64,000 nucleotides of DNA from Piscirickettsiaceae bacterium CG07_land_8_20_14_0_80_44_28 (GTDB taxonomy: Bacteria > Pseudomonadota > Gammaproteobacteria > Thiomicrospirales > Thiomicrospiraceae): positions 20,016 through 84,015 of the forward strand of contig PEWX01000115.1 of NCBI GenBank assembly GCA_002779995.1, given 5' to 3'. Numbering within the stretch: the first letter of the stretch is position 1; every line of letters starts with the position of its first letter. Below are positions 1 to 64,000 of the stretch, piece after piece. The notes beneath the pieces were generated by a model, which was given only the letters and a program-made list of their open reading frames with translations, did not search any database and was not told the origin of the DNA. Both the position numbers and the translations under genes were made by a program.

Positions 1-139
1 CACCCTCATTAATATCACGCACCGTACCGACAAATGCCACCACCGCGCCAATATCTTTGTGGCCTTCACGCAAGGCTTTCACTTCTGTCGTCAAATCAAA
101 ATCAGCCGTTTGCACTTTGATAAACGGAAAATCCGTCAT
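1..139 (-). CDS. moaE: Molybdopterin synthase catalytic subunit MoaE, N-terminal part (gene runs off the left edge)
   Basis: Not in the ORF track because it is too short within the window. Reverse-strand translation from the ATG at 139-137 reads MTDFPFIKVQTADFDLTTEVKALREGHKDIGAVVAFVGTVRDINEG. The GAVVxFxGxVR segment resembles the MoaE N-terminus. The gene starts 4 nt after the moaD stop. Confidence 0.7.
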   Translation of the reverse strand, partial: MTDFPFIKVQTADFDLTTEVKALREGHKDIGAVVAFVGTVRDINEG

Positions 140-142
140 TTG

Positions 143-394
143 TCAGCCCCCTGTTACCGGCGGGAAAAACGCAATTTCATCGCCCGCATTCAATCGTGTT
201 GAACGGTCAGCAATGGTCTGGTTTACAGCAATTTGCAAATTTGGGTTAGCACTTAATGCAAGCTGCCAAGCATCACCACGCTTTGATAAATCATCCAATA
301 AACAAGCAACCGTTTTATAAGAAGCCAAAGGCAATTGTTCTTGGCTTTGACCTAATGCTTCCCGAAAACTTGCAAAATAAAAAATATCTAACAT
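143..394 (-). CDS. moaD: Molybdopterin synthase sulfur-carrier subunit MoaD
   Basis: 83 aa ubiquitin-like small protein ending in the diagnostic C-terminal Gly-Gly (FFPPVTGG). It lies between moaA and moaE. Confidence 0.85.
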   Translation of the reverse strand: MLDIFYFASFREALGQSQEQLPLASYKTVACLLDDLSKRGDAWQLALSANPNLQIAVNQTIADRSTRLNAGDEIAFFPPVTGG

Positions 395-427
395 TTCTTT
401 ATCTCCAAAATACCTTAGTTACCTGAC

Positions 428-1423
428 TCAACCGCCTAATGACACCATTTGACGAAATTCAATATTGTGAACATTCTCTTTAAAAAAATGTCTTTCCGGC
501 TTTTTTAACATGGCTTCAACAATCAACTGTTGCAAGCCATCATCCGAAATGCCTTGACGTAAGGGTTTGCGTAAATCGACCGAATCTTCTTGCCCCAAAC
601 ACAAAGCCAATACCCCTCTCGCCGTTAATCTAACCCGATTACAACTTTCACAAAAATGTTGAGACACAGCGGATATCACCCCAATTTTGGCGTCTGTTGC
701 TGTAATCTGGAAGTTTTTGGATGGCCCGTCATGAGACTTTCCGGTTGATGGAATCAAGCTCGTTCCACAGTGCGCCCGAATACGCGCTAAAATTTTTTCC
801 ATTGGGTAGTGTTGATCCATCATGCTCATGCCGGCGGGGCCGATTGGCATGGTTTCAATAAACCGCACTTCAACTCCTTTCTCAATACCATAATCCACCA
901 TCGCCTCAATTTCATCATCATTGGTGCCTTGCATGACCACCATATTAAATTTGACCGGATTTAACCCAGCTGCTAATGCGGCATCGACACCTTGCAAAAC
1001 CTTTTCTAAATCGCCTCCTCGGGTGATTTGATGAAACTTATGAGGCTGCAAAGAATCAATCGAAATATTGACTCTATGAAGGCCTACCCGCTTTAGAGGC
1101 TCAGCATGCTTCGCTAAATGATGTGCATTGGTGGACAAAGCAATTTCTTGCAAGCCGTCCAGTGGACTAATTGACCCGACAAAATCGGTTAACCCTTTTC
1201 TGACCAAGGGTTCGCCACCGGTAATGCGCACCTTAGTCACGCCCAAAGCCACAAAAGCTTCAATAATCCGTGCTAATTCATCAAAGTCTAAATATTCCGT
1301 ATGACGTCCCTCGGGATGCACGCCTTGTTCAGGCATACAATAACCACACCGATAATTACAGCGATCCGTCACAGACACTCTTAAATAATTGATGGTTCGA
1401 TTAAAGGGATCGATTAAAGGCAT
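428..1423 (-). CDS. moaA: GTP 3',8-cyclase MoaA (radical SAM)
   Basis: 331 aa. Has the radical-SAM motif CNYRCGYC, the second-cluster region CESCNRVRLT, and a C-terminal GG. Confidence 0.95.
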   Translation of the reverse strand: MPLIDPFNRTINYLRVSVTDRCNYRCGYCMPEQGVHPEGRHTEYLDFDELARIIEAFVALGVTKVRITGGEPLVRKGLTDFVGSISPLDGLQEIALSTNAHHLAKHAEPLKRVGLHRVNISIDSLQPHKFHQITRGGDLEKVLQGVDAALAAGLNPVKFNMVVMQGTNDDEIEAMVDYGIEKGVEVRFIETMPIGPAGMSMMDQHYPMEKILARIRAHCGTSLIPSTGKSHDGPSKNFQITATDAKIGVISAVSQHFCESCNRVRLTARGVLALCLGQEDSVDLRKPLRQGISDDGLQQLIVEAMLKKPERHFFKENVHNIEFRQMVSLGG

Positions 1424-1574
1424 AAGCGTTATCTCTTTGTGGAAATAACGATATTATACAAACTATTCTGTGAATCTCAATATTAATTAAGATTGACAGT
1501 TTAGATGGGGTTATTAAATAAATATTAGCAAATACTGAAACAATGGAATTGATTTATAATCAAAGCGTTACGTA

Positions 1575-3089
1575 TTAGTGCTGTAGTCGTCTATATACCG
1601 AATACCTGCTCAAAAGATTCAAAGCCATCATTTTAAGCGGGATCAAATCTAAATCGGGCAAGGACTTTGCCCAATCCAATGCTAACCGTTTGACTTGCAG
1701 CGACGTTCGACCATAAAAACAGTCATTCAAGCCGGCAACCAATAACGCAGCTTGATCTATAGCACCATAGCGATTTTCAAACCAATTCAACCACTGGCCT
1801 AAACTTTGTGAGGATCCTTCACCGCCATCTAAGCCAGGGGCATTCAATAATAGCCAGGCCTGGCTATTATTTGTCCACACTTGAATCGCCTTCCATATTT
1901 CTTCGCTCTGTTTTGCCTGACGTAAGGCGTGCAACAGACGGCGTTTTAAATATACTGCCCGAAGCAGCTGCAAAACCACCATCAAGCCCATTGCCATCAG
2001 GAGTATCCAAAGTGCTTTTGCCAGCCAAATCATCCAACTCGGTACCGATAAAACCCCTTGAGAATCGACAAACTGATCAACCAACTTACCGGTTTCCACG
2101 TCAAAATAGCTCAACCTGAGAGGCGGGAACCTTACCCAACCATATTGATTGACTCGAAAAGGTTGTTCAATTTTCATACTCGAATGCAGACCATCAAGCT
2201 GAATATTGCTAACCAGCCATTTTGATGCGCTCAACCACTCGAATCCTTGCTGTGACGGCAATCCCTCGATTAAATTTGGAAAATCTTTTAAGGGTAAATC
2301 CGTGCCATCCAATCGCCACCGCCAGATCTGTAATGCGCCTTTTTCAACCCAATACTTAGGAAATTCTGACGTTAACTGTAGCTTTCCGACAGGGAGGTTT
2401 CTGGGTACAAATCCTGGCAAAGGTTGCACTCGAATATTGATTGGCGGTGCCACAAACAACCATTGCTGTTGCGTGGCGTTCCTCACCCAAAACCTGGGTG
2501 AGGACACTGAAAATTCACCCGTTTCGATTAACTGTACCCCACTGGTGTAACGCCATTGATGGCCTAAAATACCCGATCTGCCATCCTCTTTGGCTGTTTC
2601 CAGCCATTGAACGTTTCCCTGACCATTTTCAGGCAACTCTACGCTAATCGAAAATTCGGCATCTTCTGCCAAAACTTGTGTCCGCCAATAGACCACTTGA
2701 TTTTGATAGGCTCTTTCATCGGTTTTTGGTGCCTGCCAGACCACCTTTATCGCCGGGTTTTCAGTCACCTCAATCACTGGCGGTTGATAGTGCTTTGGCC
2801 CCAATCGAATGGGATTTAAGGTTATTAGCCCGGGATGATAAGGAACCATTTTAATCCGCAACCGATCTCCTCCCCCAAACATGCGCTCAATATAAAAGGA
2901 CTGTTTTAATTCCGTCAAGTCAGCCTCTTCTAAAGCTGACTCTATCCCGGGACCTTCTAATACCCAAGTCACTGCTTGACCCATAAACACCTGGTTGGGA
3001 GCCATACGTATCTCATCTGCCCAAACAACGGAGACACTCAGCAATAGCCCCACCAGTAAAGTCAGTCGCCGCCATCTCTTCGCTACCAT
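1575..3089 (-). CDS. BatD-like protein, last gene of Bat-like operon A
   Basis: 504 aa. Has a signal peptide (LLLSVSVVWA), a large extracytoplasmic domain, one C-terminal TM helix and a cytoplasmic tail. It overlaps the upstream VWA-TPR gene by 7 nt and has the same architecture as ORF 22500-24197. Confidence 0.65.
   Translation of the reverse strand: MVAKRWRRLTLLVGLLLSVSVVWADEIRMAPNQVFMGQAVTWVLEGPGIESALEEADLTELKQSFYIERMFGGGDRLRIKMVPYHPGLITLNPIRLGPKHYQPPVIEVTENPAIKVVWQAPKTDERAYQNQVVYWRTQVLAEDAEFSISVELPENGQGNVQWLETAKEDGRSGILGHQWRYTSGVQLIETGEFSVSSPRFWVRNATQQQWLFVAPPINIRVQPLPGFVPRNLPVGKLQLTSEFPKYWVEKGALQIWRWRLDGTDLPLKDFPNLIEGLPSQQGFEWLSASKWLVSNIQLDGLHSSMKIEQPFRVNQYGWVRFPPLRLSYFDVETGKLVDQFVDSQGVLSVPSWMIWLAKALWILLMAMGLMVVLQLLRAVYLKRRLLHALRQAKQSEEIWKAIQVWTNNSQAWLLLNAPGLDGGEGSSQSLGQWLNWFENRYGAIDQAALLVAGLNDCFYGRTSLQVKRLALDWAKSLPDLDLIPLKMMALNLLSRYSVYRRLQH
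1846..1871. repeat. Perfect 26-bp palindrome AATAATAGCCAGGCCTGGCTATTATT (core CCAGGCCTGG at 1854-1863), inside the BatD-like CDS
   Basis: Read directly from the sequence; the reverse complement is identical. Encodes SQAW on the minus strand. Confidence 0.95.
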
Positions 3090-5044
3090 GGTTGCACACC
3101 AGGTAAAGGGTGAGATTCCATTTGTCGAGCTTGAAACCCTTCTTCTCGTTCAAACAAATGCTTCAGCAACGCCAATTGATTGTCTTGTATGGCTTGCATA
3201 TTTTTGTCAAACTGCTCTATCCGTTTTCTACGTTGTTGTTGATCCAAAATCGCATTCGCTGAGCTGTTCAATGCAAAAGATTGCGGTGATTTAAGGGTGA
3301 AGTCGGTTGGGTCTTCTGCTTCGGGTAACACAAATTCTTTACCCTCCATCTCGCCTTCAGGCGAATCTCCTGAGGCGCCTTCTCCCGCACCGGGATCGGG
3401 TTTTTGTCCACCATAAAAAGCCCCTTCATTATCACGACTGTTTTTACCACGCCCTTGCCCTTCACCCTGTTGTTGATTTTGTTGTTGACCCGATTGGCGT
3501 TGTCGTGCTTTTTGTGCCAAGTCTAGATTATGCTTGGCTTTTTCATAATTTGGTTTATACAATAATGCTTGTTGATAAGACTCAATTGCATGTGCAAACA
3601 ATCCCGCTTTATAAAAAGTATTTCCCAAATTAAACAAAGCATAAGCACGCTTTTGATCAGATTCAGCTTGCATGGCTGCCTGTTGAAAATACACCACAGC
3701 TGATTCATAATCCTGCTTGCGATAAGCCGATGCACCCGCACCCAATATGCCATTAAAATAGCTTAAATCCTGATACGTTTGCTCGGCCTCATCATACCGC
3801 TGTGATTGAAAAGCATCATAAGCACGTTGTTCCTGCTTGACCGACGTTTGTTGCATCCATTGTGCTCTAACAGGATCACTTCCCCCCATAACGAAAAAGA
3901 AACTAACCCCCATTACCCCCATCAATAAAGGCTGTTGAGACTTTTTATTTCGTCTATTTCCCAAGAAATTCAGCGGATAAAAAGCCCACAATAACGCAAA
4001 AAATGCCAGCGCAATAAAGGGCTTATGATGATCCTTCCATATCGGCTTTGAAGACTGTTCAGATCTCGCTTGCGCTTGCGCACTGATATCCTTTAAAAAC
4101 CCTTCCAAAAAAGCTAACGACTCACCGGCTATCAAAGTTCGGCCTTGCCATTGCTCTGCGAGTTTTTCAAGCGAATCCGACGCTAACTGAGTCATCACCT
4201 TGCGACCATTCACATGTAAAGCGCCTGTCGGATGCGCCTGGCTTGGAATCACAGTCGGTTGTGGTTGGCCAACGCCAATCACACGTAGCTGACCCGGAAA
4301 CACCTTTTTGACTTTCAATGGCGATGATTGATTATTGGCAATATTCGACGGTTGACCCCCATCAGTAAAAAGCAATAATATTTGAGTTTTCCCTGCCGTC
4401 TGTTGTAAATGGGATAAACCAAATGCAATCGCATCGTCTGCCTGAGAGCCTAATGTCGGCAAAATGCCGGGTCGCACCAAATTGAGATAATATTGGAATA
4501 ATTCACGGTCATAACTCAAAGGCGCGACCAAATGCGGCCTGCCGGCATAGACCATTAACCCAACTCGATCATTGGCTTCTAAACGGTTTACCAACGACTC
4601 TATCAAAGCCTTCGCGTGCAAAAACCGATTCGGCGCGACATCCTGTGCCATCATTGAACGAGAGGCATCCATTGCCACCAAAATATCCACACCGGAACGG
4701 CTGATTTGCTCGGGAGAAGGCACTAGGGTTCTTGGACCCGCCAACGCAATCACCATAGCCATCCAAGCCAGCATTATCAAGCCTTTGGGTTGCACAAACC
4801 TACCGAAAAAACGCCCAGGCCTGGTGGTTTTTAACGCTTTTTTGGCATCCATATTGGGAACCTTAACCCAGGGTAATAAATGATCTTGTGCATAGAGGTT
4901 ATTGCGATGACGTCGCCAACTAAACGCCAAAACGCCCCAAACAAACGGAAGCAACAACAGCCAAAGGAGATCACTATCACGCCACTGCCAGGCTAAAAAG
5001 GTCTCGATCACACGCCCTCCCGTTGTAGCCGTTTCGCGACCCAT
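3083..5044 (-). CDS. VWA-domain plus TPR-repeat protein (BatB/BatC-like fusion), operon A
   Basis: 653 aa. Has N-terminal TM helices, a VWA domain with MIDAS motif DASRS, a central TM segment, TPR repeats (YDEAEQTYQD..., YESAVVYFQQ..., FAHAIESYQQALLYKPN), and a Q/G/E-rich low-complexity tail. An alternative GTG start at 5011 forms a GTGA overlap with the upstream stop. Confidence 0.8.
   Translation of the reverse strand: MGRETATTGGRVIETFLAWQWRDSDLLWLLLLPFVWGVLAFSWRRHRNNLYAQDHLLPWVKVPNMDAKKALKTTRPGRFFGRFVQPKGLIMLAWMAMVIALAGPRTLVPSPEQISRSGVDILVAMDASRSMMAQDVAPNRFLHAKALIESLVNRLEANDRVGLMVYAGRPHLVAPLSYDRELFQYYLNLVRPGILPTLGSQADDAIAFGLSHLQQTAGKTQILLLFTDGGQPSNIANNQSSPLKVKKVFPGQLRVIGVGQPQPTVIPSQAHPTGALHVNGRKVMTQLASDSLEKLAEQWQGRTLIAGESLAFLEGFLKDISAQAQARSEQSSKPIWKDHHKPFIALAFFALLWAFYPLNFLGNRRNKKSQQPLLMGVMGVSFFFVMGGSDPVRAQWMQQTSVKQEQRAYDAFQSQRYDEAEQTYQDLSYFNGILGAGASAYRKQDYESAVVYFQQAAMQAESDQKRAYALFNLGNTFYKAGLFAHAIESYQQALLYKPNYEKAKHNLDLAQKARQRQSGQQQNQQQGEGQGRGKNSRDNEGAFYGGQKPDPGAGEGASGDSPEGEMEGKEFVLPEAEDPTDFTLKSPQSFALNSSANAILDQQQRRKRIEQFDKNMQAIQDNQLALLKHLFEREEGFQARQMESHPLPGVQPW
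4815..4824. repeat. CCAGGCCTGG palindrome copy (exact), inside the VWA-TPR CDS
   Basis: Flanks are aaaaacgc / tggttttt. Coding frame is T-R-P-G on the minus strand. Confidence 0.95.
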
Positions 5045-6105
5045 TGCATCCAGCCAAAATACAGCATAAACACGCCAAAACTGAGCACTAATAATTCATT
5101 AACAAGTGAACGCCATTGAAATTTAGCGCTGGTGACGGGCACTTCAACGCCTTCTGTTTGATCTATTTGAGCGAGAACGGCCTGCAAATCCTCTCTGCCG
5201 CCAATACGATAGTAACGCCCACCTGTCTGTTCCGCGATTGTCTTTAAAGGCGATGCCTCCAGCGTTTGATAAAGCAAGCCGCTAAATTCGCGTTGATCAG
5301 CAGATGCCTGCTCCCCACCCACACCAATGGTATAAATCGGCACATTGAGTCCTTGTGCATAATTAATGGCTTCCGATATCGGAATGCGACTGTCACGCGT
5401 CATTCCATCCGATATCAATACCACTACCCGATTCTGAGTGGTCTCGGTTGCTCGCTCTGTTTGCTTTAATGCCAAGCCTAATGCCTCGCCTATTGCTTCG
5501 TCCGTTCTCCCCGCCAGATAGGGTCTCAAGCGTTTCAGCATTAACCTTGTTGTGTGATTGTCTGAGGTTAGCGGCATTAATGTATAAGCCGACTCCGCAT
5601 ACAAGATCAAACTAAATCGATTGCCACGCATTCCCAAAATAAATTGATCCAACACGGATTTAATCGCATCTAACCTCGTTGCCGAAATGCCAGAGACTTG
5701 ATAGTCTTCCAACCCCATACTCACCGATGTTTCAACCACCATAACAATATCCCTAACGGTTTTTGTTTGCGATTCCGGGGGCAGCTCCACTTGATAAACG
5801 GGTTCCGCCAAGGCAGTTATTAACAAACCCAATAATAACCAACGTAATAAGTGCAATAAAAGCTGCTGCCACCGCATCGCTTTAACGGGTGGCGTTCTAA
5901 AAGCCATTCGATCAATCAATGAATGGCGAAACACCATCGCCTGTGCTTGTGCCACTTGTTGCCAATCCGTCTGACCGGGACGAAACCGATGCCATAGCGC
6001 CAACAAGGCTAATCCCCCCCAGCCGGCAAACCATTCCGGGTGCAAAAAATGCACTTGATCCCAATGTTTCACCCATTCCAATAATCCTAAGACATCAATC
6101 ATCAT
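5008..6105 (-). CDS. VWA-domain membrane protein (BatA-like), operon A
   Basis: 365 aa. Has N-terminal TM helices, a VWA domain (MIDAS position reads ETSVS rather than DxSxS), and a C-terminal TM helix. It overlaps both neighbours. Confidence 0.8.
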   Translation of the reverse strand: MMIDVLGLLEWVKHWDQVHFLHPEWFAGWGGLALLALWHRFRPGQTDWQQVAQAQAMVFRHSLIDRMAFRTPPVKAMRWQQLLLHLLRWLLLGLLITALAEPVYQVELPPESQTKTVRDIVMVVETSVSMGLEDYQVSGISATRLDAIKSVLDQFILGMRGNRFSLILYAESAYTLMPLTSDNHTTRLMLKRLRPYLAGRTDEAIGEALGLALKQTERATETTQNRVVVLISDGMTRDSRIPISEAINYAQGLNVPIYTIGVGGEQASADQREFSGLLYQTLEASPLKTIAEQTGGRYYRIGGREDLQAVLAQIDQTEGVEVPVTSAKFQWRSLVNELLVLSFGVFMLYFGWMQWVAKRLQREGV

Positions 6106-6604
6106 TGCACCCTTTGCGAAAACTTAAACGGCAAAGGAGCTTCTGAAATGCAGTGGCTAAAACCCATGTCAGTTTTGGGCGGTGCTTTGATAACACCTGA
6201 TCAAATTGTTGCAATAAGGCGCTAAAGGTTTCACGTGAAACGCCCGTTTTAGAAAAGCAGGCCTGGTTAATGAGTTGCGATAATTCAGCCGCCGTCACCA
6301 TCGGAATCAACTGATGGCGCTGTGCTAACAAAAAGGTTTGATAGACTTTATTTTGAACTTTTTGACGTTCAACTAAGGTTGCTGATTTTGTGAAGCGCCT
6401 AAGCTGATGACGCAGTTGAAGCTGTAGCCTGATTCTTAACCAATAGTGAGTCATTGCCCAATAGATCCCAGTCAATATCACCACCACGATCAGAATCAGT
6501 AACACATTCTGACCCATCCCCAGCCAATCGATACCCGGTGCCAAAGGCAACTCAATATCCATTAATTGTGTTTCATCTACTTTAGGCGTAGCTGAATGAG
6601 ACAT
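6095..6604 (-). CDS. DUF4381-like small membrane protein, operon A
   Basis: 169 aa. Has the motif IELPLAPGIDW followed by a single TM helix, at the same operon position and with the same pattern as ORF 19096-19566 (IYIPEAIGWWPP). Confidence 0.6.
   Translation of the reverse strand: MSHSATPKVDETQLMDIELPLAPGIDWLGMGQNVLLILIVVVILTGIYWAMTHYWLRIRLQLQLRHQLRRFTKSATLVERQKVQNKVYQTFLLAQRHQLIPMVTAAELSQLINQACFSKTGVSRETFSALLQQFDQVLSKHRPKLTWVLATAFQKLLCRLSFRKGCNDD
6257..6266. repeat. One-mismatch copy of the palindrome (GCAGGCCTGG) in the DUF4381-like CDS
   Basis: Encodes NQAC on the minus strand. It sits at the position homologous to the exact copy at 19398 (GQAW) in the paralog. Confidence 0.8.
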
Positions 6605-7583
6605 GCCCCGCCTCCGCCATCAGCCGATAATTTAATTGCGCTAAGGTTTCGGTCGTCGCCAAACTCACCACCCAAACACCCGAGTTGACCAACTGCTGAT
6701 GTTTTTCAGCGAAGTAGTCTGCCGCCCAAGCGTGATAAGCCTGCTGTTGCTCCGATGTTAAAGATTTAAGTTGACCCTCGCCACTTAAAGCGTGCAAGCT
6801 CATACCCGAAATAGCTGGCAACTGCTTTTCCACTGGATCGTAAATCAAGATGGCTTTTACCATCACCTTGGCTTGCAAAGCTGCTAACAACTGCAAAGCT
6901 CGTTCGGTTAAGTCCTTAAAATCACTAATGATCAGCAAACGATCCCCCGCCTTGAGTCGATGTTGACAATCTAATAACTCATCTTCTAATTGTGGGCCTT
7001 GCTCTATTGCTAAAGGTGGGCAAGGAACCGCTGCAAAATCCATAAAGCGTGCGTAAGTTGAGCGGCCCTCCAAGATGGCAGAGTTGCGAACCGTTTCACC
7101 CAAAGCGACGGCCGCAAAAGGCAGATTAGACTGCTCTGCCTGCCAAGCAAAAAACCCCGCCACTCGAGTTGCTTGCGTTACCTTTAATTGTGACTGAGTG
7201 CCAAACCGCATCGATGGACGTTGATCTAATATAACCACCCAACCTTCTTGACGTTCTTCTTGAAATAGTTTTGTATAGGCTTGACCCGTACGAGCCATTA
7301 AACGCCAATTTAGCCGCCGGACCTCATCCCCCGGTTGATAAAGTCGACTTTCTTCATATTCCATGCCCGAACCCAAATATCGACTGGCTTGCTCGCCTTG
7401 CTTTAAGGCTTCACTGGCTTTGGGATTCTCGATAGGGCGAGAGGCGACATCGGCAATTTCATCTGCCAATCGATGAATTTCCGCTTCCGATAAAATAGGA
7501 GAGGACACCTGATCCACAAAAGCTGACGCCGTTGTCACCGCCAACCCTTTTTGAACCCAACGACTCAGCCCTAACCACTTCAT
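6582..7583 (-). CDS. DUF58 family protein (VWA-like partner of MoxR), operon A
   Basis: 333 aa. Has the motif YQPGDEVRRLNWRLMART..TKLFQEE, typical of DUF58, and lies immediately downstream of the MoxR ATPase. Confidence 0.85.
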   Translation of the reverse strand: MKWLGLSRWVQKGLAVTTASAFVDQVSSPILSEAEIHRLADEIADVASRPIENPKASEALKQGEQASRYLGSGMEYEESRLYQPGDEVRRLNWRLMARTGQAYTKLFQEERQEGWVVILDQRPSMRFGTQSQLKVTQATRVAGFFAWQAEQSNLPFAAVALGETVRNSAILEGRSTYARFMDFAAVPCPPLAIEQGPQLEDELLDCQHRLKAGDRLLIISDFKDLTERALQLLAALQAKVMVKAILIYDPVEKQLPAISGMSLHALSGEGQLKSLTSEQQQAYHAWAADYFAEKHQQLVNSGVWVVSLATTETLAQLNYRLMAEAGHVSFSYA

Positions 7584-7586
7584 TAA

Positions 7587-8588
7587 CTAGTTGCTCGCCA
7601 ATGAATTAAACGCATGGTCTGCTGATAGTGGAACCGGAACCAATTCCATAATCTTGTTAATAACCCCCTCTTCTGTCCACTGTTTAGCACGACCTGAAAA
7701 ACTGACTCGAATACGATGGCGTAGTACATCCGGTAAAAGGGCAATGACATCATCGGGGGTTACATAATCGCGACCCACTAACCAAGCTTTGGCACTGGCG
7801 GCATGCAATAGCGACAAAGAGGCACGAGGCGAGGCGCCAATTTCTAGTACGCCGGCTAAAGATTCATCCCATTGCTGCAAGCGCCGCGTTGCGCCGGTTA
7901 AGGCAACAATATAGTGTTCGACCGCTTCTGAAACATATTGTTCAGAAATTTGATGTCGAGCTTCTAAAACATCCTTTGGCGTAATTAAGGCATTCAACTC
8001 CGCGACATCTTCACCAAAATGCCGTGCGCGATCCCGCCTTAAAATCATCAGCTCTTCGTCTTCAGACGGATAATCCAGTTGCACATGTAACATAAAACGA
8101 TCTAATTGAGCTTCAGGCAGCGGATAGGTACCGCTTTGCTCTAAGGGATTTTGGGTCGCCATGACAATAAATAAATCTGGCAAAGTTCGTGTTACCCCGC
8201 CCGCCGTGACTTGTTTTTCCGCCATGGCTTCAAGCAACGCCGATTGCACTTTAGGGGGGGCGCGATTGATTTCATCGGCCAAAATGATTTCGTGAAAAAT
8301 AGGCCCTTTCACAAAGGTCAGCCGACCCGTATTGGTTTCCAAAATATCGGAACCCGTCACATCTCCCGGCATTAAATCCGGCGTAAACTGAATACGCTGA
8401 AAACTAGCCTTAACACTGTCCGACAGCGTTTTCACCGCTGTGGTTTTTGCCAGGCCTGGTGGTCCTTCAAGCAAGAGATGACCGCCCGTCAACAGCGCAA
8501 TAATCATTCGATCCAATAAATCTTCTTGACCAACAATCACTTGTTGTAAGTGTGCCTTAAGTTGTTGAAATTTGGGGTAAGTGACCAT
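7587..8588 (-). CDS. MoxR-family AAA+ ATPase, first gene of Bat-like operon A
   Basis: 333 aa. Has Walker A GPPGLAKT, Walker B ILADEINRA, and the MoxR signatures QFTPDLMPGDVTG and ATQNPLEQSGTYPLPEAQLDRF. GGAGAG lies upstream of the ATG. Confidence 0.95.
   Translation of the reverse strand: MVTYPKFQQLKAHLQQVIVGQEDLLDRMIIALLTGGHLLLEGPPGLAKTTAVKTLSDSVKASFQRIQFTPDLMPGDVTGSDILETNTGRLTFVKGPIFHEIILADEINRAPPKVQSALLEAMAEKQVTAGGVTRTLPDLFIVMATQNPLEQSGTYPLPEAQLDRFMLHVQLDYPSEDEELMILRRDRARHFGEDVAELNALITPKDVLEARHQISEQYVSEAVEHYIVALTGATRRLQQWDESLAGVLEIGASPRASLSLLHAASAKAWLVGRDYVTPDDVIALLPDVLRHRIRVSFSGRAKQWTEEGVINKIMELVPVPLSADHAFNSLASN
8450..8459. repeat. CCAGGCCTGG palindrome copy (exact), in the MoxR Walker A codons
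   Basis: Encodes P-G-L of GPPGLAKT. The same codons are used in the paralog at 17352. Confidence 0.95.
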
Positions 8589-8708
8589 GCGCTCTCCATT
8601 CTATGCTGGCCAAACAAGGGGTTAGCACCAACAGTGGCAGTGATTAAAATTGGATTAATATAACACTTAACCATTTTCTTATATAATCAAAAAATTATTT
8701 AATGCCAT

Positions 8709-9284
8709 TTAAGACTTTAATCCGTTCGGCGTAGCCGGGCGAGCTTCTAATCGTTTTTGCAAAGTAGCTTTGGTACTTTTATTAGCTGAAGTCGTCGCGA
8801 CCTTGATAACCGGTCTTTGCAGGATTAAATTATTTGGATAGGCAACCGCTTGTCCCTTGTCATCTTCCAATAACACTTGAAATAAATTGATTTCGGTAAT
8901 TGTGCCTTTCATTTTGGTGGCGCCATCAACGATTTCAATGGTATCGCCAATGCGTGCCGGAAAAGAGAAGAACACGATGACCCCTGCCGTAATATTACTC
9001 AAAATAGACCATTGAGCGACCAATGCCACACCGATAACGGCTAAGATGGAAGAGGCAAACACCAGTAAGCCTCTATAATCCACCCCCCACACCATCATCA
9101 CCAACACCAACAGCGTTAAAAACAACACCAGATGAAAATAGCGAGTGACATTTTTGACCCGAATTTCAGGCACTTTTTTAGCAATGCCTAAGCGCTTCAA
9201 CAGTTTGCTGATTGTCCATTTGGAAAATAAATAACCTAACAGTAAAACCACGCTTAACAACAGTTGAAAATAATAGTTTTCCAT
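8709..9284 (-). CDS. Small MscS-family mechanosensitive channel protein
   Basis: Three TM helices followed by an MscS beta-domain-like segment (GDTIEIVDGATKMKGTITEINLFQVLLEDDKGQAVAYPNN). I prefer the ATG at 9284 (MENYYF), which is preceded by AGAGGGG, over the TTG at 9317 used by the ORF track. Confidence 0.75.
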   Translation of the reverse strand: MENYYFQLLLSVVLLLGYLFSKWTISKLLKRLGIAKKVPEIRVKNVTRYFHLVLFLTLLVLVMMVWGVDYRGLLVFASSILAVIGVALVAQWSILSNITAGVIVFFSFPARIGDTIEIVDGATKMKGTITEINLFQVLLEDDKGQAVAYPNNLILQRPVIKVATTSANKSTKATLQKRLEARPATPNGLKS

Positions 9285-9370
9285 AACAACCCCTCTAGCG
9301 ATAATGAGAAAAACCAATCTTATGGTAATATTACACGCATTGACTACCCGAATTTCAACAGGATTTTTTC

Positions 9371-10432
9371 ATGACGGCTAACTCGCCCCCGACTTCAACC
9401 ATTAAATTAACCGAATATAGCCATGGCGCCGGATGTGGTTGCAAAATTTCTCCACAATTACTGGAAGACATCCTTAAAACTCAACTTACGCTGACGCCCC
9501 ACCCAAAGCTCTTGGTGGGCAACAGCACCAAAGATGATGCGGCAGCTTATGATCTCGGCGATGGCACATCCGTATTAAGCACCACAGACTTTTTCATGCC
9601 CATTGTTGATGATCCTTTTACTTTTGGACAAATTGCTGCCACCAATGCCATCAGTGATATTTACGCCATGGGTGGCAAACCATTAATGGCCATTGCCATT
9701 TTGGGTTGGCCCATTGATACCTTGTCTGCCGAGATTGCCCAACAGGTGATTGACGGTGGTCGGGCAACCTGTGAAGCTGCGGGCATTCCTTTAGCAGGCG
9801 GCCATTCGATTGATGCACCGGAACCCATCTTTGGTCTCGCCGTCACCGGCTTGGTAGAAAATCAATTTTTAAAACGCAATGCCTCTGCTGAACCTAACGG
9901 TACGTTATTTTTAACCAAACCACTGGGCATCGGCATTCTCACTACCGCGCAAAAACAAAAAAAATTGCAACCGGAACACCTCAACACCGCCATTGATGCC
10001 ATGACCACCCTTAATCAAATCGGCCATGACCTAGCCAAACTGGATGGCGTCACAGCCTTAACCGATATTACCGGATTTGGTTTATTGGGACATCTCATTG
10101 AATTATGCGAGGGGAGCGAGATTGCTGCCCAAATTCAATATGACAAACTGCCCCTGCTACCGCATGTGCTCGACTATTTATCACAAGGTTGTACCCCCGG
10201 CGGCAGTGAACGTAATTTTGCCAGTTATGGTCATAAAGTCTCGCCCCTTCGTGATAACACCCAAAAAATGATTTTATGCGATCCACAAACGTCAGGGGGA
10301 TTACTGGCTGTGGTTCGCAATGATGCCATCCCTGAATTTCAAGCCTTAGCGACGGCTCAAGGGTTAACCCTTCAGGCCATTGGCACCACTCACCCAAAAT
10401 CATCACAAAGCCATTGCGTTGAGGTGATTTAA
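9371..10432 (+). CDS. selD: Selenide, water dikinase (selenophosphate synthetase) SelD, Cys-type
   Basis: 353 aa. Has the N-terminal active-site loop [10 protein letters not shown] (Cys, not Sec) and the AIR-synthase-like fold motifs DDAAAYDL and GGHSID. Confidence 0.95.
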
Positions 10433-11550
10433 TGCAGATCACTGAATTTGATGACGATTTGCCCCAAATCCAGGATTTTAAATCCATCGTGCTTGACCGT
10501 ACGCCTTTAATTGATGTGCGCGCGCCCATTGAATTCCAACAAGGGGCTTTTGAAACCGCAACCAACCTGCCATTAATGAATGATGAAGAACGCCAACAAG
10601 TCGGTCTTTGTTACAAGCAACAAGGTCATGATCATGCTGTTAGTTTAGGCCATCAATTGCTCACGCCAGCGTTAAGAGAACAAAGGATCGGCGCCTGGCA
10701 AGATTTTATTGATGCCAACCCAAATGCCTTGCTATATTGTTTTCGAGGGGGAATGCGTTCGAAAATTTCACAACAATGGCTAAAAGATCAAGGCATAGCC
10801 ATTACTCGCATAAAAGGTGGCTATAAAGCTTTTCGACGCTATTTGCTCAATCAACTTGAAAACTTAACCGAACAACTGAACCCAGAAGTGCAAACCGACT
10901 CATCTATTTTGTCCTCGATTATTTCAGGGCGCACAGGATCGGGCAAGACATTAGTCATTTCACAACTGAATCATGCCATTGATTTAGAAGGATTGGCGCA
11001 TCATAGGGGGTCTACTTTTGGTGGCTACCCAACGCCCCAGCCAACGCAAATCAATTTTGAAAACCGCTTGGCAATGGCGGTGATTCGCCAACTTGAGCAA
11101 GGTGTCAAACATCTGGTTATCGAAGATGAGTCAGCCAATATTGGTTCGATCAATATCCCTATGCCCCTTTACAGAGCGTTAAAAAAAGGACGATATATTG
11201 AATTAGACACGCCTTTGGAAAAAAGGTTACAAATTACCCATCAGGAATATGTGATTGCGACTCAAGCGCTCTACCCGAATATAGCCAAGTGGCAAGCTTT
11301 TATGCAAGCTGCTATTTTTCGCATACGCAAACGCCTGGGCGGGGAACGTTATCAGCGGGTGATGACTCAGTTTCAACAGGCGTGTGATCACCAGCAAAGA
11401 ACTCACGAAACCAGCATGCATCTTGCCTGGATCCAAACGCTACTAGTAGAATACTATGACCCCATGTATGACTATCAACAGCAAAAAAACAATCAAAACA
11501 GCCAATTCAAAGGAAACTTATCCGAGGTATTAGCCTTTTTCCAAGACTAG
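10432..11550 (+). CDS. selU: tRNA 2-selenouridine synthase (SelU/MnmH)
   Basis: 372 aa. Has an N-terminal rhodanese domain (LYCFRGGMRS) and a P-loop (GRTGSGKT). Its start overlaps the selD stop (TAATG). Confidence 0.9.
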   Translation: MQITEFDDDLPQIQDFKSIVLDRTPLIDVRAPIEFQQGAFETATNLPLMNDEERQQVGLCYKQQGHDHAVSLGHQLLTPALREQRIGAWQDFIDANPNALLYCFRGGMRSKISQQWLKDQGIAITRIKGGYKAFRRYLLNQLENLTEQLNPEVQTDSSILSSIISGRTGSGKTLVISQLNHAIDLEGLAHHRGSTFGGYPTPQPTQINFENRLAMAVIRQLEQGVKHLVIEDESANIGSINIPMPLYRALKKGRYIELDTPLEKRLQITHQEYVIATQALYPNIAKWQAFMQAAIFRIRKRLGGERYQRVMTQFQQACDHQQRTHETSMHLAWIQTLLVEYYDPMYDYQQQKNNQNSQFKGNLSEVLAFFQD

Positions 11551-11627
11551 AACCCTTTGCATGAGTGGGATGCAAAAGAAAAATGTTAACCATTTTTATT
11601 CGTGACGGCAGTTTGTGCAAAGATCTC
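11549..11627. repeat. Diverged copy of the small TIR-bounded MITE/REP-like element
   Basis: 79 bp lying between convergent selU and the GGDEF gene. The ends, AGAACCCTTTGCATGAG ... TTGTGCAAAGATCTC, resemble those of the 78-bp copy at 48483-48560. Internal AAAAATG and ATTTTTATT blocks align by eye. Confidence 0.45.
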
Positions 11628-11634
11628 AACGAGT

Positions 11635-12870
11635 TCACAGCACTTCAACACGGTTTCGACCGTTGTTTTTCGCTAAATACAAGGCCTCATCAGCACGCTT
11701 CAACAGTGCATCTAAAGCTTCACTCCCCACATAATCCGTGAGGCCAATGCTCATAGTGACTCGGCCAACGGTGTTAAACGAATACCCCTCAACCGCCCTT
11801 CTTAACTTATCTGCCAATTGCGCAATGGATGCTGCATCCCCACCCCTGACCAACAATAAAAATTCCTCACCACCCCAGCGTCCTATTAAATCGGTCGTTC
11901 TAACGGTTTCACTCAATAACCGTGCAATACCAATTAAACAATCATCACCCACATCATGACCAAATCGGTCATTAATGCTTTTAAATCGATCTACATCTAA
12001 CATCATCACACTGAGCGGGGCGCCTTCACGACTCAATCGTTTTAACTCCGTTTCCATCGCCTCTGTCATATAACGACGATTCCATAAGTTGGTCAAGGGG
12101 TCTTTCATCGCCAAGTCATTTAATGCCTGCTGCATTTTTACCTGTTCACTCACATCTTTACCCGTTGACACATAATATTCAATCTCTCCATCACGGTTAA
12201 AAATTGGACTGATCGTCATTTCTTCACAATAAGTTGAACCATCTTTACAACGGTTTACCAATCTCTGTCGGTAAGTTTTCCCGGATGAGATGGTTTGCCA
12301 CATTTCCGCAATAATTTCAGGATCTCGCAATTCTGACTTTAAGATAGCAGGGTTTTTACCAATCAATTCGGCTTCTGAATAACCTGTTTTATCTAATAAA
12401 GCTTGGTTCACAAAGATCAACTGACCGGCCTTATCGGTGATTTTAATCAAATCAGCGGTCTGATGGATGACCTGCGCAAACAATTGTAGCTTTTCTTCTG
12501 CCTCAACCGTTCGAGTCACATCAACAATTTTACCCAAAAGATGCGTCACTTCCCCAAGCGCTCCGCGCTCAAAGGTAATGCGAATATCCACCCAAACATA
12601 AGTGTGATCGGCTTTCCTCAAACGTACCCGCTCAGATAAAAAGGGCGCGCCAACCTCAGCTTGCTCTGCTACTTGTGCTTCAAGCATCATAAAGTCTTGG
12701 GGGTGAATAATGTCAGGATACGCTAATGTTTGCGACAACAGTAAATCAGGGGAATAGCCGAAATAACTAAAATTCTCCGTTAAAAATAACACTGGCCATT
12801 TGGGTGAATATTCACAATAAAACACAATCGTTTCGCTGTCATTAATCAAATTTAAAATTTTTTGATTCAT
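11635..12870 (-). CDS. PAS-domain diguanylate cyclase (GGDEF)
   Basis: Two PAS-like segments followed by a GGDEF domain (RWGGEEFLLL; NRRYM; DVDRFKSINDRFGH). The ATG at 12870 (MNQKIL) is preferred over the TTG at 12936 used by the ORF track. Confidence 0.9.
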   Translation of the reverse strand: MNQKILNLINDSETIVFYCEYSPKWPVLFLTENFSYFGYSPDLLLSQTLAYPDIIHPQDFMMLEAQVAEQAEVGAPFLSERVRLRKADHTYVWVDIRITFERGALGEVTHLLGKIVDVTRTVEAEEKLQLFAQVIHQTADLIKITDKAGQLIFVNQALLDKTGYSEAELIGKNPAILKSELRDPEIIAEMWQTISSGKTYRQRLVNRCKDGSTYCEEMTISPIFNRDGEIEYYVSTGKDVSEQVKMQQALNDLAMKDPLTNLWNRRYMTEAMETELKRLSREGAPLSVMMLDVDRFKSINDRFGHDVGDDCLIGIARLLSETVRTTDLIGRWGGEEFLLLVRGGDAASIAQLADKLRRAVEGYSFNTVGRVTMSIGLTDYVGSEALDALLKRADEALYLAKNNGRNRVEVL

Positions 12871-13056
12871 TTGCTTTTCCAATTGGCCAAGAGCACAATT
12901 ATTTCTCAATCCACTATCATAAGCATTAAATCGCAATAAATGTGAAGAGTTCTATAAAAGATATTACAACTTAATCAATTTAATTTATTAGAATTATTGA
13001 CTTTTTTCTACTCTTCACCCCAATAGCCCGGCATGGCGTTTTAAACAACCGCTGAG

Positions 13057-13101
13057 AGGCTTTAGCAAAAGCCTTTTCAAATTACGTTAAAATAAGCCTC
13101 A
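13057..13101 (+). promoter_or_regulatory. Mutually exclusive hairpins in the leader of the nuclease gene
   Basis: Hairpin 1: AGGCTTT (13057-13063) pairs with AAAGCCT (13068-13074), followed by TTT. Hairpin 2: CTGAG..GCTT (13052-13062) pairs with AAGCCTCAG (13093-13101). The two hairpins share bases 13059-13062. Confidence 0.3.
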
Positions 13102-13120
13102 GAAAAACGAAACGGTTCAA

Positions 13121-14062
13121 ATGAATAATCGCAACTTGAGATCTTTAGGCTTTAACCCTATGCGCCCAAACCCCCTACCCAAAACACCGCTGCGACTCTT
13201 TTTTAAAGCACTAGCCACCCAACCGAAATTATTGCAACTCAGTTTTTTCTGGTTACCGATGATTTCTGGTTTTTTGCTACTGATTGCGGGAGCGGTTTAT
13301 GGCTATGAAACCGAAATTGCCAGACCCAGTATGGTGTATATGGGCGTGCCCAAAACCCAACAGAACTTAGACAATTTAACCCATATTCTGCGCAATCAAG
13401 GTTTTATGCTCGCCTATTCCGAAAAACTGGCCAATCCGCTTTGGGTGACTTATCAAGTCACTCAAAGCCAAAAACCTTTTGGCAAACGCCCCCGTTTTCA
13501 AACCGACTGGCGTTCCCTAAAACGCATTCGATACCAAGACTATACAGGCAGTGGTTACAGTCGTGGTCACAATGCCCCCAATTACGTCATTGCCAGCCGC
13601 TATGGTTATAAAGCGCAACAACAAACCTTTTTAATGACCAATATTTCACCGCAACTGACAGAGTTTAATACCAAAATTTGGCAACGCCTTGAGGAGGTCA
13701 GTGCAGATTATTTTTCAAAATGGTATCCCAAATTTTGGGTAATGACCGGGCCTATTTTTGATCCCAAACCCAAATGGCTAACCACTGCTAAAATTGCAAT
13801 TCCGAAGGCCTTTTATAAAATTTTTATTCGCCCGGCGGACAAAGGAATCTCGCCAATTGCTTTGGCTTTTGTTATGCCGCAAACCGCGCCTGAAGATGGA
13901 AATTTGTTAGACTATGTCACCACCATTGATGAAGTTGAATCGCTAACAGGCATTGATTTTTTTTGGCAACTGGATGATCGGATTGAAGAGACCCTGGAAG
14001 CCTCTAAAAATGACCAGGCCTGGCGACTTTCCGAAGTGGCGCAATTACCGAGCCGTTATTAA
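13121..14062 (+). CDS. Membrane-anchored DNA/RNA non-specific endonuclease (EndoG/NucA family)
   Basis: 313 aa. Has an N-terminal TM anchor and an active-site-like segment GYSRGHNAPN (the family motif is DRGH, with N downstream). Confidence 0.85.
   Translation: MNNRNLRSLGFNPMRPNPLPKTPLRLFFKALATQPKLLQLSFFWLPMISGFLLLIAGAVYGYETEIARPSMVYMGVPKTQQNLDNLTHILRNQGFMLAYSEKLANPLWVTYQVTQSQKPFGKRPRFQTDWRSLKRIRYQDYTGSGYSRGHNAPNYVIASRYGYKAQQQTFLMTNISPQLTEFNTKIWQRLEEVSADYFSKWYPKFWVMTGPIFDPKPKWLTTAKIAIPKAFYKIFIRPADKGISPIALAFVMPQTAPEDGNLLDYVTTIDEVESLTGIDFFWQLDDRIEETLEASKNDQAWRLSEVAQLPSRY
14014..14023. repeat. CCAGGCCTGG palindrome copy (exact), inside the nuclease CDS
   Basis: Flanks are aaaaatga / cgactttc. 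Encodes K-N-D-Q-A-W. Confidence 0.95.
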
Positions 14063-14112
14063 CAGCATAAAAACATAAGGGCAACTCGATTAACCCTAAG
14101 AATGGGAGGCCT

Positions 14113-15252
14113 ATGAAACGTCGAAACTTTTTAACACTAATCGGCTTGAGCGCTTTAAGCGGCATCACCGGATGCCAACCCAGCCAGATCCGTCAAAGTT
14201 TAAAGTCTGCCCAACAACTCTCTAACGGCGATTTACCTAGCGCCGTCACTGCACACATTCCCATTACCGGTAACGCCCAAATCGACCAACTGGTTAAACG
14301 TCAAATTAAGTCACTTGTTGCCGAGCTGACCAAAACCTGGGGGGATAAAAAAGTCGCCTCGCCCAAAGAATATGTGAAATATACCGATCATTATCAAAGC
14401 CGCGCCTTGGTCAATTTTAAGAGCGGACAAATACGCGTTGAAACCCTAATCGACCAGGCGTCTAAACAAACATTAAAAGCCGCGATTATCAGTACCCTGC
14501 TCACGCCGGAAAACCCTTCAAAAGTCGATTTGCTATCAGATAAACGCATCGCCACCGGGCAACAGCCTTTTTTATATGAGCTAGTGCTGGATCAAGATAA
14601 CAAACCTATTGCTACCGAATGGCGTGCCAATCGCTATGCGGATTTTTTGATAAAAACAGCCTACCAATCTGATCGCTACAACCAAAAAACCCGTCATTTT
14701 GTCCTCTTCAATATGGTCAAAAACCATACCCAATCGCAACAGCGCCACTATGCGGCACAAGTCATGCGACACAGTCAACGATTTCAATTAGAACCCGCCT
14801 TAGTGTATGCCATTATTGAAACCGAAAGTGCCTTCAATCCCTATGCAATGAGTCATATCCCGGCTTATGGACTGATGCAAATTGTTCCCCAATCCGCAGG
14901 ACGAGATGCCTATCGTTTTTTATACAAGAAAGACGGTACACCGACCAAAAACTATCTGCTTCAAGCGGACAACAACATCGAAATGGGGGCGGTTTATCTG
15001 CACCTGCTTTTCACACGATATTTAGCAAAAATCACCCACCCAAAATCACAGGAATATTGTTGTATCGCTGCCTATAACACCGGCAGTGGCAATGTCTTGA
15101 AAGCATTTGATGCCGATCGCCAACAAGCCGTGGATAAAATCAATTCGCTCAATGCCGATCAGGTTTATCGTCATTTACGCAGTCACCTTAAATACCAAGA
15201 AGCGCGTCATTACCTTGAAAAAGTCACCGAGAAAAAACAGGCTTATCTTTAA
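14113..15252 (+). CDS. mltC: Membrane-bound lytic murein transglycosylase C-like lipoprotein
   Basis: 379 aa. Has a lipobox (LSGITGC) and an SLT catalytic region (IIETESAFNPYAMSHIPAYGLMQIV, AAYNTGSGNV). Confidence 0.85.
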   Translation: MKRRNFLTLIGLSALSGITGCQPSQIRQSLKSAQQLSNGDLPSAVTAHIPITGNAQIDQLVKRQIKSLVAELTKTWGDKKVASPKEYVKYTDHYQSRALVNFKSGQIRVETLIDQASKQTLKAAIISTLLTPENPSKVDLLSDKRIATGQQPFLYELVLDQDNKPIATEWRANRYADFLIKTAYQSDRYNQKTRHFVLFNMVKNHTQSQQRHYAAQVMRHSQRFQLEPALVYAIIETESAFNPYAMSHIPAYGLMQIVPQSAGRDAYRFLYKKDGTPTKNYLLQADNNIEMGAVYLHLLFTRYLAKITHPKSQEYCCIAAYNTGSGNVLKAFDADRQQAVDKINSLNADQVYRHLRSHLKYQEARHYLEKVTEKKQAYL

Positions 15253-15346
15253 GGGTTGGGTTGCTTATAATAGACGCCTTATTAACAGCTGATGACGGCA
15301 CAACCAGACTGCATCACCATCAAAAACCCAACATAAAGACAGACCC

Positions 15347-16084
15347 ATGAAAGACACCCTTTACGCTCAAGCATACGAAGCAGTTGGCGCATTTCAATTT
15401 GACGACGCCGTTGTGACCGTTTTCCCGGATATGATTCAACGATCCGTGCCGGGTTACCAAACCATTTTGACCGGCATTGGCGAACTGACCGCCCAATACG
15501 CCCAACCTCATAGCCAGCTGTATGATTTGGGCTGTTCTTTGGGCGCAGCAACCTTAACCATGCGTCGCCACCTTGCTTTTTCAAATTGTAAAATCATTGG
15601 CATTGACACCTCACAGCCGATGATTGATCGTGCCCAAGAGCACTTAAACAGTTTTCATTCCGAGGTGCCGGTTGAGTTGATTTGTGGCGATATGACCCAC
15701 CTGACTATCGAAAAGGCATCGGTAGTTGTATTAAACTTTACCTTACAATTTATTGAGCCAAATCTGCGCCAAACACTCATAAATCGAATCTATGAAGGGT
15801 TAAACCCCGGAGGGATACTAATTTTATCGGAAAAAGTGCACTTTGATTCTACTGACTTTCAAACTGCCATTGAGCATCTACATTTACAATTTAAACGCGC
15901 CAATGGCTATTCCGAATTGGAAATTGCCCAAAAGCGTGTTGCCTTAGAAAATGTCTTACAAAGTGATCAGCCCAGCACCCACTTAGAACGGTTTGCCAAA
16001 GCAGGTTTTGAAACCGCCGGAAGCTGGTTTCAAGCCTATAACTTTATGTCATTCCTGGCGATAAAAGCACCCTTTGCCAAATAG
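15347..16084 (+). CDS. cmoA: Carboxy-S-adenosyl-L-methionine synthase CmoA
   Basis: 245 aa. Has the N-terminus FQFDDAVVTVFPDMIQRSVPGY, the SAM-binding motif YDLGCSLG, and ILSEK. Confidence 0.95.
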   Translation: MKDTLYAQAYEAVGAFQFDDAVVTVFPDMIQRSVPGYQTILTGIGELTAQYAQPHSQLYDLGCSLGAATLTMRRHLAFSNCKIIGIDTSQPMIDRAQEHLNSFHSEVPVELICGDMTHLTIEKASVVVLNFTLQFIEPNLRQTLINRIYEGLNPGGILILSEKVHFDSTDFQTAIEHLHLQFKRANGYSELEIAQKRVALENVLQSDQPSTHLERFAKAGFETAGSWFQAYNFMSFLAIKAPFAK

Positions 16085-16093
16085 AGGTTCCAC

Positions 16094-17092
16094 GTGAAAC
16101 AGTATCATCAACACCTTGAAAACTTCTTTGAAAAACTCAAAGCCCTCCATCTCGGCCATTGGCAACCACAACTGCAAGTCTTAACCCAGACAGCACTTGA
16201 TTCCAATAGCAACGGCAATATCGGACGTTGGCTTCCCGCCCTAAATGCCATCACCCAATACCCGAATGCCTCAGAAATTGAGCTTAATCAGTCCGCTATT
16301 TACGCGAAAACACCAAGCCTCTCTAAACAAGATCAAGTGCGTTTAGAATCTTATTTAAAAGCCTTGATGCCATGGCGAAAAGGGCCTTTTCAAATCAACC
16401 AGACGGTTATTGATACCGAATGGCGCTCTGATTGGAAATGGGATCGCGTCCTGCCGCATCTCAGCCCGCTAACAGATAGAAAGGTATTAGATATTGGCTG
16501 TGGCAGCGGCTATCATTTGTGGCGAATGTTGGGGGCGGGTGCCAAAGCAGTTGTCGGTGTCGATCCCAGTTTATTATTTATGACCCAATTTTTAACCATT
16601 AAGCATTTTATTGGAAAAAACACACCAGCCTATTTTTTACCCTTTACCCTCGAACAACTCCCCAAAACCGAACCGACAGGTATGTTTGATACCGTTTTTT
16701 CGATGGGGGTGCTATATCACCGCCGCTCACCCATTGATCATCTGATCGACTTAAAACGCTATTTAAAACCAGGCGGTGAACTGATCTTGGAGACATTAGT
16801 CATCCCAGAACAACAAGGGCAATTATTAGTGCCCAAAGATCGTTATGCACAAATGAATAATGTTTGGTTTATTCCTTCCGTTCGTGAATTAACCCGCTGG
16901 CTTGAAAAATGTGGCTACAAAAATGTGCGTTGTGTCGACGTTGACCAAACTTCAACGGATGAACAGCGAACCACTGAATGGATGGACTGGAAATCTTTAG
17001 CTGACTTCCTCGATCCACACGACAACAACAAAACCATTGAAGGTTATAGCGCCCCATTAAGAGCCGTTATAATTGCCAACAAACCTGTTTAA
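16094..17092 (+). CDS. cmoB: tRNA U34 carboxymethyltransferase CmoB
   Basis: 332 aa, with a GTG start preceded by AGAGG. Has LMPWRKGPF, IDTEWRSDWKWDRVLPHL and DIGCGSGYH, all strongly CmoB-like. Confidence 0.95.
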   Translation: MKQYHQHLENFFEKLKALHLGHWQPQLQVLTQTALDSNSNGNIGRWLPALNAITQYPNASEIELNQSAIYAKTPSLSKQDQVRLESYLKALMPWRKGPFQINQTVIDTEWRSDWKWDRVLPHLSPLTDRKVLDIGCGSGYHLWRMLGAGAKAVVGVDPSLLFMTQFLTIKHFIGKNTPAYFLPFTLEQLPKTEPTGMFDTVFSMGVLYHRRSPIDHLIDLKRYLKPGGELILETLVIPEQQGQLLVPKDRYAQMNNVWFIPSVRELTRWLEKCGYKNVRCVDVDQTSTDEQRTTEWMDWKSLADFLDPHDNNKTIEGYSAPLRAVIIANKPV

Positions 17093-17136
17093 CCCCAATC
17101 TTTCATAAAGTTGTGACACTCTCAACACTGACGCCA

Positions 17137-17164
17137 TTGAGAATTGTTTTAAAGCTCTTATAAT
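17137..17164 (+). promoter_or_regulatory. Sigma70-type promoter for Bat-like operon B
   Basis: TTGAGA (17137-17142), a 16-nt spacer, then TATAAT (17159-17164). The ORF-track ATG at 17163 lies inside the -10 box, so it is unlikely to be the real start. Confidence 0.5.
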
Positions 17165-17210
17165 GTTGCAATTGATTTATCAACACTGCCCTATCGAAAC
17201 AGGAACGAAG

Positions 17211-18182
17211 ATGTCATCACTTTCAGAATTACACCATAAAGTTCATAGCTTACTGGCACACTTAGATCAGCAAATTATTGGTCAATCACACTTAACACAA
17301 CGCATGCTCATAGCGCTACTCGCTGAGGGGCATATTTTGGTTGAAGGCCCCCCAGGCCTGGCCAAAACCAAGGCGATTAAAACCTTGGCAGGGCTGATTG
17401 AAGGAGACTATCACCGCATTCAATTTACCCCTGACTTACTGCCTTCAGATATTACCGGTACCGATATTTTTCACCAAAAAACCGGGGAATTTAGCTTGCA
17501 AAAAGGGCCGATTTTTCACAATTTGATTTTGGCAGATGAAATTAATCGCGCACCCGCCAAAGTGCAGTCTGCTCTGCTTGAAGCCATGGCAGAACATCAA
17601 GTCACTGTCGGCCAAAAAACCTTGTCGATGGCCAAACTGTTTATGGTGATGGCCACCCAAAACCCCATTGAGCAAGAAGGCACCTACCCACTCCCTGAAG
17701 CGCAACTGGATCGTTTTATGATGCACCTGCGTATTGATTATCCAGACAGTGAAGCGGAAAAGCGGATTCTCGAATTGGTGGAATCAGAGGCAAAAGCCAC
17801 ACACTCTTTAGCTGTTGAAATGCTTTCCCAGCAGGAATTGTTTCAAATTCGCCAAGATATTTTGAACCTTTACATGTCTGAAGACACCAAAACCTATCTG
17901 GTGGAATTGGTTATGGCAACCCGTCACGCTGAAAAATACAACCCTGAGTTGGCCAGCGCGATTGAGTATGGTGTCAGCCCTAGGGCAACCACTGCATTAT
18001 CGCGGGCAGCCAGAGCTTTGGCCTGGCTAAACGGCCAAACCTTTGTGACCCCGGCAGAAGTTCAAGCGGTAGTGCACGACGTGTTTCGTCATCGACTATT
18101 GCTGAGTTTTGAGGCGGAAGCCACGGGTAAAACCGTTGATGCCATTATTGATGAATTAATTGCACGGGTACCCGTTATCTAA
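17211..18182 (+). CDS. MoxR-family AAA+ ATPase, first gene of Bat-like operon B
   Basis: Has Walker A GPPGLAKT, Walker B ILADEINRA, QFTPDLLPSDITG and ATQNPIEQEGTYPLPEAQLDRF. The start is moved to the ATG at 17211 (MSSLSE), which is preceded by AGGAA. By eye, roughly half of residues are identical to the operon A MoxR. Confidence 0.9.
   Translation: MSSLSELHHKVHSLLAHLDQQIIGQSHLTQRMLIALLAEGHILVEGPPGLAKTKAIKTLAGLIEGDYHRIQFTPDLLPSDITGTDIFHQKTGEFSLQKGPIFHNLILADEINRAPAKVQSALLEAMAEHQVTVGQKTLSMAKLFMVMATQNPIEQEGTYPLPEAQLDRFMMHLRIDYPDSEAEKRILELVESEAKATHSLAVEMLSQQELFQIRQDILNLYMSEDTKTYLVELVMATRHAEKYNPELASAIEYGVSPRATTALSRAARALAWLNGQTFVTPAEVQAVVHDVFRHRLLLSFEAEATGKTVDAIIDELIARVPVI
17352..17361. repeat. CCAGGCCTGG palindrome copy (exact), in the MoxR Walker A codons
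   Basis: Encodes P-G-L of GPPGLAKT. Confidence 0.95.
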
Positions 18183-19099
18183 TGTCTGAAAGCCCGCAAC
18201 TGTATAGTCAACTTGAAAACTTACTGGCTTGGCGATTTCAACTGAAACGCTATCGCTTAAGCCCCCAGCAAAAGTTAATCGCCAGTAAAGGCGGCTACCA
18301 ACAAGCCGTGCGTAAAGGCAGAGGCATGGCGTTTTTAGAAGTGCGCGAATACACTCCGGGTGATGAAATTCGTCATATTGACTGGAAGGTCAGTGCACGC
18401 ACCCAGAAGCCACACACCAAAGTGTTTGCCGAAGAACTGGAAACCCCTGTGATCTGTGTTATCGAACAAACGCCCCCGTTATTTTTTGGCTCAAATGTCC
18501 GCTTTAAAGCCGACCAAGCACTCAATCTCATGGCAATACTCGGTTGGATCAGCTTACACAGTGGAGATCGTTTTGGCGGGGCAGTGTTTAACCATCTAAC
18601 CCATCAATGGTTAGAACCCAAACATCAGCTCAAAACACTGATGTATTTTTTACAACAAGCCATTGATTTGCAATCGCAACTCAATAGTCCCGGCCAATCG
18701 CAATCCACCCACTGGACAACGCAGTTAGCACAGTGCCAAAAGAGACTTCGGCCTGGCAGCCGATTGATTTTAATCGGCGATTTTATTCACCAGCCACCTA
18801 ATTTCATCCAGCAATTGAGACAATTGAAAAAACATACCGATATCACCCTAATTCATATCAGCGATCCGATTGAGAAACACTTGCCGGATCAAGGCGTCTT
18901 GACGTTAAGCAACGGAAACACCCTGCTCCACCTTAACAGCAGTGACCCAAAACAACGCCAAGCCTATGCCTTATCCTATCAAAACGCATGGCAAGGATTA
19001 CAACAACAATTGCAACCCCTTCATATCCCTTTAGTGGATATTTCAACCGACCAAGACCCTCTGCAAGGGTTAATCGCGCAAGGGGTTGTGCACCGATGA
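18182..19099 (+). CDS. DUF58 family protein, operon B
   Basis: 305 aa. Has the motif YTPGDEIRHIDWKVSART..TKVFAEE. Its start overlaps the MoxR stop. Confidence 0.85.
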   Translation: MSESPQLYSQLENLLAWRFQLKRYRLSPQQKLIASKGGYQQAVRKGRGMAFLEVREYTPGDEIRHIDWKVSARTQKPHTKVFAEELETPVICVIEQTPPLFFGSNVRFKADQALNLMAILGWISLHSGDRFGGAVFNHLTHQWLEPKHQLKTLMYFLQQAIDLQSQLNSPGQSQSTHWTTQLAQCQKRLRPGSRLILIGDFIHQPPNFIQQLRQLKKHTDITLIHISDPIEKHLPDQGVLTLSNGNTLLHLNSSDPKQRQAYALSYQNAWQGLQQQLQPLHIPLVDISTDQDPLQGLIAQGVVHR

Positions 19100-19566
19100 A
19101 CAACACACTGCTGTCACAATTAAATGATATCTATATACCCGAAGCCATCGGCTGGTGGCCGCCTTCACAAACCCTAATTGGTCTCGTGGTCGGTTTGGGA
19201 GGCATAATCATCGGCATCAGCTGGTATCTGTGGAAACAGCATCGTTTAAATCAATACCGTGGCCAAGCCATGGATTTACTCAACGCAGCTTTATCGGAAA
19301 CCACCAATGACCGGGCAAAAATTCAAGCCACCAACAAACTGTTAAAGCAGGTTGCCATTACCCACTATGGACGGAACCAAATCGCCGCTTTAAATGGCCA
19401 GGCCTGGGTAGATTTTCTACAGAAAACCGCAGCTTATATTGACCAACCTGAAGCCATGCAACAGTTTGTCTGTGCACACTATCAACCGAAAATTCCCCTA
19501 AATGATGCTGATATCTCAGCCTGTTTGGATTATGCCGCCAAATGGATTAAAGGACATCATAAATGA
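19096..19566 (+). CDS. DUF4381-like small membrane protein, operon B
   Basis: The ATG at 19096 forms an ATGA overlap with the DUF58 stop. Reads MNNTLLSQLNDIYIPEAIGWWPP followed by a single TM helix. The longer ORF-track start at 18988 lies inside the DUF58 gene. Confidence 0.7.
   Translation: MNNTLLSQLNDIYIPEAIGWWPPSQTLIGLVVGLGGIIIGISWYLWKQHRLNQYRGQAMDLLNAALSETTNDRAKIQATNKLLKQVAITHYGRNQIAALNGQAWVDFLQKTAAYIDQPEAMQQFVCAHYQPKIPLNDADISACLDYAAKWIKGHHK
19398..19407. repeat. CCAGGCCTGG palindrome copy (exact), inside the DUF4381-like CDS
   Basis: Encodes G-Q-A-W. Confidence 0.95.
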
Positions 19567-20588
19567 CGCTAGAAGCCCTCCCATACTTTTGGCAACAACT
19601 CAGCTTTTTGTCACCTTGGATGCTGGCATTTTTGCCGCTGCCCTGGTTGATTAGACGCATCTTTCAACCAGCGCCTCAGCAGCAAGTGCCGCTATTGGCG
19701 CCTCACCTTATCCGACGGTTTGAAAGCAGTGGCGCTAGTCTGATGCAACCCGCCGTCAAACAAATAACATCACTGCCGGTATTGGGATTCGTCATTTGGT
19801 TACTCATATTGTTGGCCGCCATGCGACCGGTTTGGTTTTGGCAAGCTGAACCTTTTAAGGCCACCGGAAAAAACCTAATGCTGGCGGTTGACCTGTCTGG
19901 CAGTATGGAACAAACCGATATGCAAATCGGTGGACAAGCTGTCGATCGCCTCACTGCCGTTAAAAAAGTCGTACAAGACTTTATTGAAAAACGCCAAGGC
20001 GATCGTATGGGCTTGGTGGTGTTTGGCACCCAAGCCTTTTTACAAAGCCCATTAAGCTTTGACTTAAAGACCGTGCAAACGCTATTAAATGAAACAGAAA
20101 TTGGCATGGCCGGCAATAACACGGCCATTGGCGATGCCATCGGTGTGACTTTGCAGCACCTATCTAAAACCCACCAAGATCATACGGTATTGATTTTACT
20201 CACGGATGGCTCCAATACCGCAGGTGCCGTCCAGCCGCTCGATGCAGCGCGCCAAGCCAAAAGTATGGGGGTCAAAATCTATACCATTGGGGTGGGCGTT
20301 GTCGCAAGCCGTGGCTTAGATCAACTGTTATTTGGTCAAAGCCGCTCGGTCGATACCGACACTTTAAAAACCATTGCAGAACGCTCAGGCGGCCAGTTTT
20401 ATACGGCAGCCAATCTTCAACAACTCAATGACATCTATAATGAAATAAATCAATTAGAATCCACTGAACAAGACCGCACACCCTATCGACCCAGAACCGA
20501 ACTTTACCCCTGGCCTTTGGGAGCGGCATTACTCATCAGTTTTTTCATTGCGCTTTATCGACTCTACAGACCAAAATACTATGACTGA
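19563..20588 (+). CDS. VWA-domain membrane protein (BatA-like), operon B
   Basis: 341 aa. Has TM helices, a VWA domain with MIDAS motif DLSGSM, TDGSNTAG, and a C-terminal TM helix. Confidence 0.8.
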   Translation: MTLEALPYFWQQLSFLSPWMLAFLPLPWLIRRIFQPAPQQQVPLLAPHLIRRFESSGASLMQPAVKQITSLPVLGFVIWLLILLAAMRPVWFWQAEPFKATGKNLMLAVDLSGSMEQTDMQIGGQAVDRLTAVKKVVQDFIEKRQGDRMGLVVFGTQAFLQSPLSFDLKTVQTLLNETEIGMAGNNTAIGDAIGVTLQHLSKTHQDHTVLILLTDGSNTAGAVQPLDAARQAKSMGVKIYTIGVGVVASRGLDQLLFGQSRSVDTDTLKTIAERSGGQFYTAANLQQLNDIYNEINQLESTEQDRTPYRPRTELYPWPLGAALLISFFIALYRLYRPKYYD

Positions 20589-22494
20589 AGAAACCCTACA
20601 TTTTTTAAGACCCATTTGGCTATGGGGATTGATTGTCGTCGCATTCATCGGTTGGCGGTTATGGCGCCAAAAAATTCAAGATGGCGGCTGGAACCAACTC
20701 ATCGCAGCCCCGTTTAAGCCTGTGTTATTGACACAACAAACCGAGCAAAAAACCGCCCTGCCGTTAATCGGGTTGTTAATTATTTGGGTGATTACGTTAA
20801 TCGCACTCAGTGGCCCCACTTGGCAAAAGGTTGAAGTACCGGCAGAAAAAAATCGCCAAGCCAGCGTGATACTCTTTGATCTTTCATTATCCATGCTGGC
20901 TGACGACATTAAACCCAACCGCTTAAGCCGAGCCAGATTTCAACTCATCGACCTCCTCAAATCACACCCTGAGCAACAGTTTGGTCTGGTGGTTTATGCG
21001 GGTTCAGCGCACACCATCACCCCCATTTCAGAAGACCCACAAACCCTGATCAACCTAACGCCCAGTCTCAGCCCAATTATTATGCCCCGTATGGGGGCCA
21101 ATGTGATGGCTGGTTTAAAACAAGCCCAACAACTCTTAGAAGGCGCGCATATCACTCAAGGTCATATTATTTGGATCACCGATTCAGTCGAACCCACTGA
21201 AATCAATCCGATTCAACAATTTATAACCACGCAAAAGCTTTCTTTAAGTGTCGTTACCCTAGGGACAGAGTCAGGAGCGCCTATTCCGGTGCCTAATTTT
21301 GGTTTGCTTAAACAAGACAATGGCCAATTGGTGTTAGCCAAACTCCCCTTTTCTGACTTTCAAAGACTTGCAGAAGATGCCAATATCGCGCTGCATCCAT
21401 TGACACAACAACCACTAGACACCTCCGAGCTGTTACCGGCACCCTTTATCCAAAATCAACCGACTTCACCCCCTGATCAACAAACAGATAAAACCCTTTC
21501 CAGTTGGTTAGACCAAGGAATTTATTTAATTTGGTTACTGTTACCATTGGTGGCATTAAGTTTTCGCAAGGGTTGGGCGTTTAGCCATTTCAGCCTCGCA
21601 TTGTTACCGCTGTTATTGATTGGCCAAGCCTATCCGGTGAATGGCTACAGTGCTGAAAAGCAACCGGAAGCTCATTCAGTTTCATTATTGGATGTGTTGA
21701 AATCGAATGATCAGCAAGGCTATGAAAGCTGGCAACAGAAAAATTACGAAGCGGCAGCCAATCAATTTGAATCTCCCTTATGGAAGGGTGCCAGCTACTA
21801 TCGATTGCAAAAGTATGCTGAAGCTATCGAGCAATTTAAACGCGACGAATCCGCAGAAGCTCAATTTAATTTGGGCAATGCACATGCCCAATTAGGACAT
21901 TTTCAACAAGCATTGGATGCCTACCAAAAAGCCTTAGATTTACGCCCGGACTGGCAAGCCGCCCAACAAAACCGCAAGCTCATTGAACAATTGCTAAAAC
22001 AACAGCAACAAAAATCACCGCCATCACCGGAATCCAAAAACACCAACGAATCGAACAACTCCGAGTCGTCGTCTCAGGCTGACACCGAAAATACCCAACC
22101 CAACAACGCACCCAATGACCTGAATCAACCGCAGCAGACCCAACCAACTCAACAACCCCAACAACCCCGAAAAAACGAAACCGCATCAAACTCACAAAAC
22201 GGCCAATCCAATCCCGCTGAATCAACCCAATCGAATCAAAAATCCGGCGATGCAGAAACCGAACACGCTTTATCAACTCAATCCCCGGATAACCAAAAAA
22301 ACCAATCGGATGACGAACAAGCCCGACAAATGACCGAAAACAAGGCTTCTCCAGCCCAGACTGAATCTGAGCGCGCACAGCAAAACTGGTTAAATCAAAT
22401 TCCACACCAACCCGGATTATTTTTAAAACGCAAATTTGAATATCAATATCAGCAACAAGCTGATCCGATTCCTGAAAACACAAAAATTTGGTAA
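20581..22494 (+). CDS. VWA-domain plus TPR-repeat protein (BatB/BatC-like fusion), operon B
   Basis: The ATG at 20581 overlaps the upstream stop. Has MIDAS motif DLSLSM, TPR repeats (YEAAANQFES, YAEAIEQFKR, FQQALDAYQKALDLRPD), and a long Q/N/S/P-rich tail. Confidence 0.8.
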   Translation: MTEETLHFLRPIWLWGLIVVAFIGWRLWRQKIQDGGWNQLIAAPFKPVLLTQQTEQKTALPLIGLLIIWVITLIALSGPTWQKVEVPAEKNRQASVILFDLSLSMLADDIKPNRLSRARFQLIDLLKSHPEQQFGLVVYAGSAHTITPISEDPQTLINLTPSLSPIIMPRMGANVMAGLKQAQQLLEGAHITQGHIIWITDSVEPTEINPIQQFITTQKLSLSVVTLGTESGAPIPVPNFGLLKQDNGQLVLAKLPFSDFQRLAEDANIALHPLTQQPLDTSELLPAPFIQNQPTSPPDQQTDKTLSSWLDQGIYLIWLLLPLVALSFRKGWAFSHFSLALLPLLLIGQAYPVNGYSAEKQPEAHSVSLLDVLKSNDQQGYESWQQKNYEAAANQFESPLWKGASYYRLQKYAEAIEQFKRDESAEAQFNLGNAHAQLGHFQQALDAYQKALDLRPDWQAAQQNRKLIEQLLKQQQQKSPPSPESKNTNESNNSESSSQADTENTQPNNAPNDLNQPQQTQPTQQPQQPRKNETASNSQNGQSNPAESTQSNQKSGDAETEHALSTQSPDNQKNQSDDEQARQMTENKASPAQTESERAQQNWLNQIPHQPGLFLKRKFEYQYQQQADPIPENTKIW

Positions 22495-22499
22495 CCACT

Positions 22500-24197
22500 A
22501 TGTCCCAAGACCTCAAACATAACCAACATCGAAAATGGCTAACCAAAGTCACGCTCATTAGCTTATTGCTGATATTATTGTTGTTAATCAGTTGTGTGGG
22601 ATATGCTAAACAAGTCACGGTTCACACCGATCATCAACAAGTGCAAATGGGTGATATTATTACGCTCATCGTAGAAACCGATTTTTCACCGCAAAGCTCG
22701 CCCGATTTTACTCAAATGCAAGATCAGTTCGATTTATTGGGCAACCAACGCAGCAATCAAATCCAAATCATTAATGGCAACTATCAATCCTTGTCACGTT
22801 GGATACTCCACATCAGCCCCAAGCAAATTGGCGAGCTGGTGATTCCACCGCTTGAAGTGGATGGCATCCTAAGCCAACCGTTAATCATTAACGTATCTGA
22901 TACACAGCACGCGCCCGGCGAGAAACGCGGCAGTAGCTTTTTAGAATCCACGCTAAACCTCACCCAGGTCTATGTTCAACAAGAAGTCCTTTTTACCTTG
23001 CGGTTTTACCATCAAGGGCGCTTTATTGATGGCAATATACGACCACCCGTCTTTGAAGATGCTTTAAGCGAACCCTTGCAAAACCAGTTTCACTATCAAA
23101 CCCAAATTGAGGGGAAACGCTATGATGTCTATCAATGGACTTGGGCATTTTATCCACAGAAAAGTGGCGACGTGGTGATTCCGCCCCAGGCTTTTTATGG
23201 ACGCATTCAATATCAAGGTCGATTAAAGCAAGTTAAAGAACAAACCGACCCGCTGATTTTAACCGTTAAACCCAAACCAGCGAATTATCCGCCACAAGCG
23301 GCATGGCTACCCGCTCAATCACTCAAGCTGACAGAAGATTGGCAAATCAACCAGCCGATTCATGTTGGCGACGCCATCAGTCGAACGCTCAAATTAAGCG
23401 CTCAGGGCTTATTGCATTCACAACTCCCTGTATGGCAATTGTCCAACCAGTCCGGCTTTCATCTCTATCCTGACCCTGAGCAATCCAACAACCAAATCAC
23501 CTCTCAAGGTATTAACAGTCAAAAAACCGTTGACATCGCCATCGTAGCGACTCAAGCAGGCCACCTCACCCTGCCACAAATCGAACTGCATTGGTGGAAC
23601 ACCGCAACCGACCAACTGGAAACGGCCACTTTACCGGCCAAAACCCTCACGATTCTGCCCGCAAAAGCCGATGAAACCGGTCAAGTCGCGCAAACGCCCA
23701 ATAATGATTCACGTGAAACCTTTTCAAAAGAAACCACCCGTCATTCTGAAACTCTTGGCTGGCAAATTGCCGTCGGCGCGCTAATGGGACTCTGGTTTCT
23801 CACCGTGATGGGATTTATATTTTGGATTGTGAAACTTCAAAGCCAACTTAAAAAACAAACAGTAGAAGCGGTTAAAAGCACAAAAAATGACCAGGCCTGG
23901 TCAAATTTAGCCCCCGAAATCGCCAACTTGTGTGACAAAACCCTAGCGGAGAAAGATGCAAAAAGTGTCTTTGTTGCGCTATTAACCTGGAAAAATCACC
24001 ACCCAAACCTCAGCAGCAATGCCCTCAATCGTCAACTAGACGCGCTTAAAGCCCATCTGTATGGGCAAGCCCCTTTAGAACCCTCATTATTAACTGAAGT
24101 CTGTCAAGAAGTGAAGCGGCTTAGTGACACACAACCCCCCAAAGCCGCAGAAAAGAATCGCTTGGCGCCGATTTATCCGACACAACAAACCGAATAA
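22500..24197 (+). CDS. BatD-like protein, last gene of Bat-like operon B
   Basis: Has a signal/anchor segment, a large extracytoplasmic domain, one C-terminal TM helix (LMGLWFLTVMGFIFWIV) and a tail. The ATG at 22500 is preferred over the TTG at 22488. Confidence 0.65.
   Translation: MSQDLKHNQHRKWLTKVTLISLLLILLLLISCVGYAKQVTVHTDHQQVQMGDIITLIVETDFSPQSSPDFTQMQDQFDLLGNQRSNQIQIINGNYQSLSRWILHISPKQIGELVIPPLEVDGILSQPLIINVSDTQHAPGEKRGSSFLESTLNLTQVYVQQEVLFTLRFYHQGRFIDGNIRPPVFEDALSEPLQNQFHYQTQIEGKRYDVYQWTWAFYPQKSGDVVIPPQAFYGRIQYQGRLKQVKEQTDPLILTVKPKPANYPPQAAWLPAQSLKLTEDWQINQPIHVGDAISRTLKLSAQGLLHSQLPVWQLSNQSGFHLYPDPEQSNNQITSQGINSQKTVDIAIVATQAGHLTLPQIELHWWNTATDQLETATLPAKTLTILPAKADETGQVAQTPNNDSRETFSKETTRHSETLGWQIAVGALMGLWFLTVMGFIFWIVKLQSQLKKQTVEAVKSTKNDQAWSNLAPEIANLCDKTLAEKDAKSVFVALLTWKNHHPNLSSNALNRQLDALKAHLYGQAPLEPSLLTEVCQEVKRLSDTQPPKAAEKNRLAPIYPTQQTE
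23891..23900. repeat. CCAGGCCTGG palindrome copy (exact), inside the BatD-like CDS
   Basis: Flanks are aaaaaatga / tcaaattt. Encodes K-N-D-Q-A-W at the position homologous to the copy at 1854. Confidence 0.95.
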
Positions 24198-24224
24198 TCA
24201 TTGCTCAACAGGGCGGCACCTCGA

Positions 24225-26375
24225 TTAAGATTTAAAGTGACCGTCTGCTATGGATTGAACTGCCGGATAATTGGTTTTTCCGGTTCCTAAAACCGGAATT
24301 TCTTCTACCAAAATAACGGTTTTCGGCACCATTAATTCCGAGACTTGTACACGTTTAGCGGCTTCTTTCACGGTTTGACGACTCAAACCATCATCATTGG
24401 TTACCAAGATTAACTGTTCACCCTTACGCTCATCCGCTACCGAAACCACCACATGATGCCCTTCCGGACTATATTGATTAATATAACTTTCCACGGCCGT
24501 TAAGGAAATCATTTCACCGCCAATTTTGGCAAACCGCTTTGCACGGCCTTTAATGGTAATAAACCCTTGTTGATCAACAGACACCACATCGCCCGTGTCG
24601 TACCAACCATCCTCTGGTGCTTGTAGTACCCCCGGCTGATTGGGCATTAAATAGCCCAACATCACATTGGGACCTTTAACACACAAAGCGCCCCCTTCTT
24701 CAATGCCCTCAATCGGTCGAATTTTATATTCCACGCCGGGGACTAATTGTCCGACCGTGCCATTTTTAAAACTCAACGGCATATTAACGGCCAATACCGG
24801 TGCGGTTTCGGTGACCCCATAACCTTCTAATATCGGTGTATGAAAACGATCTGCATACAGTCGGCGCGTTTCTGGACGCAGTTTCTCGGCACCTGCCACC
24901 ATATAACGCACACTGTAAAAATCATAAGGGTCTGCCTTTTTAGCATAGCCTGAAAAAAAGGTATCGGTACCAAATAACAACTTCACATTTAGGGTATAAA
25001 TCATCTCCGGAATCACCCCATAATGCAGCGGGGAAGGATATAAAAAGACTCTGCCACCCTTTAAAATCGGCCATAACAACCCAGCCGTTAATCCAAAACT
25101 GTGAAAGGTGGGTAGGGCATTAAAAAGCTGCTCGCCGGGTAATAAGGTCAACATCGCTGAAATTTGATTGACATTACTGGTGAGGTTTCTATGAGATAAC
25201 ACCACGCCTTTAGGAACCCCTTCAGAGCCGGAGGTAAACAAAACCACCGCAGGCGCATTTTCTTCAACACCATAACCCTTTAGAGAAGAAACAGGCGTTA
25301 GGATTGCTCGCAATTTATCCAGCAAACCAACTTGAGCACGGACGTCTTCTAAATAAATAAACTGCACCTGATCTGACAAGGCTTCAACCACCGCGTCGAG
25401 TTGATAGACCTCAACAAACTTTCTTGAGGTAATAATACTTTTTAACTCAGCCGTTTCACAGGCCGATCGCATTGGCCCTAAACCTGCGGTAAAATTCAGC
25501 ATGGCAGGCACAATACCAAAGGCTTGCAAGCCAAAAAAGGCAACCGGTAAGCCGCTCACATTGGGCAGTAACACCCCTACCCGCTGTTCTCCGTGACAAA
25601 GGGCTGCCAGCTTTCGCCCTAGAATCATGGCACCAAGTCGCAATTTTTTACGAGAAACCCCCACACCATTGATATCTTCGACACAGACTTGTTTATCATT
25701 AAACGACTTGCCTGAATTACATAAGGCTTTAAATAAACTTTGAGGGGTTTGTTGACTCTCAAAAGTGGCATCTCGCAATAGTGTAAAAATGCGGTTTTTA
25801 AAAAATTGATGTTTTAGACGGCCTTTTAGGTCACCTGGCATATCCAAAGATTGAGCCGGTAAAACTTGGAGGGTAATAGCAGGAAACCAACGACGTTTGG
25901 TATAAGCAAACCGTTCACCATCGAGATAAGAAAACTGACTTTGGTGAGCACCCTGAATACAAATGGGTAAAATCTTAGCGTTGGCCTGATGGGCAACCAT
26001 ACCTGTGCCTTCATACACCTTCATTAAACTACCCGTGGTCGTAATACGCCCTTCCGGGAAAATCATGCAGTGTTGGCCTGACTTTAAAGCTTTAATCACC
26101 CGCTTGGTGGCATAAGGGTTGTGAAACTCCACTTTAAAATGATGCACAAAACTCAATAGAAATTTTTCATACCACTTATGCGTATGACTCTCATCAATCA
26201 TAAAAGCGGTATCTCCCGGTAGAAAAGCACGAATCAAAACCCCATCTAATAAAGAGGTATGATTGGCAATAATCAACATCGGCTCCCCGGATTGATCCAA
26301 ATGATGATAATGCTCTAAGCCTTGAATCCTGACTTTAAAAAAAACTTTTAATAATGCTTTAATCACCCACTTCAT
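24225..26375 (-). CDS. aas: Bifunctional 2-acylglycerophosphoethanolamine acyltransferase / acyl-ACP synthetase (Aas)
   Basis: 716 aa. Has an N-terminal PlsC-type acyltransferase domain (NHTSLLDG, FPEGR) and a C-terminal AMP-binding domain (FTSGSEGVPKGV, GYGVTE, GDVV). It overlaps lplT by 17 nt. Confidence 0.9.
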   Translation of the reverse strand: MKWVIKALLKVFFKVRIQGLEHYHHLDQSGEPMLIIANHTSLLDGVLIRAFLPGDTAFMIDESHTHKWYEKFLLSFVHHFKVEFHNPYATKRVIKALKSGQHCMIFPEGRITTTGSLMKVYEGTGMVAHQANAKILPICIQGAHQSQFSYLDGERFAYTKRRWFPAITLQVLPAQSLDMPGDLKGRLKHQFFKNRIFTLLRDATFESQQTPQSLFKALCNSGKSFNDKQVCVEDINGVGVSRKKLRLGAMILGRKLAALCHGEQRVGVLLPNVSGLPVAFFGLQAFGIVPAMLNFTAGLGPMRSACETAELKSIITSRKFVEVYQLDAVVEALSDQVQFIYLEDVRAQVGLLDKLRAILTPVSSLKGYGVEENAPAVVLFTSGSEGVPKGVVLSHRNLTSNVNQISAMLTLLPGEQLFNALPTFHSFGLTAGLLWPILKGGRVFLYPSPLHYGVIPEMIYTLNVKLLFGTDTFFSGYAKKADPYDFYSVRYMVAGAEKLRPETRRLYADRFHTPILEGYGVTETAPVLAVNMPLSFKNGTVGQLVPGVEYKIRPIEGIEEGGALCVKGPNVMLGYLMPNQPGVLQAPEDGWYDTGDVVSVDQQGFITIKGRAKRFAKIGGEMISLTAVESYINQYSPEGHHVVVSVADERKGEQLILVTNDDGLSRQTVKEAAKRVQVSELMVPKTVILVEEIPVLGTGKTNYPAVQSIADGHFKS

Positions 26376-27675
26376 TCACTGTTTTCCTATTCTTTATCAA
26401 ACCACTTCCCAGCCGAAAGTACCAAAATGCTGCCAATAAATTCAATAAGGCAATCGCATAAAACAGATCCACCACATCTGCTCCCAGCCCATATAGCAGT
26501 AACACCAATAATGCCGACAAAACCATTAATAACGCATTGGTGATATTATTGACCGCCACCATTCTAGAGCGAAAGTGCTCGGCTGTTTGGACTTGGAGCA
26601 AGGTATATAAAGGCACACAAAAAGCACCGCCGACCGCTGCTATCGCCACCAACACCCCCCAAATTAACCAGGCCTGCCACTGTTGCAGAAATGCCAATAT
26701 CGCCAAAGGCTCATCAACAGTCGGTGCCCAAACCGTCATGATCACATTCGCCAATAATATCATCACCGACATCCCAATTAATAACCAGCCTAACCAAAGC
26801 ACATCCAATAATGCTTTAACACGCGGTTGAAATCGATGCGCCAACCAAGCACCGATGGCAATACCAATCGAAAATCCGCTTAAAAACAGTAAAACAACTT
26901 GATCATCACCGCCCAATACATTGGAAACCATGATGGGCATTTGACTTAAATAGGTCGCCCCCAAAAACCAAAACCATGATATCGCCAGCACCGCAAAAAA
27001 GGCTTCAGGAAAACGTTTTCTCAATCGCATTTCTTGAATCGTGTTGGTAATAAAATTCCATTGCAGGGTGATTTTCGGATCTGTTGACTGTGATGAAGGA
27101 ACAAACCGACTGGCGATCACACCCAGCACCGCAACCGAGAGCAATGCCCAAGCCATAAGCTGCTGCCCTGATTCGGTTAAAATACCCCAACCGCCTAATA
27201 TCGTTCCCAATAAAATCGCCACAAACGTTGACGCACTAAACCAGCCATTGCCTTCTAGCAAGTGCATTTCTGACAACTGTTCCGGTAAAATTGAATATTT
27301 AATCGGGCCAAAGAATGCCGATTGCACCCCCATCAGGAACAAAACACCCAGTAACGCCATCACCGACTGAGCATTCAGCGCCAAAGCCCCTAAAATCATG
27401 ATCAACACTTCAGCTAATTTGATTTTGCGTATCAAGAAAGTTTTATCAAATTTATCTGCTAACTGGCCTGCAAAAGCTGAAAACAAAAAAAACGGCAGGA
27501 TAAAAAACCCTGCCGCCATTGTAATCAGAATACCTGCCTGCTCTGGAGACTCCGCCAGTCGAAATGTAATTAACATCACTAACGCATTTTTAAATAAATT
27601 ATCGTTAAAAGCGCCTAAAAACTGTACCCAAAAAAGCGGAAAGAAATGACGTTTAAACCAAAAAGGATGCCGCAT
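26359..27675 (-). CDS. lplT: MFS lysophospholipid transporter LplT
   Basis: 438 aa polytopic MFS protein immediately upstream of and overlapping aas, which is the classical lplT-aas pairing. Confidence 0.8.
   Translation of the reverse strand: MRHPFWFKRHFFPLFWVQFLGAFNDNLFKNALVMLITFRLAESPEQAGILITMAAGFFILPFFLFSAFAGQLADKFDKTFLIRKIKLAEVLIMILGALALNAQSVMALLGVLFLMGVQSAFFGPIKYSILPEQLSEMHLLEGNGWFSASTFVAILLGTILGGWGILTESGQQLMAWALLSVAVLGVIASRFVPSSQSTDPKITLQWNFITNTIQEMRLRKRFPEAFFAVLAISWFWFLGATYLSQMPIMVSNVLGGDDQVVLLFLSGFSIGIAIGAWLAHRFQPRVKALLDVLWLGWLLIGMSVMILLANVIMTVWAPTVDEPLAILAFLQQWQAWLIWGVLVAIAAVGGAFCVPLYTLLQVQTAEHFRSRMVAVNNITNALLMVLSALLVLLLYGLGADVVDLFYAIALLNLLAAFWYFRLGSGLIKNRKTVNEVGD
26668..26677. repeat. 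One-mismatch copy of the palindrome (CCAGGCCTGC) inside lplT
   Basis: Read directly from the sequence. Confidence 0.7.
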
Positions 27676-27692
27676 AAGAGCCTAGTGATCCA

Positions 27693-28967
27693 TTAATATT
27701 TCCAAACCAGTTGCGCACTGAATATATCCACACTGGCATCATAATCCCCCACTAAATACTGTTTATCATCCGTGGTATAGTTCACGGGTGATTTTTCGGC
27801 AAATAGGTGACTATAACCAACATCCACATTCATATACGTATTGATTTGATAACCCACACCCACCGATAGCCAATTGCGATCTGAATCGGGGGTTCTCGGG
27901 CTACGATTGGTGGCATTTTGTACAGGCGTTCGATCTAACGCAACCCCTGTTCTAAATTTCCAACTTGGGTTAAGTTGATAAATTGCGCCCAGCGAATAAC
28001 GCCAAACATCCATAAAATCTTGTCGCGTATTGGCGTCTGCCTGACCCGAATCATACTGAATGACTAACTCTTTATAATCCGACCATTTTGTCCAAGTTAC
28101 CCCGCCTAACAATGTTAGCTGCTGACTGAGTTTTTGTGACAAACTGATAATCGCCGAAGCCGGCATGACCACATCTGATGAGATGTCGCCATCTTTTAAT
28201 GCACCACTTAATGCGGCATGGACATCATACTTTACCGTGCCACTGGCACTATGTTTGATATTAGAGCGATAAGCAATCCCCATTTTAAAATCCGCATTCG
28301 GGGTAAACAACATTCCCAAATTATAGCCATACCCCCAACTATCGGCTTTAATGGTGGCATTACCATCGGCCGTCACTGCGCCACTGGTTAAAGCCGCTTG
28401 ATTCACCTTTTGCTGCATCTCCAAATTAACCGACTGTGCATTCAACCCCAAGCCCAGTGCCAAAGTTTTACTTAACTTACGGGATAAGGTTGGATTAAAC
28501 TGATAGGTTTTTAAATTGGTTTCGGTGGCATGATAACGGCCAACCCAATCTTCTTTATAGGATATATGCTGACCGAAAGGCACATTCAAACCAAAGCCGA
28601 CATGATAAGGGCCATAGGCTCTTTTCCAATACAGATTGGGAACCACACCGACGGTTGCCCCATCATCCCCCTGACCACTGATACTATTTCCAGGCACCGC
28701 TAAATAAGAGCCGTTATTGGAAAATTTAGCCGATGGATCGATACGATGCGCAGCCAAAACGGCTTGAGAACCGGGCAAAACAGCAATGCCCGCAGGGTTA
28801 AACCACATCACACTGGCATCTTCCGTTGAAGCCGCTGCGCCCGCATAAGACAGCCCCTGACCACTTGCAGACTGTTCAATTAAAGCAAATCCAGAAGCAT
28901 AACCAGTCGATGACACCCCACATAAAACGCCCAATAAAACAATAGAAAAATTTCGCATTATCCCCAC
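27693..28967 (-). CDS. fadL: FadL/OMPP1/TodX-family outer-membrane long-chain fatty-acid/hydrophobic-compound channel
   Basis: 424 aa. Has a signal peptide and the N-terminal hatch motif GFALIEQSASGQGLSYAG. Alternating beta-strand pattern ending in an aromatic residue (VWKY). Confidence 0.85.
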   Translation of the reverse strand: MGIMRNFSIVLLGVLCGVSSTGYASGFALIEQSASGQGLSYAGAAASTEDASVMWFNPAGIAVLPGSQAVLAAHRIDPSAKFSNNGSYLAVPGNSISGQGDDGATVGVVPNLYWKRAYGPYHVGFGLNVPFGQHISYKEDWVGRYHATETNLKTYQFNPTLSRKLSKTLALGLGLNAQSVNLEMQQKVNQAALTSGAVTADGNATIKADSWGYGYNLGMLFTPNADFKMGIAYRSNIKHSASGTVKYDVHAALSGALKDGDISSDVVMPASAIISLSQKLSQQLTLLGGVTWTKWSDYKELVIQYDSGQADANTRQDFMDVWRYSLGAIYQLNPSWKFRTGVALDRTPVQNATNRSPRTPDSDRNWLSVGVGYQINTYMNVDVGYSHLFAEKSPVNYTTDDKQYLVGDYDASVDIFSAQLVWKY

Positions 28968-29042
28968 CTTTTTGAAAACCCTACCATTTTTAATAGATTT
29001 TAGCAGTTATGCTCAATAATGCGACTTAAATAATTTTATGAC

Positions 29043-31094
29043 CTACACACGACGGATGCCCGAATGTTTGAGCAAGGCTTCAATGGACGGTTCACGACCT
29101 CGAAAAGCTTTAAATAACGTCATAGGGTGGATTGAACCGCCTGCCGCCAGAATGGTATTTTTAAACTTTTGCCCGACCTCAGGGTTTAAAATACCTTGCT
29201 CTTCAAAGGCACCAAACGCATCCGCCGACAGCACTTCTGCCCATTTATAACTGAAATAGCCTGCGGCATAGCCACCGGCAAAGATATGACTGAAGCTATG
29301 CGGAAAACGCTGGTAATCCGGTGGGAAGACCACTGCAACCTCTTTTCTAACCCGGTTGGCCAATTCCAAAACATCCTCTGGCGAATCCGGTTGATATTGG
29401 CTATGTAATAAGAAATCAAACAAGCTAAATTCCAGTTGACGAACCATCATCATAGCGGATTGAAAGCCTCGACTTTGTTTTAACGCCTTAAAAAGCGCAT
29501 CAGAAAGGGGTTGCCGGGTATCAATATGAGCCGCGATTTGGTCAATGCCTTCACGTTCCCAGCAAAAGTTTTCCATAAATTGTGAAGGCAGTTCCACAGC
29601 ATCCCAGGGTACGCCGTTAATACCAGACACATCAAAAACTTCCATTTCCGTTAACATATGATGCAAACCATGTCCAAACTCGTGGAATAAAGTCGTCACT
29701 TCGTCATGCGTTAAACAAGCGGGTTTGTCGCCAATCGGCGGGGTAAAGTTACAAACCAAATAAGCAACCGGGGTTTGTAATTCGCCATGCAGATGCCGCC
29801 AACGACTGATTGCTGAATCCATCCAGGCACCGCCTCGTTTATTTTCCCGTGCATAGAGGTCTAAATAAAATGCTGCGATGGGCTGGCCGGCGCGATCAGA
29901 AATTTCAAAAAACCTGACGTCATCCTGCCAGACAGAGACACCTTGTTGTTCTGTTACCGTCACGCCAAACAGGGTTTCAGTGATATTAAATAATCCGGAT
30001 AAGACTTTGGTTACCGGGAAATAGGGACGTAACTTTTCTTGGGATAATGATAGGGTTTTATTTTTAAATTTTTCAGATGCGTAAGTCACATCCCAAGGTT
30101 GTAATTCTGTTAATCCCAGTTCGGCTTGGGCAAAGGCCGTTAGCGCTTCCAATTCTTGTTGGGCTTGTGGCTTGGATTGTTTCGCCAAGTCGGTTAGAAA
30201 GGTAATGACCTGTTCAGTGGAATCCGCCATCTTTGTTGCCAAAGACAGTTCGGCATAATTTTCAAAGCCTAATAATTGCGCTTTTTGATGACGCAATTGT
30301 CGAATTTTATCGATCAGGTCACTATTATCGTATTGGGGATCTTGTGCCATTTCAGATGCACGGGTAGCAAAGGCTTGATAAACTTCTTCTCTGAGTTCAC
30401 GGTTATCTGCGTGCGTCATGACAGCCGAATAGGACGGAAAATCCAATGTGACCAACCAGCCTGACTTATGTTGATAAGCTGCTTTTTGATTTGCTGCTTG
30501 CGCTAATAGGCTCTTAGCATTCTCTGGTAACCCCGCCAAATCCACTTCATTTTCAATAAATTTTGACCAGGCCTGGGTACTTTTCAATACATTATTACCA
30601 AATTGATTGCTTAACTGGGAAAGCTGCTGGGTTATCGCTTTATACGCTTGTTGTTTTTCAGCCGGTAAATCAATCCCGGATAGGCGAAAATCTCTAAGTG
30701 CGTTTTCAATGACCTTTTTTTGTGCCAATGAATAATGCACAAACGCATCGGATTGATGTAGTTGCGAAAATTTATCAAACAAGCCTTTATTTTGACCCAT
30801 TTGCGTATAAAAATCGGTAATCTGCTGTAAGCACTGAGTATAAACCCCATGCCATTCATCGGAATTTTTAACCGCATCCAAATGACCCACCGGCCCCCAA
30901 ACTCGCTCCAAACGATTGGACAGTTGCTCCAAAGGTTCTACAAAATTTTCCCATGTCGGGGTCACCGTATCGGCGACTAAGGCTTCGACGGCGGAACGAT
31001 TTTCTGCTAAAAGCTCGGTTATCGCCGGTTCAATGTGTTCCACGTGAAACGCGTTGAAATCTGGCAATTGGTCTGTATTCAGTAAAGGGTTCAT
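29043..31094 (-). CDS. prlC: Oligopeptidase A (M3 family zinc metallopeptidase)
   Basis: 683 aa. Has the zinc motif HEFGHGLHH and M3 family-wide similarity along its length. Confidence 0.95.
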   Translation of the reverse strand: MNPLLNTDQLPDFNAFHVEHIEPAITELLAENRSAVEALVADTVTPTWENFVEPLEQLSNRLERVWGPVGHLDAVKNSDEWHGVYTQCLQQITDFYTQMGQNKGLFDKFSQLHQSDAFVHYSLAQKKVIENALRDFRLSGIDLPAEKQQAYKAITQQLSQLSNQFGNNVLKSTQAWSKFIENEVDLAGLPENAKSLLAQAANQKAAYQHKSGWLVTLDFPSYSAVMTHADNRELREEVYQAFATRASEMAQDPQYDNSDLIDKIRQLRHQKAQLLGFENYAELSLATKMADSTEQVITFLTDLAKQSKPQAQQELEALTAFAQAELGLTELQPWDVTYASEKFKNKTLSLSQEKLRPYFPVTKVLSGLFNITETLFGVTVTEQQGVSVWQDDVRFFEISDRAGQPIAAFYLDLYARENKRGGAWMDSAISRWRHLHGELQTPVAYLVCNFTPPIGDKPACLTHDEVTTLFHEFGHGLHHMLTEMEVFDVSGINGVPWDAVELPSQFMENFCWEREGIDQIAAHIDTRQPLSDALFKALKQSRGFQSAMMMVRQLEFSLFDFLLHSQYQPDSPEDVLELANRVRKEVAVVFPPDYQRFPHSFSHIFAGGYAAGYFSYKWAEVLSADAFGAFEEQGILNPEVGQKFKNTILAAGGSIHPMTLFKAFRGREPSIEALLKHSGIRRV
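30567..30576. repeat. CCAGGCCTGG palindrome copy (exact), inside prlC
   Basis: Flanks are aaattttga / gtactttt. Encodes T-Q-A-W on the minus strand. Confidence 0.95.
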
Positions 31095-31191
31095 AAAAAG
31101 CTCCGCTAACGATTTAAAGTGGTCAATAACAGCGGTTGATTATACGCAATGGTGCAAAACTTTGGAAAGATTAAACACGTTAAGGGGGGGG

Positions 31192-33078
31192 CTAGGTCGA
31201 GGTTTGGTTGTGCTGAACAAGCTTAGCGTGTTTATTTTGATACATCGCCTGGTCGGCCTTCAATAACAGTGCATCAAGGGTGTCAGCATCCTGAGGGTAA
31301 ATGGCAAAACCAATACTCACATGAAGGTTCAAATTAAGTCCACTTTTTACTGCGCTGGGTTGGCAAATGGCTTCTTGCATCATCAAACAAATACGATCAG
31401 CTTCCTCTGGTTGGGTTACTTTGGGTAAAACCACAACAAACTCATCTCCACCAATTCGTGCAACTTGATCTGGATTCTCTACCAAAGCTTTTAACCTTTC
31501 CGCCAGAATCACTAAAACCTGGTCACCAACCGCGTGGCCATATCGGTCATTAATCGGCTTAAATTGATCGAGGTCGGCCGCCATCACAGTAAATCCGTTA
31601 CCCTTTGCCAGCAAGTCATGAATATTTTTTTCGAGTAGGTGCCGGTTTGCCAACCCCGTTAAGGCGTCATGATTGGCTTGATACATTAATTTCTGTTCGC
31701 TTTCGATTAAACGTTGGTTCACCAAAGCCAATTCCTGAGTGCGTTCTTGTACCCGAGTCTCGAGTAGCCGTTCATTTTCTTTGACCGTATTGATCATTTG
31801 CTGCTTAATTTGCAATGCCTGATCCTTGGCGAGCTGCTGCTGGTATTGTAGTTCATTTATCCGATCGGCCAATGCCATGGCCAGCAACAGCATCTCTAAA
31901 GCCGACCCAATCCAAAGCGCATTGGTGGTAAAGAAATTAGAGGGTAAAATTCCAACGTTATGCAATGCAATGACAATAATCCCTAATAATAACGATATCC
32001 AAGCCAATACAAAAAACCGACTACCAGGTTGTTTCAAATATAAGCTGATAATCCCTAATATCAGCGCACTTAAAGCAAAGGCAAGTGACCAAAAATTAAT
32101 CGCAATGGCAGCATAATGGTAATGCCCCAAAAGGGTCGTAGCAGCAATAATTGCATACCCAAAACTAAACAGGTACATCAATTTACTTAACCGAAATCGA
32201 TTTAAGGTCGCTAATAAAAACTGATGGACAAACAAGGCACCAAATATCCCCGACACTGCTAGTCCACCGGTGGGCATGAGATTTGCAAACCAAACAGATT
32301 CGGGAAAAAGAAATTGATAGGATAAACCCGACAAGCCAGACAACCCTAATCCTAAAAAGCTGATAAAAGCCGAATAAATTAAATAAATCCGATCTCGTAA
32401 TGAAAAGAAAATAAACAGGTTATAAACCAATAACCCTAACAAAATCCCATAATATAAGCTCAAAATTGAATAGAGGGTTTGATCGAATTGCCATAAGGCA
32501 TCGGGCTGCCAGAGTCTTAATGGGACGGTTAAAGTCCCCTGAGAACGCACTTTTAAATATAGCGTATAAGTTTGATTGGGGAGCAGTTGTAATTCAAAAA
32601 TGGGTGAGAAGTGTGCAAACGGTTTTTCATTGAATGCAATCGAGTCCCCACTGAATTCGCTATGAAATTGGTCATCTTGCTGATTGGCATAATACAGTTC
32701 GATTACATCTAAAGAAGGATGGACGACTTCTAAAAACCACCTTTTTGGAATATCTTCGGCAGTATCAAACGTCAAGTGCAACCATATTTCATCTTGTGTT
32801 AAGCCAAAATTGGTTGTTCTATTTGGGCCCACCGGAACAAATAAAGGTGCGATTTTTTCTGAGCGAACCGCCTCTAAGGTTAAAGACTCACCTGAATTAC
32901 GAAAAACTGAGAATTGTTGAGAAACGTTAATAGAAGGTTGATTTTTAAGTACCCATCTTTCCGATTCAGCCGCCTGAACTTCAAGGGCAAAATAACTGAA
33001 TAAACAAGACAATAAGACCCAGCTATAAAGGGTTTTAGTAAACAATCTATGGTTTAAAATAGTCTTATCTCTTTTCAT
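31192..33078 (-). CDS. 7TMR-DISM-type membrane diguanylate cyclase (GGDEF)
   Basis: 628 aa. Has a signal peptide, an extracytoplasmic domain, seven TM helices, a coiled coil and a GGDEF domain (RIGGDEFVVV, DLDQFKPINDRYGH). Confidence 0.85.
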   Translation of the reverse strand: MKRDKTILNHRLFTKTLYSWVLLSCLFSYFALEVQAAESERWVLKNQPSINVSQQFSVFRNSGESLTLEAVRSEKIAPLFVPVGPNRTTNFGLTQDEIWLHLTFDTAEDIPKRWFLEVVHPSLDVIELYYANQQDDQFHSEFSGDSIAFNEKPFAHFSPIFELQLLPNQTYTLYLKVRSQGTLTVPLRLWQPDALWQFDQTLYSILSLYYGILLGLLVYNLFIFFSLRDRIYLIYSAFISFLGLGLSGLSGLSYQFLFPESVWFANLMPTGGLAVSGIFGALFVHQFLLATLNRFRLSKLMYLFSFGYAIIAATTLLGHYHYAAIAINFWSLAFALSALILGIISLYLKQPGSRFFVLAWISLLLGIIVIALHNVGILPSNFFTTNALWIGSALEMLLLAMALADRINELQYQQQLAKDQALQIKQQMINTVKENERLLETRVQERTQELALVNQRLIESEQKLMYQANHDALTGLANRHLLEKNIHDLLAKGNGFTVMAADLDQFKPINDRYGHAVGDQVLVILAERLKALVENPDQVARIGGDEFVVVLPKVTQPEEADRICLMMQEAICQPSAVKSGLNLNLHVSIGFAIYPQDADTLDALLLKADQAMYQNKHAKLVQHNQTST

Positions 33079-33173
33079 TTAAATGCGATGCATCACAAAG
33101 TTTAATTTAATAATTTTCCAAATTATAATAGGTTATTTTGACACCTATTTAAACTAAATTGCGGTAATATTTT

Positions 33174-33758
33174 ATGGGTCAGGACAAGAAATTTCGCTGT
33201 TTTGGTAATCAACCAGGTCACCAACTCTATGCTGATTACCATGATAACGAATGGGGCGTGCCGGTTTATGAGGATAATAAGCTGTTTGAAATGTTAGTAT
33301 TAGAGGGTGCTCAAGCAGGTTTAAGCTGGGAAACGGTGTTAAAAAAACGTGACGGCTATCGCCAAGCCTTTCACCAATTCAATCCGGCTTTGGTGACCAA
33401 GATGACAGATGCTGAATTAGAAGGTTTACGCCAAAATCCAAATATTATTCGCAATCGCTTAAAGTTAACGTCTGCCCGTAACAATGCTCGCGTATTCTTA
33501 CAAATTCAAAGGGAGTTTGGAAATTTTGCAAGCTATCTATGGCGATTTGTTGATGATCGGCCGATTTTAAATCATTGGACAACGGCTGCCGAAATGCCAG
33601 CCACTTCTGCCATTAGCGATGCCATATCTAAAGATTTGAAAAAAAGAGGGATGTCCTTTGTGGGTTCGACGATCATTTATGCTTATATGCAAGCAGTGGG
33701 TTTGGTGAATGATCATCTGACCAACTGTTGGCGCTATCACCAACCCATTAAACCTTGA
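33174..33758 (+). CDS. tag: DNA-3-methyladenine glycosylase I
   Basis: 194 aa. Has YHDNEWGVP and EGAQAGLSW, and the Cys/His zinc-snap residues near both termini are consistent with Tag. Confidence 0.9.
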   Translation: MGQDKKFRCFGNQPGHQLYADYHDNEWGVPVYEDNKLFEMLVLEGAQAGLSWETVLKKRDGYRQAFHQFNPALVTKMTDAELEGLRQNPNIIRNRLKLTSARNNARVFLQIQREFGNFASYLWRFVDDRPILNHWTTAAEMPATSAISDAISKDLKKRGMSFVGSTIIYAYMQAVGLVNDHLTNCWRYHQPIKP

Positions 33759-33765
33759 GGTTCAA

Positions 33766-34185
33766 ATGAAGACTTTTCAAAGCACCCTAACCTTTCACAG
33801 CCCAAATCGCGGAACTTTTAATATCACCGATGAAATCAATCGTGTGATTGCTGAATCTGAAATCACCACCGGGCTTTGCCATATCTTTTGCCAACACACT
33901 TCAGCATCTTTAATCATTACTGAAAATGCTGATCCAGCAGTGCGGATCGACATTGAAAACTGGTTACAAAAACACATTGCTGATGGCGACGCTGATTTTC
34001 AACATCGTGATGAAGGGTCGGATGATATGTCTGGTCATTTACGCAGCTTACTGACTGAAACCAGTCATACGATTCCAGTCAGTCAGGGTTGTTTAAATAT
34101 GGGAACTTGGCAAGGTTTGTTTTTATATGAACACCGAACCGGTGAATTTAATCGAGAAATCGTGATTACGATACAAGGAACTTAA
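33766..34185 (+). CDS. yjbQ: YjbQ/UPF0047 family protein (secondary thiamine-phosphate synthase-like)
   Basis: 139 aa. Has GLCHIFCQHTSASLIITENADP and REIVITIQG, which are typical of UPF0047. Confidence 0.8.
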   Translation: MKTFQSTLTFHSPNRGTFNITDEINRVIAESEITTGLCHIFCQHTSASLIITENADPAVRIDIENWLQKHIADGDADFQHRDEGSDDMSGHLRSLLTETSHTIPVSQGCLNMGTWQGLFLYEHRTGEFNREIVITIQGT

Positions 34186-34188
34186 TCC

Positions 34189-34425
34189 ATGACATTACCC
34201 TTTTTTCAACCTTCACACTATGTATTAAAGGTTTCCGGTAAACATAATTTAATTTTCAAAACCAAACACAATGACATTGTTTACTTAAATAAAGTGGCTC
34301 AAGATCTAATAAACCAACCGGATGGTCACTTCACCCGGTTTGAAATACACCCAAGTGATCATGCAAACGGTGAAATGACCGAAGCCGAACACGGTATCCG
34401 TCCGCATTTATCCACTGAACTTTAA
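34189..34425 (+). CDS. Hypothetical small protein
   Basis: 78 aa ORF starting 4 nt after yjbQ. No recognisable motif. Its stop shares the tetranucleotide TTAA with the convergent kinase stop. Confidence 0.4.
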
Positions 34426-36602
34426 CGAGTCGTGTTTATCCAGCGTTGGCATTTTTCAATGAATAATGTCCGATCAATCGGTTTGGCTAAATAATCATCC
34501 ATTCCTGCATTAATACAGACTTGCTGGTCTCCTTTCATGGCATTGGCTGTTAGGGCTATTACGGATGTTTTTACATTAATCGAGTCTCCTGACCGCAATT
34601 TTCGAGTGGCTTCGTAACCATCCATTATCGGCATCTGACAATCCATTAACACCAAATCAAACCGTTTTTCTGCTAATTTTTGCAAGGCTTCAACCCCATT
34701 GTTGGCCAACTCGGCGTTAATGGCCATTTTTTTCAGTAGCGCATTGACTAACTTTTGATTAACAATATTATCTTCAACGATCAATACACGCGCAGAGGGT
34801 ATTTGAGGATAAACAAGTTGGTTTTGACCGTCTTCAATATTGGGTTTTACCGGATTTTTGGATTCTATCCAATGTGAAATATTGGCAAATTTAATGGGCA
34901 ATAAACGGGTTTTAATGCCCAGTTTTTCAATGGTTGCTTGCCATTTCATCGCCTGAGGATAGGTCAACAATAAACTAAACATCGGTAACAGGTTTTTTAA
35001 ATCATTCAGTAAACTAAATGGATCGTCATATTGTTGCTCAATCACCGAAAATTCAATCCAGATGGCTGTTTCAGAGCTCAACTGTTTAGACGCTTCACTT
35101 AAAGTCATAACATCAACAAAGCGCACTGTAACCGCTAAGGACTGAAACCAATCAAGCCATTGTGAATGAAATTGCGGGTGATTGCTGACCCATATTAAAT
35201 TTTGCGGTCTGGTAAAAGGTGTCAAACAAGGGGTATTTCCAACAAATGAACATGGCAAATCAAAATAAAAACAGGCTCCCAGTTTATTGATGGTTTGGTC
35301 ACCGGTCTTAACCCGTATCTCAGAACCAAACAGGGTCAATATGCCTTGACTAATGGCTAATCCCAGCCCGGTTCCGCCATGCACTCTTGTATGAGAACCA
35401 TCAACCTGAGTAAATGCATCAAATAATTTCTTTAAACCTGCTTTAGATATGCCTGGACCGGTATCAGAAACGTTAAATAACAGGCTTTGTGGATCATCTT
35501 TTGAAACGGAAACTCTGAGGATCACCGAACCTTTTTCTGTAAACTTAATGGCATTTCCCAGTAAGTTTAACAACACCTGACGCAAACGAACCGCGTCGAT
35601 TTTAATAGCACTTGGCGTATCCGGTGTAATAAAGTACTGTAAATATAGTGACTTAGATTGTGCTGATGCGGCGACCATATCAATGGTTTTATCTAAAAAA
35701 GGTAAGAGTTCGGTTGTTTCATTATGCAATTCCAGTTTACCCGCTTCAATTTTAGAAAAATCTAAAATATCGTTAATGATCTCTAATAAAGACTCTGCAC
35801 TTTGCTTGACGGAAACAGCCAGTTCGCGTTGCTGAGGGTGGAGTTCTGAATCTATTAAAAGTTGGGTCATTCCCAACACACCGTTCATCGGGGTTCGAAT
35901 TTCATGACTCATATTGGCTAAAAACTGACCTTTTAGCCGGTTTGATTCTTCAGCAAGTTGTTTGGCTTTTTCCAATTCTGATATCAAAGATTGATTTGAA
36001 AGATGCAAATTAAATACTTGCTCAATCGCCGCACGGTATTTTTTGGCAGCTTGTTGTATCAGCAATATATAAAATCCAATGGCCGCTGCAAATACCCATC
36101 CTTGCGGATCAAACACCAACAAAAATCCGAAAAACAATGGCAAGACGGAAAGCATCAAAAAGCTGATAAAGTAGGATTTTATCGGCGACAAGGTTGCAAC
36201 ACTGCCGGATGAAATGCCGGCGATCATAATCGCTAGAATCGCTTGAATTTCAGTATTGTTGACTTCAAAAAACACAACCGTTGCTAATAACCAACCCAAT
36301 CCCGATAAAATAATCCAATAGAAATAGCGACGTTGGATCACAGTGACATTCGATTCGGTTAATTTCTGTTTATATGTAAATCCTTGATGAATTCTCAGCG
36401 CATTCACCAATATCATCAACACCAACCAAATCAATAGACTTGAAACCTCTACTAGAGAGAACAGCATCAAGCTAAGCAGCAGCGCTACCGCAATATTGCC
36501 CGAACCACTCACAAGCGTATTGTCTAAAACCAACTTTAAATTTTGTGTTTGCAACCACAGATCATTTTGATTCGAATTTAATCGCATTTTGTTATTGATC
36601 AC
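34422..36602 (-). CDS. Hybrid sensor histidine kinase / response regulator
   Basis: 726 aa. Has a multi-TM N-terminal sensor, H-box [11 protein letters not shown] and G boxes ([18 protein letters not shown]), a long linker, and a receiver domain ([27 protein letters not shown]). Confidence 0.9.
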
Positions 36603-36608
36603 TGAGCG

Positions 36609-38369
36609 TTATGTCCTTGTGGTGATATTAGGTTCCAGTTGGTAACGGGCAATACGCTTAGAAAGCGTGTGCAAACGCTTAAATGCATCGACCATTTGCA
36701 TTTCTAATCTAAAAACCATCATTCGCTGATTATCAGCCTTAAAATTTCGTGATTGATGTTCTAAAGCCGTTTGAATCAGGTGATCGATTTTTGATTTGAC
36801 TGATAAAACCACCAACGCCTTTTCTGGATTTTTTTCAATTAATGATAACAAGGCATGATCCATTCCATGCTCAACTTCTTTTGCTAAGTCCCCTAACAAA
36901 TTAATCATGGTTGGACTGGGTTGAATTTTATTTTCGAAAGCTTGATGTTTTGCTTGAACGATACCGATTTCAATCGACTCTATCATGGATTCAAGTATAT
37001 TCACCACACTAATGAGTTGCATATAGCGTACTTGTAATTTTTCATCCAAATCTGCGCGACTTATCTTGGCCAAATAAAATAAGATCTCTCCTTGATAACG
37101 TTTTAATTTGCCTAAATAAGTATCTTCAAGGGCAATGCGATTTAAATTAATAAAATCTTTACTATCAGTGCTTCTTTTAAAGAATCGAATATATTTATCT
37201 CGAAAGTTATTCAATTCCATCAATACCGCTTCCATTGCCATTTCCGGTGCTTGAATTAGCGAATCATCCAAAAATTGTGGCTTAATATCCCTTTGATTAT
37301 TTTCTGTTTCATTAATGGGAACAAATTTATAAACCACCCATACAAACACCGAAATCAACGGTAAAAACAAAACTAATGCGCTCAGCTTAAATAACGTATT
37401 TGCATTGGCGATTTCACGAGGGGTATTTTCAGCTAAGGTTTGCATGGTGATAATGTCGACCGGATCTGAGTGCGAAACCCAAATAGAAGCTGCCGCTAAG
37501 GCGCCAATAAATGGCAACCAAATTAACACCCCTAAGATATTAAAGCCCACATGAATTAAGGCAGAACGTACCGCATCTCGAGATTTTCCAATGGCAGCCA
37601 ACATTGCTGTGACACAAGTGCCAATATCCGCACCCATTGACAAAGCAATACCGGCCGGTAAGGTTAAAAACCCATTACCGGCCATAACAATCACGATGCC
37701 AATGGTCGCAGAAGAAGATTGCACCAATGCTGTAAAAATCAATCCAACCAAAATCCCATAAAAAGGATTTTGCATATGTAGCATTAAATTTAAAAACGGT
37801 TCATAAGATTTAAGGGGTGCCATGCCTTCACTCATTAAATTCATACCGAAGAAAATTAACCCCAATCCTAAAATAAGTTCACCTATATGACGCACTTTGC
37901 TCCGCTTGGCAAAAAACTGCATCGTAAACCCGACTGCAATCATTAACAAAGCTAATTTGGTGATTTTAAAGGCAACAATTTGTGCGGTAATGGTCGTCCC
38001 CAAATTTGCCCCCATAATCACACTGGCTGCCTGAGTAACTGTTACGAGTCCGGCGGAAACAAATCCTACGACTAACACAGTGGTCACAGATGAAGATTGG
38101 ATGACGGCTGTGACTAAAGCACCTGATAAGGCACCGGAAACTCGGTTAACGGTTAACGTGCTTAACAGATTTTTCATCTGTTCACCAGCGACTGTGAGCA
38201 AACCTTTAATGAGTAGGTCTAAGCCAAACAAAAATAACGCTAATCCCCCTAATAGGGTCATAATCATGGTTGTCCAATCCAACTGATGTTGAACATCATC
38301 CGCTGCAAAAGTTTGGCTAACAAAAATGAGTAACAAAGCAAATAACGAAACAGATTTAATGTGTTGCAT
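36609..38369 (-). CDS. Na/Pi cotransporter family protein with PhoU-like C-terminal domain
   Basis: 586 aa. Has duplicated QSSSxT motifs (IQSSSVTTV, VQSSSATIG) in a polytopic N-terminal half and a helical PhoU-like C-terminal half. Confidence 0.85.
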   Translation of the reverse strand: MQHIKSVSLFALLLIFVSQTFAADDVQHQLDWTTMIMTLLGGLALFLFGLDLLIKGLLTVAGEQMKNLLSTLTVNRVSGALSGALVTAVIQSSSVTTVLVVGFVSAGLVTVTQAASVIMGANLGTTITAQIVAFKITKLALLMIAVGFTMQFFAKRSKVRHIGELILGLGLIFFGMNLMSEGMAPLKSYEPFLNLMLHMQNPFYGILVGLIFTALVQSSSATIGIVIVMAGNGFLTLPAGIALSMGADIGTCVTAMLAAIGKSRDAVRSALIHVGFNILGVLIWLPFIGALAAASIWVSHSDPVDIITMQTLAENTPREIANANTLFKLSALVLFLPLISVFVWVVYKFVPINETENNQRDIKPQFLDDSLIQAPEMAMEAVLMELNNFRDKYIRFFKRSTDSKDFINLNRIALEDTYLGKLKRYQGEILFYLAKISRADLDEKLQVRYMQLISVVNILESMIESIEIGIVQAKHQAFENKIQPSPTMINLLGDLAKEVEHGMDHALLSLIEKNPEKALVVLSVKSKIDHLIQTALEHQSRNFKADNQRMMVFRLEMQMVDAFKRLHTLSKRIARYQLEPNITTRT

Positions 38370-38623
38370 AAATTAAACGATACCTTTTCTATTAACAGGC
38401 TTTGCAAACGCTAAGAGTCTGCAACTTCATGCCTTAATCTGACGAACTTGATGTTGCTAGAATCCACAGGGGGTAATCAAGGTGCCCAATGATTAATCCT
38501 AACTGAAACCATTTAAAATAGGAATTTAATTATCTATCATAATTGGCTAAAACATTGACTAAATGGGACTTTATCGGTATCTTTACGACTTATAAAAACC
38601 TTTTATAGAGATTACCAAAAATT

Positions 38624-41443
38624 ATGAATTTATTGGCTATCAATTTGCCATTGGTTGTTTTATTGCCATTTATCGGCGCTATCTTTGCTGCTTGGTCTGC
38701 GCGATTAAATCGTTTAGCAGCAGCTTGGGTCAGTGGACTCATTGCCCTAAGTGCTTTAGGATTATTAACACCCACGCTAATACAAGTCTTTGCCGGTCAA
38801 ACGATTATCCAAAGTTGGGCTTGGATTCCTACAATTGGCTTGCACTTTTCATTTCGACTAGATGGCTTAGCCCTCTTGTTTGCGCTACTTATTTTAGTGA
38901 TTGGTATTTTAGTGATCTTTTATGCCCGTTATTACTTGGCGACCAAAGATTGTATGGGCCGATTTTTTGCTTATCTTTTAATGTTTATGGGTTCTATGCT
39001 CGGCATAGTCCTATCAGAAAACCTTATTCAATTAGTGGTTTTCTGGGAACTCACTTCTATCACGTCATTCTTATTAATCAGTTATTGGCAACATCGTAAG
39101 GAAGCACGGCAAGGTGCCAGAATGGCTTTGGCTATAACAGGGGCAGGCGGTTTAGCCTTGTTGGGGGGGGTGCTTTTATTAGGAGAAGTTGTTGGTAGTT
39201 ATCAATTAACAGATATCCTCGCTTCTGGTGATTTAGTTCGTAATAGTCCTTTGTATTTGCCTATTCTAGGATTAATTTTATTAGGCGTCTTCACCAAATC
39301 TGCGCAATTTCCTTTTCATTTTTGGCTACCTCATGCCATGGCGGCTCCAACTCCCGTTTCAGCTTATTTACACTCAGCAACCATGGTCAAAGCTGGGATT
39401 TTTCTATTAGCGCGCTTTTTTCCGATATTATCTGCTACGCCTGAATGGTCTTGGTTAGTCGGCGGTGCAGGAATGATAACCCTTATTATTGGTGCTTATA
39501 TGGCCTTTTTTAAACACGATTTAAAAGGGTTATTAGCTTATTCAACCATCAGTCATCTTGGTTTAATTACCTTATTATTTGGATTTGGAACACAAATGGC
39601 GACGGTTGCTGCTATTTTTCATATTATTAACCACGCGACTTTTAAAGCTTCTTTATTTATGGTGGCGGGCATTATTGATCACGAAACAGGCAGCCGTGAT
39701 ATGCGTAAACTCAATGGCTTAATCAAGTATATGCCACATACCGCTTTTTTAGCCATTATTGCATCCGCTGCAATGGCTGGGGTGCCATTATTAAATGGCT
39801 TTTTAAGTAAAGAAATGTTTTTTGAACAGGCTATTACTGCCAGTCAAACAGCACATTCTGCTTGGATGATTCCCATTTTAGTAACGATTGGTGGTGTATT
39901 ATCCGTTGCTTATTCCATTCGATTTATCCACGATGTGTTTTTTAATGGCGAACCCATTAATTTACCCAAAACCCCACATGAACCCCCTAGATTTATGAAA
40001 ATACCTGTCGATTTTTTGGTGATCATTTGTTTAACCGTTGGTATTTTTCCAAACTATACGATTGCTCCGCTATTAGAAATTGCCGTAATCGGCACTTTAC
40101 AGACAACTCCGCCGAATTATAGTTTGGACATTTGGCATGGCTTTACGCCTGCATTATTCATGAGTTTCATTGCGTTAACGGGCGGTATCACTTTCTATTT
40201 TATGCGCCAACGTTTATTTAATTTTTATGAAAAATTCTTTAGAAAGATTGATGCGCGTCAATATTTTAACCAGTTATTGGCGGGTCTGTTTTCATTAGCA
40301 AACAAGGTCACAAACTTTTTTGATAAAGGCTCTTTGCAAAATGCATCTGCTTGGGTTTTATTCTCTGCCATTATTTTCACCGCTTATGGTTTTAGCTTAC
40401 ATAACTCACCATTATTTGGTGAAAGACCGATGTTACCAATTGATGTTATTTCGCTGATGCTTGCCGTTGGATTAATGTTAACCAGTATTGTTTTGATCTT
40501 TATTCATCGTCAGCGCTTATTAACACTCATTGTTATTGGCATGATTGGATTGGTTTTATCTCTGGCTTTTGTAAAATTTTCAGCGCCAGACTTAGCTTTA
40601 ACCCAATTATCTATTGAAGTGGTAACCATTATTTTATTGCTATTAGCCTTGTATTTTTTACCGCAAGTTACACCAAAAGAAATTGGAAAAATGCGTTTAT
40701 GGCGAGATGGGGTCTTAGCGGTATTATCTGGCATCGGTATTACCTTATACACGCTTGCAGTACTCACAAGAGATTATCAAACCATTGCAGATTATTTCTT
40801 AGCTAATAGCCTAGTTGGCGGAGGCGGTAGCAATGTGGTCAATGTGATTCTTGTCGATTTCCGTGGCTTTGATACTTTAGGGGAAATTACCGTTTTAGCC
40901 TTAGCAGGCCTGGGTGTTTTTGCCATGTTACAGAATATGAAATTACCCGCCCCTAAAAACGATATCGAAGGACGGTTATGGAGTAATGATCCTCACCCTC
41001 TAATTATGCGAACCTTTACCCGTTTACTTTTGCCATTAATGTTAATGGTGGCCATTTTTATTTTCTTTAGAGGTCATAACTTACCCGGTGGTGGGTTTAT
41101 TGCCGGATTGATCGCTTCAGTGGCTTTAATTGTTCAATATTTATCAAATGGCATTCAATTAACCAGTGAACACTTTAAAGTCAATATGAATTGGGTAATT
41201 GGATTGGGATTATTAATTGCTGTTGCAACCGGTTTGGCAGCCATGGGAATGGGATTCCCTTTCTTAACATCAGCCTTTACCCACTTAAATTGGCCCATTA
41301 TTGGCGAATTTGAAATCGCCAGTGCAATCGCATTTGATTTAGGGGTATTTTTAGTGGTCGTGGGTGCAACCGTAATGAGTTTAGTTCAATTAGGACGATT
41401 AAGCTTTGCATCCCATCATCCAAAAGCTAAGGAACAAAATTAA
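38624..41443 (+). CDS. mrpA: Mrp/Mnh-type monovalent cation/proton antiporter subunit A (fused A+B)
   Basis: 939 aa. Has a NuoL/ND5-like core (FWELTSITSFLLISYW, SAQFPFHFWLPHAMAAPTPVSAYLHSATMVKAG) plus an MrpB-like C-terminal extension. Confidence 0.9.
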   Translation: MNLLAINLPLVVLLPFIGAIFAAWSARLNRLAAAWVSGLIALSALGLLTPTLIQVFAGQTIIQSWAWIPTIGLHFSFRLDGLALLFALLILVIGILVIFYARYYLATKDCMGRFFAYLLMFMGSMLGIVLSENLIQLVVFWELTSITSFLLISYWQHRKEARQGARMALAITGAGGLALLGGVLLLGEVVGSYQLTDILASGDLVRNSPLYLPILGLILLGVFTKSAQFPFHFWLPHAMAAPTPVSAYLHSATMVKAGIFLLARFFPILSATPEWSWLVGGAGMITLIIGAYMAFFKHDLKGLLAYSTISHLGLITLLFGFGTQMATVAAIFHIINHATFKASLFMVAGIIDHETGSRDMRKLNGLIKYMPHTAFLAIIASAAMAGVPLLNGFLSKEMFFEQAITASQTAHSAWMIPILVTIGGVLSVAYSIRFIHDVFFNGEPINLPKTPHEPPRFMKIPVDFLVIICLTVGIFPNYTIAPLLEIAVIGTLQTTPPNYSLDIWHGFTPALFMSFIALTGGITFYFMRQRLFNFYEKFFRKIDARQYFNQLLAGLFSLANKVTNFFDKGSLQNASAWVLFSAIIFTAYGFSLHNSPLFGERPMLPIDVISLMLAVGLMLTSIVLIFIHRQRLLTLIVIGMIGLVLSLAFVKFSAPDLALTQLSIEVVTIILLLLALYFLPQVTPKEIGKMRLWRDGVLAVLSGIGITLYTLAVLTRDYQTIADYFLANSLVGGGGSNVVNVILVDFRGFDTLGEITVLALAGLGVFAMLQNMKLPAPKNDIEGRLWSNDPHPLIMRTFTRLLLPLMLMVAIFIFFRGHNLPGGGFIAGLIASVALIVQYLSNGIQLTSEHFKVNMNWVIGLGLLIAVATGLAAMGMGFPFLTSAFTHLNWPIIGEFEIASAIAFDLGVFLVVVGATVMSLVQLGRLSFASHHPKAKEQN
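40904..40913. repeat. One-mismatch copy of the palindrome (GCAGGCCTGG) inside mrpA
   Basis: Read directly from the sequence. Confidence 0.7.
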
Positions 41444-41841
41444 TGGAATTATTAGTTGCCCTATCCATAGGGTTTCTCACCGCCAGTGGCGTATTTTTAA
41501 CACTCCGTGCCAGAACCTTTCCGGTGGTTTTAGGACTAACGCTATTAGCCTATGCGGTCAATTTATTTTTATTTGCAATGGGTCGCTTAACCATTGGGTT
41601 ACCAACCATTATTGACTCAGCACAAGGTCAATATGCCGACCCACTTCCACAAGCATTAGTCCTCACCGCCATAGTTATAGCTTTTGGTATGACTGCCTTT
41701 TTGATTGTATTGGCTTTAAAAGCCCGTGCGGAATTGGGGAATGATCATGTTGATGGTATCAATTTAGCTCAAGATGAAGCGTCTTTAGAACATACATTAC
41801 CACCCCAAAAACCTAATAAACAGGTCGGAAAGACAAGATGA
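41443..41841 (+). CDS. mrpC: Mrp antiporter subunit C (NuoK-like)
   Basis: 132 aa with three TM helices. Its start overlaps the mrpA stop. Confidence 0.85.
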   Translation: MELLVALSIGFLTASGVFLTLRARTFPVVLGLTLLAYAVNLFLFAMGRLTIGLPTIIDSAQGQYADPLPQALVLTAIVIAFGMTAFLIVLALKARAELGNDHVDGINLAQDEASLEHTLPPQKPNKQVGKTR

Positions 41842-43364
41842 CAAGCCTCACATTTTTACCCCTTGTTGTGCCTTTGCTAATAGGTATTAGCATTTTATTG
41901 ATTCAATCACTTGGTTTAAAACGCCAACGTTTGATCAGTTTTTTAGGCGCTGTTACTTTAGTTTGGGTGAGTATTAATAGCTTATTGGTTTCATTAGAAG
42001 GCGAACCACAAGTTTTTATTTTAGGGAACTGGGTTGCTCCTTATGGGATTGTTTTAGTATTAGATCAATTTTCTGCGATGATGGTTTTGATTACGTCACT
42101 CTTAGCCATTGGCGCTATTTGGTATGCAATAGCGCAACAGATTGATGGTAAAGGAGCGCATTTTCATACTTTATTTCATATTCAATTATTTGGGTTAAAT
42201 GGTGCTTTTCTAACCGGCGATGTCTTTAACTTATTCGTATTCTTTGAAGTGCTATTATTAGCTTCTTATGGATTAATTTTACATGGTGGTGGACGCTTAA
42301 GAACCAAAGCTGGGTTGCATTATGTGGTGATTAATTTAATTGGCTCTACATTATTTTTATTTGCCGTTGGTGCTTTATATGGCATTTTAGGTACCTTAAA
42401 TATTGCAGATATGGCCGTTAAAATTGCTGAATTACCAGTCGAGGATTATGGCATTGTCACTGCAGCTGGTTTATTACTATTGTTGGTTTTTGGTCTTAAA
42501 GCAGCTATGTTCCCACTTTATTTATGGTTACCCCAAGCTTATGCCAATGCCTCTGCCCCAGTTGCTGCCTTATTTGCCATTATGACTAAAGTTGGACTTT
42601 ATGCCATTATTCGAGTTCATGGCACCCTATTTGGCAGCACAGCAGGGGATTTGGCTTATTTTTATATGCCTTGGTTATTAGCGTTAGGATTAATCACTTT
42701 ATTATTAGCCGCTTTAGGGGTTTTGGCCGCAAAAGGATTAAGAGAGCAAATTGCCTATTTGGTATTAACTTCGGTTGCTACCTTATTAATTGGTATTGGT
42801 TTAAATACGCCAGCCGCTTTATCAGGGAGTTTGTATTATTTGATTCATTCTACTTTAATCGCGGCCGGCTTCTTTTTATTAGCAGATATGATTACTCGAG
42901 GACGTGGGGTTTATGGTGATCAATTTGAATCCGGAAACCCCATTTATAAAGGAATACTATTAGGCAGTTTCTTTATATTCGCTGCCATTGCGATGACGGG
43001 ATTGCCGCCTTTATCAGGATTTTTTGGTAAATTATTAATTCTATCTGCCGCTTTAGAACATGATTGGTTTGCTATTATTTTAATAACAATATTAATTTCA
43101 GGTCTTTTTATAATTATTGCTGTTGCTCGATCTGGCTCTATACTATTTTATCAAACCCAAATTAATCAAAAACCTGAGATTACACCTTTTAATAAATATG
43201 CTTTTTTTGCGGTGATATTATTATTGGCGACCAGTCCTATTTTAGTCATATTAGCCAATCCAATTACGGCTTTTACTGAAAGTACTGCGCTACAATTGCT
43301 CGATAAAATTCAATATATTGACAGTGTTCTCAATGCTCTGCCAATTGAAAGGCCGCAACCATGA
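41838..43364 (+). CDS. mrpD: Mrp antiporter subunit D (NuoN/ND2-like)
   Basis: 508 aa polytopic protein. Has FNLFVFFEVLLLASY and LWLPQAYANASAPVAALFA. Confidence 0.9.
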   Translation: MTSLTFLPLVVPLLIGISILLIQSLGLKRQRLISFLGAVTLVWVSINSLLVSLEGEPQVFILGNWVAPYGIVLVLDQFSAMMVLITSLLAIGAIWYAIAQQIDGKGAHFHTLFHIQLFGLNGAFLTGDVFNLFVFFEVLLLASYGLILHGGGRLRTKAGLHYVVINLIGSTLFLFAVGALYGILGTLNIADMAVKIAELPVEDYGIVTAAGLLLLLVFGLKAAMFPLYLWLPQAYANASAPVAALFAIMTKVGLYAIIRVHGTLFGSTAGDLAYFYMPWLLALGLITLLLAALGVLAAKGLREQIAYLVLTSVATLLIGIGLNTPAALSGSLYYLIHSTLIAAGFFLLADMITRGRGVYGDQFESGNPIYKGILLGSFFIFAAIAMTGLPPLSGFFGKLLILSAALEHDWFAIILITILISGLFIIIAVARSGSILFYQTQINQKPEITPFNKYAFFAVILLLATSPILVILANPITAFTESTALQLLDKIQYIDSVLNALPIERPQP

Positions 43365-43876
43365 AAACACCAAATAAACCTAAACATAATCGATTATTAC
43401 CCCATCCTATTCTAACAATGGTGTTATGGATAATTTGGTTATTACTTAACAATACCTTAGCACCAGGACATATCGTATTAGGGTTTATTTTGGCAATCAC
43501 CATTCCATTGTTAACGACCTCTTTCTGGCCCGAAAAAATCACATTATCTAATCCATGGGTTATTTTTAAATTCTTTTGGGTAGTCATTGGTGATATTTTG
43601 ATTGCTAATATCATAGTCGCAAAATTAATTTTAGGACCCAATCGTCGATTAAAACCTGGATTTTTTTTAATTGAATTGGAGGTTCAACATCCTTTAGGTA
43701 TTAGTATCCTTGCAAATACTATTTCATTAACGCCAGGTACGGTTTCATGTGATGTGACAGCCGATCGAAAATACTTAAAAGTTCATGCTTTGCATTTAGA
43801 AAATAAAACAGACACTATTCAACAAATTAAACAACGTTATGAAATGCCCTTAATAAAGGTTTTTGAATCATGTTAA
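43361..43876 (+). CDS. mrpE: Mrp antiporter subunit E
   Basis: 171 aa at the correct operon position, with overlapping start. Has the TLTPGTVS motif (ISLTPGTVSCDV). Confidence 0.8.
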   Translation: MKTPNKPKHNRLLPHPILTMVLWIIWLLLNNTLAPGHIVLGFILAITIPLLTTSFWPEKITLSNPWVIFKFFWVVIGDILIANIIVAKLILGPNRRLKPGFFLIELEVQHPLGISILANTISLTPGTVSCDVTADRKYLKVHALHLENKTDTIQQIKQRYEMPLIKVFESC

Positions 43877-44139
43877 TTTTGGCGCTTAAAATTGCATTTT
43901 TGATGGTAGGATTGGCTTTATTATTCAATTTTTACCGGCTCATTAAAGGGCCTTCGCTACCTGATCGCATCCTTGCACTGGATACCATTTATATCAATAG
44001 CATTGCTATATTAATTTTATTTGGACTTTATCAACAAAGTGCACTGTATTTTGAGGCGGCACTGTTAATAGCGGTGATGGGTTTTGTGGGAACCGTTGCG
44101 TTAAGCAAGTATTTGCTGCGCGGCGACATTATGGAATAA
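43870..44139 (+). CDS. mrpF: Mrp antiporter subunit F
   Basis: 89 aa with three TM helices. Has the motif GPSLPDRILALD. Confidence 0.8.
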   Translation: MLILALKIAFLMVGLALLFNFYRLIKGPSLPDRILALDTIYINSIAILILFGLYQQSALYFEAALLIAVMGFVGTVALSKYLLRGDIME

Positions 44140-44144
44140 TCAAT

Positions 44145-44456
44145 ATGCTTGAAAATATTTTAGCTATATTCATTTTAATCGGTGCCTTCTTTACCCTTGT
44201 AGGTTCAATTGGCTTGATTAAATTACCTGATTTTTATATGCGCCTACATGGGCCAACCAAAGCAACCACTTTAGGAGTGGGTTCAATTTTAGTCGCTTCA
44301 GCAATATATTTCAGTCAATCAGATAGTGGCATCAGTGCTCATGAAGTTCTTGTTACATTATTTCTATTTATAACCGCACCCATTAGTGCCCACTTAATGG
44401 CTAAAGCCGCATTGCATATTCAAACGCCTCAAAGCCAAAAAACACAACAAAAATGA
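44145..44456 (+). CDS. mrpG: Mrp antiporter subunit G
   Basis: 103 aa. Has the motif LPDFYMRLHGPTKATTLG. Confidence 0.85.
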   Translation: MLENILAIFILIGAFFTLVGSIGLIKLPDFYMRLHGPTKATTLGVGSILVASAIYFSQSDSGISAHEVLVTLFLFITAPISAHLMAKAALHIQTPQSQKTQQK

Positions 44457-44478
44457 CCAAGCCTGGTCATTTTTTATT
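44453..44478. terminator. Bidirectional rho-independent terminator between convergent mrpG and mlaA, built on a one-mismatch palindrome copy (CCAAGCCTGG, 44457-44466)
   Basis: Stem ATGACCA / TGGTCAT with loop AGCC, an A-run upstream and TTTTTTATT downstream. The mrpG stop lies inside the left arm and the mlaA stop lies in the T-run. Confidence 0.7.
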
Positions 44479-45205
44479 CATAATTGAAATCATCTAAATC
44501 CGGTGCAGGGGGATTACCGTTATAAATCAAATTGGTCCGATACTGTAAATAACTTTCTCGCATAAAAATATACGGATCTGGCTGTTGTTTAACTTCCGCT
44601 AATAACATTTCCACTTTCGTATAATCATCAAAACTTTCTGCAACAAATAGATAAAACTGACCATAACCATCGGTTTGAATAATGTCATTATAAGATGGAT
44701 TATAACTGCTATCAGCGACTCTGCCGAGTAAATCTCGTGTGGTATAAGGTCCCACCAAAGGCAGCATAATATAATTAGATTCTGTCCACCAACCCCATAC
44801 TGCTAAAGTTTGTCCTAAATCTTCTTTTTGGTAAGGTAATCCTGCCGGCGTCGCAATATCAATCAATCCCAATAAACCAAAGGTACTGTTTATTGTAAAA
44901 CGCATAAAACTGCTTAAACTGCTTTCTATTTCGCCCTGTAACAATGCATTTACGATATTGAGCGGTTCATTTAAGTTATTAAAAAAATTACTAACGCCCG
45001 TCCGAGCCGGGGACGGTACAACCGTTTTATAGCCCTCTACCAATGGTTTTCCAATCACATTATGAAAATGCAAATTGAATTGGAACATGGCTCGATTGAA
45101 GTTTTCATAGGGATCTTGATTGTTTGTCGCTGTATTTGACCCTTGAGCAAAACCAATGGCTGGTAAAAATAAAAAAATAGATAATAAATAAGTTTTGAGT
45201 TTCAT
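44474..45205 (-). CDS. mlaA: MlaA/VacJ family protein
   Basis: 243 aa. Has DPYENFNRAMFQFN and SSYNP.., which are typical of VacJ. The signal peptide ends AIGFAQG, with no lipobox cysteine. Confidence 0.85.
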   Translation of the reverse strand: MKLKTYLLSIFLFLPAIGFAQGSNTATNNQDPYENFNRAMFQFNLHFHNVIGKPLVEGYKTVVPSPARTGVSNFFNNLNEPLNIVNALLQGEIESSLSSFMRFTINSTFGLLGLIDIATPAGLPYQKEDLGQTLAVWGWWTESNYIMLPLVGPYTTRDLLGRVADSSYNPSYNDIIQTDGYGQFYLFVAESFDDYTKVEMLLAEVKQQPDPYIFMRESYLQYRTNLIYNGNPPAPDLDDFNYE

Positions 45206-46143
45206 TTAGGGTTATCTCGATCTGATCCGGATTTAAGCAAACGCGTGCAAGGAATTTTAACGGATAATAATGTTTTTTGAAAAATTTCTAAGGTTTGCAA
45301 TTGGCTAAAACTGCGTCGCCACGCCATCACCACTGTTCTCTTTGCACCCGCATCTGCCAACGGAATGTAATCTAATAATTTATCTTGATTCTGACAGGCA
45401 CTACACGGCAAAATCGTAATACCTGCCCCAGACCCAACCATATAGCGAATTGTTTCAAGAGAGCTACCTTCTAGGCTCTTTTGTAACGGACTGTGTAGTG
45501 CTTTATGATCTAACAATTTTGGATAAGCCTTTAAAACTTGATCTCTAAAACAATGACCTGATCCTAATAATAAAATGGTTTCGTTTTCAATATCCGTTAA
45601 ATCAACTTGTGCTGATTTAATTAATCGATGACCTTTTGGAACGGCTAATTGGAAATCTTCTTCATAGATTGGCAAGGTTTGGATATTATCTCCTTCAAAT
45701 GGCAAAGAGACAATAATAATATCCAATTCACCTGTTTCAAGTTTTTGCTGCAAAATATGCGTGTAATTTTCTTCAATTAATAATCGTATATTTCCGGCTC
45801 GTTGATGAAACTCTGAAATAAAGTGCGGTAATAAATAAGGCCCAATCGTGTAAATAACGCCTATTTTGAGTTCTTTAATAGTCGATGTTTTTTGTTTTGT
45901 GATTTGTTTAATGGTTTCAATTTTAGACAAAACACTTTTTGCAATATCAATCACTTCTTTGCCAATAGGGGTAATTAAAATATCATTTTTTTGTCGTTCA
46001 AAAATAACAACCCCTAATTCAGTCTCCAATTTTTTAATGGCAATACTTAAGGTCGGTTGACTGACAAAACATTTTTCAGCTGCTTTACGAAAATGTTTTT
46101 CCTTTGCCAGTTCTACACAATATTTCAATTCATTTAAATTCAT
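45202..46143 (-). CDS. LysR-family regulator, OxyR-like
   Basis: 313 aa. Has the HTH motif HFRKAAEKCFVSQPTLS and the OxyR-like blocks IGPYLLP, GHCFRDQ and SLETIRYMVGSGAGITILP. A Tyr occupies the position of the second redox Cys (9 residues after GHC). Confidence 0.8.
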   Translation of the reverse strand: MNLNELKYCVELAKEKHFRKAAEKCFVSQPTLSIAIKKLETELGVVIFERQKNDILITPIGKEVIDIAKSVLSKIETIKQITKQKTSTIKELKIGVIYTIGPYLLPHFISEFHQRAGNIRLLIEENYTHILQQKLETGELDIIIVSLPFEGDNIQTLPIYEEDFQLAVPKGHRLIKSAQVDLTDIENETILLLGSGHCFRDQVLKAYPKLLDHKALHSPLQKSLEGSSLETIRYMVGSGAGITILPCSACQNQDKLLDYIPLADAGAKRTVVMAWRRSFSQLQTLEIFQKTLLSVKIPCTRLLKSGSDRDNPK

Positions 46144-46324
46144 GGGTTATATACACAAAAAGAAAGATAAAGGTTTTATATTTTATTCTTTTTGTTTATT
46201 ACTCTTATTAGTGACAGTCGATTTTAAGGATAAGTCTATTTTTTGTTTATAAATCAGTTTGTTAACTTGTTAATAACTGCATGTGTAAGTTTCGGTAAGG
46301 CTAAGGGATCGACTGTGGATGAAT

Positions 46325-46333
46325 TGTGCATAA
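46325..46333 (-). promoter_or_regulatory. DnaA-box-like 9-mer (TTATGCACA on the minus strand)
   Basis: Matches the TTATNCACA consensus. A one-mismatch box (TCATCCACA) lies adjacent at 46314-46322. Confidence 0.3.
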
Positions 46334-46426
46334 AAAAATAATGAATGAACCAATTGCATTCTATTAACAATCCCTCACACCTTTTCACAGGATAAATCAC
46401 GGTTTATAGGCGACTTATCCCTTAAG

Positions 46427-46435
46427 TTATACACA
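46427..46435 (+). promoter_or_regulatory. DnaA-box-like 9-mer (TTATACACA)
   Basis: Matches the TTATNCACA consensus. A related sequence, TTATATACACA, occurs at 46147-46157. Confidence 0.3.
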
Positions 46436-46462
46436 AATTTTTTAATGAGAGATTTTAATGTT

Positions 46463-46801
46463 TTAAAAGTTAAGCACTTCATCATCATCAATCATGCTGG
46501 TTTCAGGGGATAAATTTTCACGAATCGAACGCTTGAAAAGTAATTTATTTTGTACAGGTTCAGGTAAATCCGTAAATAAAATTAAGCGTCGATCAACCAG
46601 GATATCCACTAAATCCTCAATAACCCGTACCATTTCCATATCCATGGTTTTAAGGATTTTTTTAATTAATTCTGCATTTTGACTCTTTTCGGTGAATGCT
46701 TTAATTTCAGGATCAAATAGACTGGCAATTTTATAATCCGGTCTCTCTGAAAATTGAATGTCTTCAATTTCGTTATTCTTATCTCTTTTGATATAGATCA
46801 T
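46463..46801 (-). CDS. Hypothetical acidic protein
   Basis: 112 aa ORF starting 11 nt downstream of the alsS-like gene on the same strand. I recognise no motif. Confidence 0.5.
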   Translation of the reverse strand: MIYIKRDKNNEIEDIQFSERPDYKIASLFDPEIKAFTEKSQNAELIKKILKTMDMEMVRVIEDLVDILVDRRLILFTDLPEPVQNKLLFKRSIRENLSPETSMIDDDEVLNF

Positions 46802-46812
46802 ATCAGCTCCTT

Positions 46813-48468
46813 TTAAGATTCACTGTCTGAAAAAACATTGCCGAGTAATTCAGTTAAACGGTCGTTTTCGGAATAGTCTACCGGGCAATCAATGACGGTA
46901 ACCGTTTGTTTGGTTAAAGCCATTTTAAGAGCCGGATACAAATCAGATGCTTTTTCAATGTGGATTCCCGTTGCCCCAAAAGATTGGGCATATTGAACAA
47001 AATCCGGGTTATTAAAATCAATATAAGCTGATCGACCAAATTGACGTTTTTGTTTCCAATTAATTAAACCATACTGACTGTCATTCCAAATTAAAATGAC
47101 AATCGGGGTTTGGCAACGTAATGCGGTTTCAATTTCTTGAGAATTCATCATAAAGCCTGCATCGCCGGTCACAGCAACCACGGCTTTATTTGGAAACGCT
47201 AATTTAGCGCCTATTGCACCCGGTACAGCAATCCCCATACTGGCAAAGCCATTGGAAATAATGCAGGTATTTGGCAGTTCCGAGCGGAAAAACCGCGCCA
47301 TCCACATTTTATGCGCGCCGACATCACAAATAGCAATATCTTCACGATGCATTGCGGTTCTTAGATCCCAAATAATTTTTTGGGGCTTCATCGGAAACGC
47401 ATTACTTTCAGAACAGCGCTGCATTTCTTCAATCATTGCCTCTCGTAAAGGATAGGGTTTAGGATGGTGATTTTTGTTGGGTAATTTTTCGGTTAATGCA
47501 TTGAGATTTCGACCAATATTTCCTATTAATTCAACATTGGGAATATAACTATAATCTACTTCAGCAGGACTGGTATCAATGTGAATGATAGTGTGTTCGC
47601 GATTTGGATTCCATAAATGGGGATGATATTCAACCATATCAAATCCGACACAGATCACTAAATCTGAATCAGAAAAACCACCATTTTCATAATCTCCTTT
47701 TTGTAATCCGGCGGTTCCAACCGATAACGGATTATGAAAATGGGGAACGGCACCTTTTGCCATAAAGGTATTCACAAAAGGGATTTGGCAATGATTTGCA
47801 AAAGCTTCTAATTGTCCACTGGCATGGGCTCTTACCACACCATTACCAACTAAAATTAAAGGGGATCTAGCTCGACTGATTAACAGTGCTGCCTTTTCAA
47901 TTAATTTGGTATCTGCCAAGGTTAATCTGGGTTTAACAACCGGTAAAGGGCGTTCCGGTGTTGTCATTTCACTGATATTTTCTGGAAAATCAATAAATAC
48001 AGCACCCGGTTTTTCAGATTGCGCTAATTTAAACCCTTTACGAATAACTTCCGGAATCGTTTCAGGTTCTAATAGTTGGGTGGCGTATTTGGTAATGGGT
48101 TTGAATAGACTTACCAGATCAACGACTTGGTGGGATTCTTTATGGAGTCGAGTGGTGGCTGCTTGTCCGGCGATGGCAACCACTGGTGAATGATCCATAT
48201 TAGCATCTGCTACGCCTGTTACTAAATTGGTTGCCCCTGGCCCTAAGGTGGATAAACAAACCCCTGCTTTACCGGTTAATCTGCCATAGACATCCGCCAT
48301 AAAAGCGGCACCTTGTTCATGACGGCAAGTAATAAATTGAATTTTGGAATCCAAAAGTGCATCCATCATATCCATATTTTCTTCGCCAGGAATACCAAAA
48401 ACAAAGTCGACTTGTTCATTTTCTAAACATTTTACAAAGAGTATTGCCGCTTTCATTAATAAATCCAT
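46813..48468 (-). CDS. Thiamine-diphosphate-dependent acetolactate synthase, catabolic AlsS-like
   Basis: 551 aa. Has FGIPGEEN, RHEQGAAFMADVYGRLTGKAG, LGPGATNL and the TPP-binding motif GDAGFMMNSQE...NDSQYG. Confidence 0.85.
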   Translation of the reverse strand: MDLLMKAAILFVKCLENEQVDFVFGIPGEENMDMMDALLDSKIQFITCRHEQGAAFMADVYGRLTGKAGVCLSTLGPGATNLVTGVADANMDHSPVVAIAGQAATTRLHKESHQVVDLVSLFKPITKYATQLLEPETIPEVIRKGFKLAQSEKPGAVFIDFPENISEMTTPERPLPVVKPRLTLADTKLIEKAALLISRARSPLILVGNGVVRAHASGQLEAFANHCQIPFVNTFMAKGAVPHFHNPLSVGTAGLQKGDYENGGFSDSDLVICVGFDMVEYHPHLWNPNREHTIIHIDTSPAEVDYSYIPNVELIGNIGRNLNALTEKLPNKNHHPKPYPLREAMIEEMQRCSESNAFPMKPQKIIWDLRTAMHREDIAICDVGAHKMWMARFFRSELPNTCIISNGFASMGIAVPGAIGAKLAFPNKAVVAVTGDAGFMMNSQEIETALRCQTPIVILIWNDSQYGLINWKQKRQFGRSAYIDFNNPDFVQYAQSFGATGIHIEKASDLYPALKMALTKQTVTVIDCPVDYSENDRLTELLGNVFSDSES

Positions 48469-48482
48469 TTAAAGTGATTAAA

Positions 48483-48560
48483 GAGACCTTTGCACGAGAT
48501 AAAATTACGAATAAAAATGGTTTAAATTTTTGTTTCGCGTCCTACTCCTGCAAAAGTCCC
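48483..48560. repeat. MITE/REP-like element, short copy (78 bp)
   Basis: Imperfect terminal inverted repeats: GAGACCTTTGCACGAG at the left end and CTCCTGCAAAAGTCCC at the right end (13 of 16 complementary). Near-identical ends and interior blocks occur at 58997-59156. Confidence 0.6.
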
Positions 48561-48588
48561 TAATAATGACCAGGCCTAGTCATTTTTA
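48561..48588. repeat. One-mismatch extended palindrome copy (TAATAATGACCAGGCCTAGTCATTTTTA; core 48570-48579)
   Basis: Directly abuts the right end of the MITE-like element. It lies in the gap between dsbA and the alsS-like gene. Confidence 0.8.
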
Positions 48589-48632
48589 ATAAGTAATGGG
48601 TTGATTATAAGCCTTAGTTAAAAGGAATCGAT

Positions 48633-48658
48633 AAAAAAAATCCCCAAAAATGGGGATT
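48633..48658 (-). terminator. Rho-independent terminator of dsbA
   Basis: On the minus strand, AATCCCCA-TTTT-TGGGGATT (8-bp stem) is followed by TTTTTTAT, about 45 nt after the dsbA stop. Confidence 0.8.
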
Positions 48659-48703
48659 TAATAATGAATGAATCTGTTCTATTTGATCACGTTAACGTTA
48701 GGT

Positions 48704-49327
48704 TTAACGTTCAACTAAAATATCAACCAGTCTCCATAAATCTTCTCGTGATGTTGCCATAGGCACATCGGTTAAATATTTACCATTGATAACAACTGCC
48801 GGAACACCATCTATACCAAAGTTTTGAGTGGCCTGCTTGGCTTTAGAAACCGCAGAAGAAACCTGAAAACTTTTAAACATATTTTTATAATCGTCAGCTT
48901 TTATACCTAAAGGCTGAACAAATTTTGCTAATTCGTCTAAAGAATAAATACGCCTTTTATCTCGATGCAGTGCATCAAAGTAACGAGCGTGAAATGCTTT
49001 TTCAATACCTAAAAATTTTGCTGTATAAAAAACCCTCGCCATAAAGACCCAATTGGGATTATCGAGTACAGCTGGCATTCGTTCAAAATGAACCTCTTCC
49101 GGTTTGGTTTTTAACCATTGATGAAGACTGGGTTCTAAATCATAGCAATGAGGACAACCATAAAAGAATATTTCAACCACCTGTTTTTGATGGGGTGCAA
49201 TGGATTGTGGGGTTGGAATTAAACGATATTCAACCCCTTCCATTATGTCTGGTTGCGCATAACTTAAAGTTGTTTGCATCAACGATATCATTCCAATCAA
49301 AAAGGGCAGAATCCACTTTTTTAACAT
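48704..49327 (-). CDS. dsbA: Thiol:disulfide interchange protein DsbA
   Basis: 207 aa. Has a signal peptide and the thioredoxin-fold active site FFYGCPHCY. Confidence 0.9.
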   Translation of the reverse strand: MLKKWILPFLIGMISLMQTTLSYAQPDIMEGVEYRLIPTPQSIAPHQKQVVEIFFYGCPHCYDLEPSLHQWLKTKPEEVHFERMPAVLDNPNWVFMARVFYTAKFLGIEKAFHARYFDALHRDKRRIYSLDELAKFVQPLGIKADDYKNMFKSFQVSSAVSKAKQATQNFGIDGVPAVVINGKYLTDVPMATSREDLWRLVDILVER

Positions 49328-49342
49328 AGTCGTTTACCTTAT

Positions 49343-50518
49343 TTATAATTCGCCATATGAGTGTAAACCGGACAAGAACATATTGACACCCAAGAAAGCA
49401 AAGACGGTGACAACTAATCCGATGACTGCCCACAATGCCATAGGACGACCCCGCCAACCTTTAGACATGCGAATGTGTAACCAAGCCGCATAGTTTAACC
49501 AAACAATTAATGCCCAAGTTTCTTTTGGATCCCAAGACCAATAACCGCCCCAAGCTTCAGCTGCCCACATAGCGCCTAACACGGTGGCAATCGTAAAGAA
49601 GGCAAACCCTAAGGCAATGGTTTTATACATTAAATCATCCATACTTTCTAAACTGGGCATGGCACGTAAAAAACGGGATTGCGGATTTTTAGTTTGGATT
49701 TTTTCAGTAAGCACATAAGCTAACCCAACCATCGCCGCTATGGAAAATCCACCATAACCAATAAAGTTAGCAGGGACATGTATCTTCATCCAATAACTTT
49801 TTAAAGCAGGGACTAATGGTTGAATTTCATGGGCGCCTCTATCAAAGGTATACCATAGTAAAAAACCGACTGCCGCACTGACAATTAACATGACAAATCC
49901 ACCCATTGAGCGGGTACGAATTTTTTGCTCATAATATAAATACATAAGCGTTGTTAAGACGGCAAATAAAATAAACACTTCATAAAGGCTGCTGACAGGG
50001 ATATGTCCATATTCTGGATTAATCAAATAAGATTCACGCCATCTCACCATCATGCCAACCAAACCAAAAGTTGCCCCTGACCAGGCTAATACAGATGCAA
50101 TTTTAGCGGTAAAATCAGATTTAAAAAATAAACCCGCAAAATAGCCTAGCGTAGATAATACAAAAAGCGCACTCATCCACATAAATGCTGATTGACTGGA
50201 AATTAAAAACTTTAAAAAGAAAGCTTGTTCATTCGCACTGATTTGGTTGTTATGTTGAGCATAAGTCCATAAAGCGAATAAGGACAAAGTTGCAACCGCA
50301 TAACTTAAAGTTTTGGCGCTTGGCCAAAACCGACCCAGCATAATTAAACCAATGGCTGAACCCACTAAAATTCCGTCTTCATAGGCATCCATTATATGCC
50401 CAAAACTTAGCCAAGCATAAAAAGCACCGGCTATGACAAATAAAGCCCATATACTGTCATTAATTGAAAACCGTTTTTTATCCGGCGTCATTTCAAATGT
50501 GCTATTAATCGTATTCAT
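49343..50518 (-). CDS. ccsA: Cytochrome c biogenesis protein CcsA/ResC (System II)
   Basis: 391 aa polytopic protein with the tryptophan-rich WWD motif WGGYWSWDPKETWAL. Confidence 0.9.
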   Translation of the reverse strand: MNTINSTFEMTPDKKRFSINDSIWALFVIAGAFYAWLSFGHIMDAYEDGILVGSAIGLIMLGRFWPSAKTLSYAVATLSLFALWTYAQHNNQISANEQAFFLKFLISSQSAFMWMSALFVLSTLGYFAGLFFKSDFTAKIASVLAWSGATFGLVGMMVRWRESYLINPEYGHIPVSSLYEVFILFAVLTTLMYLYYEQKIRTRSMGGFVMLIVSAAVGFLLWYTFDRGAHEIQPLVPALKSYWMKIHVPANFIGYGGFSIAAMVGLAYVLTEKIQTKNPQSRFLRAMPSLESMDDLMYKTIALGFAFFTIATVLGAMWAAEAWGGYWSWDPKETWALIVWLNYAAWLHIRMSKGWRGRPMALWAVIGLVVTVFAFLGVNMFLSGLHSYGEL

Positions 50519-52530
50519 TTTTTCACCTTCAGTTTAGATTGTACGGCTTGTACAACTTTTTGAAATTCTTGTGCCACTTCAGGCAATTCTTTAGTGTCTT
50601 TCCCAGCGATGGTTAAAGTATGATCTGAAGCAGAATAGGCTAACCATATGCGTTTTTGGCGCACATAAAATAAAAAGAATACGCCTATTATAAGTAAAGC
50701 GCTGCCAAAATAAACGACATCTTTTCCAGGGGATTTGGTAATTTGTAGACCTGTTGCTTCTATTTGCTTGAAAGAATTTAATTGAATAAATAAAGGCGGT
50801 CCATAATCAGGTAAGTTGCCTAAGGAGGTAATCGCATCATCAAACCATTGTTTATTAAAATCAGAAATATCTGTTAAATTTTGGTCTTTTTCCTGTTCTA
50901 ATACGTCTAAATAGAGGGTTTGTAAAGCAACACTGGTTTGAGCCGTGTAATAGTCCAACACTTTTTGTTGATCTGGTTCCGGTACATTTTGTTTAACAAA
51001 ATCATTGATACCGTTAAACCCTTTTTGACGTACTAATGCCATCAATTGCGTTAAAAGACGAATTTGCATACGATAGCCACTTTGCTCAAGAGTTTGCCCG
51101 GATGGCAAAGCTTTTTCTAAAACCTGTTTTGTGGCAATGGGGTTATTGATTAAGGCTAGAAAGTTAAAAAAGCGATCTAATTGACGGTTGCTATCCGCCG
51201 GAATAAATAAATAACGAAAAGGTTCTGCTTGTGAAGAACGCATTCCGGCAATAAAGAACAAACGCCCATCCTGTTCAATGGGCATCATATAATTTTCATA
51301 CTCAAGGGCTTGTCCTTGATCATTTCGTATTTTGTAAATAATAGTTGGGCCATTGTTATGCATTTTTTTACCGGTCTGTGCTCGCTCTTCTTCTGAAGCC
51401 GGCACAATATTGTGCATTTTAAAATCGCTTAATTCGAGTTTAAAGGTACCCAGCGGGGTTTTTAAAGATTCAGTTTTATCTACCGCAGTATTGAGGATTA
51501 AAGGCTTATTTTCAGGCGCTTTTAAAGAATGCACTTTGAGCTTTAATAGGCTGCCGCCATCGCTAAAGGATGACTGATAAATAGCATAATTTTTATAAGA
51601 CAAAGGGTGGTTGACGGCAATGGTTTTTTCAATAGGGGTTTTTAAATCAGGAGCAGATAAGATAATGTCCGATTCAAAGGATTTTGGCATACCCGTATCA
51701 TAATATTCAATTCGAAAGTCTTTTACATCAATGGTAAAGGGAAGTTTTTGAACCAAAAATCCTTGCTCATAGGGTAAGAAAAGCACGTCGGATTTCTGAT
51801 TCTCAGCAATATTAACGGTGCCTCTAAATGAAAAATTTTCAGGTCCTAACCATGATTTTTGTGGAATTTTATCTAAGGGTACTGATCGGGTTTCTGCTTC
51901 TAAATCACCGGTCAGCTCACGATACTTGAGTAATAAATTACTGTCCATTAAAGCGCCGACACAAATAATAATGATAGAAACATGCGTAAAAACATAACCC
52001 AGTCGATTCCAAGACCCTTTTAAGCCGGCTATGGTAATCCCATCCTCACGATGGTGTACTTTAGTTTTATAACCTTGATCTTTAAGCAGCAATTGTGCGG
52101 CTTCAATATCGAATTGTTGTGGTGTATAAGTAACAACATGAGGTTGACGTTGATAGGCATGCAATGAAAGTTTTTCACTATATTGCTTCATATCTTTCAA
52201 AAAACCAGGGCCGTTACGGGAAACACAAACACTGGTTGAAATTAATAGAAAAACCAATACCAGAATAAACCAGGCCGCACCGTAAACATTAAATAGGCCG
52301 AGTTCATTGAAGACTTGTGTCCAAAAAGGGCCAAATTTAATAATATAGCCTTGAAAAAGTTCATTTTGTTTTAAAACGGTTCCAATAACGGATGCAATCG
52401 CTAACATCACTAAAAGGGTGACTGCAAGGTTCATAGACCCTAGAAATGGCAGGAATACCGGCGTTTTGTTGCGTGCTTTATTGGATGCAGAAGGCTGTGG
52501 TAAATGGCTCATAAGTTGAAAGTTTTTCAT
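50515..52530 (-). CDS. ccsB: Cytochrome c biogenesis protein ResB/Ccs1 (System II)
   Basis: 671 aa. Has N-terminal TM helices (SMNLAVTLLVMLAIASVIGTVL), a large periplasmic domain and a C-terminal TM helix. It overlaps ccsA by 4 nt. Confidence 0.9.
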   Translation of the reverse strand: MKNFQLMSHLPQPSASNKARNKTPVFLPFLGSMNLAVTLLVMLAIASVIGTVLKQNELFQGYIIKFGPFWTQVFNELGLFNVYGAAWFILVLVFLLISTSVCVSRNGPGFLKDMKQYSEKLSLHAYQRQPHVVTYTPQQFDIEAAQLLLKDQGYKTKVHHREDGITIAGLKGSWNRLGYVFTHVSIIIICVGALMDSNLLLKYRELTGDLEAETRSVPLDKIPQKSWLGPENFSFRGTVNIAENQKSDVLFLPYEQGFLVQKLPFTIDVKDFRIEYYDTGMPKSFESDIILSAPDLKTPIEKTIAVNHPLSYKNYAIYQSSFSDGGSLLKLKVHSLKAPENKPLILNTAVDKTESLKTPLGTFKLELSDFKMHNIVPASEEERAQTGKKMHNNGPTIIYKIRNDQGQALEYENYMMPIEQDGRLFFIAGMRSSQAEPFRYLFIPADSNRQLDRFFNFLALINNPIATKQVLEKALPSGQTLEQSGYRMQIRLLTQLMALVRQKGFNGINDFVKQNVPEPDQQKVLDYYTAQTSVALQTLYLDVLEQEKDQNLTDISDFNKQWFDDAITSLGNLPDYGPPLFIQLNSFKQIEATGLQITKSPGKDVVYFGSALLIIGVFFLFYVRQKRIWLAYSASDHTLTIAGKDTKELPEVAQEFQKVVQAVQSKLKVKK

Positions 52531-52646
52531 TTAATTTTTAAAAAGATTGTAAAGTATACCTGCATTCACACTATTGATAAAGAATGAAATCTGTTAATCC
52601 TTAAAACCTAGTAGGTTATGAGGTTTATATTAAACGAGACGATAAG

Positions 52647-53270
52647 ATGCAACATCCGTTATACCAGCAAGCCCATTATTTAAAATCTGCGCCTAATCTC
52701 AATCATTGCCCTGATGATGAAGGCATTGAAGTGGCTTTTGCCGGTCGTTCTAACGCCGGAAAATCCAGTGCTTTGAATGTGATTACCTCGCAAAAATCTC
52801 TAGCGAAAACCAGTAAAACCCCTGGTCGTACTCAATTAATCAATTTTTTTGAGTGTGATGAACACCGTAAACTCGTTGATTTACCGGGTTATGGTTATGC
52901 CAAGGTGAATATTGAAACCAAACGAAATTGGGAACAAAGTCTATCGGAATATATTGAAAAACGTGCCGCTTTAAAAGGGTTGGTGATGATGGTCGATTGT
53001 CGTATGCCACCGACACAGATTGATTTAACCTTATTAGATTGGACTTTGAGCTTAGCGTTACCCGTTCATGTTTTGCTGACTAAATCAGATAAATTGAAAA
53101 AAGGGCCGGCACAAAACAGCTTATTAAAGTTTCGACAGTTGCTTACCGATCAATATCCACACGCCACAGCACAATTGTTTTCATCTTTAAAGCGACAGGG
53201 GTTAGAAGAAGTTTGGGCAAAACTGGATGAATGGATGGCATATCAATCCCCGGAAAAGCTTCAAAAATAG
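52647..53270 (+). CDS. engB: Ribosome biogenesis GTP-binding protein YihA/EngB
   Basis: 207 aa. Has G1 GRSNAGKSS, G3 DLPGYG and G4 TKSDK. Confidence 0.95.
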   Translation: MQHPLYQQAHYLKSAPNLNHCPDDEGIEVAFAGRSNAGKSSALNVITSQKSLAKTSKTPGRTQLINFFECDEHRKLVDLPGYGYAKVNIETKRNWEQSLSEYIEKRAALKGLVMMVDCRMPPTQIDLTLLDWTLSLALPVHVLLTKSDKLKKGPAQNSLLKFRQLLTDQYPHATAQLFSSLKRQGLEEVWAKLDEWMAYQSPEKLQK

Positions 53271-53280
53271 CCAGGCCTGG
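53271..53280. repeat. CCAGGCCTGG palindrome copy (exact), immediately after the engB stop codon
   Basis: Flanks are caaaaatag / taaaattt. Confidence 0.95.
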
Positions 53281-53288
53281 TAAAATTT

Positions 53289-53311
53289 GACGGCTTTTTG
53301 ATAAAGCCGTC
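53289..53311. terminator. Hairpin between convergent engB and the OMP gene
   Basis: GACGGCTTT-ttgat-AAAGCCGTC (9-bp stem). The flanking U-tracts are weak on both strands. Confidence 0.45.
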
Positions 53312-53348
53312 ATTATAAAAAGATCGAATAGAGAGTTGTATTAGAAAC

Positions 53349-54086
53349 TTAGAAACGGAAACCTGCTTTTAAAGAATAGGAAGGCACATCACCGATTTGG
53401 TTGTAACCCACTAAAACATCCATAGCCAATAAATTAATATTGACGCCCACCGCATACTTCATCATAGAGACGGATTCCGTATCGAGCTTAACCCCTGCAA
53501 GTCCCGCATTATCGACTAAGGATTTTAATTCACCATTGGTCATACCGACTGAAGCATAAGGGGTTAAGTTAGCAAACCCCTTTGAGATGCCGATTTCAGC
53601 TCCCATACTTTTAAAATCAAGCGCATCTAAGCCGCTGGTTTGAGTGTAATTACCATTAATAGATACGGATGGATATAAAACACCCCCTTCGATAAGGGCA
53701 TAACTTAATTTCCCACCCCAGGTTTCGATATTGCTATTCATAACCGAACTGTAATCCAGGCCAAAGTCGATTCCCCAAGGCAAGCCTTTAATCGCATGAA
53801 GTGAAATGGTGTCAAAAGAACCTTTTCCTTCGGTGGTCACCTTATCCATGAGTTTATAATTGAGACCGGAATTGGTGTAAGAAGCACCAATATCAAAGCC
53901 ACTGACCCCAAGGGGTTCAGCAGGCGTTAATGTTTTATAGCCTAAGCTTCCGGTGAAATCTTTTGCAAAGTTTTTAAATTCACTTTGGCTATCAAAGTTG
54001 AGTAAAGAAATCTGATTATCCGCAGCATGGACATTCAAGGGTAATAAACACAGTATTGGCAGTAATTTTTTGAACATTTTTTTCAC
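53349..54086 (-). CDS. Outer-membrane beta-barrel protein, family unknown
   Basis: 245 aa. Has a signal peptide (LPLNVHA), an alternating amphipathic strand pattern, and a C-terminal LKAGFRF ending in Phe. Confidence 0.6.
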   Translation of the reverse strand: MKKMFKKLLPILCLLPLNVHAADNQISLLNFDSQSEFKNFAKDFTGSLGYKTLTPAEPLGVSGFDIGASYTNSGLNYKLMDKVTTEGKGSFDTISLHAIKGLPWGIDFGLDYSSVMNSNIETWGGKLSYALIEGGVLYPSVSINGNYTQTSGLDALDFKSMGAEIGISKGFANLTPYASVGMTNGELKSLVDNAGLAGVKLDTESVSMMKYAVGVNINLLAMDVLVGYNQIGDVPSYSLKAGFRF

Positions 54087-54181
54087 TCTCTAAAAAATGA
54101 GTTAGCTAATAACATAAGTTTATCAAATTTAAACAATAAATAGCAGACTATATTGATTGTAATCATTTAAATAAGATAATG

Positions 54182-57004
54182 CTAATGTGCTTCATCCCAA
54201 TTAGAGCCTTGGCCTATGTCTACAATAAGTGGCACCTTTAAGGTTAAAGCGGATTCCATAATAGATTTGATGTGCTTTTTTGACTCAGCAATATCCTTTT
54301 CCGCAATTTCAAAGACCAGCTCATCATGCACTTGCATCAGCATTTTAATGTCACAAGTGGTGTGATCGAGCCAATGTTGCATTTTGATCATTGCGGTTTT
54401 GATAATATCGGCGGCGGTGCCTTGCATAGGGGCATTAATGGCGGTTCTTTCGGCATATTGCCTAAGTTGGCCATTTTTAGCATTAATGTCGGGTAAATAG
54501 AGTCGGCGCCCCATTAAGGTTTCAACATAGCCGGTTTGTTTGGCATTTTCTTTGGTGGATTCCATATAGTTGGCCACCCCGGGATAACGAGCAAAATAAA
54601 GGTTAATATATTCTTGAGCCAGCCCGCGGCTGATATTCAGTTGTTTGGCTAGCCCAAACGCGGACATGCCATAAATCAAGCCGAAATTGACTGCTTTGGC
54701 ACTGCGGCGCTGTTCCTTAGTGACGTCATCAAGTGGCGTATTAAAAATTTCTGCAGCGGTGGCTTGGTGAATGTCTTTTCCTTCAGAAAAAGCCTTTAAT
54801 AAACTGGCATCGCCCGATAGATGCGCCATGATGCGTAATTCAATTTGAGAATAATCGGCGGCTAATAATTGATAGCCCGGTGGGGCGATAAAGGCTTGAC
54901 GAATACGTCGACCCTCGGCACTACGTATCGGAATATTTTGTAAATTGGGTTCGGTCGAGGAGAGGCGTCCGGTTGAGGCTATCGCCTGTTGGTAAGAAGT
55001 GTGGACGCGCCCCGTTTGGGGATTGATTTGCTTTGGTAAAGAATCGGTATAAGTGGATTTTAGCTTTGCCAGGCTACGGTATTCTAAGATCAAGGACGGC
55101 AGTTCAAACCCTTGTTCTGCTAATTGTACTAATACGGGTTCCGCTGTGGAGGGTTGTCCCTTCGGGGTTTTTTTGACAACAGGGATGTCTAATTTTTCAA
55201 ATAGCACTTCTTGCAGTTGCTTTGAAGAATTGAGATTAAATTCCGTGCCGGCAATCAAATGGGCTTGTTGTTCAAGTTCGGCCAATTTTTGGCTGAGTTC
55301 ATAAGATTGATCTGCTAACATTTGACGGTCAATGAAAACCCCATTGCGCTCCATTTTTGCCAAGACCGGCAGTAATGGCATTTCAATGTCGGTAAAAATT
55401 TTATGTAATGTCGGTTCGGCCTGTAATTTTGGCAATAAAGTTTGATGAAGCTGAAGCGTAATATCCGCATCTTCGGCGGCATAGGGTGAAGCCGCTTCCA
55501 ATTCAATTTGATTAAAGGTTTTCTGTTTTTTCCCCGTTCCGGCAATGTCTTTAAAGTGAATGGTGTTGCGGTTGAGGTAGGTCAGTGCCAAATCGTCCAT
55601 ATTATGGCGGGTTGCAACACTGTTAAAACAATAAGATTCCAGCATGGTGTCATAGGCGATACCTTGAACATCAATGCCAATATTTTTAAAGATATGCCAG
55701 TCATATTTAAAGTTTTGACCGACTTTTTTGAGCGCGGGATTTTCCAAAATCGGTTTCAGTTTGGCTAACACTTCCTGAAGGGGGAGTTGTTCTGGTGCGT
55801 CTTCATAATCGTGGGTTAAGGGCACATAAGCGGCAAAAACCTGCCAGGCCTGGTCGTTTTTTTCTGCATAGGCAAAGCTGATCCCAACAATTTTCGCTTC
55901 CATGGCATTTAAAGAAGTGGTTTCGGTATCAATTGCAAACACCTCCGAGGCTTCGAGATTTTTGAGCCACGCATCGAAAGTTGACCAATCAAGAAGGGTT
56001 TCATAAGGCGTGGATGTGATTTTGGGGTTATCTGTCACAGAAGATGGCGCAGTCGATTTTGGGGATTGACCATTCGTCACGGTTTCAGAGTGGGCTTTGC
56101 GGCCACTGCTTTTGCTAAAAGGCAGTTCGCCTTTTAACACGCGGCTTAACCAGTTGCGTAAATCATATTCAGAAAACAGCGCTTCCAGTGCGTCCATATC
56201 CGCTTCATGGCGTTTAATATCATTCAGTGCAATCGGTAAATCACAATCTAAGCGGATGGTCGTCAGCTGTTGAGACAGTTTAAGTTGGTCTAAATTGGCA
56301 CGCAAATTTTCACCGATCTTGCCTTTAATTTCATCGGCATGGTCAATCAAGTTATCAATAGAACCATATTCTGCAAGCCATTTTGCAGCCGTTTTAGGCC
56401 CACACTTAGGAATACCGGGAATGTTGTCGCTACTGTCGCCCATTAAAGCGAGATAATCAATAATTTGTTCAGGTTTCACGTGAAACTTTTCAAACACACT
56501 ATCGGGTGTCATCAAGGTATCATTCATAGTGTTAACGAGGGTGATATGTTCATTCACTAATTGCGCCATGTCTTTATCACCGGTTGACAGTAGCGCAGCC
56601 ATTTTGGCTTGGGTGGCCTGGTGCGCCAGCGTGCCCATCACATCATCAGCTTCGACGCCATCAATCACTAATAGGGGAATGCCTAAGGCTTTAATGATTT
56701 CATGAATCGGTTCAATTTGAATACGCAGTTCGTCTGGCATGGGTGGACGATGGGCTTTGTAGTCTTGATAAAGTTCATGGCGAAAATTTTTACCCTTAGC
56801 ATCAAACACCACTGCAATCCGTTCAGGTTGGTATTGCTCCAATAGCTTACCAATCATATTAATGACGCCGAAAATGGCGCCGGTAGCATGGCCTTTTGAG
56901 TTGGTTAAAGGCGGCATCGCATGAAATGCGCGAAATAGATAGGATGAGCCATCCACCAAAATAAACGGGCTGTCGGGGTTGAATGCAGGAAGGATTTGAG
57001 TCAT
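54182..57004 (-). CDS. polA: DNA polymerase I
   Basis: 940 aa. Has a 5'-nuclease domain, a 3'-5' exonuclease domain (FAIDTETTSL), and polymerase motifs A (LLAADYSQIELRIMAH), B (RRSAKAVNFGLIYG) and C (QVHDELVFE). Confidence 0.98.
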   Translation of the reverse strand: MTQILPAFNPDSPFILVDGSSYLFRAFHAMPPLTNSKGHATGAIFGVINMIGKLLEQYQPERIAVVFDAKGKNFRHELYQDYKAHRPPMPDELRIQIEPIHEIIKALGIPLLVIDGVEADDVMGTLAHQATQAKMAALLSTGDKDMAQLVNEHITLVNTMNDTLMTPDSVFEKFHVKPEQIIDYLALMGDSSDNIPGIPKCGPKTAAKWLAEYGSIDNLIDHADEIKGKIGENLRANLDQLKLSQQLTTIRLDCDLPIALNDIKRHEADMDALEALFSEYDLRNWLSRVLKGELPFSKSSGRKAHSETVTNGQSPKSTAPSSVTDNPKITSTPYETLLDWSTFDAWLKNLEASEVFAIDTETTSLNAMEAKIVGISFAYAEKNDQAWQVFAAYVPLTHDYEDAPEQLPLQEVLAKLKPILENPALKKVGQNFKYDWHIFKNIGIDVQGIAYDTMLESYCFNSVATRHNMDDLALTYLNRNTIHFKDIAGTGKKQKTFNQIELEAASPYAAEDADITLQLHQTLLPKLQAEPTLHKIFTDIEMPLLPVLAKMERNGVFIDRQMLADQSYELSQKLAELEQQAHLIAGTEFNLNSSKQLQEVLFEKLDIPVVKKTPKGQPSTAEPVLVQLAEQGFELPSLILEYRSLAKLKSTYTDSLPKQINPQTGRVHTSYQQAIASTGRLSSTEPNLQNIPIRSAEGRRIRQAFIAPPGYQLLAADYSQIELRIMAHLSGDASLLKAFSEGKDIHQATAAEIFNTPLDDVTKEQRRSAKAVNFGLIYGMSAFGLAKQLNISRGLAQEYINLYFARYPGVANYMESTKENAKQTGYVETLMGRRLYLPDINAKNGQLRQYAERTAINAPMQGTAADIIKTAMIKMQHWLDHTTCDIKMLMQVHDELVFEIAEKDIAESKKHIKSIMESALTLKVPLIVDIGQGSNWDEAH
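55854..55863. repeat. CCAGGCCTGG palindrome copy (exact), inside polA
   Basis: Flanks are caaaaacctg / tcgttttt. Encodes K-N-D-Q-A-W on the minus strand. Confidence 0.95.
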
Positions 57005-57123
57005 TGAATACTTTGCCTTTAAAGGATTATGCTAAAATATCGCCATTTTATTGAAGCACCAATGTTTGATTTAAGCGGTGGGTGCTTGGGTTGTCATTTT
57101 AACCTTTTCTAGGGCGGTTTGGG

Positions 57124-58050
57124 ATGTCTGTTTATACGGTTGTGAATCAAGCAGAGTTGGAAGTTTTTTTGGCCGATTATGAGCAAGGTGCTTTGGTTGC
57201 ATTTGAAGGCATCAGTGCCGGCATTGAAAACACCAACTATTTTGTGGACACCACAACAGGCCGCTTTGTCTTAACGATTTTTGAACATCATCGCTTTGAA
57301 GAGTTGCCGTATTTTCTCAATATTATGGCCTTTATGGCTGATCACCAAATTCCCACCGCCAACCCAAAGCCGACCTTAAATGGTCATTATTTAAAAGCGT
57401 TAAAAGGCAAACCAGCAGCATTAGTAGAGCGTTTAACGGGTTCTGGGGTTGAACATCCAACACGAACGCAGTGTGAAATTATGGCCAAAAATTTGGCTAA
57501 ATTTCATCTAGCAGGGCAGGATTACCAACAAACCCGTGCCAATGATCGTGATCTCCATTGGATGCAAAAAACTTTTCAATCGATTAAAAGCTATTTGTCA
57601 AAAGATGAAATCGACTTGATCGCAATCGAGCTAGCATATCAAGCGGATATTGCTTGGGATACTTTGCCGGAAAGTGTGATTCACGCTGATTTATTTTGTG
57701 ATAACGCGTTGTTTAATGGTGATGTGCTTTCGGGCATTATTGACCTTTACTATGCCTGCAATGCGCCGATGCTTTATGATTTGGCGGTGATGGTCAATGA
57801 TTGGTGTCGCACTGAACAAGGTGGTTTAAATACCGATATGGTCAAGGCGGTTTTAAACGCTTATGAAGCCGTTCGTCCGTTAACGATGAAAGAACAATCA
57901 TTCTGGAAGCCAGCCTTAAGACTGGCGGCTTTGCGCTTCTTGTTATCACGTTTGCAAGACAAGCACCAACCTCGTGAAGGGGAAATGACCCAAATTAAAG
58001 ACCCCAATGTCTTTAAAACACTGTTAATTGTGCACCAACATTCTAAGTAA
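57124..58050 (+). CDS. thrB: Homoserine kinase, APH-fold (Pseudomonas-type ThrB)
   Basis: 308 aa. Has the N-terminus MSVYTVV...GIENTNYFV and the kinase motif VIHADLFCDNALF. Confidence 0.85.
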   Translation: MSVYTVVNQAELEVFLADYEQGALVAFEGISAGIENTNYFVDTTTGRFVLTIFEHHRFEELPYFLNIMAFMADHQIPTANPKPTLNGHYLKALKGKPAALVERLTGSGVEHPTRTQCEIMAKNLAKFHLAGQDYQQTRANDRDLHWMQKTFQSIKSYLSKDEIDLIAIELAYQADIAWDTLPESVIHADLFCDNALFNGDVLSGIIDLYYACNAPMLYDLAVMVNDWCRTEQGGLNTDMVKAVLNAYEAVRPLTMKEQSFWKPALRLAALRFLLSRLQDKHQPREGEMTQIKDPNVFKTLLIVHQHSK

Positions 58051-58194
58051 GATCCTTAATCTCAGCATTCAAAAATTCTATTAGAAATCAGTCACTTTTT
58101 AAACCATTGCGATTGATAAGTTGGTATAGTTCGTTAACTAATAATATAAGAATATTGTTATATAACAAAATCATTTATCAAGTAGCTTAAAGGG

Positions 58195-58935
58195 GTGATG
58201 ATGAACAGTTTGCTAAAAAACCTATGGTTTCGAGATCCTAAAGAAGAAACGACCTTTATCAATGACAATGCGGTGAAAATTCGCGCAGGCATTTTACTCA
58301 CCATTCCTGTTTATATGCTTTATACCTTGATTGATGTGGTTTTTGGGCCGACTTGGAGCGTGTTAGAAAACACCACCATGGTCGATACACTAGAAACCAC
58401 TTGGGAATGGCACACCATTTATCAAGTACAGGCCACCCAACGGGCTTATGATTATACAGTACAAACCTGGATTTTGTTTTTTGGGCTATTTGAAATGTTA
58501 GCCGGAATGTTTGTGCTGACGTCTCGCTTTTCACCGACCATTTATCTTGCAACCTTATTGGCGAAAAATACCAAACCGAATTGGAAACCCCTCGTGCCCA
58601 AGCGTGTTGCCTGGTCAATTGGTGCCAGTTTTATTTCAGTCTGTTTAGTGTTCTTTAATCCAGATGTGTTTGCCGGTTGGGTGAATGCGGTTTTTAATAG
58701 TGACGTCTTGCCCACCACGGAAAACTTTATGCCGAAATGGATACCCTTGGTACTGGTTTGGGTCTGTTTAGGGTTTATGTGGTTAGAAGCCATTTTGGGC
58801 TATTGTGTGGGCTGTAAATTACACGCACTGTTGGTTAAATTGGGCATTTTTAAAGAAGAATGCGAAAGCTGTAATAATATCGACTGGGAAGAAATAGCGC
58901 GCAAACATGCCGAGCGCAAAGCACAAAGCGACTAA
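58195..58935 (+). CDS. Membrane protein with two C-terminal CxxC motifs (DUF4395-like)
   Basis: 246 aa with several TM helices. Has YCVGCKLH, then EECESCNN. The start is ambiguous (GTG ATG ATG, preceded by AAAGGGG). The family assignment is from memory only. Confidence 0.5.
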   Translation: MMMNSLLKNLWFRDPKEETTFINDNAVKIRAGILLTIPVYMLYTLIDVVFGPTWSVLENTTMVDTLETTWEWHTIYQVQATQRAYDYTVQTWILFFGLFEMLAGMFVLTSRFSPTIYLATLLAKNTKPNWKPLVPKRVAWSIGASFISVCLVFFNPDVFAGWVNAVFNSDVLPTTENFMPKWIPLVLVWVCLGFMWLEAILGYCVGCKLHALLVKLGIFKEECESCNNIDWEEIARKHAERKAQSD

Positions 58936-58996
58936 AGCTGTTGACTGGCAACGGTAAACGCATCATTCGAATAAAATCTCTCAAAAGAAAATAGTT

Positions 58997-59156
58997 GAGA
59001 CCTTTGCACGAGATGGCTACACGAATAAAAAGGGTTAAAATTTTCCATATTTTCGTTAAAAAACTGGCCAATAGCCGGCTATTGACTGCGTTTTTTGCCT
59101 CAATATGAAAAATTTTTCCACATTTTTGTTTCACGTCCCACTCATACAAAGGTCTC
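58997..59156. repeat. MITE/REP-like element, long composite copy (160 bp)
   Basis: Terminal inverted repeats are GAGACCTTTGCACGAG and CTCATACAAAGGTCTC (14 of 16 complementary). The interior duplicates the AAAATTTTCCA(T/C)ATTTT(C/T)GTT block and carries a nested 16-bp palindrome. Confidence 0.6.
59069..59096 (+). terminator. Nested palindrome CAATAGCCGGCTATTG followed by a T-run, a possible terminator for the upstream membrane-protein gene
   Basis: Perfect 16-bp palindrome at 59069-59084, then ACTGCGTTTTTT. Its arms match those of the 26-bp palindrome at 1846-1871 minus the central AGGCCT. Confidence 0.4.
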
Positions 59157-59241
59157 TAATAATTATTGAATGATTGTTCATAATCCTTTACACTCTATTT
59201 TTGAGTGATTACTCAAAAAACAACCGTTAGGAATTTTAAAT

Positions 59242-59793
59242 ATGAAACTTTCATCGATCGAACTAGGCGAAGCTTCAGTAGAGCAAGAAAAGGTTTTGTC
59301 TCGTGCCCAATCTACTATTGGCTTTGTCCCCAATTTAATCAAGAAAATGGCAAATGCACCTGTCATTGCTGAAGCTTATCTTACTGTGGGAGAAATTTTT
59401 AGTAAAAGTTCTTTTTCTGCAATAGAGCAACAACTTATCTTGTTGACGGTGAGCCGATATCATGAATGTGCTTACTGCATGGCAGCTCATTCTGCGATTG
59501 CAAAAATGCAATCCGTACCCAAAGAGATAATTGAGGCTATTCGCAATGATGAAGATTTGTCAAATCCCAAGTTGGCTGCATTGCGAAATTTGACTGAAAA
59601 TATGGTTGCTACTCGTGGAAACCCGGATGAATCAGTTCTTAAAGAATTTTTAGAAGTGGGTTATGATGATTCACAGGTTCTAGAAATTATTTTAGGAATT
59701 TCAATGAAAATACTTAGCAACTATACGAATCATGTTGCTGAAACCGAATTAGACGAGATGATGGAACCGGAACGTTGGCATGTCAATAAATAA
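59242..59793 (+). CDS. Carboxymuconolactone decarboxylase (AhpD-like) family protein
   Basis: 183 aa. Has the AhpD-type CxxC motif in HECAYCMAAHS. Confidence 0.8.
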   Translation: MKLSSIELGEASVEQEKVLSRAQSTIGFVPNLIKKMANAPVIAEAYLTVGEIFSKSSFSAIEQQLILLTVSRYHECAYCMAAHSAIAKMQSVPKEIIEAIRNDEDLSNPKLAALRNLTENMVATRGNPDESVLKEFLEVGYDDSQVLEIILGISMKILSNYTNHVAETELDEMMEPERWHVNK

Positions 59794-59811
59794 AGGCGTC
59801 ATAGCTTAGCC

Positions 59812-60396
59812 CTAGTTTTGACAAAACAACTGAGTGATGAGTTGGTTTTTGATTTCGGTTAAAGTGGGCTTATCAGTGGTGAGTTTACTGTAACCGCGTA
59901 ACCCATAAATATGAGTGATCATAATTTTGGCTAATAGCTCAGGGCTATGATTGCTCAGTGGTGCTGATTCTTGTTTTGCGCGTCGTAAAATTTGAACCAT
60001 TCTGTGTTCAATTTGGGCAAAAAGGTCTCGGATTGTATCCATTTGGGGTTCATTTTGATTATGTGTTTCAAATAACGTATTGACCAAAAAACAGCCTTGA
60101 GGCGTTTCGATACAAAAATCGATAAAAAAATCATAAAAGTTTGCAATGACTTGTTTGGCGGGTTGATCGATTGATAAAACCTCATCTAAAGCCTGAAGGA
60201 GTTCTTGTTGATAGGCTTGTAAAGATTTTAAGAAAAATTGTTCTTTATTACCAAAAGCGCTGTAAAAACTACCGGGTTTTAATCCTGTTTCCTTAACAAG
60301 ATCTTCCATAGAAGTGGCATCATATCCTTTTAGCCAAAAGACATTCGCACCTTTTTTTAGAACGGTCGCTTCATCATACTTCTTAGGTCTACCCAT
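59812..60396 (-). CDS. TetR/AcrR family transcriptional regulator
   Basis: 194 aa. Has the N-terminal HTH motif GYDATSMEDLVKETGLKPGSFYSAFGNKEQ. Confidence 0.85.
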   Translation of the reverse strand: MGRPKKYDEATVLKKGANVFWLKGYDATSMEDLVKETGLKPGSFYSAFGNKEQFFLKSLQAYQQELLQALDEVLSIDQPAKQVIANFYDFFIDFCIETPQGCFLVNTLFETHNQNEPQMDTIRDLFAQIEHRMVQILRRAKQESAPLSNHSPELLAKIMITHIYGLRGYSKLTTDKPTLTEIKNQLITQLFCQN

Positions 60397-60440
60397 TTAT
60401 GGTTCCTTAGATTGTCCACTTAGGTTTTAATCAATTTGAA

Positions 60441-60483
60441 TAAAAAACCTGCTGACCTTTTGAATTAAAGGTGCGCAGGTTTT
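60441..60483 (-). terminator. Strong rho-independent terminator after the EGKCG-repeat gene
   Basis: On the minus strand, AAAACCTGC-GC-ACCTTT-aattca-AAAGGT-CA-GCAGGTTTT (9+6 bp stem) is followed by TTTA. Confidence 0.8.
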
Positions 60484-60517
60484 AAAGGTTTTAAGATTGT
60501 TGCGTCTTAAAAAGTTT

Positions 60518-60949
60518 TTATGAGCGTCCGCCGCACTTACCTTCGGCTTCTTTTTTACCGCCACATTTGCCTTCGGCTTCTTTTTTACCGCCACATTTGC
60601 CTTCGGCTTCTTTTTTACCGCCGCATTTGCCTTCGGCTTCTTTTTTACCGCCACATTTGCCTTCGGCTTCTTTTTTGCCACCACATTTGCCTTCGGCTTC
60701 TTTTTTGCCACCACATTTGCCTTCGGCTTCTTTTTTGCCACCACATTTGCCTTCGGAAGATTTTTTGTTACCGCCGCACTTACCTTCTCCGCATTTGCCT
60801 TCATGACTTGAAGCTAATTGATTTTCATAGCCTTTTTCAAGGTTTTTAAAACCAAAATCCGCTTCTTTGGCTAGAGCCGTGCCGGTGATCATAGAAGCGG
60901 TAGCGGCGCCTGCTAATTTTAAAAATTGTCTACGTGATGCGTTTTTCAT
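60518..60949 (-). CDS. Tat-signal EGKCG-repeat peptide, an HvfA/oxazolin-like candidate RiPP metallophore precursor
   Basis: 143 aa, with AAGAGG 7 nt upstream of the ATG. Has a twin-arginine signal (SRRQFLKLAGAATASMITGTALA|KE) followed by ten EGKCG motifs, seven of them as identical EGKCGGKKEA decapeptides. Confidence 0.75.
   Translation of the reverse strand: MKNASRRQFLKLAGAATASMITGTALAKEADFGFKNLEKGYENQLASSHEGKCGEGKCGGNKKSSEGKCGGKKEAEGKCGGKKEAEGKCGGKKEAEGKCGGKKEAEGKCGGKKEAEGKCGGKKEAEGKCGGKKEAEGKCGGRS
60541..60750. repeat. Tandem array of seven 30-bp units (degenerate units extend it to about 60529-60800)
   Basis: CTTCGGCTTC recurs at 60541, 60571, 60601, 60631, 60661, 60691 and 60721. Units 1-4 carry ACCGCC and units 5-7 carry GCCACC. 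Unit 3 has a single A-to-G change. All differences are synonymous in the minus-strand frame. Confidence 0.95.
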
Positions 60950-60991
60950 GGTGTACCTCTTAAAAAATGAATTGTTGTTAAAAGTTAAGTG

Positions 60992-61588
60992 TTATTTTTT
61001 TAGAAAACGTTTTGCAATCCAGTAATCAATACTGAAATAACGTCCACCACCTAAAATAACCAAGGTTAAAAGCATGAGTAAATAGGTCACAGCCCATTCT
61101 ATGCCATTATTGCTAATGACAAAACTCCCTGTTTCAGTTAGCCACTCATAGTGACCATGTTGTTGTAATAAGGATTTGGCGGCTTCTAGTCGTTCCATTG
61201 CGCCATCAATATTGGCGCTAGCCCAAGGCGACATAGGGTCGTGAATCGCTTGCCAGCCGTTTTGAAGATGCACGGAAAAGATCGCCACTAACATGGTCAC
61301 GATCAATGGAATACTTGCCCAACGGGTTGCTAATCCAAGCAATAATAACATAGCACCACCGACTTCCGCAGCAATGGCCAAGCTGGCCATTAGCTCTGGG
61401 AAAGGTAAGCCCAAGCCCCATTCTGAGTTGCCAAACCATTCGACCATCCCTGCAAATCCGGCAATTTTATTGGTACCTGCAACCCAAAACACAGCGGCTA
61501 AATACAAGCGAATAGGCAGGGTTGCTAAGAAATCTAACCGAGTTGTTGTTTGGATCATAACTTGTTGAATCTTAATGAGCCACTGCAT
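60992..61588 (-). CDS. DoxX-family membrane protein
   Basis: Four predicted TM helices with DoxX-like segments (LPIRLYLAAVFWVAGTNK, LAIAAEVGGAMLLLLGLATRWASIPL) and a soluble insertion before the last helix. The ATG at 61588 (MQWLIK), preceded by AAGGAA, is preferred over the GTG at 61618. Confidence 0.65.
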   Translation of the reverse strand: MQWLIKIQQVMIQTTTRLDFLATLPIRLYLAAVFWVAGTNKIAGFAGMVEWFGNSEWGLGLPFPELMASLAIAAEVGGAMLLLLGLATRWASIPLIVTMLVAIFSVHLQNGWQAIHDPMSPWASANIDGAMERLEAAKSLLQQHGHYEWLTETGSFVISNNGIEWAVTYLLMLLTLVILGGGRYFSIDYWIAKRFLKK

Positions 61589-61678
61589 AAGAAATTCCTT
61601 ATATAATTGAATGTTCACTCAAAAAAGATATTAACAATTTATTTCTTAAAAAACAACATAAATGAGAATCATTTTTAC

Positions 61679-61688
61679 CCAGGCCTGG
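61679..61688. repeat. CCAGGCCTGG palindrome copy (exact), intergenic between the 2OG oxygenase and DoxX genes
   Basis: Part of a 12-bp palindrome, CCCAGGCCTGGG. Flanks are catttta / cattatt. Confidence 0.95.
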
Positions 61689-61691
61689 GCA

Positions 61692-62342
61692 TTATTCTGC
61701 GGGATCAATCACTCCGGCAATGCTGCTATTGCATCGAAACCAACCCGCGATACTGATTCTAGGGTGCTGCGTGGGTAAAACCTCATGGGGAATTTGCTCA
61801 CTCATAAATACTATCAGTTTGCCGATTTCGGGGGTGACGTTAGTCAGTTGTGCTGAGCTGTCTTCGTTATACACAACCAGTTCACCTCCCCAATCTGCTT
61901 GCCAATCTGGATTGAGATACAGTACCGTTGTCACCATGCGATTAGCACGCCCTCGAAAGCTATCGAGGTGCTTTTTATAAAAGTCGCCCGTTTTATAAAC
62001 CGCAAAGTGACATTCATATTCAAACAAACCCAGAAACAGGGCGCGATTGAGTTGATATTGTAATTCGGCCATTAGGTTGAGATAGGATTTTTGGGCTGTC
62101 GTTGAACCATCTAACCACTTAATCTGGTCTCGGCGGATGGTTTGATTGCGTTGATGAATGTCACCGCGGCCGATTCCGGCAATTTGTAAGTTGCCTTGTT
62201 GGTCGTGATATTTGGCTTCGGCTAATAGTTGATGACATAGGTCATCACTGACAGCCTGTGGCCATTCAAACCAACCTTTTTCAACTAAGGCATTGAGGCG
62301 TTGATCCATCACCGAATCAGTTAGGTTGAGGGGCATTGGCAT
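61692..62342 (-). CDS. 2OG-Fe(II) oxygenase (prolyl-hydroxylase-like)
   Basis: 216 aa. Has the HxD motif in KKHLDSF, the distal His in IPHEV, and the 2OG-binding Arg in RISIAGWF. Confidence 0.8.
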   Translation of the reverse strand: MPMPLNLTDSVMDQRLNALVEKGWFEWPQAVSDDLCHQLLAEAKYHDQQGNLQIAGIGRGDIHQRNQTIRRDQIKWLDGSTTAQKSYLNLMAELQYQLNRALFLGLFEYECHFAVYKTGDFYKKHLDSFRGRANRMVTTVLYLNPDWQADWGGELVVYNEDSSAQLTNVTPEIGKLIVFMSEQIPHEVLPTQHPRISIAGWFRCNSSIAGVIDPAE

Positions 62343-62405
62343 TTCCGATTAAAGAAACGAATTATGCACCTAACAGGTGCCTATAGCAATCTTAACCGTT
62401 GGTCT

Positions 62406-63992
62406 TTACCATTGATCAGAACGAGCCAGTCTCCAGTCTTTCAAAACGGATGTTGGAACAGTTGATTCTTGTTTTAAACAGTTGGTTTCAATGCAAGGAA
62501 AGATGTCATCGAAGGAAGCGACTTCTTGAGCGCTGACGCGACGCATTAAGTGACGGGGTTCAATTTCACTGGGACAACTTAACCCCATTGCAGAAACCAA
62601 TTCCATCAAATTATGAATAATTGATGTTTGATAGCGGGCAACCCGTTGTGATTTGTCTTCAATATTGAGTGCTTTATAGCGTTTGGGGTTTTGAGTGGCA
62701 ATGCCGGTTGGGCAGGTATCCATATGACAATGGCGAGATTGAATGCAGCCGAGCGCAAACATCATACCGCGAGCCGAGTTAACCAGATCTGCACCTAAAG
62801 CCAGTAACCTGATAATGTGAAAGGCGGTAAACGCTTTGCCTGACGCAATCAGCTTGACTTCTTTGCGAATCCCAAACCCCATCAGGGTGTTATGAACAAA
62901 TGACAAAGCTTCTCTTAAAGGCATGCCAACAGAATTGGTAAATTCGACAGGCGCCGCACCAGTGCCCCCTTCTCCGCCATCGACAGTGATAAAATCAGGG
63001 TATAGCTCGGTTTCAACCATGGCTTTACAAATGGCTATAAATTCACTTTTTTGACCAATACTCAATTTAAAGCCAACGGGTTTGCCACCCGAAAGGGTTC
63101 TTAATTTGGTCACAAATTCTAACAGTCCACGAGGCGATGAAAAAGCCGAGTGTGCAGGCGGGGATAGGACATCTTTGCCAATGTCTACCACTCGAATTTC
63201 AGCAATTTCTTGCGTGACTTTGGATCCGGGTAAAACACCACCATGGCCGGGCTTAGCACCTTGAGACAGTTTGACTTCAATCATTTTAATCTGTGGGTTT
63301 TGGCTTTTTTCTGTAAATAACTCGGCATCAAATTCACCGTTTAAGTTGCGGCATGAAAAATAGCCGGTACCGATTTGCCAAACTAAATCGCCCCCTTCCA
63401 TGAGATGGTAAGGGCTTAATCCACCTTCGCCGGTATTATGATAAAACCCGCCGATCTGTGCGCCACGGTTTAAAGCCCGAATGGCGTGAGAGCTTAATGC
63501 ACCGTAACTCATTGCTGAAATATTAAACCGAGAGGCCGCATAGGGTTGTTTGCACCGGTTGGCACCAATCAACACACGCGTTTGTTCAGCAGGGATGGGT
63601 TTAGGGGAAAGAGAGTGGGCGGTCCACTCATAGCCAATTCTGTAGGTGTCAAAAATCGTTCCAAAAGGTCGGGTGTCTTGAACCCCTTTGGCTCTTTGAT
63701 AGATGAGTTCTCTAAACTCGCGATTAACGGGCATGCCACTGGTGTCATCTTCGACAAAATATTGCTGGATTTCAGGTCGGATTGATTCAGAAAAATAGCG
63801 AAAATGACCAATGACGGGATAAAGCCGCAATAACGTTCGTTTGGTTTGGGTCATGTCGCGCCAACCCACAATAATATAAGGGCCGACCAGTAACCAAAAA
63901 ATCGAGATTTGTGGCCAGAAAAAAGCAGCGGTGACCAGCCCTGTCGAAGAGGCAATGGCAGTCACGATAAAAATATCGCGGGTGGTTCTCAT
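62406..63992 (-). CDS. FMN-binding glutamate-synthase-family protein with N-terminal membrane anchor
   Basis: 528 aa. Has two N-terminal TM helices followed by a GltB-domain-2-like region (SAMSYGALS, GEGG, KLSQGAKPGHGG, DGGEGGTGAAP). Confidence 0.85.
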   Translation of the reverse strand: MRTTRDIFIVTAIASSTGLVTAAFFWPQISIFWLLVGPYIIVGWRDMTQTKRTLLRLYPVIGHFRYFSESIRPEIQQYFVEDDTSGMPVNREFRELIYQRAKGVQDTRPFGTIFDTYRIGYEWTAHSLSPKPIPAEQTRVLIGANRCKQPYAASRFNISAMSYGALSSHAIRALNRGAQIGGFYHNTGEGGLSPYHLMEGGDLVWQIGTGYFSCRNLNGEFDAELFTEKSQNPQIKMIEVKLSQGAKPGHGGVLPGSKVTQEIAEIRVVDIGKDVLSPPAHSAFSSPRGLLEFVTKLRTLSGGKPVGFKLSIGQKSEFIAICKAMVETELYPDFITVDGGEGGTGAAPVEFTNSVGMPLREALSFVHNTLMGFGIRKEVKLIASGKAFTAFHIIRLLALGADLVNSARGMMFALGCIQSRHCHMDTCPTGIATQNPKRYKALNIEDKSQRVARYQTSIIHNLMELVSAMGLSCPSEIEPRHLMRRVSAQEVASFDDIFPCIETNCLKQESTVPTSVLKDWRLARSDQW

Positions 63993-64000
63993 AAAAAATA

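Follow-up and report, generated by a model that had tools for sequence, protein, structure and literature searches.

What kind of signal is the palindromic 10-mer CCAGGCCTGG, which recurs within and between unrelated genes of the window, i.e. the whole stretch of 64 kb of DNA that was analysed? The host of the window was found to be an uncultured, Hydrogenovibrio-like gammaproteobacterium. The 11 exact copies counted in an earlier, sequence-only reading were all present and were found to start at 1854, 4815, 8450, 14014, 17352, 19398, 23891, 30567, 53271, 55844 and 61679; ten of the start coordinates given earlier were right, and 55854 was a typographical error for 55844. All five one-mismatch copies (6257, 26668, 40904, 44457 and 48570) were recovered at the positions given earlier. 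In 100 dinucleotide-preserving shuffles, exact CCAGGCCTGG was found 0.09 times on average (at most once) against the 11 observed, and one-mismatch copies were found 1.23 times per shuffle against the five observed. The expected number of CCAGGCCTGG was 0.02-0.06 under window-trained Markov models of order 0-4, followed by 0.07 and 0.2 under orders 5 and 6, respectively, with the copies masked in training. The over-representation beyond a 4th- to 6th-order Markov expectation, by which the earlier reading had proposed to judge the motif, thus holds within the window, because the order 4-6 expectations were far below 11. The shorter word AGGCCT was found 19 times, 14 of them within CAGGCCTG, whereas CCAGG and CCTGG alone were found 38 and 39 times (expected 41 and 38) and GGCC was under its Markov expectation.

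Nine of the 11 exact copies were confirmed to lie inside genes. The copy at 1846..1871 (core 1854-1863) is read as Q-A-W in ORF 1575..3089(-); it is the perfect 26-bp palindrome reported earlier, AATAATAGCCAGGCCTGGCTATTATT, and was found to fold at -19 kcal/mol (z = -3.7). The copy at 4807..4832 (core 4815-4824) is read as R-P-G in a VWA/TPR (BatB-like) gene, 3083..5044(-). The copies at 8442..8467 (core 8450-8459; MoxR AAA+ ATPase gene 7587..8588(-), read as P-G-L) and 17344..17369 (core 17352-17361; second MoxR ATPase gene 17163..18182(+)) were found at paralogous positions in the Walker A motif GPPGLAKT, and are not fully independent since the same motif of paralogous ATPases is concerned. 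The peptide K-N-D-Q-A-W was encoded by the copies at 14006..14031 (core 14014-14023), towards the 3' end of the Endonuclease_NS gene 13121..14062(+), at 23883..23908 (core 23891-23900) in the BatD gene 22488..24197(+), and at 55836..55861 (core 55844-55853) in polA, 54182..57004(-). Q-A-W was likewise encoded at 19390..19415 (core 19398-19407) in the DUF4381 gene 18988..19566(+) and at 30559..30584 (core 30567-30576) in prlC (oligopeptidase A), 29043..31094(-). The one-mismatch form GCAGGCCTGG was found at 6249..6274 (core 6257-6266) in ORF 6095..6604(-), with the octamer CAGGCCTG unbroken, and at 40896..40921 (core 40904-40913) in the gene for subunit A of an Mnh/Mrp antiporter, 38624..41443(+), followed by the presence of CCAGGCCTGC at 26660..26685 (core 26668-26677) in the gene of an MFS transporter, 26359..27675(-). 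Hydrogenovibrio SC-1 was found to contain the same variant CCAGGCCTGC at the orthologous transporter position, and the BatD copy was matched in position in SC-1 as well as in T. chilensis, the protein identity in the latter being just 30%.

The remaining copies were found outside genes. The exact copy at 53263..53288 (core 53271-53280) lies between convergent genes, with its core immediately behind the stop codon (TAG) of the GTPase gene 52647..53270(+), and folds at -14.1 kcal/mol (z = -2.3), and that at 61671..61696 (core 61679-61688) lies upstream of the DoxX gene 60992..61618(-), 3 nt beyond the stop of gene 61692..62342(-). The one-mismatch copy AAAAATGACCAAGCCTGGTCATTTTT at 44449..44474 (core 44457-44466), situated between the convergent genes 44145..44456(+) and 44474..45205(-, MlaA), was found to form a hairpin with an 11-bp stem (-11.8 kcal/mol, z = -5.0), which was picked up by the terminator scan. 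The one-mismatch copy CCAGGCCTAG at 48562..48587 (core 48570-48579), downstream of gene 48704..49327(-), contained the flanks TAATAATGA and TCATTTTTA and folded weakly. The majority of the window copies folded no better than shuffles.

Whether the motif is common to related species had been posed as a check, and it was found family-wide in Thiomicrospiraceae. With motif-blind sampling, the window counted in, CAGGCCTG was found at 1.8-5.0 per 10 kb in 8 species, against an expectation of 0.15-0.46 per locus in the motif-blind loci. In addition to the seed copies, sixteen Thiomicrospiraceae genomes (GC 42-58%) contained 0-2.9 copies per 10 kb; the three in which no further copy was found were sampled over at most 8 kb each. 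No extra copies were found in 125 kb from 18 unrelated genomes. The loci of the relatives were seed-selected 8-kb blocks or the prlC neighbourhood, with gene boundaries set by crude ORF calls. Matches of the half-site AAAAATGACCAGGCCTGG to 185,579 species genomes were nearly confined to Thiomicrospiraceae and often extended to the full 26-mer. Thiomicrorhabdus indica was found to contain CCGGCCGG, a GGCC-centred palindrome, in place of CAGGCCTG, and no copy was found in the 22 kb sampled of Thiosulfatimonas sediminis. In descriptive terms, the word is with high probability a highly iterated palindrome that is specific to Thiomicrospiraceae (Hydrogenovibrio, Thiomicrorhabdus, Thiomicrospira and Thiosulfativibrio) and spread throughout their genomes.

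The invariant core was the octamer CAGGCCTG, extended to CCAGGCCTGG in the lineage of the window, and the 26-bp dyad was found to have the consensus AAAWWTRA-CCAGGCCTGG-TYAWWTTT. The A-rich left and T-rich right flanks noticed earlier proved to be real and sharply bounded (-8 to -1 from the 10-mer); the 148 genic and the 101 intergenic half-sites shared one profile, and flank information was absent from -9 outwards in either set. The dialects differed by lineage, the outer base being sometimes free and the flanks variable, and T. pelophila contained CA and TG flanks with no T-tract. Every dialect, CCGGCCGG included, retained an A-tract 11-13 bp away from the centre of the dyad and a T 8 bp away from it. 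The pooled one-mismatch copies numbered 66 versus 184 exact copies, with the mismatch at the outermost base in 38 of the 66, and matching of the core at orthologous positions was near all-or-none.

The density of copies was 1.23 per kb in intergenic DNA versus 0.25 per kb in genic DNA (about 5-fold), and 69% of the copies were intragenic. The intergenic copies of the seed-selected set were mostly 0-65 nt beyond a stop codon, and divergent intergenic regions were enriched too (0.95 per kb). The flank complementarity was 6.53 of 10 in intergenic copies versus 5.62 for the consensus null, whereas genic copies had no excess (4.07 versus 4.15). The intergenic copies therefore resemble terminator hairpins, since only their flanks pair beyond the consensus, and the terminator-like versions seen earlier at gene ends are borne out for some copies by this pairing and by the 44457 hairpin. 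A palindrome that is primarily a stereotyped intrinsic-terminator hairpin, with a function at the RNA level and intragenic copies as by-products, would agree with the 5-fold density, the proximity to stop codons, the pairing-preserving covariation of the intergenic flanks and the 44457 copy, shaped as a textbook bidirectional terminator. It is nevertheless very unlikely, as the 69% of copies within genes share the flank consensus with no extra complementarity, the synonymous positions of genic copies are conserved between genera, divergent regions are enriched also, shuffles fold as well as most window copies, the T-tract is missing in T. pelophila, and ordinary terminators with no motif were found in the window by the terminator scan.

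The palindrome is a DNA-level signal, neither a peptide nor an RNA signal. The genic copies were found to span three reading frames, with a bias among them, and further copies were intergenic. The Q-A-W tripeptides were encoded by CAGGCCTGG in 16 of 17 cases (1.4 predicted from codon usage) and the P-G-L tripeptides by CCAGGCCTG in 5 of 10 (0.1 predicted). The copies arise in place, by point substitution and codon choice and with no insertion. The Q-A-W of prlC was found within the conserved block NNVLKSTQAWSK, which is indel-free across 120 homologues; the DNA octamer was retained at this position in 7 of the 10 species compared, and third-position conservation reached its gene-wide peak in the codon windows over the copy. 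Copies specific to T. pelophila, T. chilensis and T. indica were aligned with no gaps to unrelated sequence in other genera.

The palindromic sequence, and the Walker-A module shared by copies 8450 and 17352, could be expected from a mobile or copied element of the REP/MITE type or from a coding module that is repeated, with compositional or very-short-patch repair bias at CCWGG as a further source. The probability of this group is negligible: genic copies within conserved protein blocks contain no indels, the remaining apparent pairs at paralogous positions have no significant similarity, CCAGG and CCTGG stand at expectation, and the count exceeds Markov models of order 0-6. Insertion, coding module, repair bias and chance were all rejected on these tests. 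Descent from one repeated coding module, which the sequence-only reading had named as fatal to its claim, is contradicted by the three frames and the unrelated proteins, and its REP-like alternative fails against the 69% of copies that are intragenic, in frame and free of indels. The word resembles REP/BIME elements (PMC3686654) and Ssn-associated NTS hairpins (PMC11893778) in being palindromic, abundant and often located at gene 3' ends. Those elements are, however, extragenic and copied by a dedicated transposase or nuclease, whereas the Thiomicrospiraceae word is made by substitution, is mostly in frame in conserved genes, and has a consensus unrelated to NTS/SRM.

Across 174 aligned orthologous positions, the octamer was identical in 32% of cases, versus 6.1% of 3,323 control octamers. 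Existing copies are thus kept exact far oftener than neighbouring sequence, with turnover between genera nonetheless. Such positional conservation could also reflect selection for a site-specific function instead of uptake drive. The copies might then be bound by an abundant dimeric protein that is specific to the family, each copy being individually selected for a chromosomal function (nucleoid-associated, segregation or occlusion; cf. Noc and SlmA). The 26-bp dyad with A-tracts about one helical turn from its centre, the conservation above controls and the over-dispersed spacing in the window, where copies were never less than 1.4 kb apart (P about 0.001-0.015), are in line with this. It is improbable, however, given that 2-5 copies per 10 kb extrapolate to a genomic total of between some hundreds and about 1,000 sites with a near-invariant core of 8-10 bp, and rapid turnover between genera; the occlusion and segregation site sets known to us are far fewer and less exact. 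Even spacing was also absent in T. pelophila and a Thiomicrorhabdus MAG, where distances of 75 bp, between an exact copy and one with a mismatch, and of 32 bp were found.

The octamer CAGGCCTG has been reported for the cyanobacterium Synechococcus sp. PCC 6312 as its alternate highly iterated palindrome (HIP), with 0.37 copies per kb and an observed/expected ratio of 14.7, and the cyanobacterial HIP1, GCGATCGC, is conserved within and between ORFs (Xu, Lawrence & Durand 2018, PMC5861425). HIP1 has also been treated by Elhai (2015, PMC4390886). The earlier statement that no description of the motif was known thus stands for Thiomicrospiraceae in the searchable literature and falls for PCC 6312. 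The identity of the octamer with a cyanobacterial alternate HIP indicates a HIP-type mechanism at least as much as uptake. The word would then be unrelated to uptake, a gammaproteobacterial counterpart of HIP1 and its alternates, kept up by a cognate DNA methyltransferase or repair bias at GGCC, AGGCCT or CCWGG or, in another variant, by selection for a part in structuring the nucleoid or chromosome. Shared features are a GC-rich palindrome at similar density (0.18-0.5 per kb here) in coding and non-coding DNA, between-genome conservation above background, inside ORFs as well as between them, a replacement palindrome (CCGGCCGG here) or none in some lineages, and one-mismatch variants clustered at the first and last base, as is reportedly the case for HIP1. 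The near all-or-none matching, typical for enzyme-type recognition, and the over-dispersed spacing in the window also agree. The word differs in its host phylum, its conserved 26-bp dyad with AT-rich flanks (the flanks in PCC 6312 being outside the comparison), its 5-fold intergenic enrichment and its hairpin-extended gene-end copies; to our knowledge these last three features are not described for HIP1, which counts against a HIP-type element. No convincing methyltransferase emerged when about 0.7 Mb of family loci were scanned with crude motifs, CCWGG was not over-represented and GGCC was under expectation, and HIP names a class, not a mechanism. We regard a HIP-type element as possible but rather doubtful.

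The best reading, put forward tentatively, is that the word marks self-DNA, co-evolves with a protein that reads it, and behaves in the manner of USS in Pasteurellaceae and DUS in Neisseriaceae; a role of this self-DNA tag in uptake is proposed with, if anything, slightly more caution. The duplex word would be recognised by a sequence-specific protein that is symmetric and probably a dimer, the specificity of the protein evolving together with the word, and intergenic versions would be extended into hairpins serving as (bidirectional) terminators. Most likely, the tag would make uptake or recombination favour same-clade DNA, and copies would accumulate, as in USS and DUS, by mutation and biased uptake or selection. 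No competence gene, pilin or DNA methyltransferase was found in the 64 kb of the window; natural competence in Thiomicrospiraceae was not reported in the searchable literature, nor mentioned in the T. crunogena genome paper. The likeness to USS/DUS drawn earlier is measurable in the in-place substitution, AT-rich flanks, clade dialects, intergenic enrichment and frame bias, but the perfect palindrome, a property shared with HIP1, departs from known uptake sequences, which are asymmetric. In its general kind, the word of these sulfur-oxidising bacteria ranks with DNA-uptake sequences and the HIP1 of cyanobacteria.

AT-rich flanks have been described for USS (Redfield et al. 2006, PMC1626085). 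The word shares with USS a short exact core with such flanking segments, hundreds-fold over-representation, mutation in place and not copying, subclade-specific variants, tolerance within genes in preferred reading frames and intergenic enrichment. USS is asymmetric and its terminator consists of two inverted copies, whereas the Thiomicrospiraceae word is its own inverted repeat; intergenic USS copies are reportedly able to form terminator hairpins. DUS, like the Thiomicrospiraceae word, is a family-wide 10-12-mer with lineage dialects, and its receptor ComP is a monomeric minor pilin. The lineage dialects, suggestive of a co-evolving receptor, and the frequent presence in terminators directly downstream of genes are common to both, whereas DUS is non-palindromic and no ComP-like candidate has been identified for the Thiomicrospiraceae word. 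The density of the word is about 2-6 times below that of USS in H. influenzae.

The 10-mer palindrome CCAGGCCTGG was found to be the commonest 10-mer of the 64-kb window, with 11 exact and five one-mismatch copies. The number of exact copies expected was 0.09 in dinucleotide-preserving shuffles of the window, 0.02-0.06 in Markov models of orders 0-4, and 0.07 (order 5) and 0.2 (order 6) in models trained with the copies masked. Chance was rejected since the count lies far above the shuffle and Markov expectations, and the over-representation claimed in the sequence-only reading was upheld up to order 6 (at most 0.2 expected). The start coordinates of that reading were all reproduced except 55854, which should be 55844, and nine of the 11 exact copies were found inside genes, as it had stated. 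The perfect 26-bp palindrome at 1846-1871 was confirmed. The hexamer AGGCCT was present 19 times in the window, 14 of these within the octamer core CAGGCCTG; outside the motif it was mildly low (five observed against about 10 expected by an order-0 estimate), and GGCC was below its Markov expectation; these figures are not informative about avoidance of restriction sites. A VSP (Dcm/Vsr) or CCWGG repair bias was rejected because CCWGG itself was not enriched, CCAGG being observed 38 times against 41 expected and CCTGG 39 times against 38. A known RNA family was also rejected, with no Rfam match and no tRNA in the window. The minimum gap between copies in the window was 1.4 kb (P 0.001-0.015). 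In a comparison made post hoc, the coefficient of variation of the spacing was 0.54 (P 0.0075) when all 16 sites were used and 1.01 when the 11 exact copies were taken alone; closely spaced pairs of copies occur in other species, and the even spacing of the window is suggestive but not general.

A scan for the extended half-site AAAAATGACCAGGCCTGG over 185,579 species, one genome each, returned 101 stretches, about 83 of them from Hydrogenovibrio, Thiomicrorhabdus, Thiomicrospira, Thiosulfatimonas or Thiotrichales MAGs, the full 26-mer AAAAATGACCAGGCCTGGTCATTTTT being present in many of the matches. In 8-kb blocks of 16 family genomes (GC 42-58%), copies other than the seed were found at 0-2.9 per 10 kb, the three genomes with no extra copy having been sampled over at most 8 kb each, and 18 unrelated genomes, sampled over 125 kb in all, had no extra copy. 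Carriage by phages was rejected, though weakly, on the absence of the half-site from 2.9 million viral contigs, among which phages of the family may be poorly sampled. An unbiased sample was provided by 22-kb loci centred on prlC and picked independently of the motif, in which 0.15-0.26 copies of CAGGCCTG were expected per locus. The locus was found to contain four copies in Hydrogenovibrio SC-1, five in Thiosulfativibrio zosterae, eight in Thiomicrorhabdus aquaedulcis, nine in Thiomicrospira microaerophila, 10 in Thiomicrorhabdus immobilis, and 11 each in Thiomicrospira pelophila and Thiomicrorhabdus chilensis, so that the motif is common to related species, a point which the sequence-only reading had left for checking. 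The density of CAGGCCTG was 0.18-0.50 per kb overall, corresponding to 4-14 copies per locus against 0.15-0.46 expected. Motif densities are known from the window, the seed-selected 8-kb blocks and the prlC-centred loci, and the gene calls in fetched loci are simple ORF calls.

The motif was found to differ between lineages. T. chilensis had no exact 10-mer, the outer base being free there, and in T. pelophila the flanks were CA and TG. The 22-kb locus of T. indica contained no CAGGCCTG and 13 copies of another palindrome, CCGGCCGG, against 0.08 expected, flanked by AAAWTTTYA and TRAAAWTTT in the same outer 26-bp architecture as the CAGGCCTG dyad. No conversion in place from one dialect to the other was seen at T. 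indica sites in the few comparable genes. The 22-kb locus of Thiosulfatimonas sediminis was devoid of CAGGCCTG, of CCGGCCGG and of any further enriched GC-rich palindrome (Poisson P about 0.02 if the density were family-typical), and one Thiosulfatimonas MAG does carry the motif; the absence from this 22-kb sample may represent a lineage-specific loss. Among pooled one-mismatch 10-mers, 38 of 66 differed at the outermost base, where about three were expected, and the inner positions were near chance. The invariant core is the octamer CAGGCCTG, because lineages vary at the outer base of the 10-mer and in the flanks.

The half-site profiles were built from halves free of seed bias. In the lineage of the window the half-site was found to contain A, A, A, A/T, A/T, T (or C), a weak G and A (almost never T), followed by CCAGG, and its information ended at position -8. 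The profile was alike in 148 genic and 101 intergenic half-sites. An A-tract 11-13 bp from the dyad centre and a T 8 bp from it were kept in every dialect, that of CCGGCCGG included. Judged from these profiles, the unit of the motif is the 26-bp dyad, whose outer architecture predates the inner specificity.

The genic copies were read in three frames, encoding Q-A-W, then P-G-L, then R-P-G. In unbiased DNA, Q-A-W was encoded by CAG GCC TGG in 16 of 17 cases, where codon usage predicts 1.4, and P-G-L by CCA GGC CTG in five of 10, where codon usage predicts 0.1. The prlC copy was found within an indel-free conserved block, NNVLKSTQAWSK, in which Q-A-W was kept in 100 of 120 homologues; the DNA octamer was present at this position in seven of 10 species, with T. 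chilensis one base off, and nowhere else in prlC was third-position conservation as high as in the codon windows over the copy. Three genic copies of the window could be compared with Hydrogenovibrio SC-1; each was conserved, and one of them is the one-mismatch copy at 26668 in an MFS transporter gene. Among eight species, an identical octamer was found at 32% of the 174 orthologous positions aligned, whereas the figure for 3,323 control octamers drawn from those genes was 6.1%. Conservation of the octamer is all-or-none, because the mean per-base identity at octamer positions equals that of the controls. Where a copy was confined to T. pelophila, T. chilensis or T. indica, its position in other lineages was occupied by unrelated sequence that aligned with no gap, and the amino acids often differed. 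From the gapless lineage-specific copies and the difference in conservation it follows that copies arise by substitution, are strongly maintained once present and turn over between genera. The sequence-only reading had allowed for derivation of all copies from one repeated coding module; this was rejected, the two MoxR Walker-A copies being the sole paralogous sites. BatD and the ORF at 1575-3089, and DUF4381 and the ORF at 6095-6604, were likewise rejected as paralogous sites, as no significant similarity was found despite similar relative positions.

In the unbiased 218 kb, 69% of the copies were genic, and the density was 0.25 per kb in genes versus 1.23 per kb between genes, with 1.6 per kb in convergent, 1.3 in tandem and 0.95 in divergent intergenic regions. 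Insertion or copying of a REP, BIME or MITE type was rejected on account of this intragenic majority and the lack of indels at genic copies, so the REP-like alternative of the sequence-only reading fell. Most intergenic copies of the larger, seed-selected set lay 0-65 nt beyond a stop codon, and in some copies the TGA or TAG of the flank doubles as the stop codon of the gene. The complementarity of intergenic flanks was 6.53 of 10 pairs versus a null of 5.62 (null maximum 6.11), and that of genic flanks 4.07 versus 4.15, so the excess pairing is limited to intergenic copies. A full terminator shape was found in the window only for the one-mismatch copy at 44457, between convergent genes (-11.8 kcal/mol, z = -5.0). 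By the intrinsic-terminator criterion of a GC-rich stem and a U-tract past the gene, this copy and the co-varying intergenic copies fit, whereas the genic copies do not. The terminator-like versions proposed earlier for gene ends thus stand for 44457 and for pairing intergenic flanks, but not for the genic copies or most copies of the window. The hairpin or terminator role is a secondary use by a subset of copies, because most window copies fold no better than shuffles, ordinary terminators free of the motif also exist in the window, and only 44457 has the full shape; a primarily terminator role is very improbable. A terminator-like hairpin, AAATCCCCATTTTTGGGGATTT, followed by a T-run was found at 48638-48659 (-), about 60 nt from the one-mismatch intergenic copy at 48570, and termination there is independent of the motif. 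The Ssn/NTS hairpin system was rejected, its consensus being unrelated and NTS being extragenic.

The motif is a clade-specific, exact, dyad-symmetric DNA word with lineage dialects and intergenic enrichment. We infer from the symmetry over 26 bp, from a core that is kept almost all-or-none and from the co-varying dialects that a symmetric, sequence-specific protein, probably a dimer, reads the word on duplex DNA. The specificity of such a reader would have drifted where the outer base is free, switched in T. indica and possibly been lost in T. sediminis. A role as sites for an abundant chromosomal DNA-binding protein is a lesser alternative and improbable. The reading favoured here, tentatively, is a self-DNA tag working like the DNA uptake sequences USS and DUS. 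Near-matches would be created by mutation, and exact copies would be fixed and preserved by biased uptake or recombination, or by selection for it; copies would then build up at sites where the encoded protein allows it, and with greater freedom just beyond gene ends, where extended versions may also serve as terminators. The likeness to USS/DUS lies in a short word strongly over-represented through the clade (window, seed-selected blocks and prlC loci), in copies made in place by point mutation (the indel-free block among the 120 PrlC homologues), and in dialects in T. chilensis, T. pelophila and T. indica, with no copy in the T. sediminis sample. This matches documented traits of USS, namely mutational origin, AT-rich flanks and subclade-specific types (PMC1626085). 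No type IV pilus or Com machinery gene was found in the window, no report of natural competence in Thiomicrospiraceae was found in the literature searched, and the genome paper of T. crunogena XCL-2 contains no mention of competence or of a palindrome.

The main rival to the uptake reading is an element of the highly iterated palindrome (HIP) type, which we consider possible but somewhat doubtful. The sequence-only reading had known of no description of the motif; this held for Thiomicrospiraceae, for which no description was found in the literature searched, but not for the octamer, since the alternate HIP of Synechococcus PCC 6312 is the same word, CAGGCCTG, at similar density (PMC5861425; 2026 preprint). 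The likeness extends to a palindromic octamer at the density taken for HIPs (roughly 0.2 per kb or more) and more than 10-fold enriched, occurring within and between ORFs and conserved above controls at gene-aligned positions. The probability of a chance match to one of the four reported HIP octamers is about 4/256, which hints at a shared cause, for example a transferable enzyme of this specificity. A crude catalytic-motif search of the fetched loci for a DNA methyltransferase gave five weak candidates, none convincing. HIPs have so far been described from cyanobacteria, whereas the host here belongs to the Gammaproteobacteria; the motif behaves like USS/DUS and looks like HIP, and is claimed as a member of neither class. 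If the uptake reading were true, the motif would be the first DNA-uptake or self-recognition sequence that is palindromic, with a dimeric receptor and in a third bacterial family, and, as its core equals a cyanobacterial alternate HIP, HIPs and proteobacterial uptake sequences might be two faces of one phenomenon, possibly through a transferable recognition protein; this wider proposal is speculative and on balance unlikely.

Hyper-abundant exact words within genes are, to our knowledge, found in very few lineages, as USS, DUS and HIP1. Hydrogenovibrio and Thiomicrorhabdus are culturable, genetically tractable hosts of a strong word with a defined 26-bp architecture. The switch in T. indica and the lack of a copy in 22 kb of T. 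sediminis form a natural experiment, by which the reader protein, and hence the function, can be searched for by comparative genomics and tested by experiment; if the reading is true, switches between CAGGCCTG, CCGGCCGG and none within the family would let the recognition protein be found by phylogenetic profiling. The motif skews the use of codons and peptides, with Q-A-W and K-N-D-Q-A-W almost always encoded by it, and it is a marker for DNA of the clade in metagenomes. DNA constructs may need to carry it if these chemolithoautotrophs are to be genetically manipulated efficiently.

The genes of the window include ResB/CcsA, MlaA, an Mnh antiporter and two MoxR-DUF58-VWA-BatD operons, and its PrlC shows 81% homology to that of Hydrogenovibrio sp. 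SC-1 and 79% to that of strain 3SP14C1. On gene content and PrlC homology the window was assigned to an uncultured, Hydrogenovibrio-like member of the Thiomicrospiraceae. Many metagenomes contain contigs near-identical to the window, and the five copies covered by conspecific metagenome contigs were all identical, which is uninformative on population variation because the contigs themselves are 99.8-100% identical. The prlC neighbourhood was found within about 10-115 kb of the record start in several complete or scaffold-level genomes (fetched loci L107, L108, L109, L110, L113 and L114), and in T. microaerophila (L112) it is adjoined by rpmH-rnpA-yidC. An origin-proximal location of the window is thus probable, and this bears on any claim of genome-wide density. 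At 32000-52000 the GC content falls to 36-39% from 44-48%, with no exact copy and three one-mismatch copies (40904, 44457 and 48570); a recent foreign island was rejected, since at least 31-41 kb is syntenic with Hydrogenovibrio SC-1. The operons at 1575-8588 (-) and 17163-24197 (+) share the gene order MoxR-DUF58-(small ORF)-VWA-VWA/TPR-BatD-like, and three of their gene pairs contain the motif at similar relative positions, site homology being demonstrable for the MoxR pair only. The gene at 13121-14062 (+) encodes a DNA/RNA non-specific endonuclease (Endonuclease_NS, E = 1.5e-37) and contains a motif copy 40 nt ahead of its stop codon; in some competent bacteria, members of this nuclease family participate in DNA uptake or modulate it. 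The gene at 60518-60949 (-), which adjoins a DoxX gene, was found to contain a 30-bp tandem repeat at 60528-60756 (7.6 copies, 96% matches), and its small product contains the twin-arginine signal RRQFLKLAGA followed by EGKCGGKKEA repeats. The product is 143 aa long in the window and in two metagenome contigs and 133 aa, one unit shorter, in the fetched locus L001, a copy-number polymorphism of a Cys-rich periplasmic protein.

Follow-up and report, generated by a model that had tools for sequence, protein, structure and literature searches.

Within a 64-kb stretch of DNA (the window), a small peptide with EGKCG repeats is encoded directly behind a DoxX-family membrane protein. These are the first two genes of an operon type known to make copper-binding peptides, yet the two genes for the modifying enzymes do not follow, and unusual redox genes stand nearby. 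An earlier note on this DNA offered three explanations: maturation in trans, an unmodified thiolate peptide, or an undescribed maturation route. Is this locus a novel system or part of a known one? According to our analysis, servicing in trans fits best, and both the absent maturase genes and the odd neighbours have ordinary explanations. The features considered are as follows:

59242..59793 (+), AhpD/CMD-family peroxidase-related protein (PF02627, TIGR01926)
59812..60396 (-), TetR-family regulator downstream of hvfA (Pfam TetR_N, TetR_C_13)
60441..60483 (-), intrinsic-terminator-like hairpin with U-run, closing hvfX-hvfA (RNA fold)
60518..60949 (-), hvfA, EGKCG-family (oxazolin/captophorin) precursor, 143 aa, 10 Cys (NF050137)
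60528..60756 (-), Cys-bearing core, 30-bp tandem repeat encoding (EGKCGGKKEA)n (TRF)
60869..60949 (-), twin-arginine signal peptide, residues 1-27, SRRQFLK ... ALA/KE (Pfam TAT_signal, TIGR01409)
60992..61618 (-), hvfX, DoxX-family membrane protein (NF050144, Pfam DoxX)
61692..62342 (-), PPHD-type 2OG-Fe(II) prolyl hydroxylase (PDB 4iw3/4j25), judged to lie outside the hvf system
62406..63992 (-), membrane-anchored FMN glutamate-synthase-domain protein (PF01645, E = 1.1e-88)

The HvfX-HvfA pair and its twin-arginine signal

Direct reading of the translation gives the N-terminus MKNASRRQFLKLAGAATASMITGTALA followed by KE, and then ten (E)GKCG motifs that contain all 10 cysteines; what the earlier note had stated on the sequence of this ORF holds throughout. 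The peptide scores 29.2 bits against the NCBIfam model of the HvfA family (NF050137, cut-off 19.5) and has 3670 homologues at E <= 0.001. Its neighbour matches Pfam DoxX (E = 5.9e-23) and reaches 226 bits against the HvfX model (NF050144, cut-off 80). With both proteins above cut-off, the suspected pairing of an HvfA-type precursor with an HvfX-type DoxX protein is confirmed; HvfA-HvfX is a known copper-peptide pair, and curated models already cover both genes.

In NTHi the operon is ordered DoxX/HvfX-HvfA-HvfB-HvfC (PMC11252979). The H. influenzae genes NTHI1440-1444 (oxazolin) and the window share a DoxX-type HvfX directly before hvfA, and in both peptides the EGKCG repeats follow a signal peptide and a short N-terminal stretch. 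The core of the window peptide has one double motif and eight spaced EGKCGG units (10 Cys), whereas that of H. influenzae has three AEGKCGEGKCG double motifs and a disulfide pair. The signal is of the Tat type in the window and of the Sec type in H. influenzae, where the operon continues with HvfB-HvfC; the window hvfA is followed by a terminator. The spaced EGKCGG repeats match those of precursors with a cis-encoded MNIO at three related loci (L085, L103, L118), a core that resembles the substrate of a maturase. Bufferins (BufA DUF2282 / BufB / BufC / DoxX) are likewise copper-binding RiPPs with a signal peptide and closely related MNIOs, and their clusters frequently contain DoxX genes, but their precursors carry DUF2282 or Buf_6/12Cys instead of EGKCG repeats and are described as Sec substrates.

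The twin-arginine signal passes two models, Pfam TAT_signal (23.2 bits, cut-off 22.7) and TIGR01409 (24.5 bits, cut-off 16.7), and combines an S/T-R-R-x-F-L-K motif with a moderately hydrophobic h-region and an AxA site, from which cleavage after ALA is predicted. Across 25 aligned Tat-type HvfA homologues the RR pair is invariant, as are F and L, which corroborates the Tat signal seen in the earlier note. The motif is kept in 26 of the best 120 HvfA homologues, and the named ones all belong to Hydrogenovibrio, Thiomicrorhabdus or Thiosulfativibrio; a Tat signal is typical of HvfA in Hydrogenovibrio and Thiomicrorhabdus. Precursors of MNIO-made copper peptides are described as Sec-dependent (PMC12452194, PMC11252979), in agreement with the earlier note, and no mention of a Tat-type signal on HvfA precursors was found in the searchable literature. 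The window HvfA thus bears an export signal instead of a classical RiPP leader, as in the literature, but of the Tat rather than the Sec type. When the pattern RR[DNQ]FLK[LM]A[GA], taken from the Tat-HvfA N-terminal alignment, was scanned against metagenomes, two real HvfA loci stood among at least 600 matches listed. No tat genes are present within the 64-kb window.

A folded cargo was considered as the reason for Tat export; the AF2 model of the unmodified peptide has no confident fold (mean pLDDT 48.7) and a helix in the signal segment only. The earlier note had also tied Tat to the absent maturase. This does not stand: Tat-HvfA adjoins HvfB-HvfC in H. halophilus (L072), in H. kuenenii (L091) and in several metagenome loci.

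On the DNA level, 42 nt separate the end of hvfX from the start of hvfA, as first reported from the ORF coordinates, and hvfA, hvfX and the genes of the 2OG oxygenase and the flavoprotein share a strand, spaced 42-73 nt apart. The start of hvfX may alternatively be an ATG about 30 nt downstream, giving a 198-aa product as called on metagenome contigs. RNA folding bears out the strong terminator proposed after the peptide gene (hairpin at about 60444-60483, -22.9 kcal/mol, z = -5.07; 0/200 shuffles fold as well), which a simple terminator scan skipped because of an internal loop. Promoter sites in the window are no more numerous than in shuffled sequence, and the promoter scan therefore does not define the transcription unit. 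An Rfam scan of the window gave zero matches, and base composition across 52-64 kb has no island signature.

The pair might also be a decaying, non-functional leftover of a deleted operon: hvfBC are missing in comparison with H. halophilus, and the number of repeats in hvfA (period 30 bp, 7.6 copies, 96% identity) differs between assemblies, being exactly five units lower in assemblies 99.9% identical to the window (93 aa, 5 Cys). We hold this for most unlikely. Three species and several metagenomes have intact versions of both reading frames. HvfX is 86% identical to that of Hydrogenovibrio sp. SC-1, within the range of the housekeeping genes that flank it (81% to 93%). The Tat motif and the region right after the signal are conserved, the HvfA N-terminus being almost the same in three species, and a ribosome-binding-site-like AAGAGG lies 7 nt 5' of the hvfA ATG (direct reading). 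The level of identity to SC-1 and the near-identical HvfA N-termini indicate that the pair is under selection.

Maturase genes, absent in cis and probable in trans

HMMs for MNIO and DUF2063, built from the corresponding genes of related loci, found neither in a six-frame search of the 64-kb window (best E = 3.6 and 0.62), and the HvfA cluster thus holds neither an MNIO (HvfB, PF05114) nor its DUF2063/HvfC partner. Two contigs that are 99.8-99.9% identical to the window and reach 7 kb past its end (L100, L101) lack both in that stretch too; encoded there are HD-GYP, cyanase, OsmC, acyl-CoA-dehydrogenase-like, rubredoxin-reductase-like and DNA methylase genes. The absence in cis claimed in the earlier note therefore extends beyond the window edge. 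As a peculiarity of this locus, it does not survive comparison, since 22/37 related HvfA-HvfX loci have no cis MNIO/DUF2063, making it the commoner state. Methylophaga-type hvfA-hvfX-msrP-msrQ loci (such as L009 and L023), for instance, resemble the window in having HvfA-HvfX with no MNIO/DUF2063 within 10 kb, but differ from it by a Sec-type signal, by hvfA standing upstream of hvfX and by their linkage to an ECF sigma/anti-sigma pair and MsrPQ.

The intact arrangement is found in a congener. H. halophilus DSM 15072 (L072) has a complete hvfX-hvfA(Tat)-hvfB-hvfC operon, with an HvfX to which that of the window is 76% identical, and there as in the window a Tat-type HvfA lies downstream of hvfX, with glutamate-synthase-like and CMD genes alongside. 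Unlike the window, it still has both maturase genes, MNIO and DUF2063, in cis, has no adjacent PPHD-like gene and has its flavoprotein gene split by an IS605 tnpB. We consider it probable that the window locus represents the leading part, hvfX-hvfA, of a canonical hvfXABC operon, split from the maturase genes in one Hydrogenovibrio subclade, and that its product is a trans-matured, Tat-exported copper binder.

A source for such a maturase is suggested by a second arrangement, Tat-HvfA-HvfB-HvfC with hvfX absent, which occurs in H. kuenenii (L091) and in the loci L085, L092-99, L118, L121, L128 and L132. These Hydrogenovibrio/Thiomicrorhabdus loci share with the window the RRxFLK signal, the (N/x)(P/x)FGF...GY stretch after it and the spaced EGKCGG core. 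They occupy another chromosomal site, near DJ-1/PfpI and S41 peptidase, and differ from the window in having the maturase and lacking hvfX. In four metagenome loci (L092, L121, L128, L132) the cluster follows cusCBA, a linkage that supports a role in copper handling. Hydrogenovibrio sp. 3SP14C1 encodes an HvfB (P0079), which probably shares a contig with the Tat-type HvfA cluster P0196 because both are listed with the same length of the longest contig, 215,712 bp. The candidate MNIO or second-HvfA proteins P0077, P0025, P0109, P0126, P0138, P0230, P0057 and P0011 all come from outside the samples that hold the window species (JGI 3300008004/07/08/11/18; ENA ERZ27293391, ERZ27293403, ERZ778022).

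Modification in trans has been proposed for unlinked precursors (PMC12452194). It would be helped by the tolerance of the enzymes: even short pieces of HvfA are still modified by HvfBC, for which the signal peptide is dispensable (PMC11252979). In this respect we rejected one candidate sign of lost HvfC recognition, the ADF that replaces, in window-clade peptides, the NPF found after the signal of most homologues. NAF and SGF occur in cis-MNIO precursors, and FonBC accepts every single substitution before the core.

Alternatively, the subclade may have lost hvfBC altogether. In that case HvfA would be a disordered periplasmic peptide rich in Cys thiolates, cooperating with HvfX and serving either to buffer metals or in redox reactions. 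No maturase is encoded in the window or the next 7 kb, SC-1 proteins are missing among the best 120 MNIO matches to H. halophilus HvfB, and the frequency of HvfA-HvfX without a cis MNIO (22/37) shows that the pair is a stable unit by itself. Among complete genomes with EGKCG precursors, only 67/2583 lack any MNIO gene (PMC12452194 Table 3); such genomes do exist, but the base rate of about 2.6% speaks against this reading, as do the hvfBC genes of congeners. In addition, the core retains beyond its cysteines the exact EGKCG context preferred by MNIOs, and the Tat motif is strictly conserved, although Sec would suffice if the peptide were unmodified and unfolded. We thus regard an orphan peptide as possible but unlikely, and maturation in trans as the preferred reading.

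The neighbouring redox genes

Pfam confirms the 2OG oxygenase, the Glu_synthase-domain protein and the TetR regulator that had been named as neighbours in the earlier note. Its suggestion that the 2OG oxygenase was swapped in as a redox partner fails, however. The protein aligns over nearly its whole length (residues 18-204, E = 3e-47) with Pseudomonas PPHD, the EF-Tu Pro54 hydroxylase (PDB 4iw3/4j25, the former being the P. putida enzyme in complex with EF-Tu). It has 1625 homologues, one of them in an unrelated context (L117). The backbone cynS-2OG-DUF4395-APH-polA is also present in Hydrogenovibrio sp. 3SP14C1 (L115), with no hvf genes there. We take the gene for a PPHD orthologue; as its place in the backbone is unchanged where a congener lacks hvf, its adjacency to hvf is incidental. 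On orthology and backbone synteny we rejected it as a replacement maturase.

In the case of the glutamate-synthase-like flavoprotein, the claim of an exchanged partner holds in part. Orthologues that are 41-65% identical lie directly 5' of hvfX at six loci (L010, L012, L034, L038, L041, L049), and another adjoins the H. halophilus hvf operon, making the protein a probable accessory partner of HvfX. It is no substitute for the maturase because it occurs in clusters that keep both MNIO and DUF2063 (L010, L038, L041; L012 has DUF2063 at the contig end).

An undescribed route, in which the flavoprotein, HvfX or the 2OG oxygenase would modify HvfA in place of MNIO/DUF2063, could appeal to the close spacing of the four genes on one strand and to the pairing of flavoprotein and hvfX in at least six unrelated loci. 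We judge it very unlikely. The hvf-independent position of the PPHD orthologue removes one candidate, and the flavoprotein adds to MNIO and DUF2063 where it co-occurs with them. Moreover, SC-1 and the MAG Co_bin_385, which are the nearest relatives that share the locus, have hvfX-hvfA with no flavoprotein, and in H. halophilus its gene is disrupted. A broader reading is that the genomes of the window species, SC-1 and Co_bin_385 contain no MNIO/DUF2063 at all, the Tat-EGKCG peptide being either an unmodified poly-thiolate or matured or loaded by HvfX and the flavoprotein. This seems rather improbable; if true, a subclade without MNIO/DUF2063 would imply a maturase-independent mode of action for HvfA-HvfX.

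The TetR protein is possibly a local regulator; all-against-all BLASTP clustering groups it with proteins encoded divergently upstream of hvfA in Methylophaga (L013, L062). The AhpD/CMD protein may be a recurrent hvf neighbour, as homologues occur in L013 and, with 44% identity, next to the hvf genes of H. halophilus.

Model and significance

In the model we favour, HvfA would be translated with its twin-arginine signal, and roughly ten EGKCG cysteines would be converted in the cytoplasm into copper-binding heterocycles. These would be 5-thiooxazoles, each formed with a loss of 4 Da, the structure to which 2025 preprints re-assigned the oxazolone/thioamide pairs, superseding the chemistry given in the earlier note. 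Modification would fall to an HvfB (MNIO)/HvfC (DUF2063) pair whose genes lie at another site in the genome, the likeliest being the second locus typical of the genus, Tat-hvfA2-hvfB-hvfC. Once modified, the peptide would leave via Tat, its signal cut after ALA, and sequester Cu(I) in the periplasm. The analysis shows the identities of the genes, the conserved Tat motif, the lack of hvfBC in cis, the complete operon of a congener and the backbone nature of the 2OG gene; we infer the trans maturase, the modification, the Tat dependence and the copper binding. HvfX would be a membrane partner, and the flavoprotein may act with it; the 2OG oxygenase stands apart from the system.

Set against the literature searched, what is new here is the Tat-type signal of Hydrogenovibrio/Thiomicrorhabdus HvfA; the HvfA-HvfX copper-peptide system was already known. 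Beyond that signal and the flavoprotein-hvfX pair, the window locus offers little, since split clusters like this one are common. How export waits until the cytoplasmic enzymes have finished is an open problem raised in a review (PMC12452194). Throughout the Hydrogenovibrio/Thiomicrorhabdus family these precursors bear a canonical Tat signal, even beside HvfBC and cusCBA, and Tat-HvfA is a natural comparison for export timing and for the export of a modified or metal-loaded peptide. With Tat, such peptides could be loaded with Cu(I) before they are exported, and the recurrent flavoprotein-hvfX pair provides a concrete lead to the role of HvfX/DoxX.

Layout and family assignment of the hvfX-hvfA locus

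The locus is composed of the following features.

about 60444-60483: hairpin with U-run (z = -5.07, folding far better than shuffles)
60518-60949, minus strand: HvfA precursor ORF (143 aa; translation begins MKNASRRQFLKLAGAATASMITGTALA/KE...)
60528-60756: tandem repeat of hvfA, 30-bp unit
60992-61618, minus strand: DoxX-family gene (hvfX), 3' end 42 nt upstream of the HvfA ORF
61692-62342, minus strand: 2OG-Fe(II) oxygenase, farther upstream of hvfX-hvfA
62406-63992, minus strand: membrane-anchored Glu_synthase-domain (PF01645) protein, farther upstream

On the downstream side of the HvfA ORF are a TetR gene and a CMD/AhpD-like gene, the latter encoded on the opposite strand. The earlier note described the sequence correctly in every particular (ORF, signal, ten motifs, DoxX gene 42 nt upstream, terminator-like hairpin and neighbours), while its interpretation holds only in part. 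The peptide scores above the cut-off of NCBIfam model NF050137 ("HvfA family ... RiPP metallophore"; 29.2 versus 19.5) and the DoxX protein above that of NF050144, an equivalog named "HvfX family Cu-binding RiPP maturation protein" (226 versus 80). The UniRef label of the orthologue from Hydrogenovibrio sp. SC-1 is HvfA family. Since curated models already cover both genes, they are members of a known system and represent no new kind of gene.

A scan for HvfX in species-representative genomes yielded 79 loci, with the closest relatives in SC-1 (83%), the Hydrogenovibrio MAG Co_bin_385 (82%) and H. halophilus DSM 15072 (76%). In H. halophilus, hvfX, a Tat-type hvfA and the MNIO (hvfB) and DUF2063 (hvfC) genes stand in one row, in the same order as in the characterised operon NTHI1440-1444 of Haemophilus influenzae (PMC11252979), whereas the window, SC-1 and Co_bin_385 carry hvfX-hvfA only. 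The window locus thus corresponds to the hvfX-hvfA half with which the canonical operon begins and is a half-operon of the known copper-peptide system.

In the translated precursor, a short linker ADFGFKNLEKGYENQLASSH is followed by ten (E)GKCG motifs that contain all ten cysteines, and this core is formed by the 30-bp tandem repeat (7.6 copies, 96% identity). In two assemblies with 99.9% identity to the window (L100, 10001-10282; L101, 4861-5142), HvfA has 93 aa and five cysteines versus 143 aa and ten cysteines here, a gap of exactly five 30-bp units that reflects either real strain variation in the number of chelating units or short-read collapse of the repeat. The repeat also gives rise to spurious long ORFs, one in another frame of the minus strand (60427-60804) and two on the plus strand (60520-60849 and 60567-60806), which are Lys/Ala-rich, Leu/Arg-rich and Pro/Ser-rich and could be mis-annotated by gene callers.

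Absence of a maturase in cis

HMMs for MNIO and DUF2063 were made from genes of related loci and confirmed by Pfam (PF05114, E = 1.3e-100; PF09836 plus PF22106). A six-frame search of the 64-kb window with both gave no match, and neither gene turned up among 40 other large window ORFs (up to 50.5 kb) annotated with Pfam. The claim of a maturase missing in cis also holds past the window end: for at least 7 kb, the 99.8-99.9% identical contigs L100 and L101 lack a DUF692/DUF2063 pair and encode a divergent HD-GYP protein, cyanase, OsmC, acyl-CoA-dehydrogenase-like and rubredoxin-reductase-like proteins and a DNA methylase. HvfA is encoded within 4.5 kb at 37 of 72 HvfX loci; MNIO or DUF2063 is present in 15 of these 37 and in none of the other 22 as fetched; for 11 of the 22, the flanks reach 5 kb or more on either side. 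A published survey noted stand-alone precursors and suggested in-trans modification, and among 2583 complete genomes encoding EGKCG precursors it counted only 67 that lack any MNIO gene (PMC12452194).

HvfBC also acts on small HvfA fragments and the signal peptide is dispensable (PMC11252979); FonBC tolerates all single substitutions preceding the core and most of those inside it. The spaced EGKCGG repeats of the window peptide resemble those of genus-mates encoded beside an MNIO. The best explanation, which we consider reasonably probable, is that HvfA would be matured in trans and then exported by Tat. A peptide that remains an unmodified orphan would match the empty neighbourhood, and is a rather unlikely reading. 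Between the window and SC-1, HvfX is 86% identical, within the range of the flanking genes (81-93%), and the HvfA N-terminus is nearly invariant across three species, so the pair looks functional by sequence conservation; a decaying remnant, as the lost maturases might suggest, is highly improbable. The modification itself was re-assigned in 2025 for EGKCG peptides including oxazolin, from oxazolone/thioamide to 5-thiooxazole, and "captophorins" was proposed as class name (bioRxiv 10.1101/2025.11.18.689057, 10.64898/2025.12.15.693703).

Separately, Methylophaga loci (L009, L013, L023 and others) share a conserved arrangement of divergent ECF sigma and anti-sigma genes, then hvfA, hvfX, msrP and msrQ; MNIO and DUF2063 genes are absent within 10 kb. 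This suggests an HvfA-HvfX unit working with the periplasmic methionine-sulfoxide repair system.

Flavoprotein, oxygenase and other neighbours

In six unrelated gammaproteobacterial loci (L010, L012, L034, L038, L041, L049), the gene directly upstream of hvfX encodes an orthologue (41-65% identical) of the glutamate-synthase-like (gltS-like) flavoprotein. Beside the H. halophilus operon (L072), the gltS-like gene is split by an IS605-family tnpB (13114-15797; OrfB_IS605 plus a Cas12f1-like TNB domain). Complete clusters carry the gene as well, in the orders hvfA, gltS-like, hvfX, hvfB, hvfC (L041), hvfA, hvfB, hvfC, gltS-like, hvfX, nhaP (L038) and hvfA, hvfB, hvfC, three other genes, aldehyde dehydrogenase, gltS-like, hvfX, nhaP (L010). 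The flavoprotein is therefore a recurrent, probable partner of HvfX that occurs together with the maturase instead of taking its place. An alternative maturation route, with the flavoprotein, HvfX or the 2OG oxygenase standing in for the maturases, draws on this recurrence but meets the complete clusters, and is very unlikely. The term "glutamate synthase" is not mentioned in the MNIO landscape paper.

The 2OG oxygenase finds its best structural relative in PDB 4iw3/4j25 (E = 3e-47, residues 18-204), 4iw3 being the P. putida PPHD-EF-Tu complex (PMC6235002). At E <= 1e-10 the oxygenase has 1625 homologues; of the 120 listed, those with names come from genera of Thiomicrospiraceae and from Halomonas, Modicisalibacter and Marinospirillum. 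Hydrogenovibrio sp. 3SP14C1 (L115), where hvf genes are absent, has the order cyanase, 2OG, DUF4395, APH, polA; the window shares this backbone, interrupted between 2OG and DUF4395 by an insertion of hvfX-hvfA-TetR-CMD, and the Thiosulfativibrio zosterae gene lies in an unrelated context. What had been taken for a swapped-in redox neighbour is thus a PPHD relative at a backbone site also held without hvf, and its place beside hvfX reflects position and not function. Neither the missing maturase nor the 2OG neighbour calls for an unusual explanation.

Near hvfA in Methylophaga (L013, L062), homologues of TetR and CMD are encoded again, and the H. halophilus locus is likewise adjoined by a CMD homologue, hinting weakly at a regulatory or redox link to hvfA. 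A TPP-dependent, acetolactate-synthase-like enzyme of the window (46813-48468, minus), about 12 kb from hvfX, groups with TPP enzymes adjoining the gltS-like-hvfX pair in other taxa (L015, L034, L049), where aldehyde dehydrogenase and an NhaP-type exchanger are often alongside. Elsewhere in the window, two separate MoxR (AAA_3), DUF58, VWA, VWA-TPR clusters of Bat/aerotolerance type lie less than 15 kb apart (3083-8588, minus; 17163-24197, plus, the latter adding DUF4381 and BatD), and Mrp/Mnh-type multisubunit cation/proton antiporter genes (38624-43876, plus) include a fused MnhA-MnhB subunit of 939 aa.

The Tat signal as a lineage trait

Two models recognise the HvfA N-terminus: TAT_signal of Pfam, with 23.2 bits against a cut-off of 22.7, and TIGR01409, with 24.5 bits against 16.7. 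AF2 finds no fold in unmodified HvfA (mean pLDDT 48.7), hence a folded apo-domain does not explain the use of Tat; export may follow modification or metal loading. Among the HvfX-scan loci, every precursor from Hydrogenovibrio has RRxFLK and is encoded downstream of hvfX; in other genera the signal is of Sec type (33 of 33 precursors), and hvfA lies upstream of hvfX in all but the two Panacagrimonas loci. The RR motif occurs in 26 of the 120 best peptide homologues, the named bearers all being Hydrogenovibrio, Thiomicrorhabdus or Thiosulfativibrio. The earlier note had paired Tat with the missing maturase. This pairing breaks down, because in H. kuenenii (L091) and many further loci (L085-L090, L092-L094, L095-L099, L118, L121-L127, L128, L132) Tat-type precursors directly precede HvfB-HvfC: Tat is a lineage trait, unlinked to maturase loss.

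Four Thiomicrospiraceae-like metagenome contigs place Cus-type RND copper efflux genes directly before Tat-hvfA-hvfB-hvfC, as cusB-cusA-cusC in L092 (1647-9526) and L121 (77-8210) and as cusA-cusC in L128 (1-6678) and L132 (1-6651), both cut at the locus start. Together with a multicopper-oxidase fragment adjoining the L132 hvf genes, this adjacency supports a role in copper handling.

In the literature searched, EGKCG and bufferin precursors are described as Sec substrates, with no mention of Tat. The Tat signal thus appears to be the sole undescribed feature, as a property of the family and not of the window locus. The remaining interest lies in this family-wide Tat signal on a class of EGKCG RiPPs and in the flavoprotein-hvfX pair.
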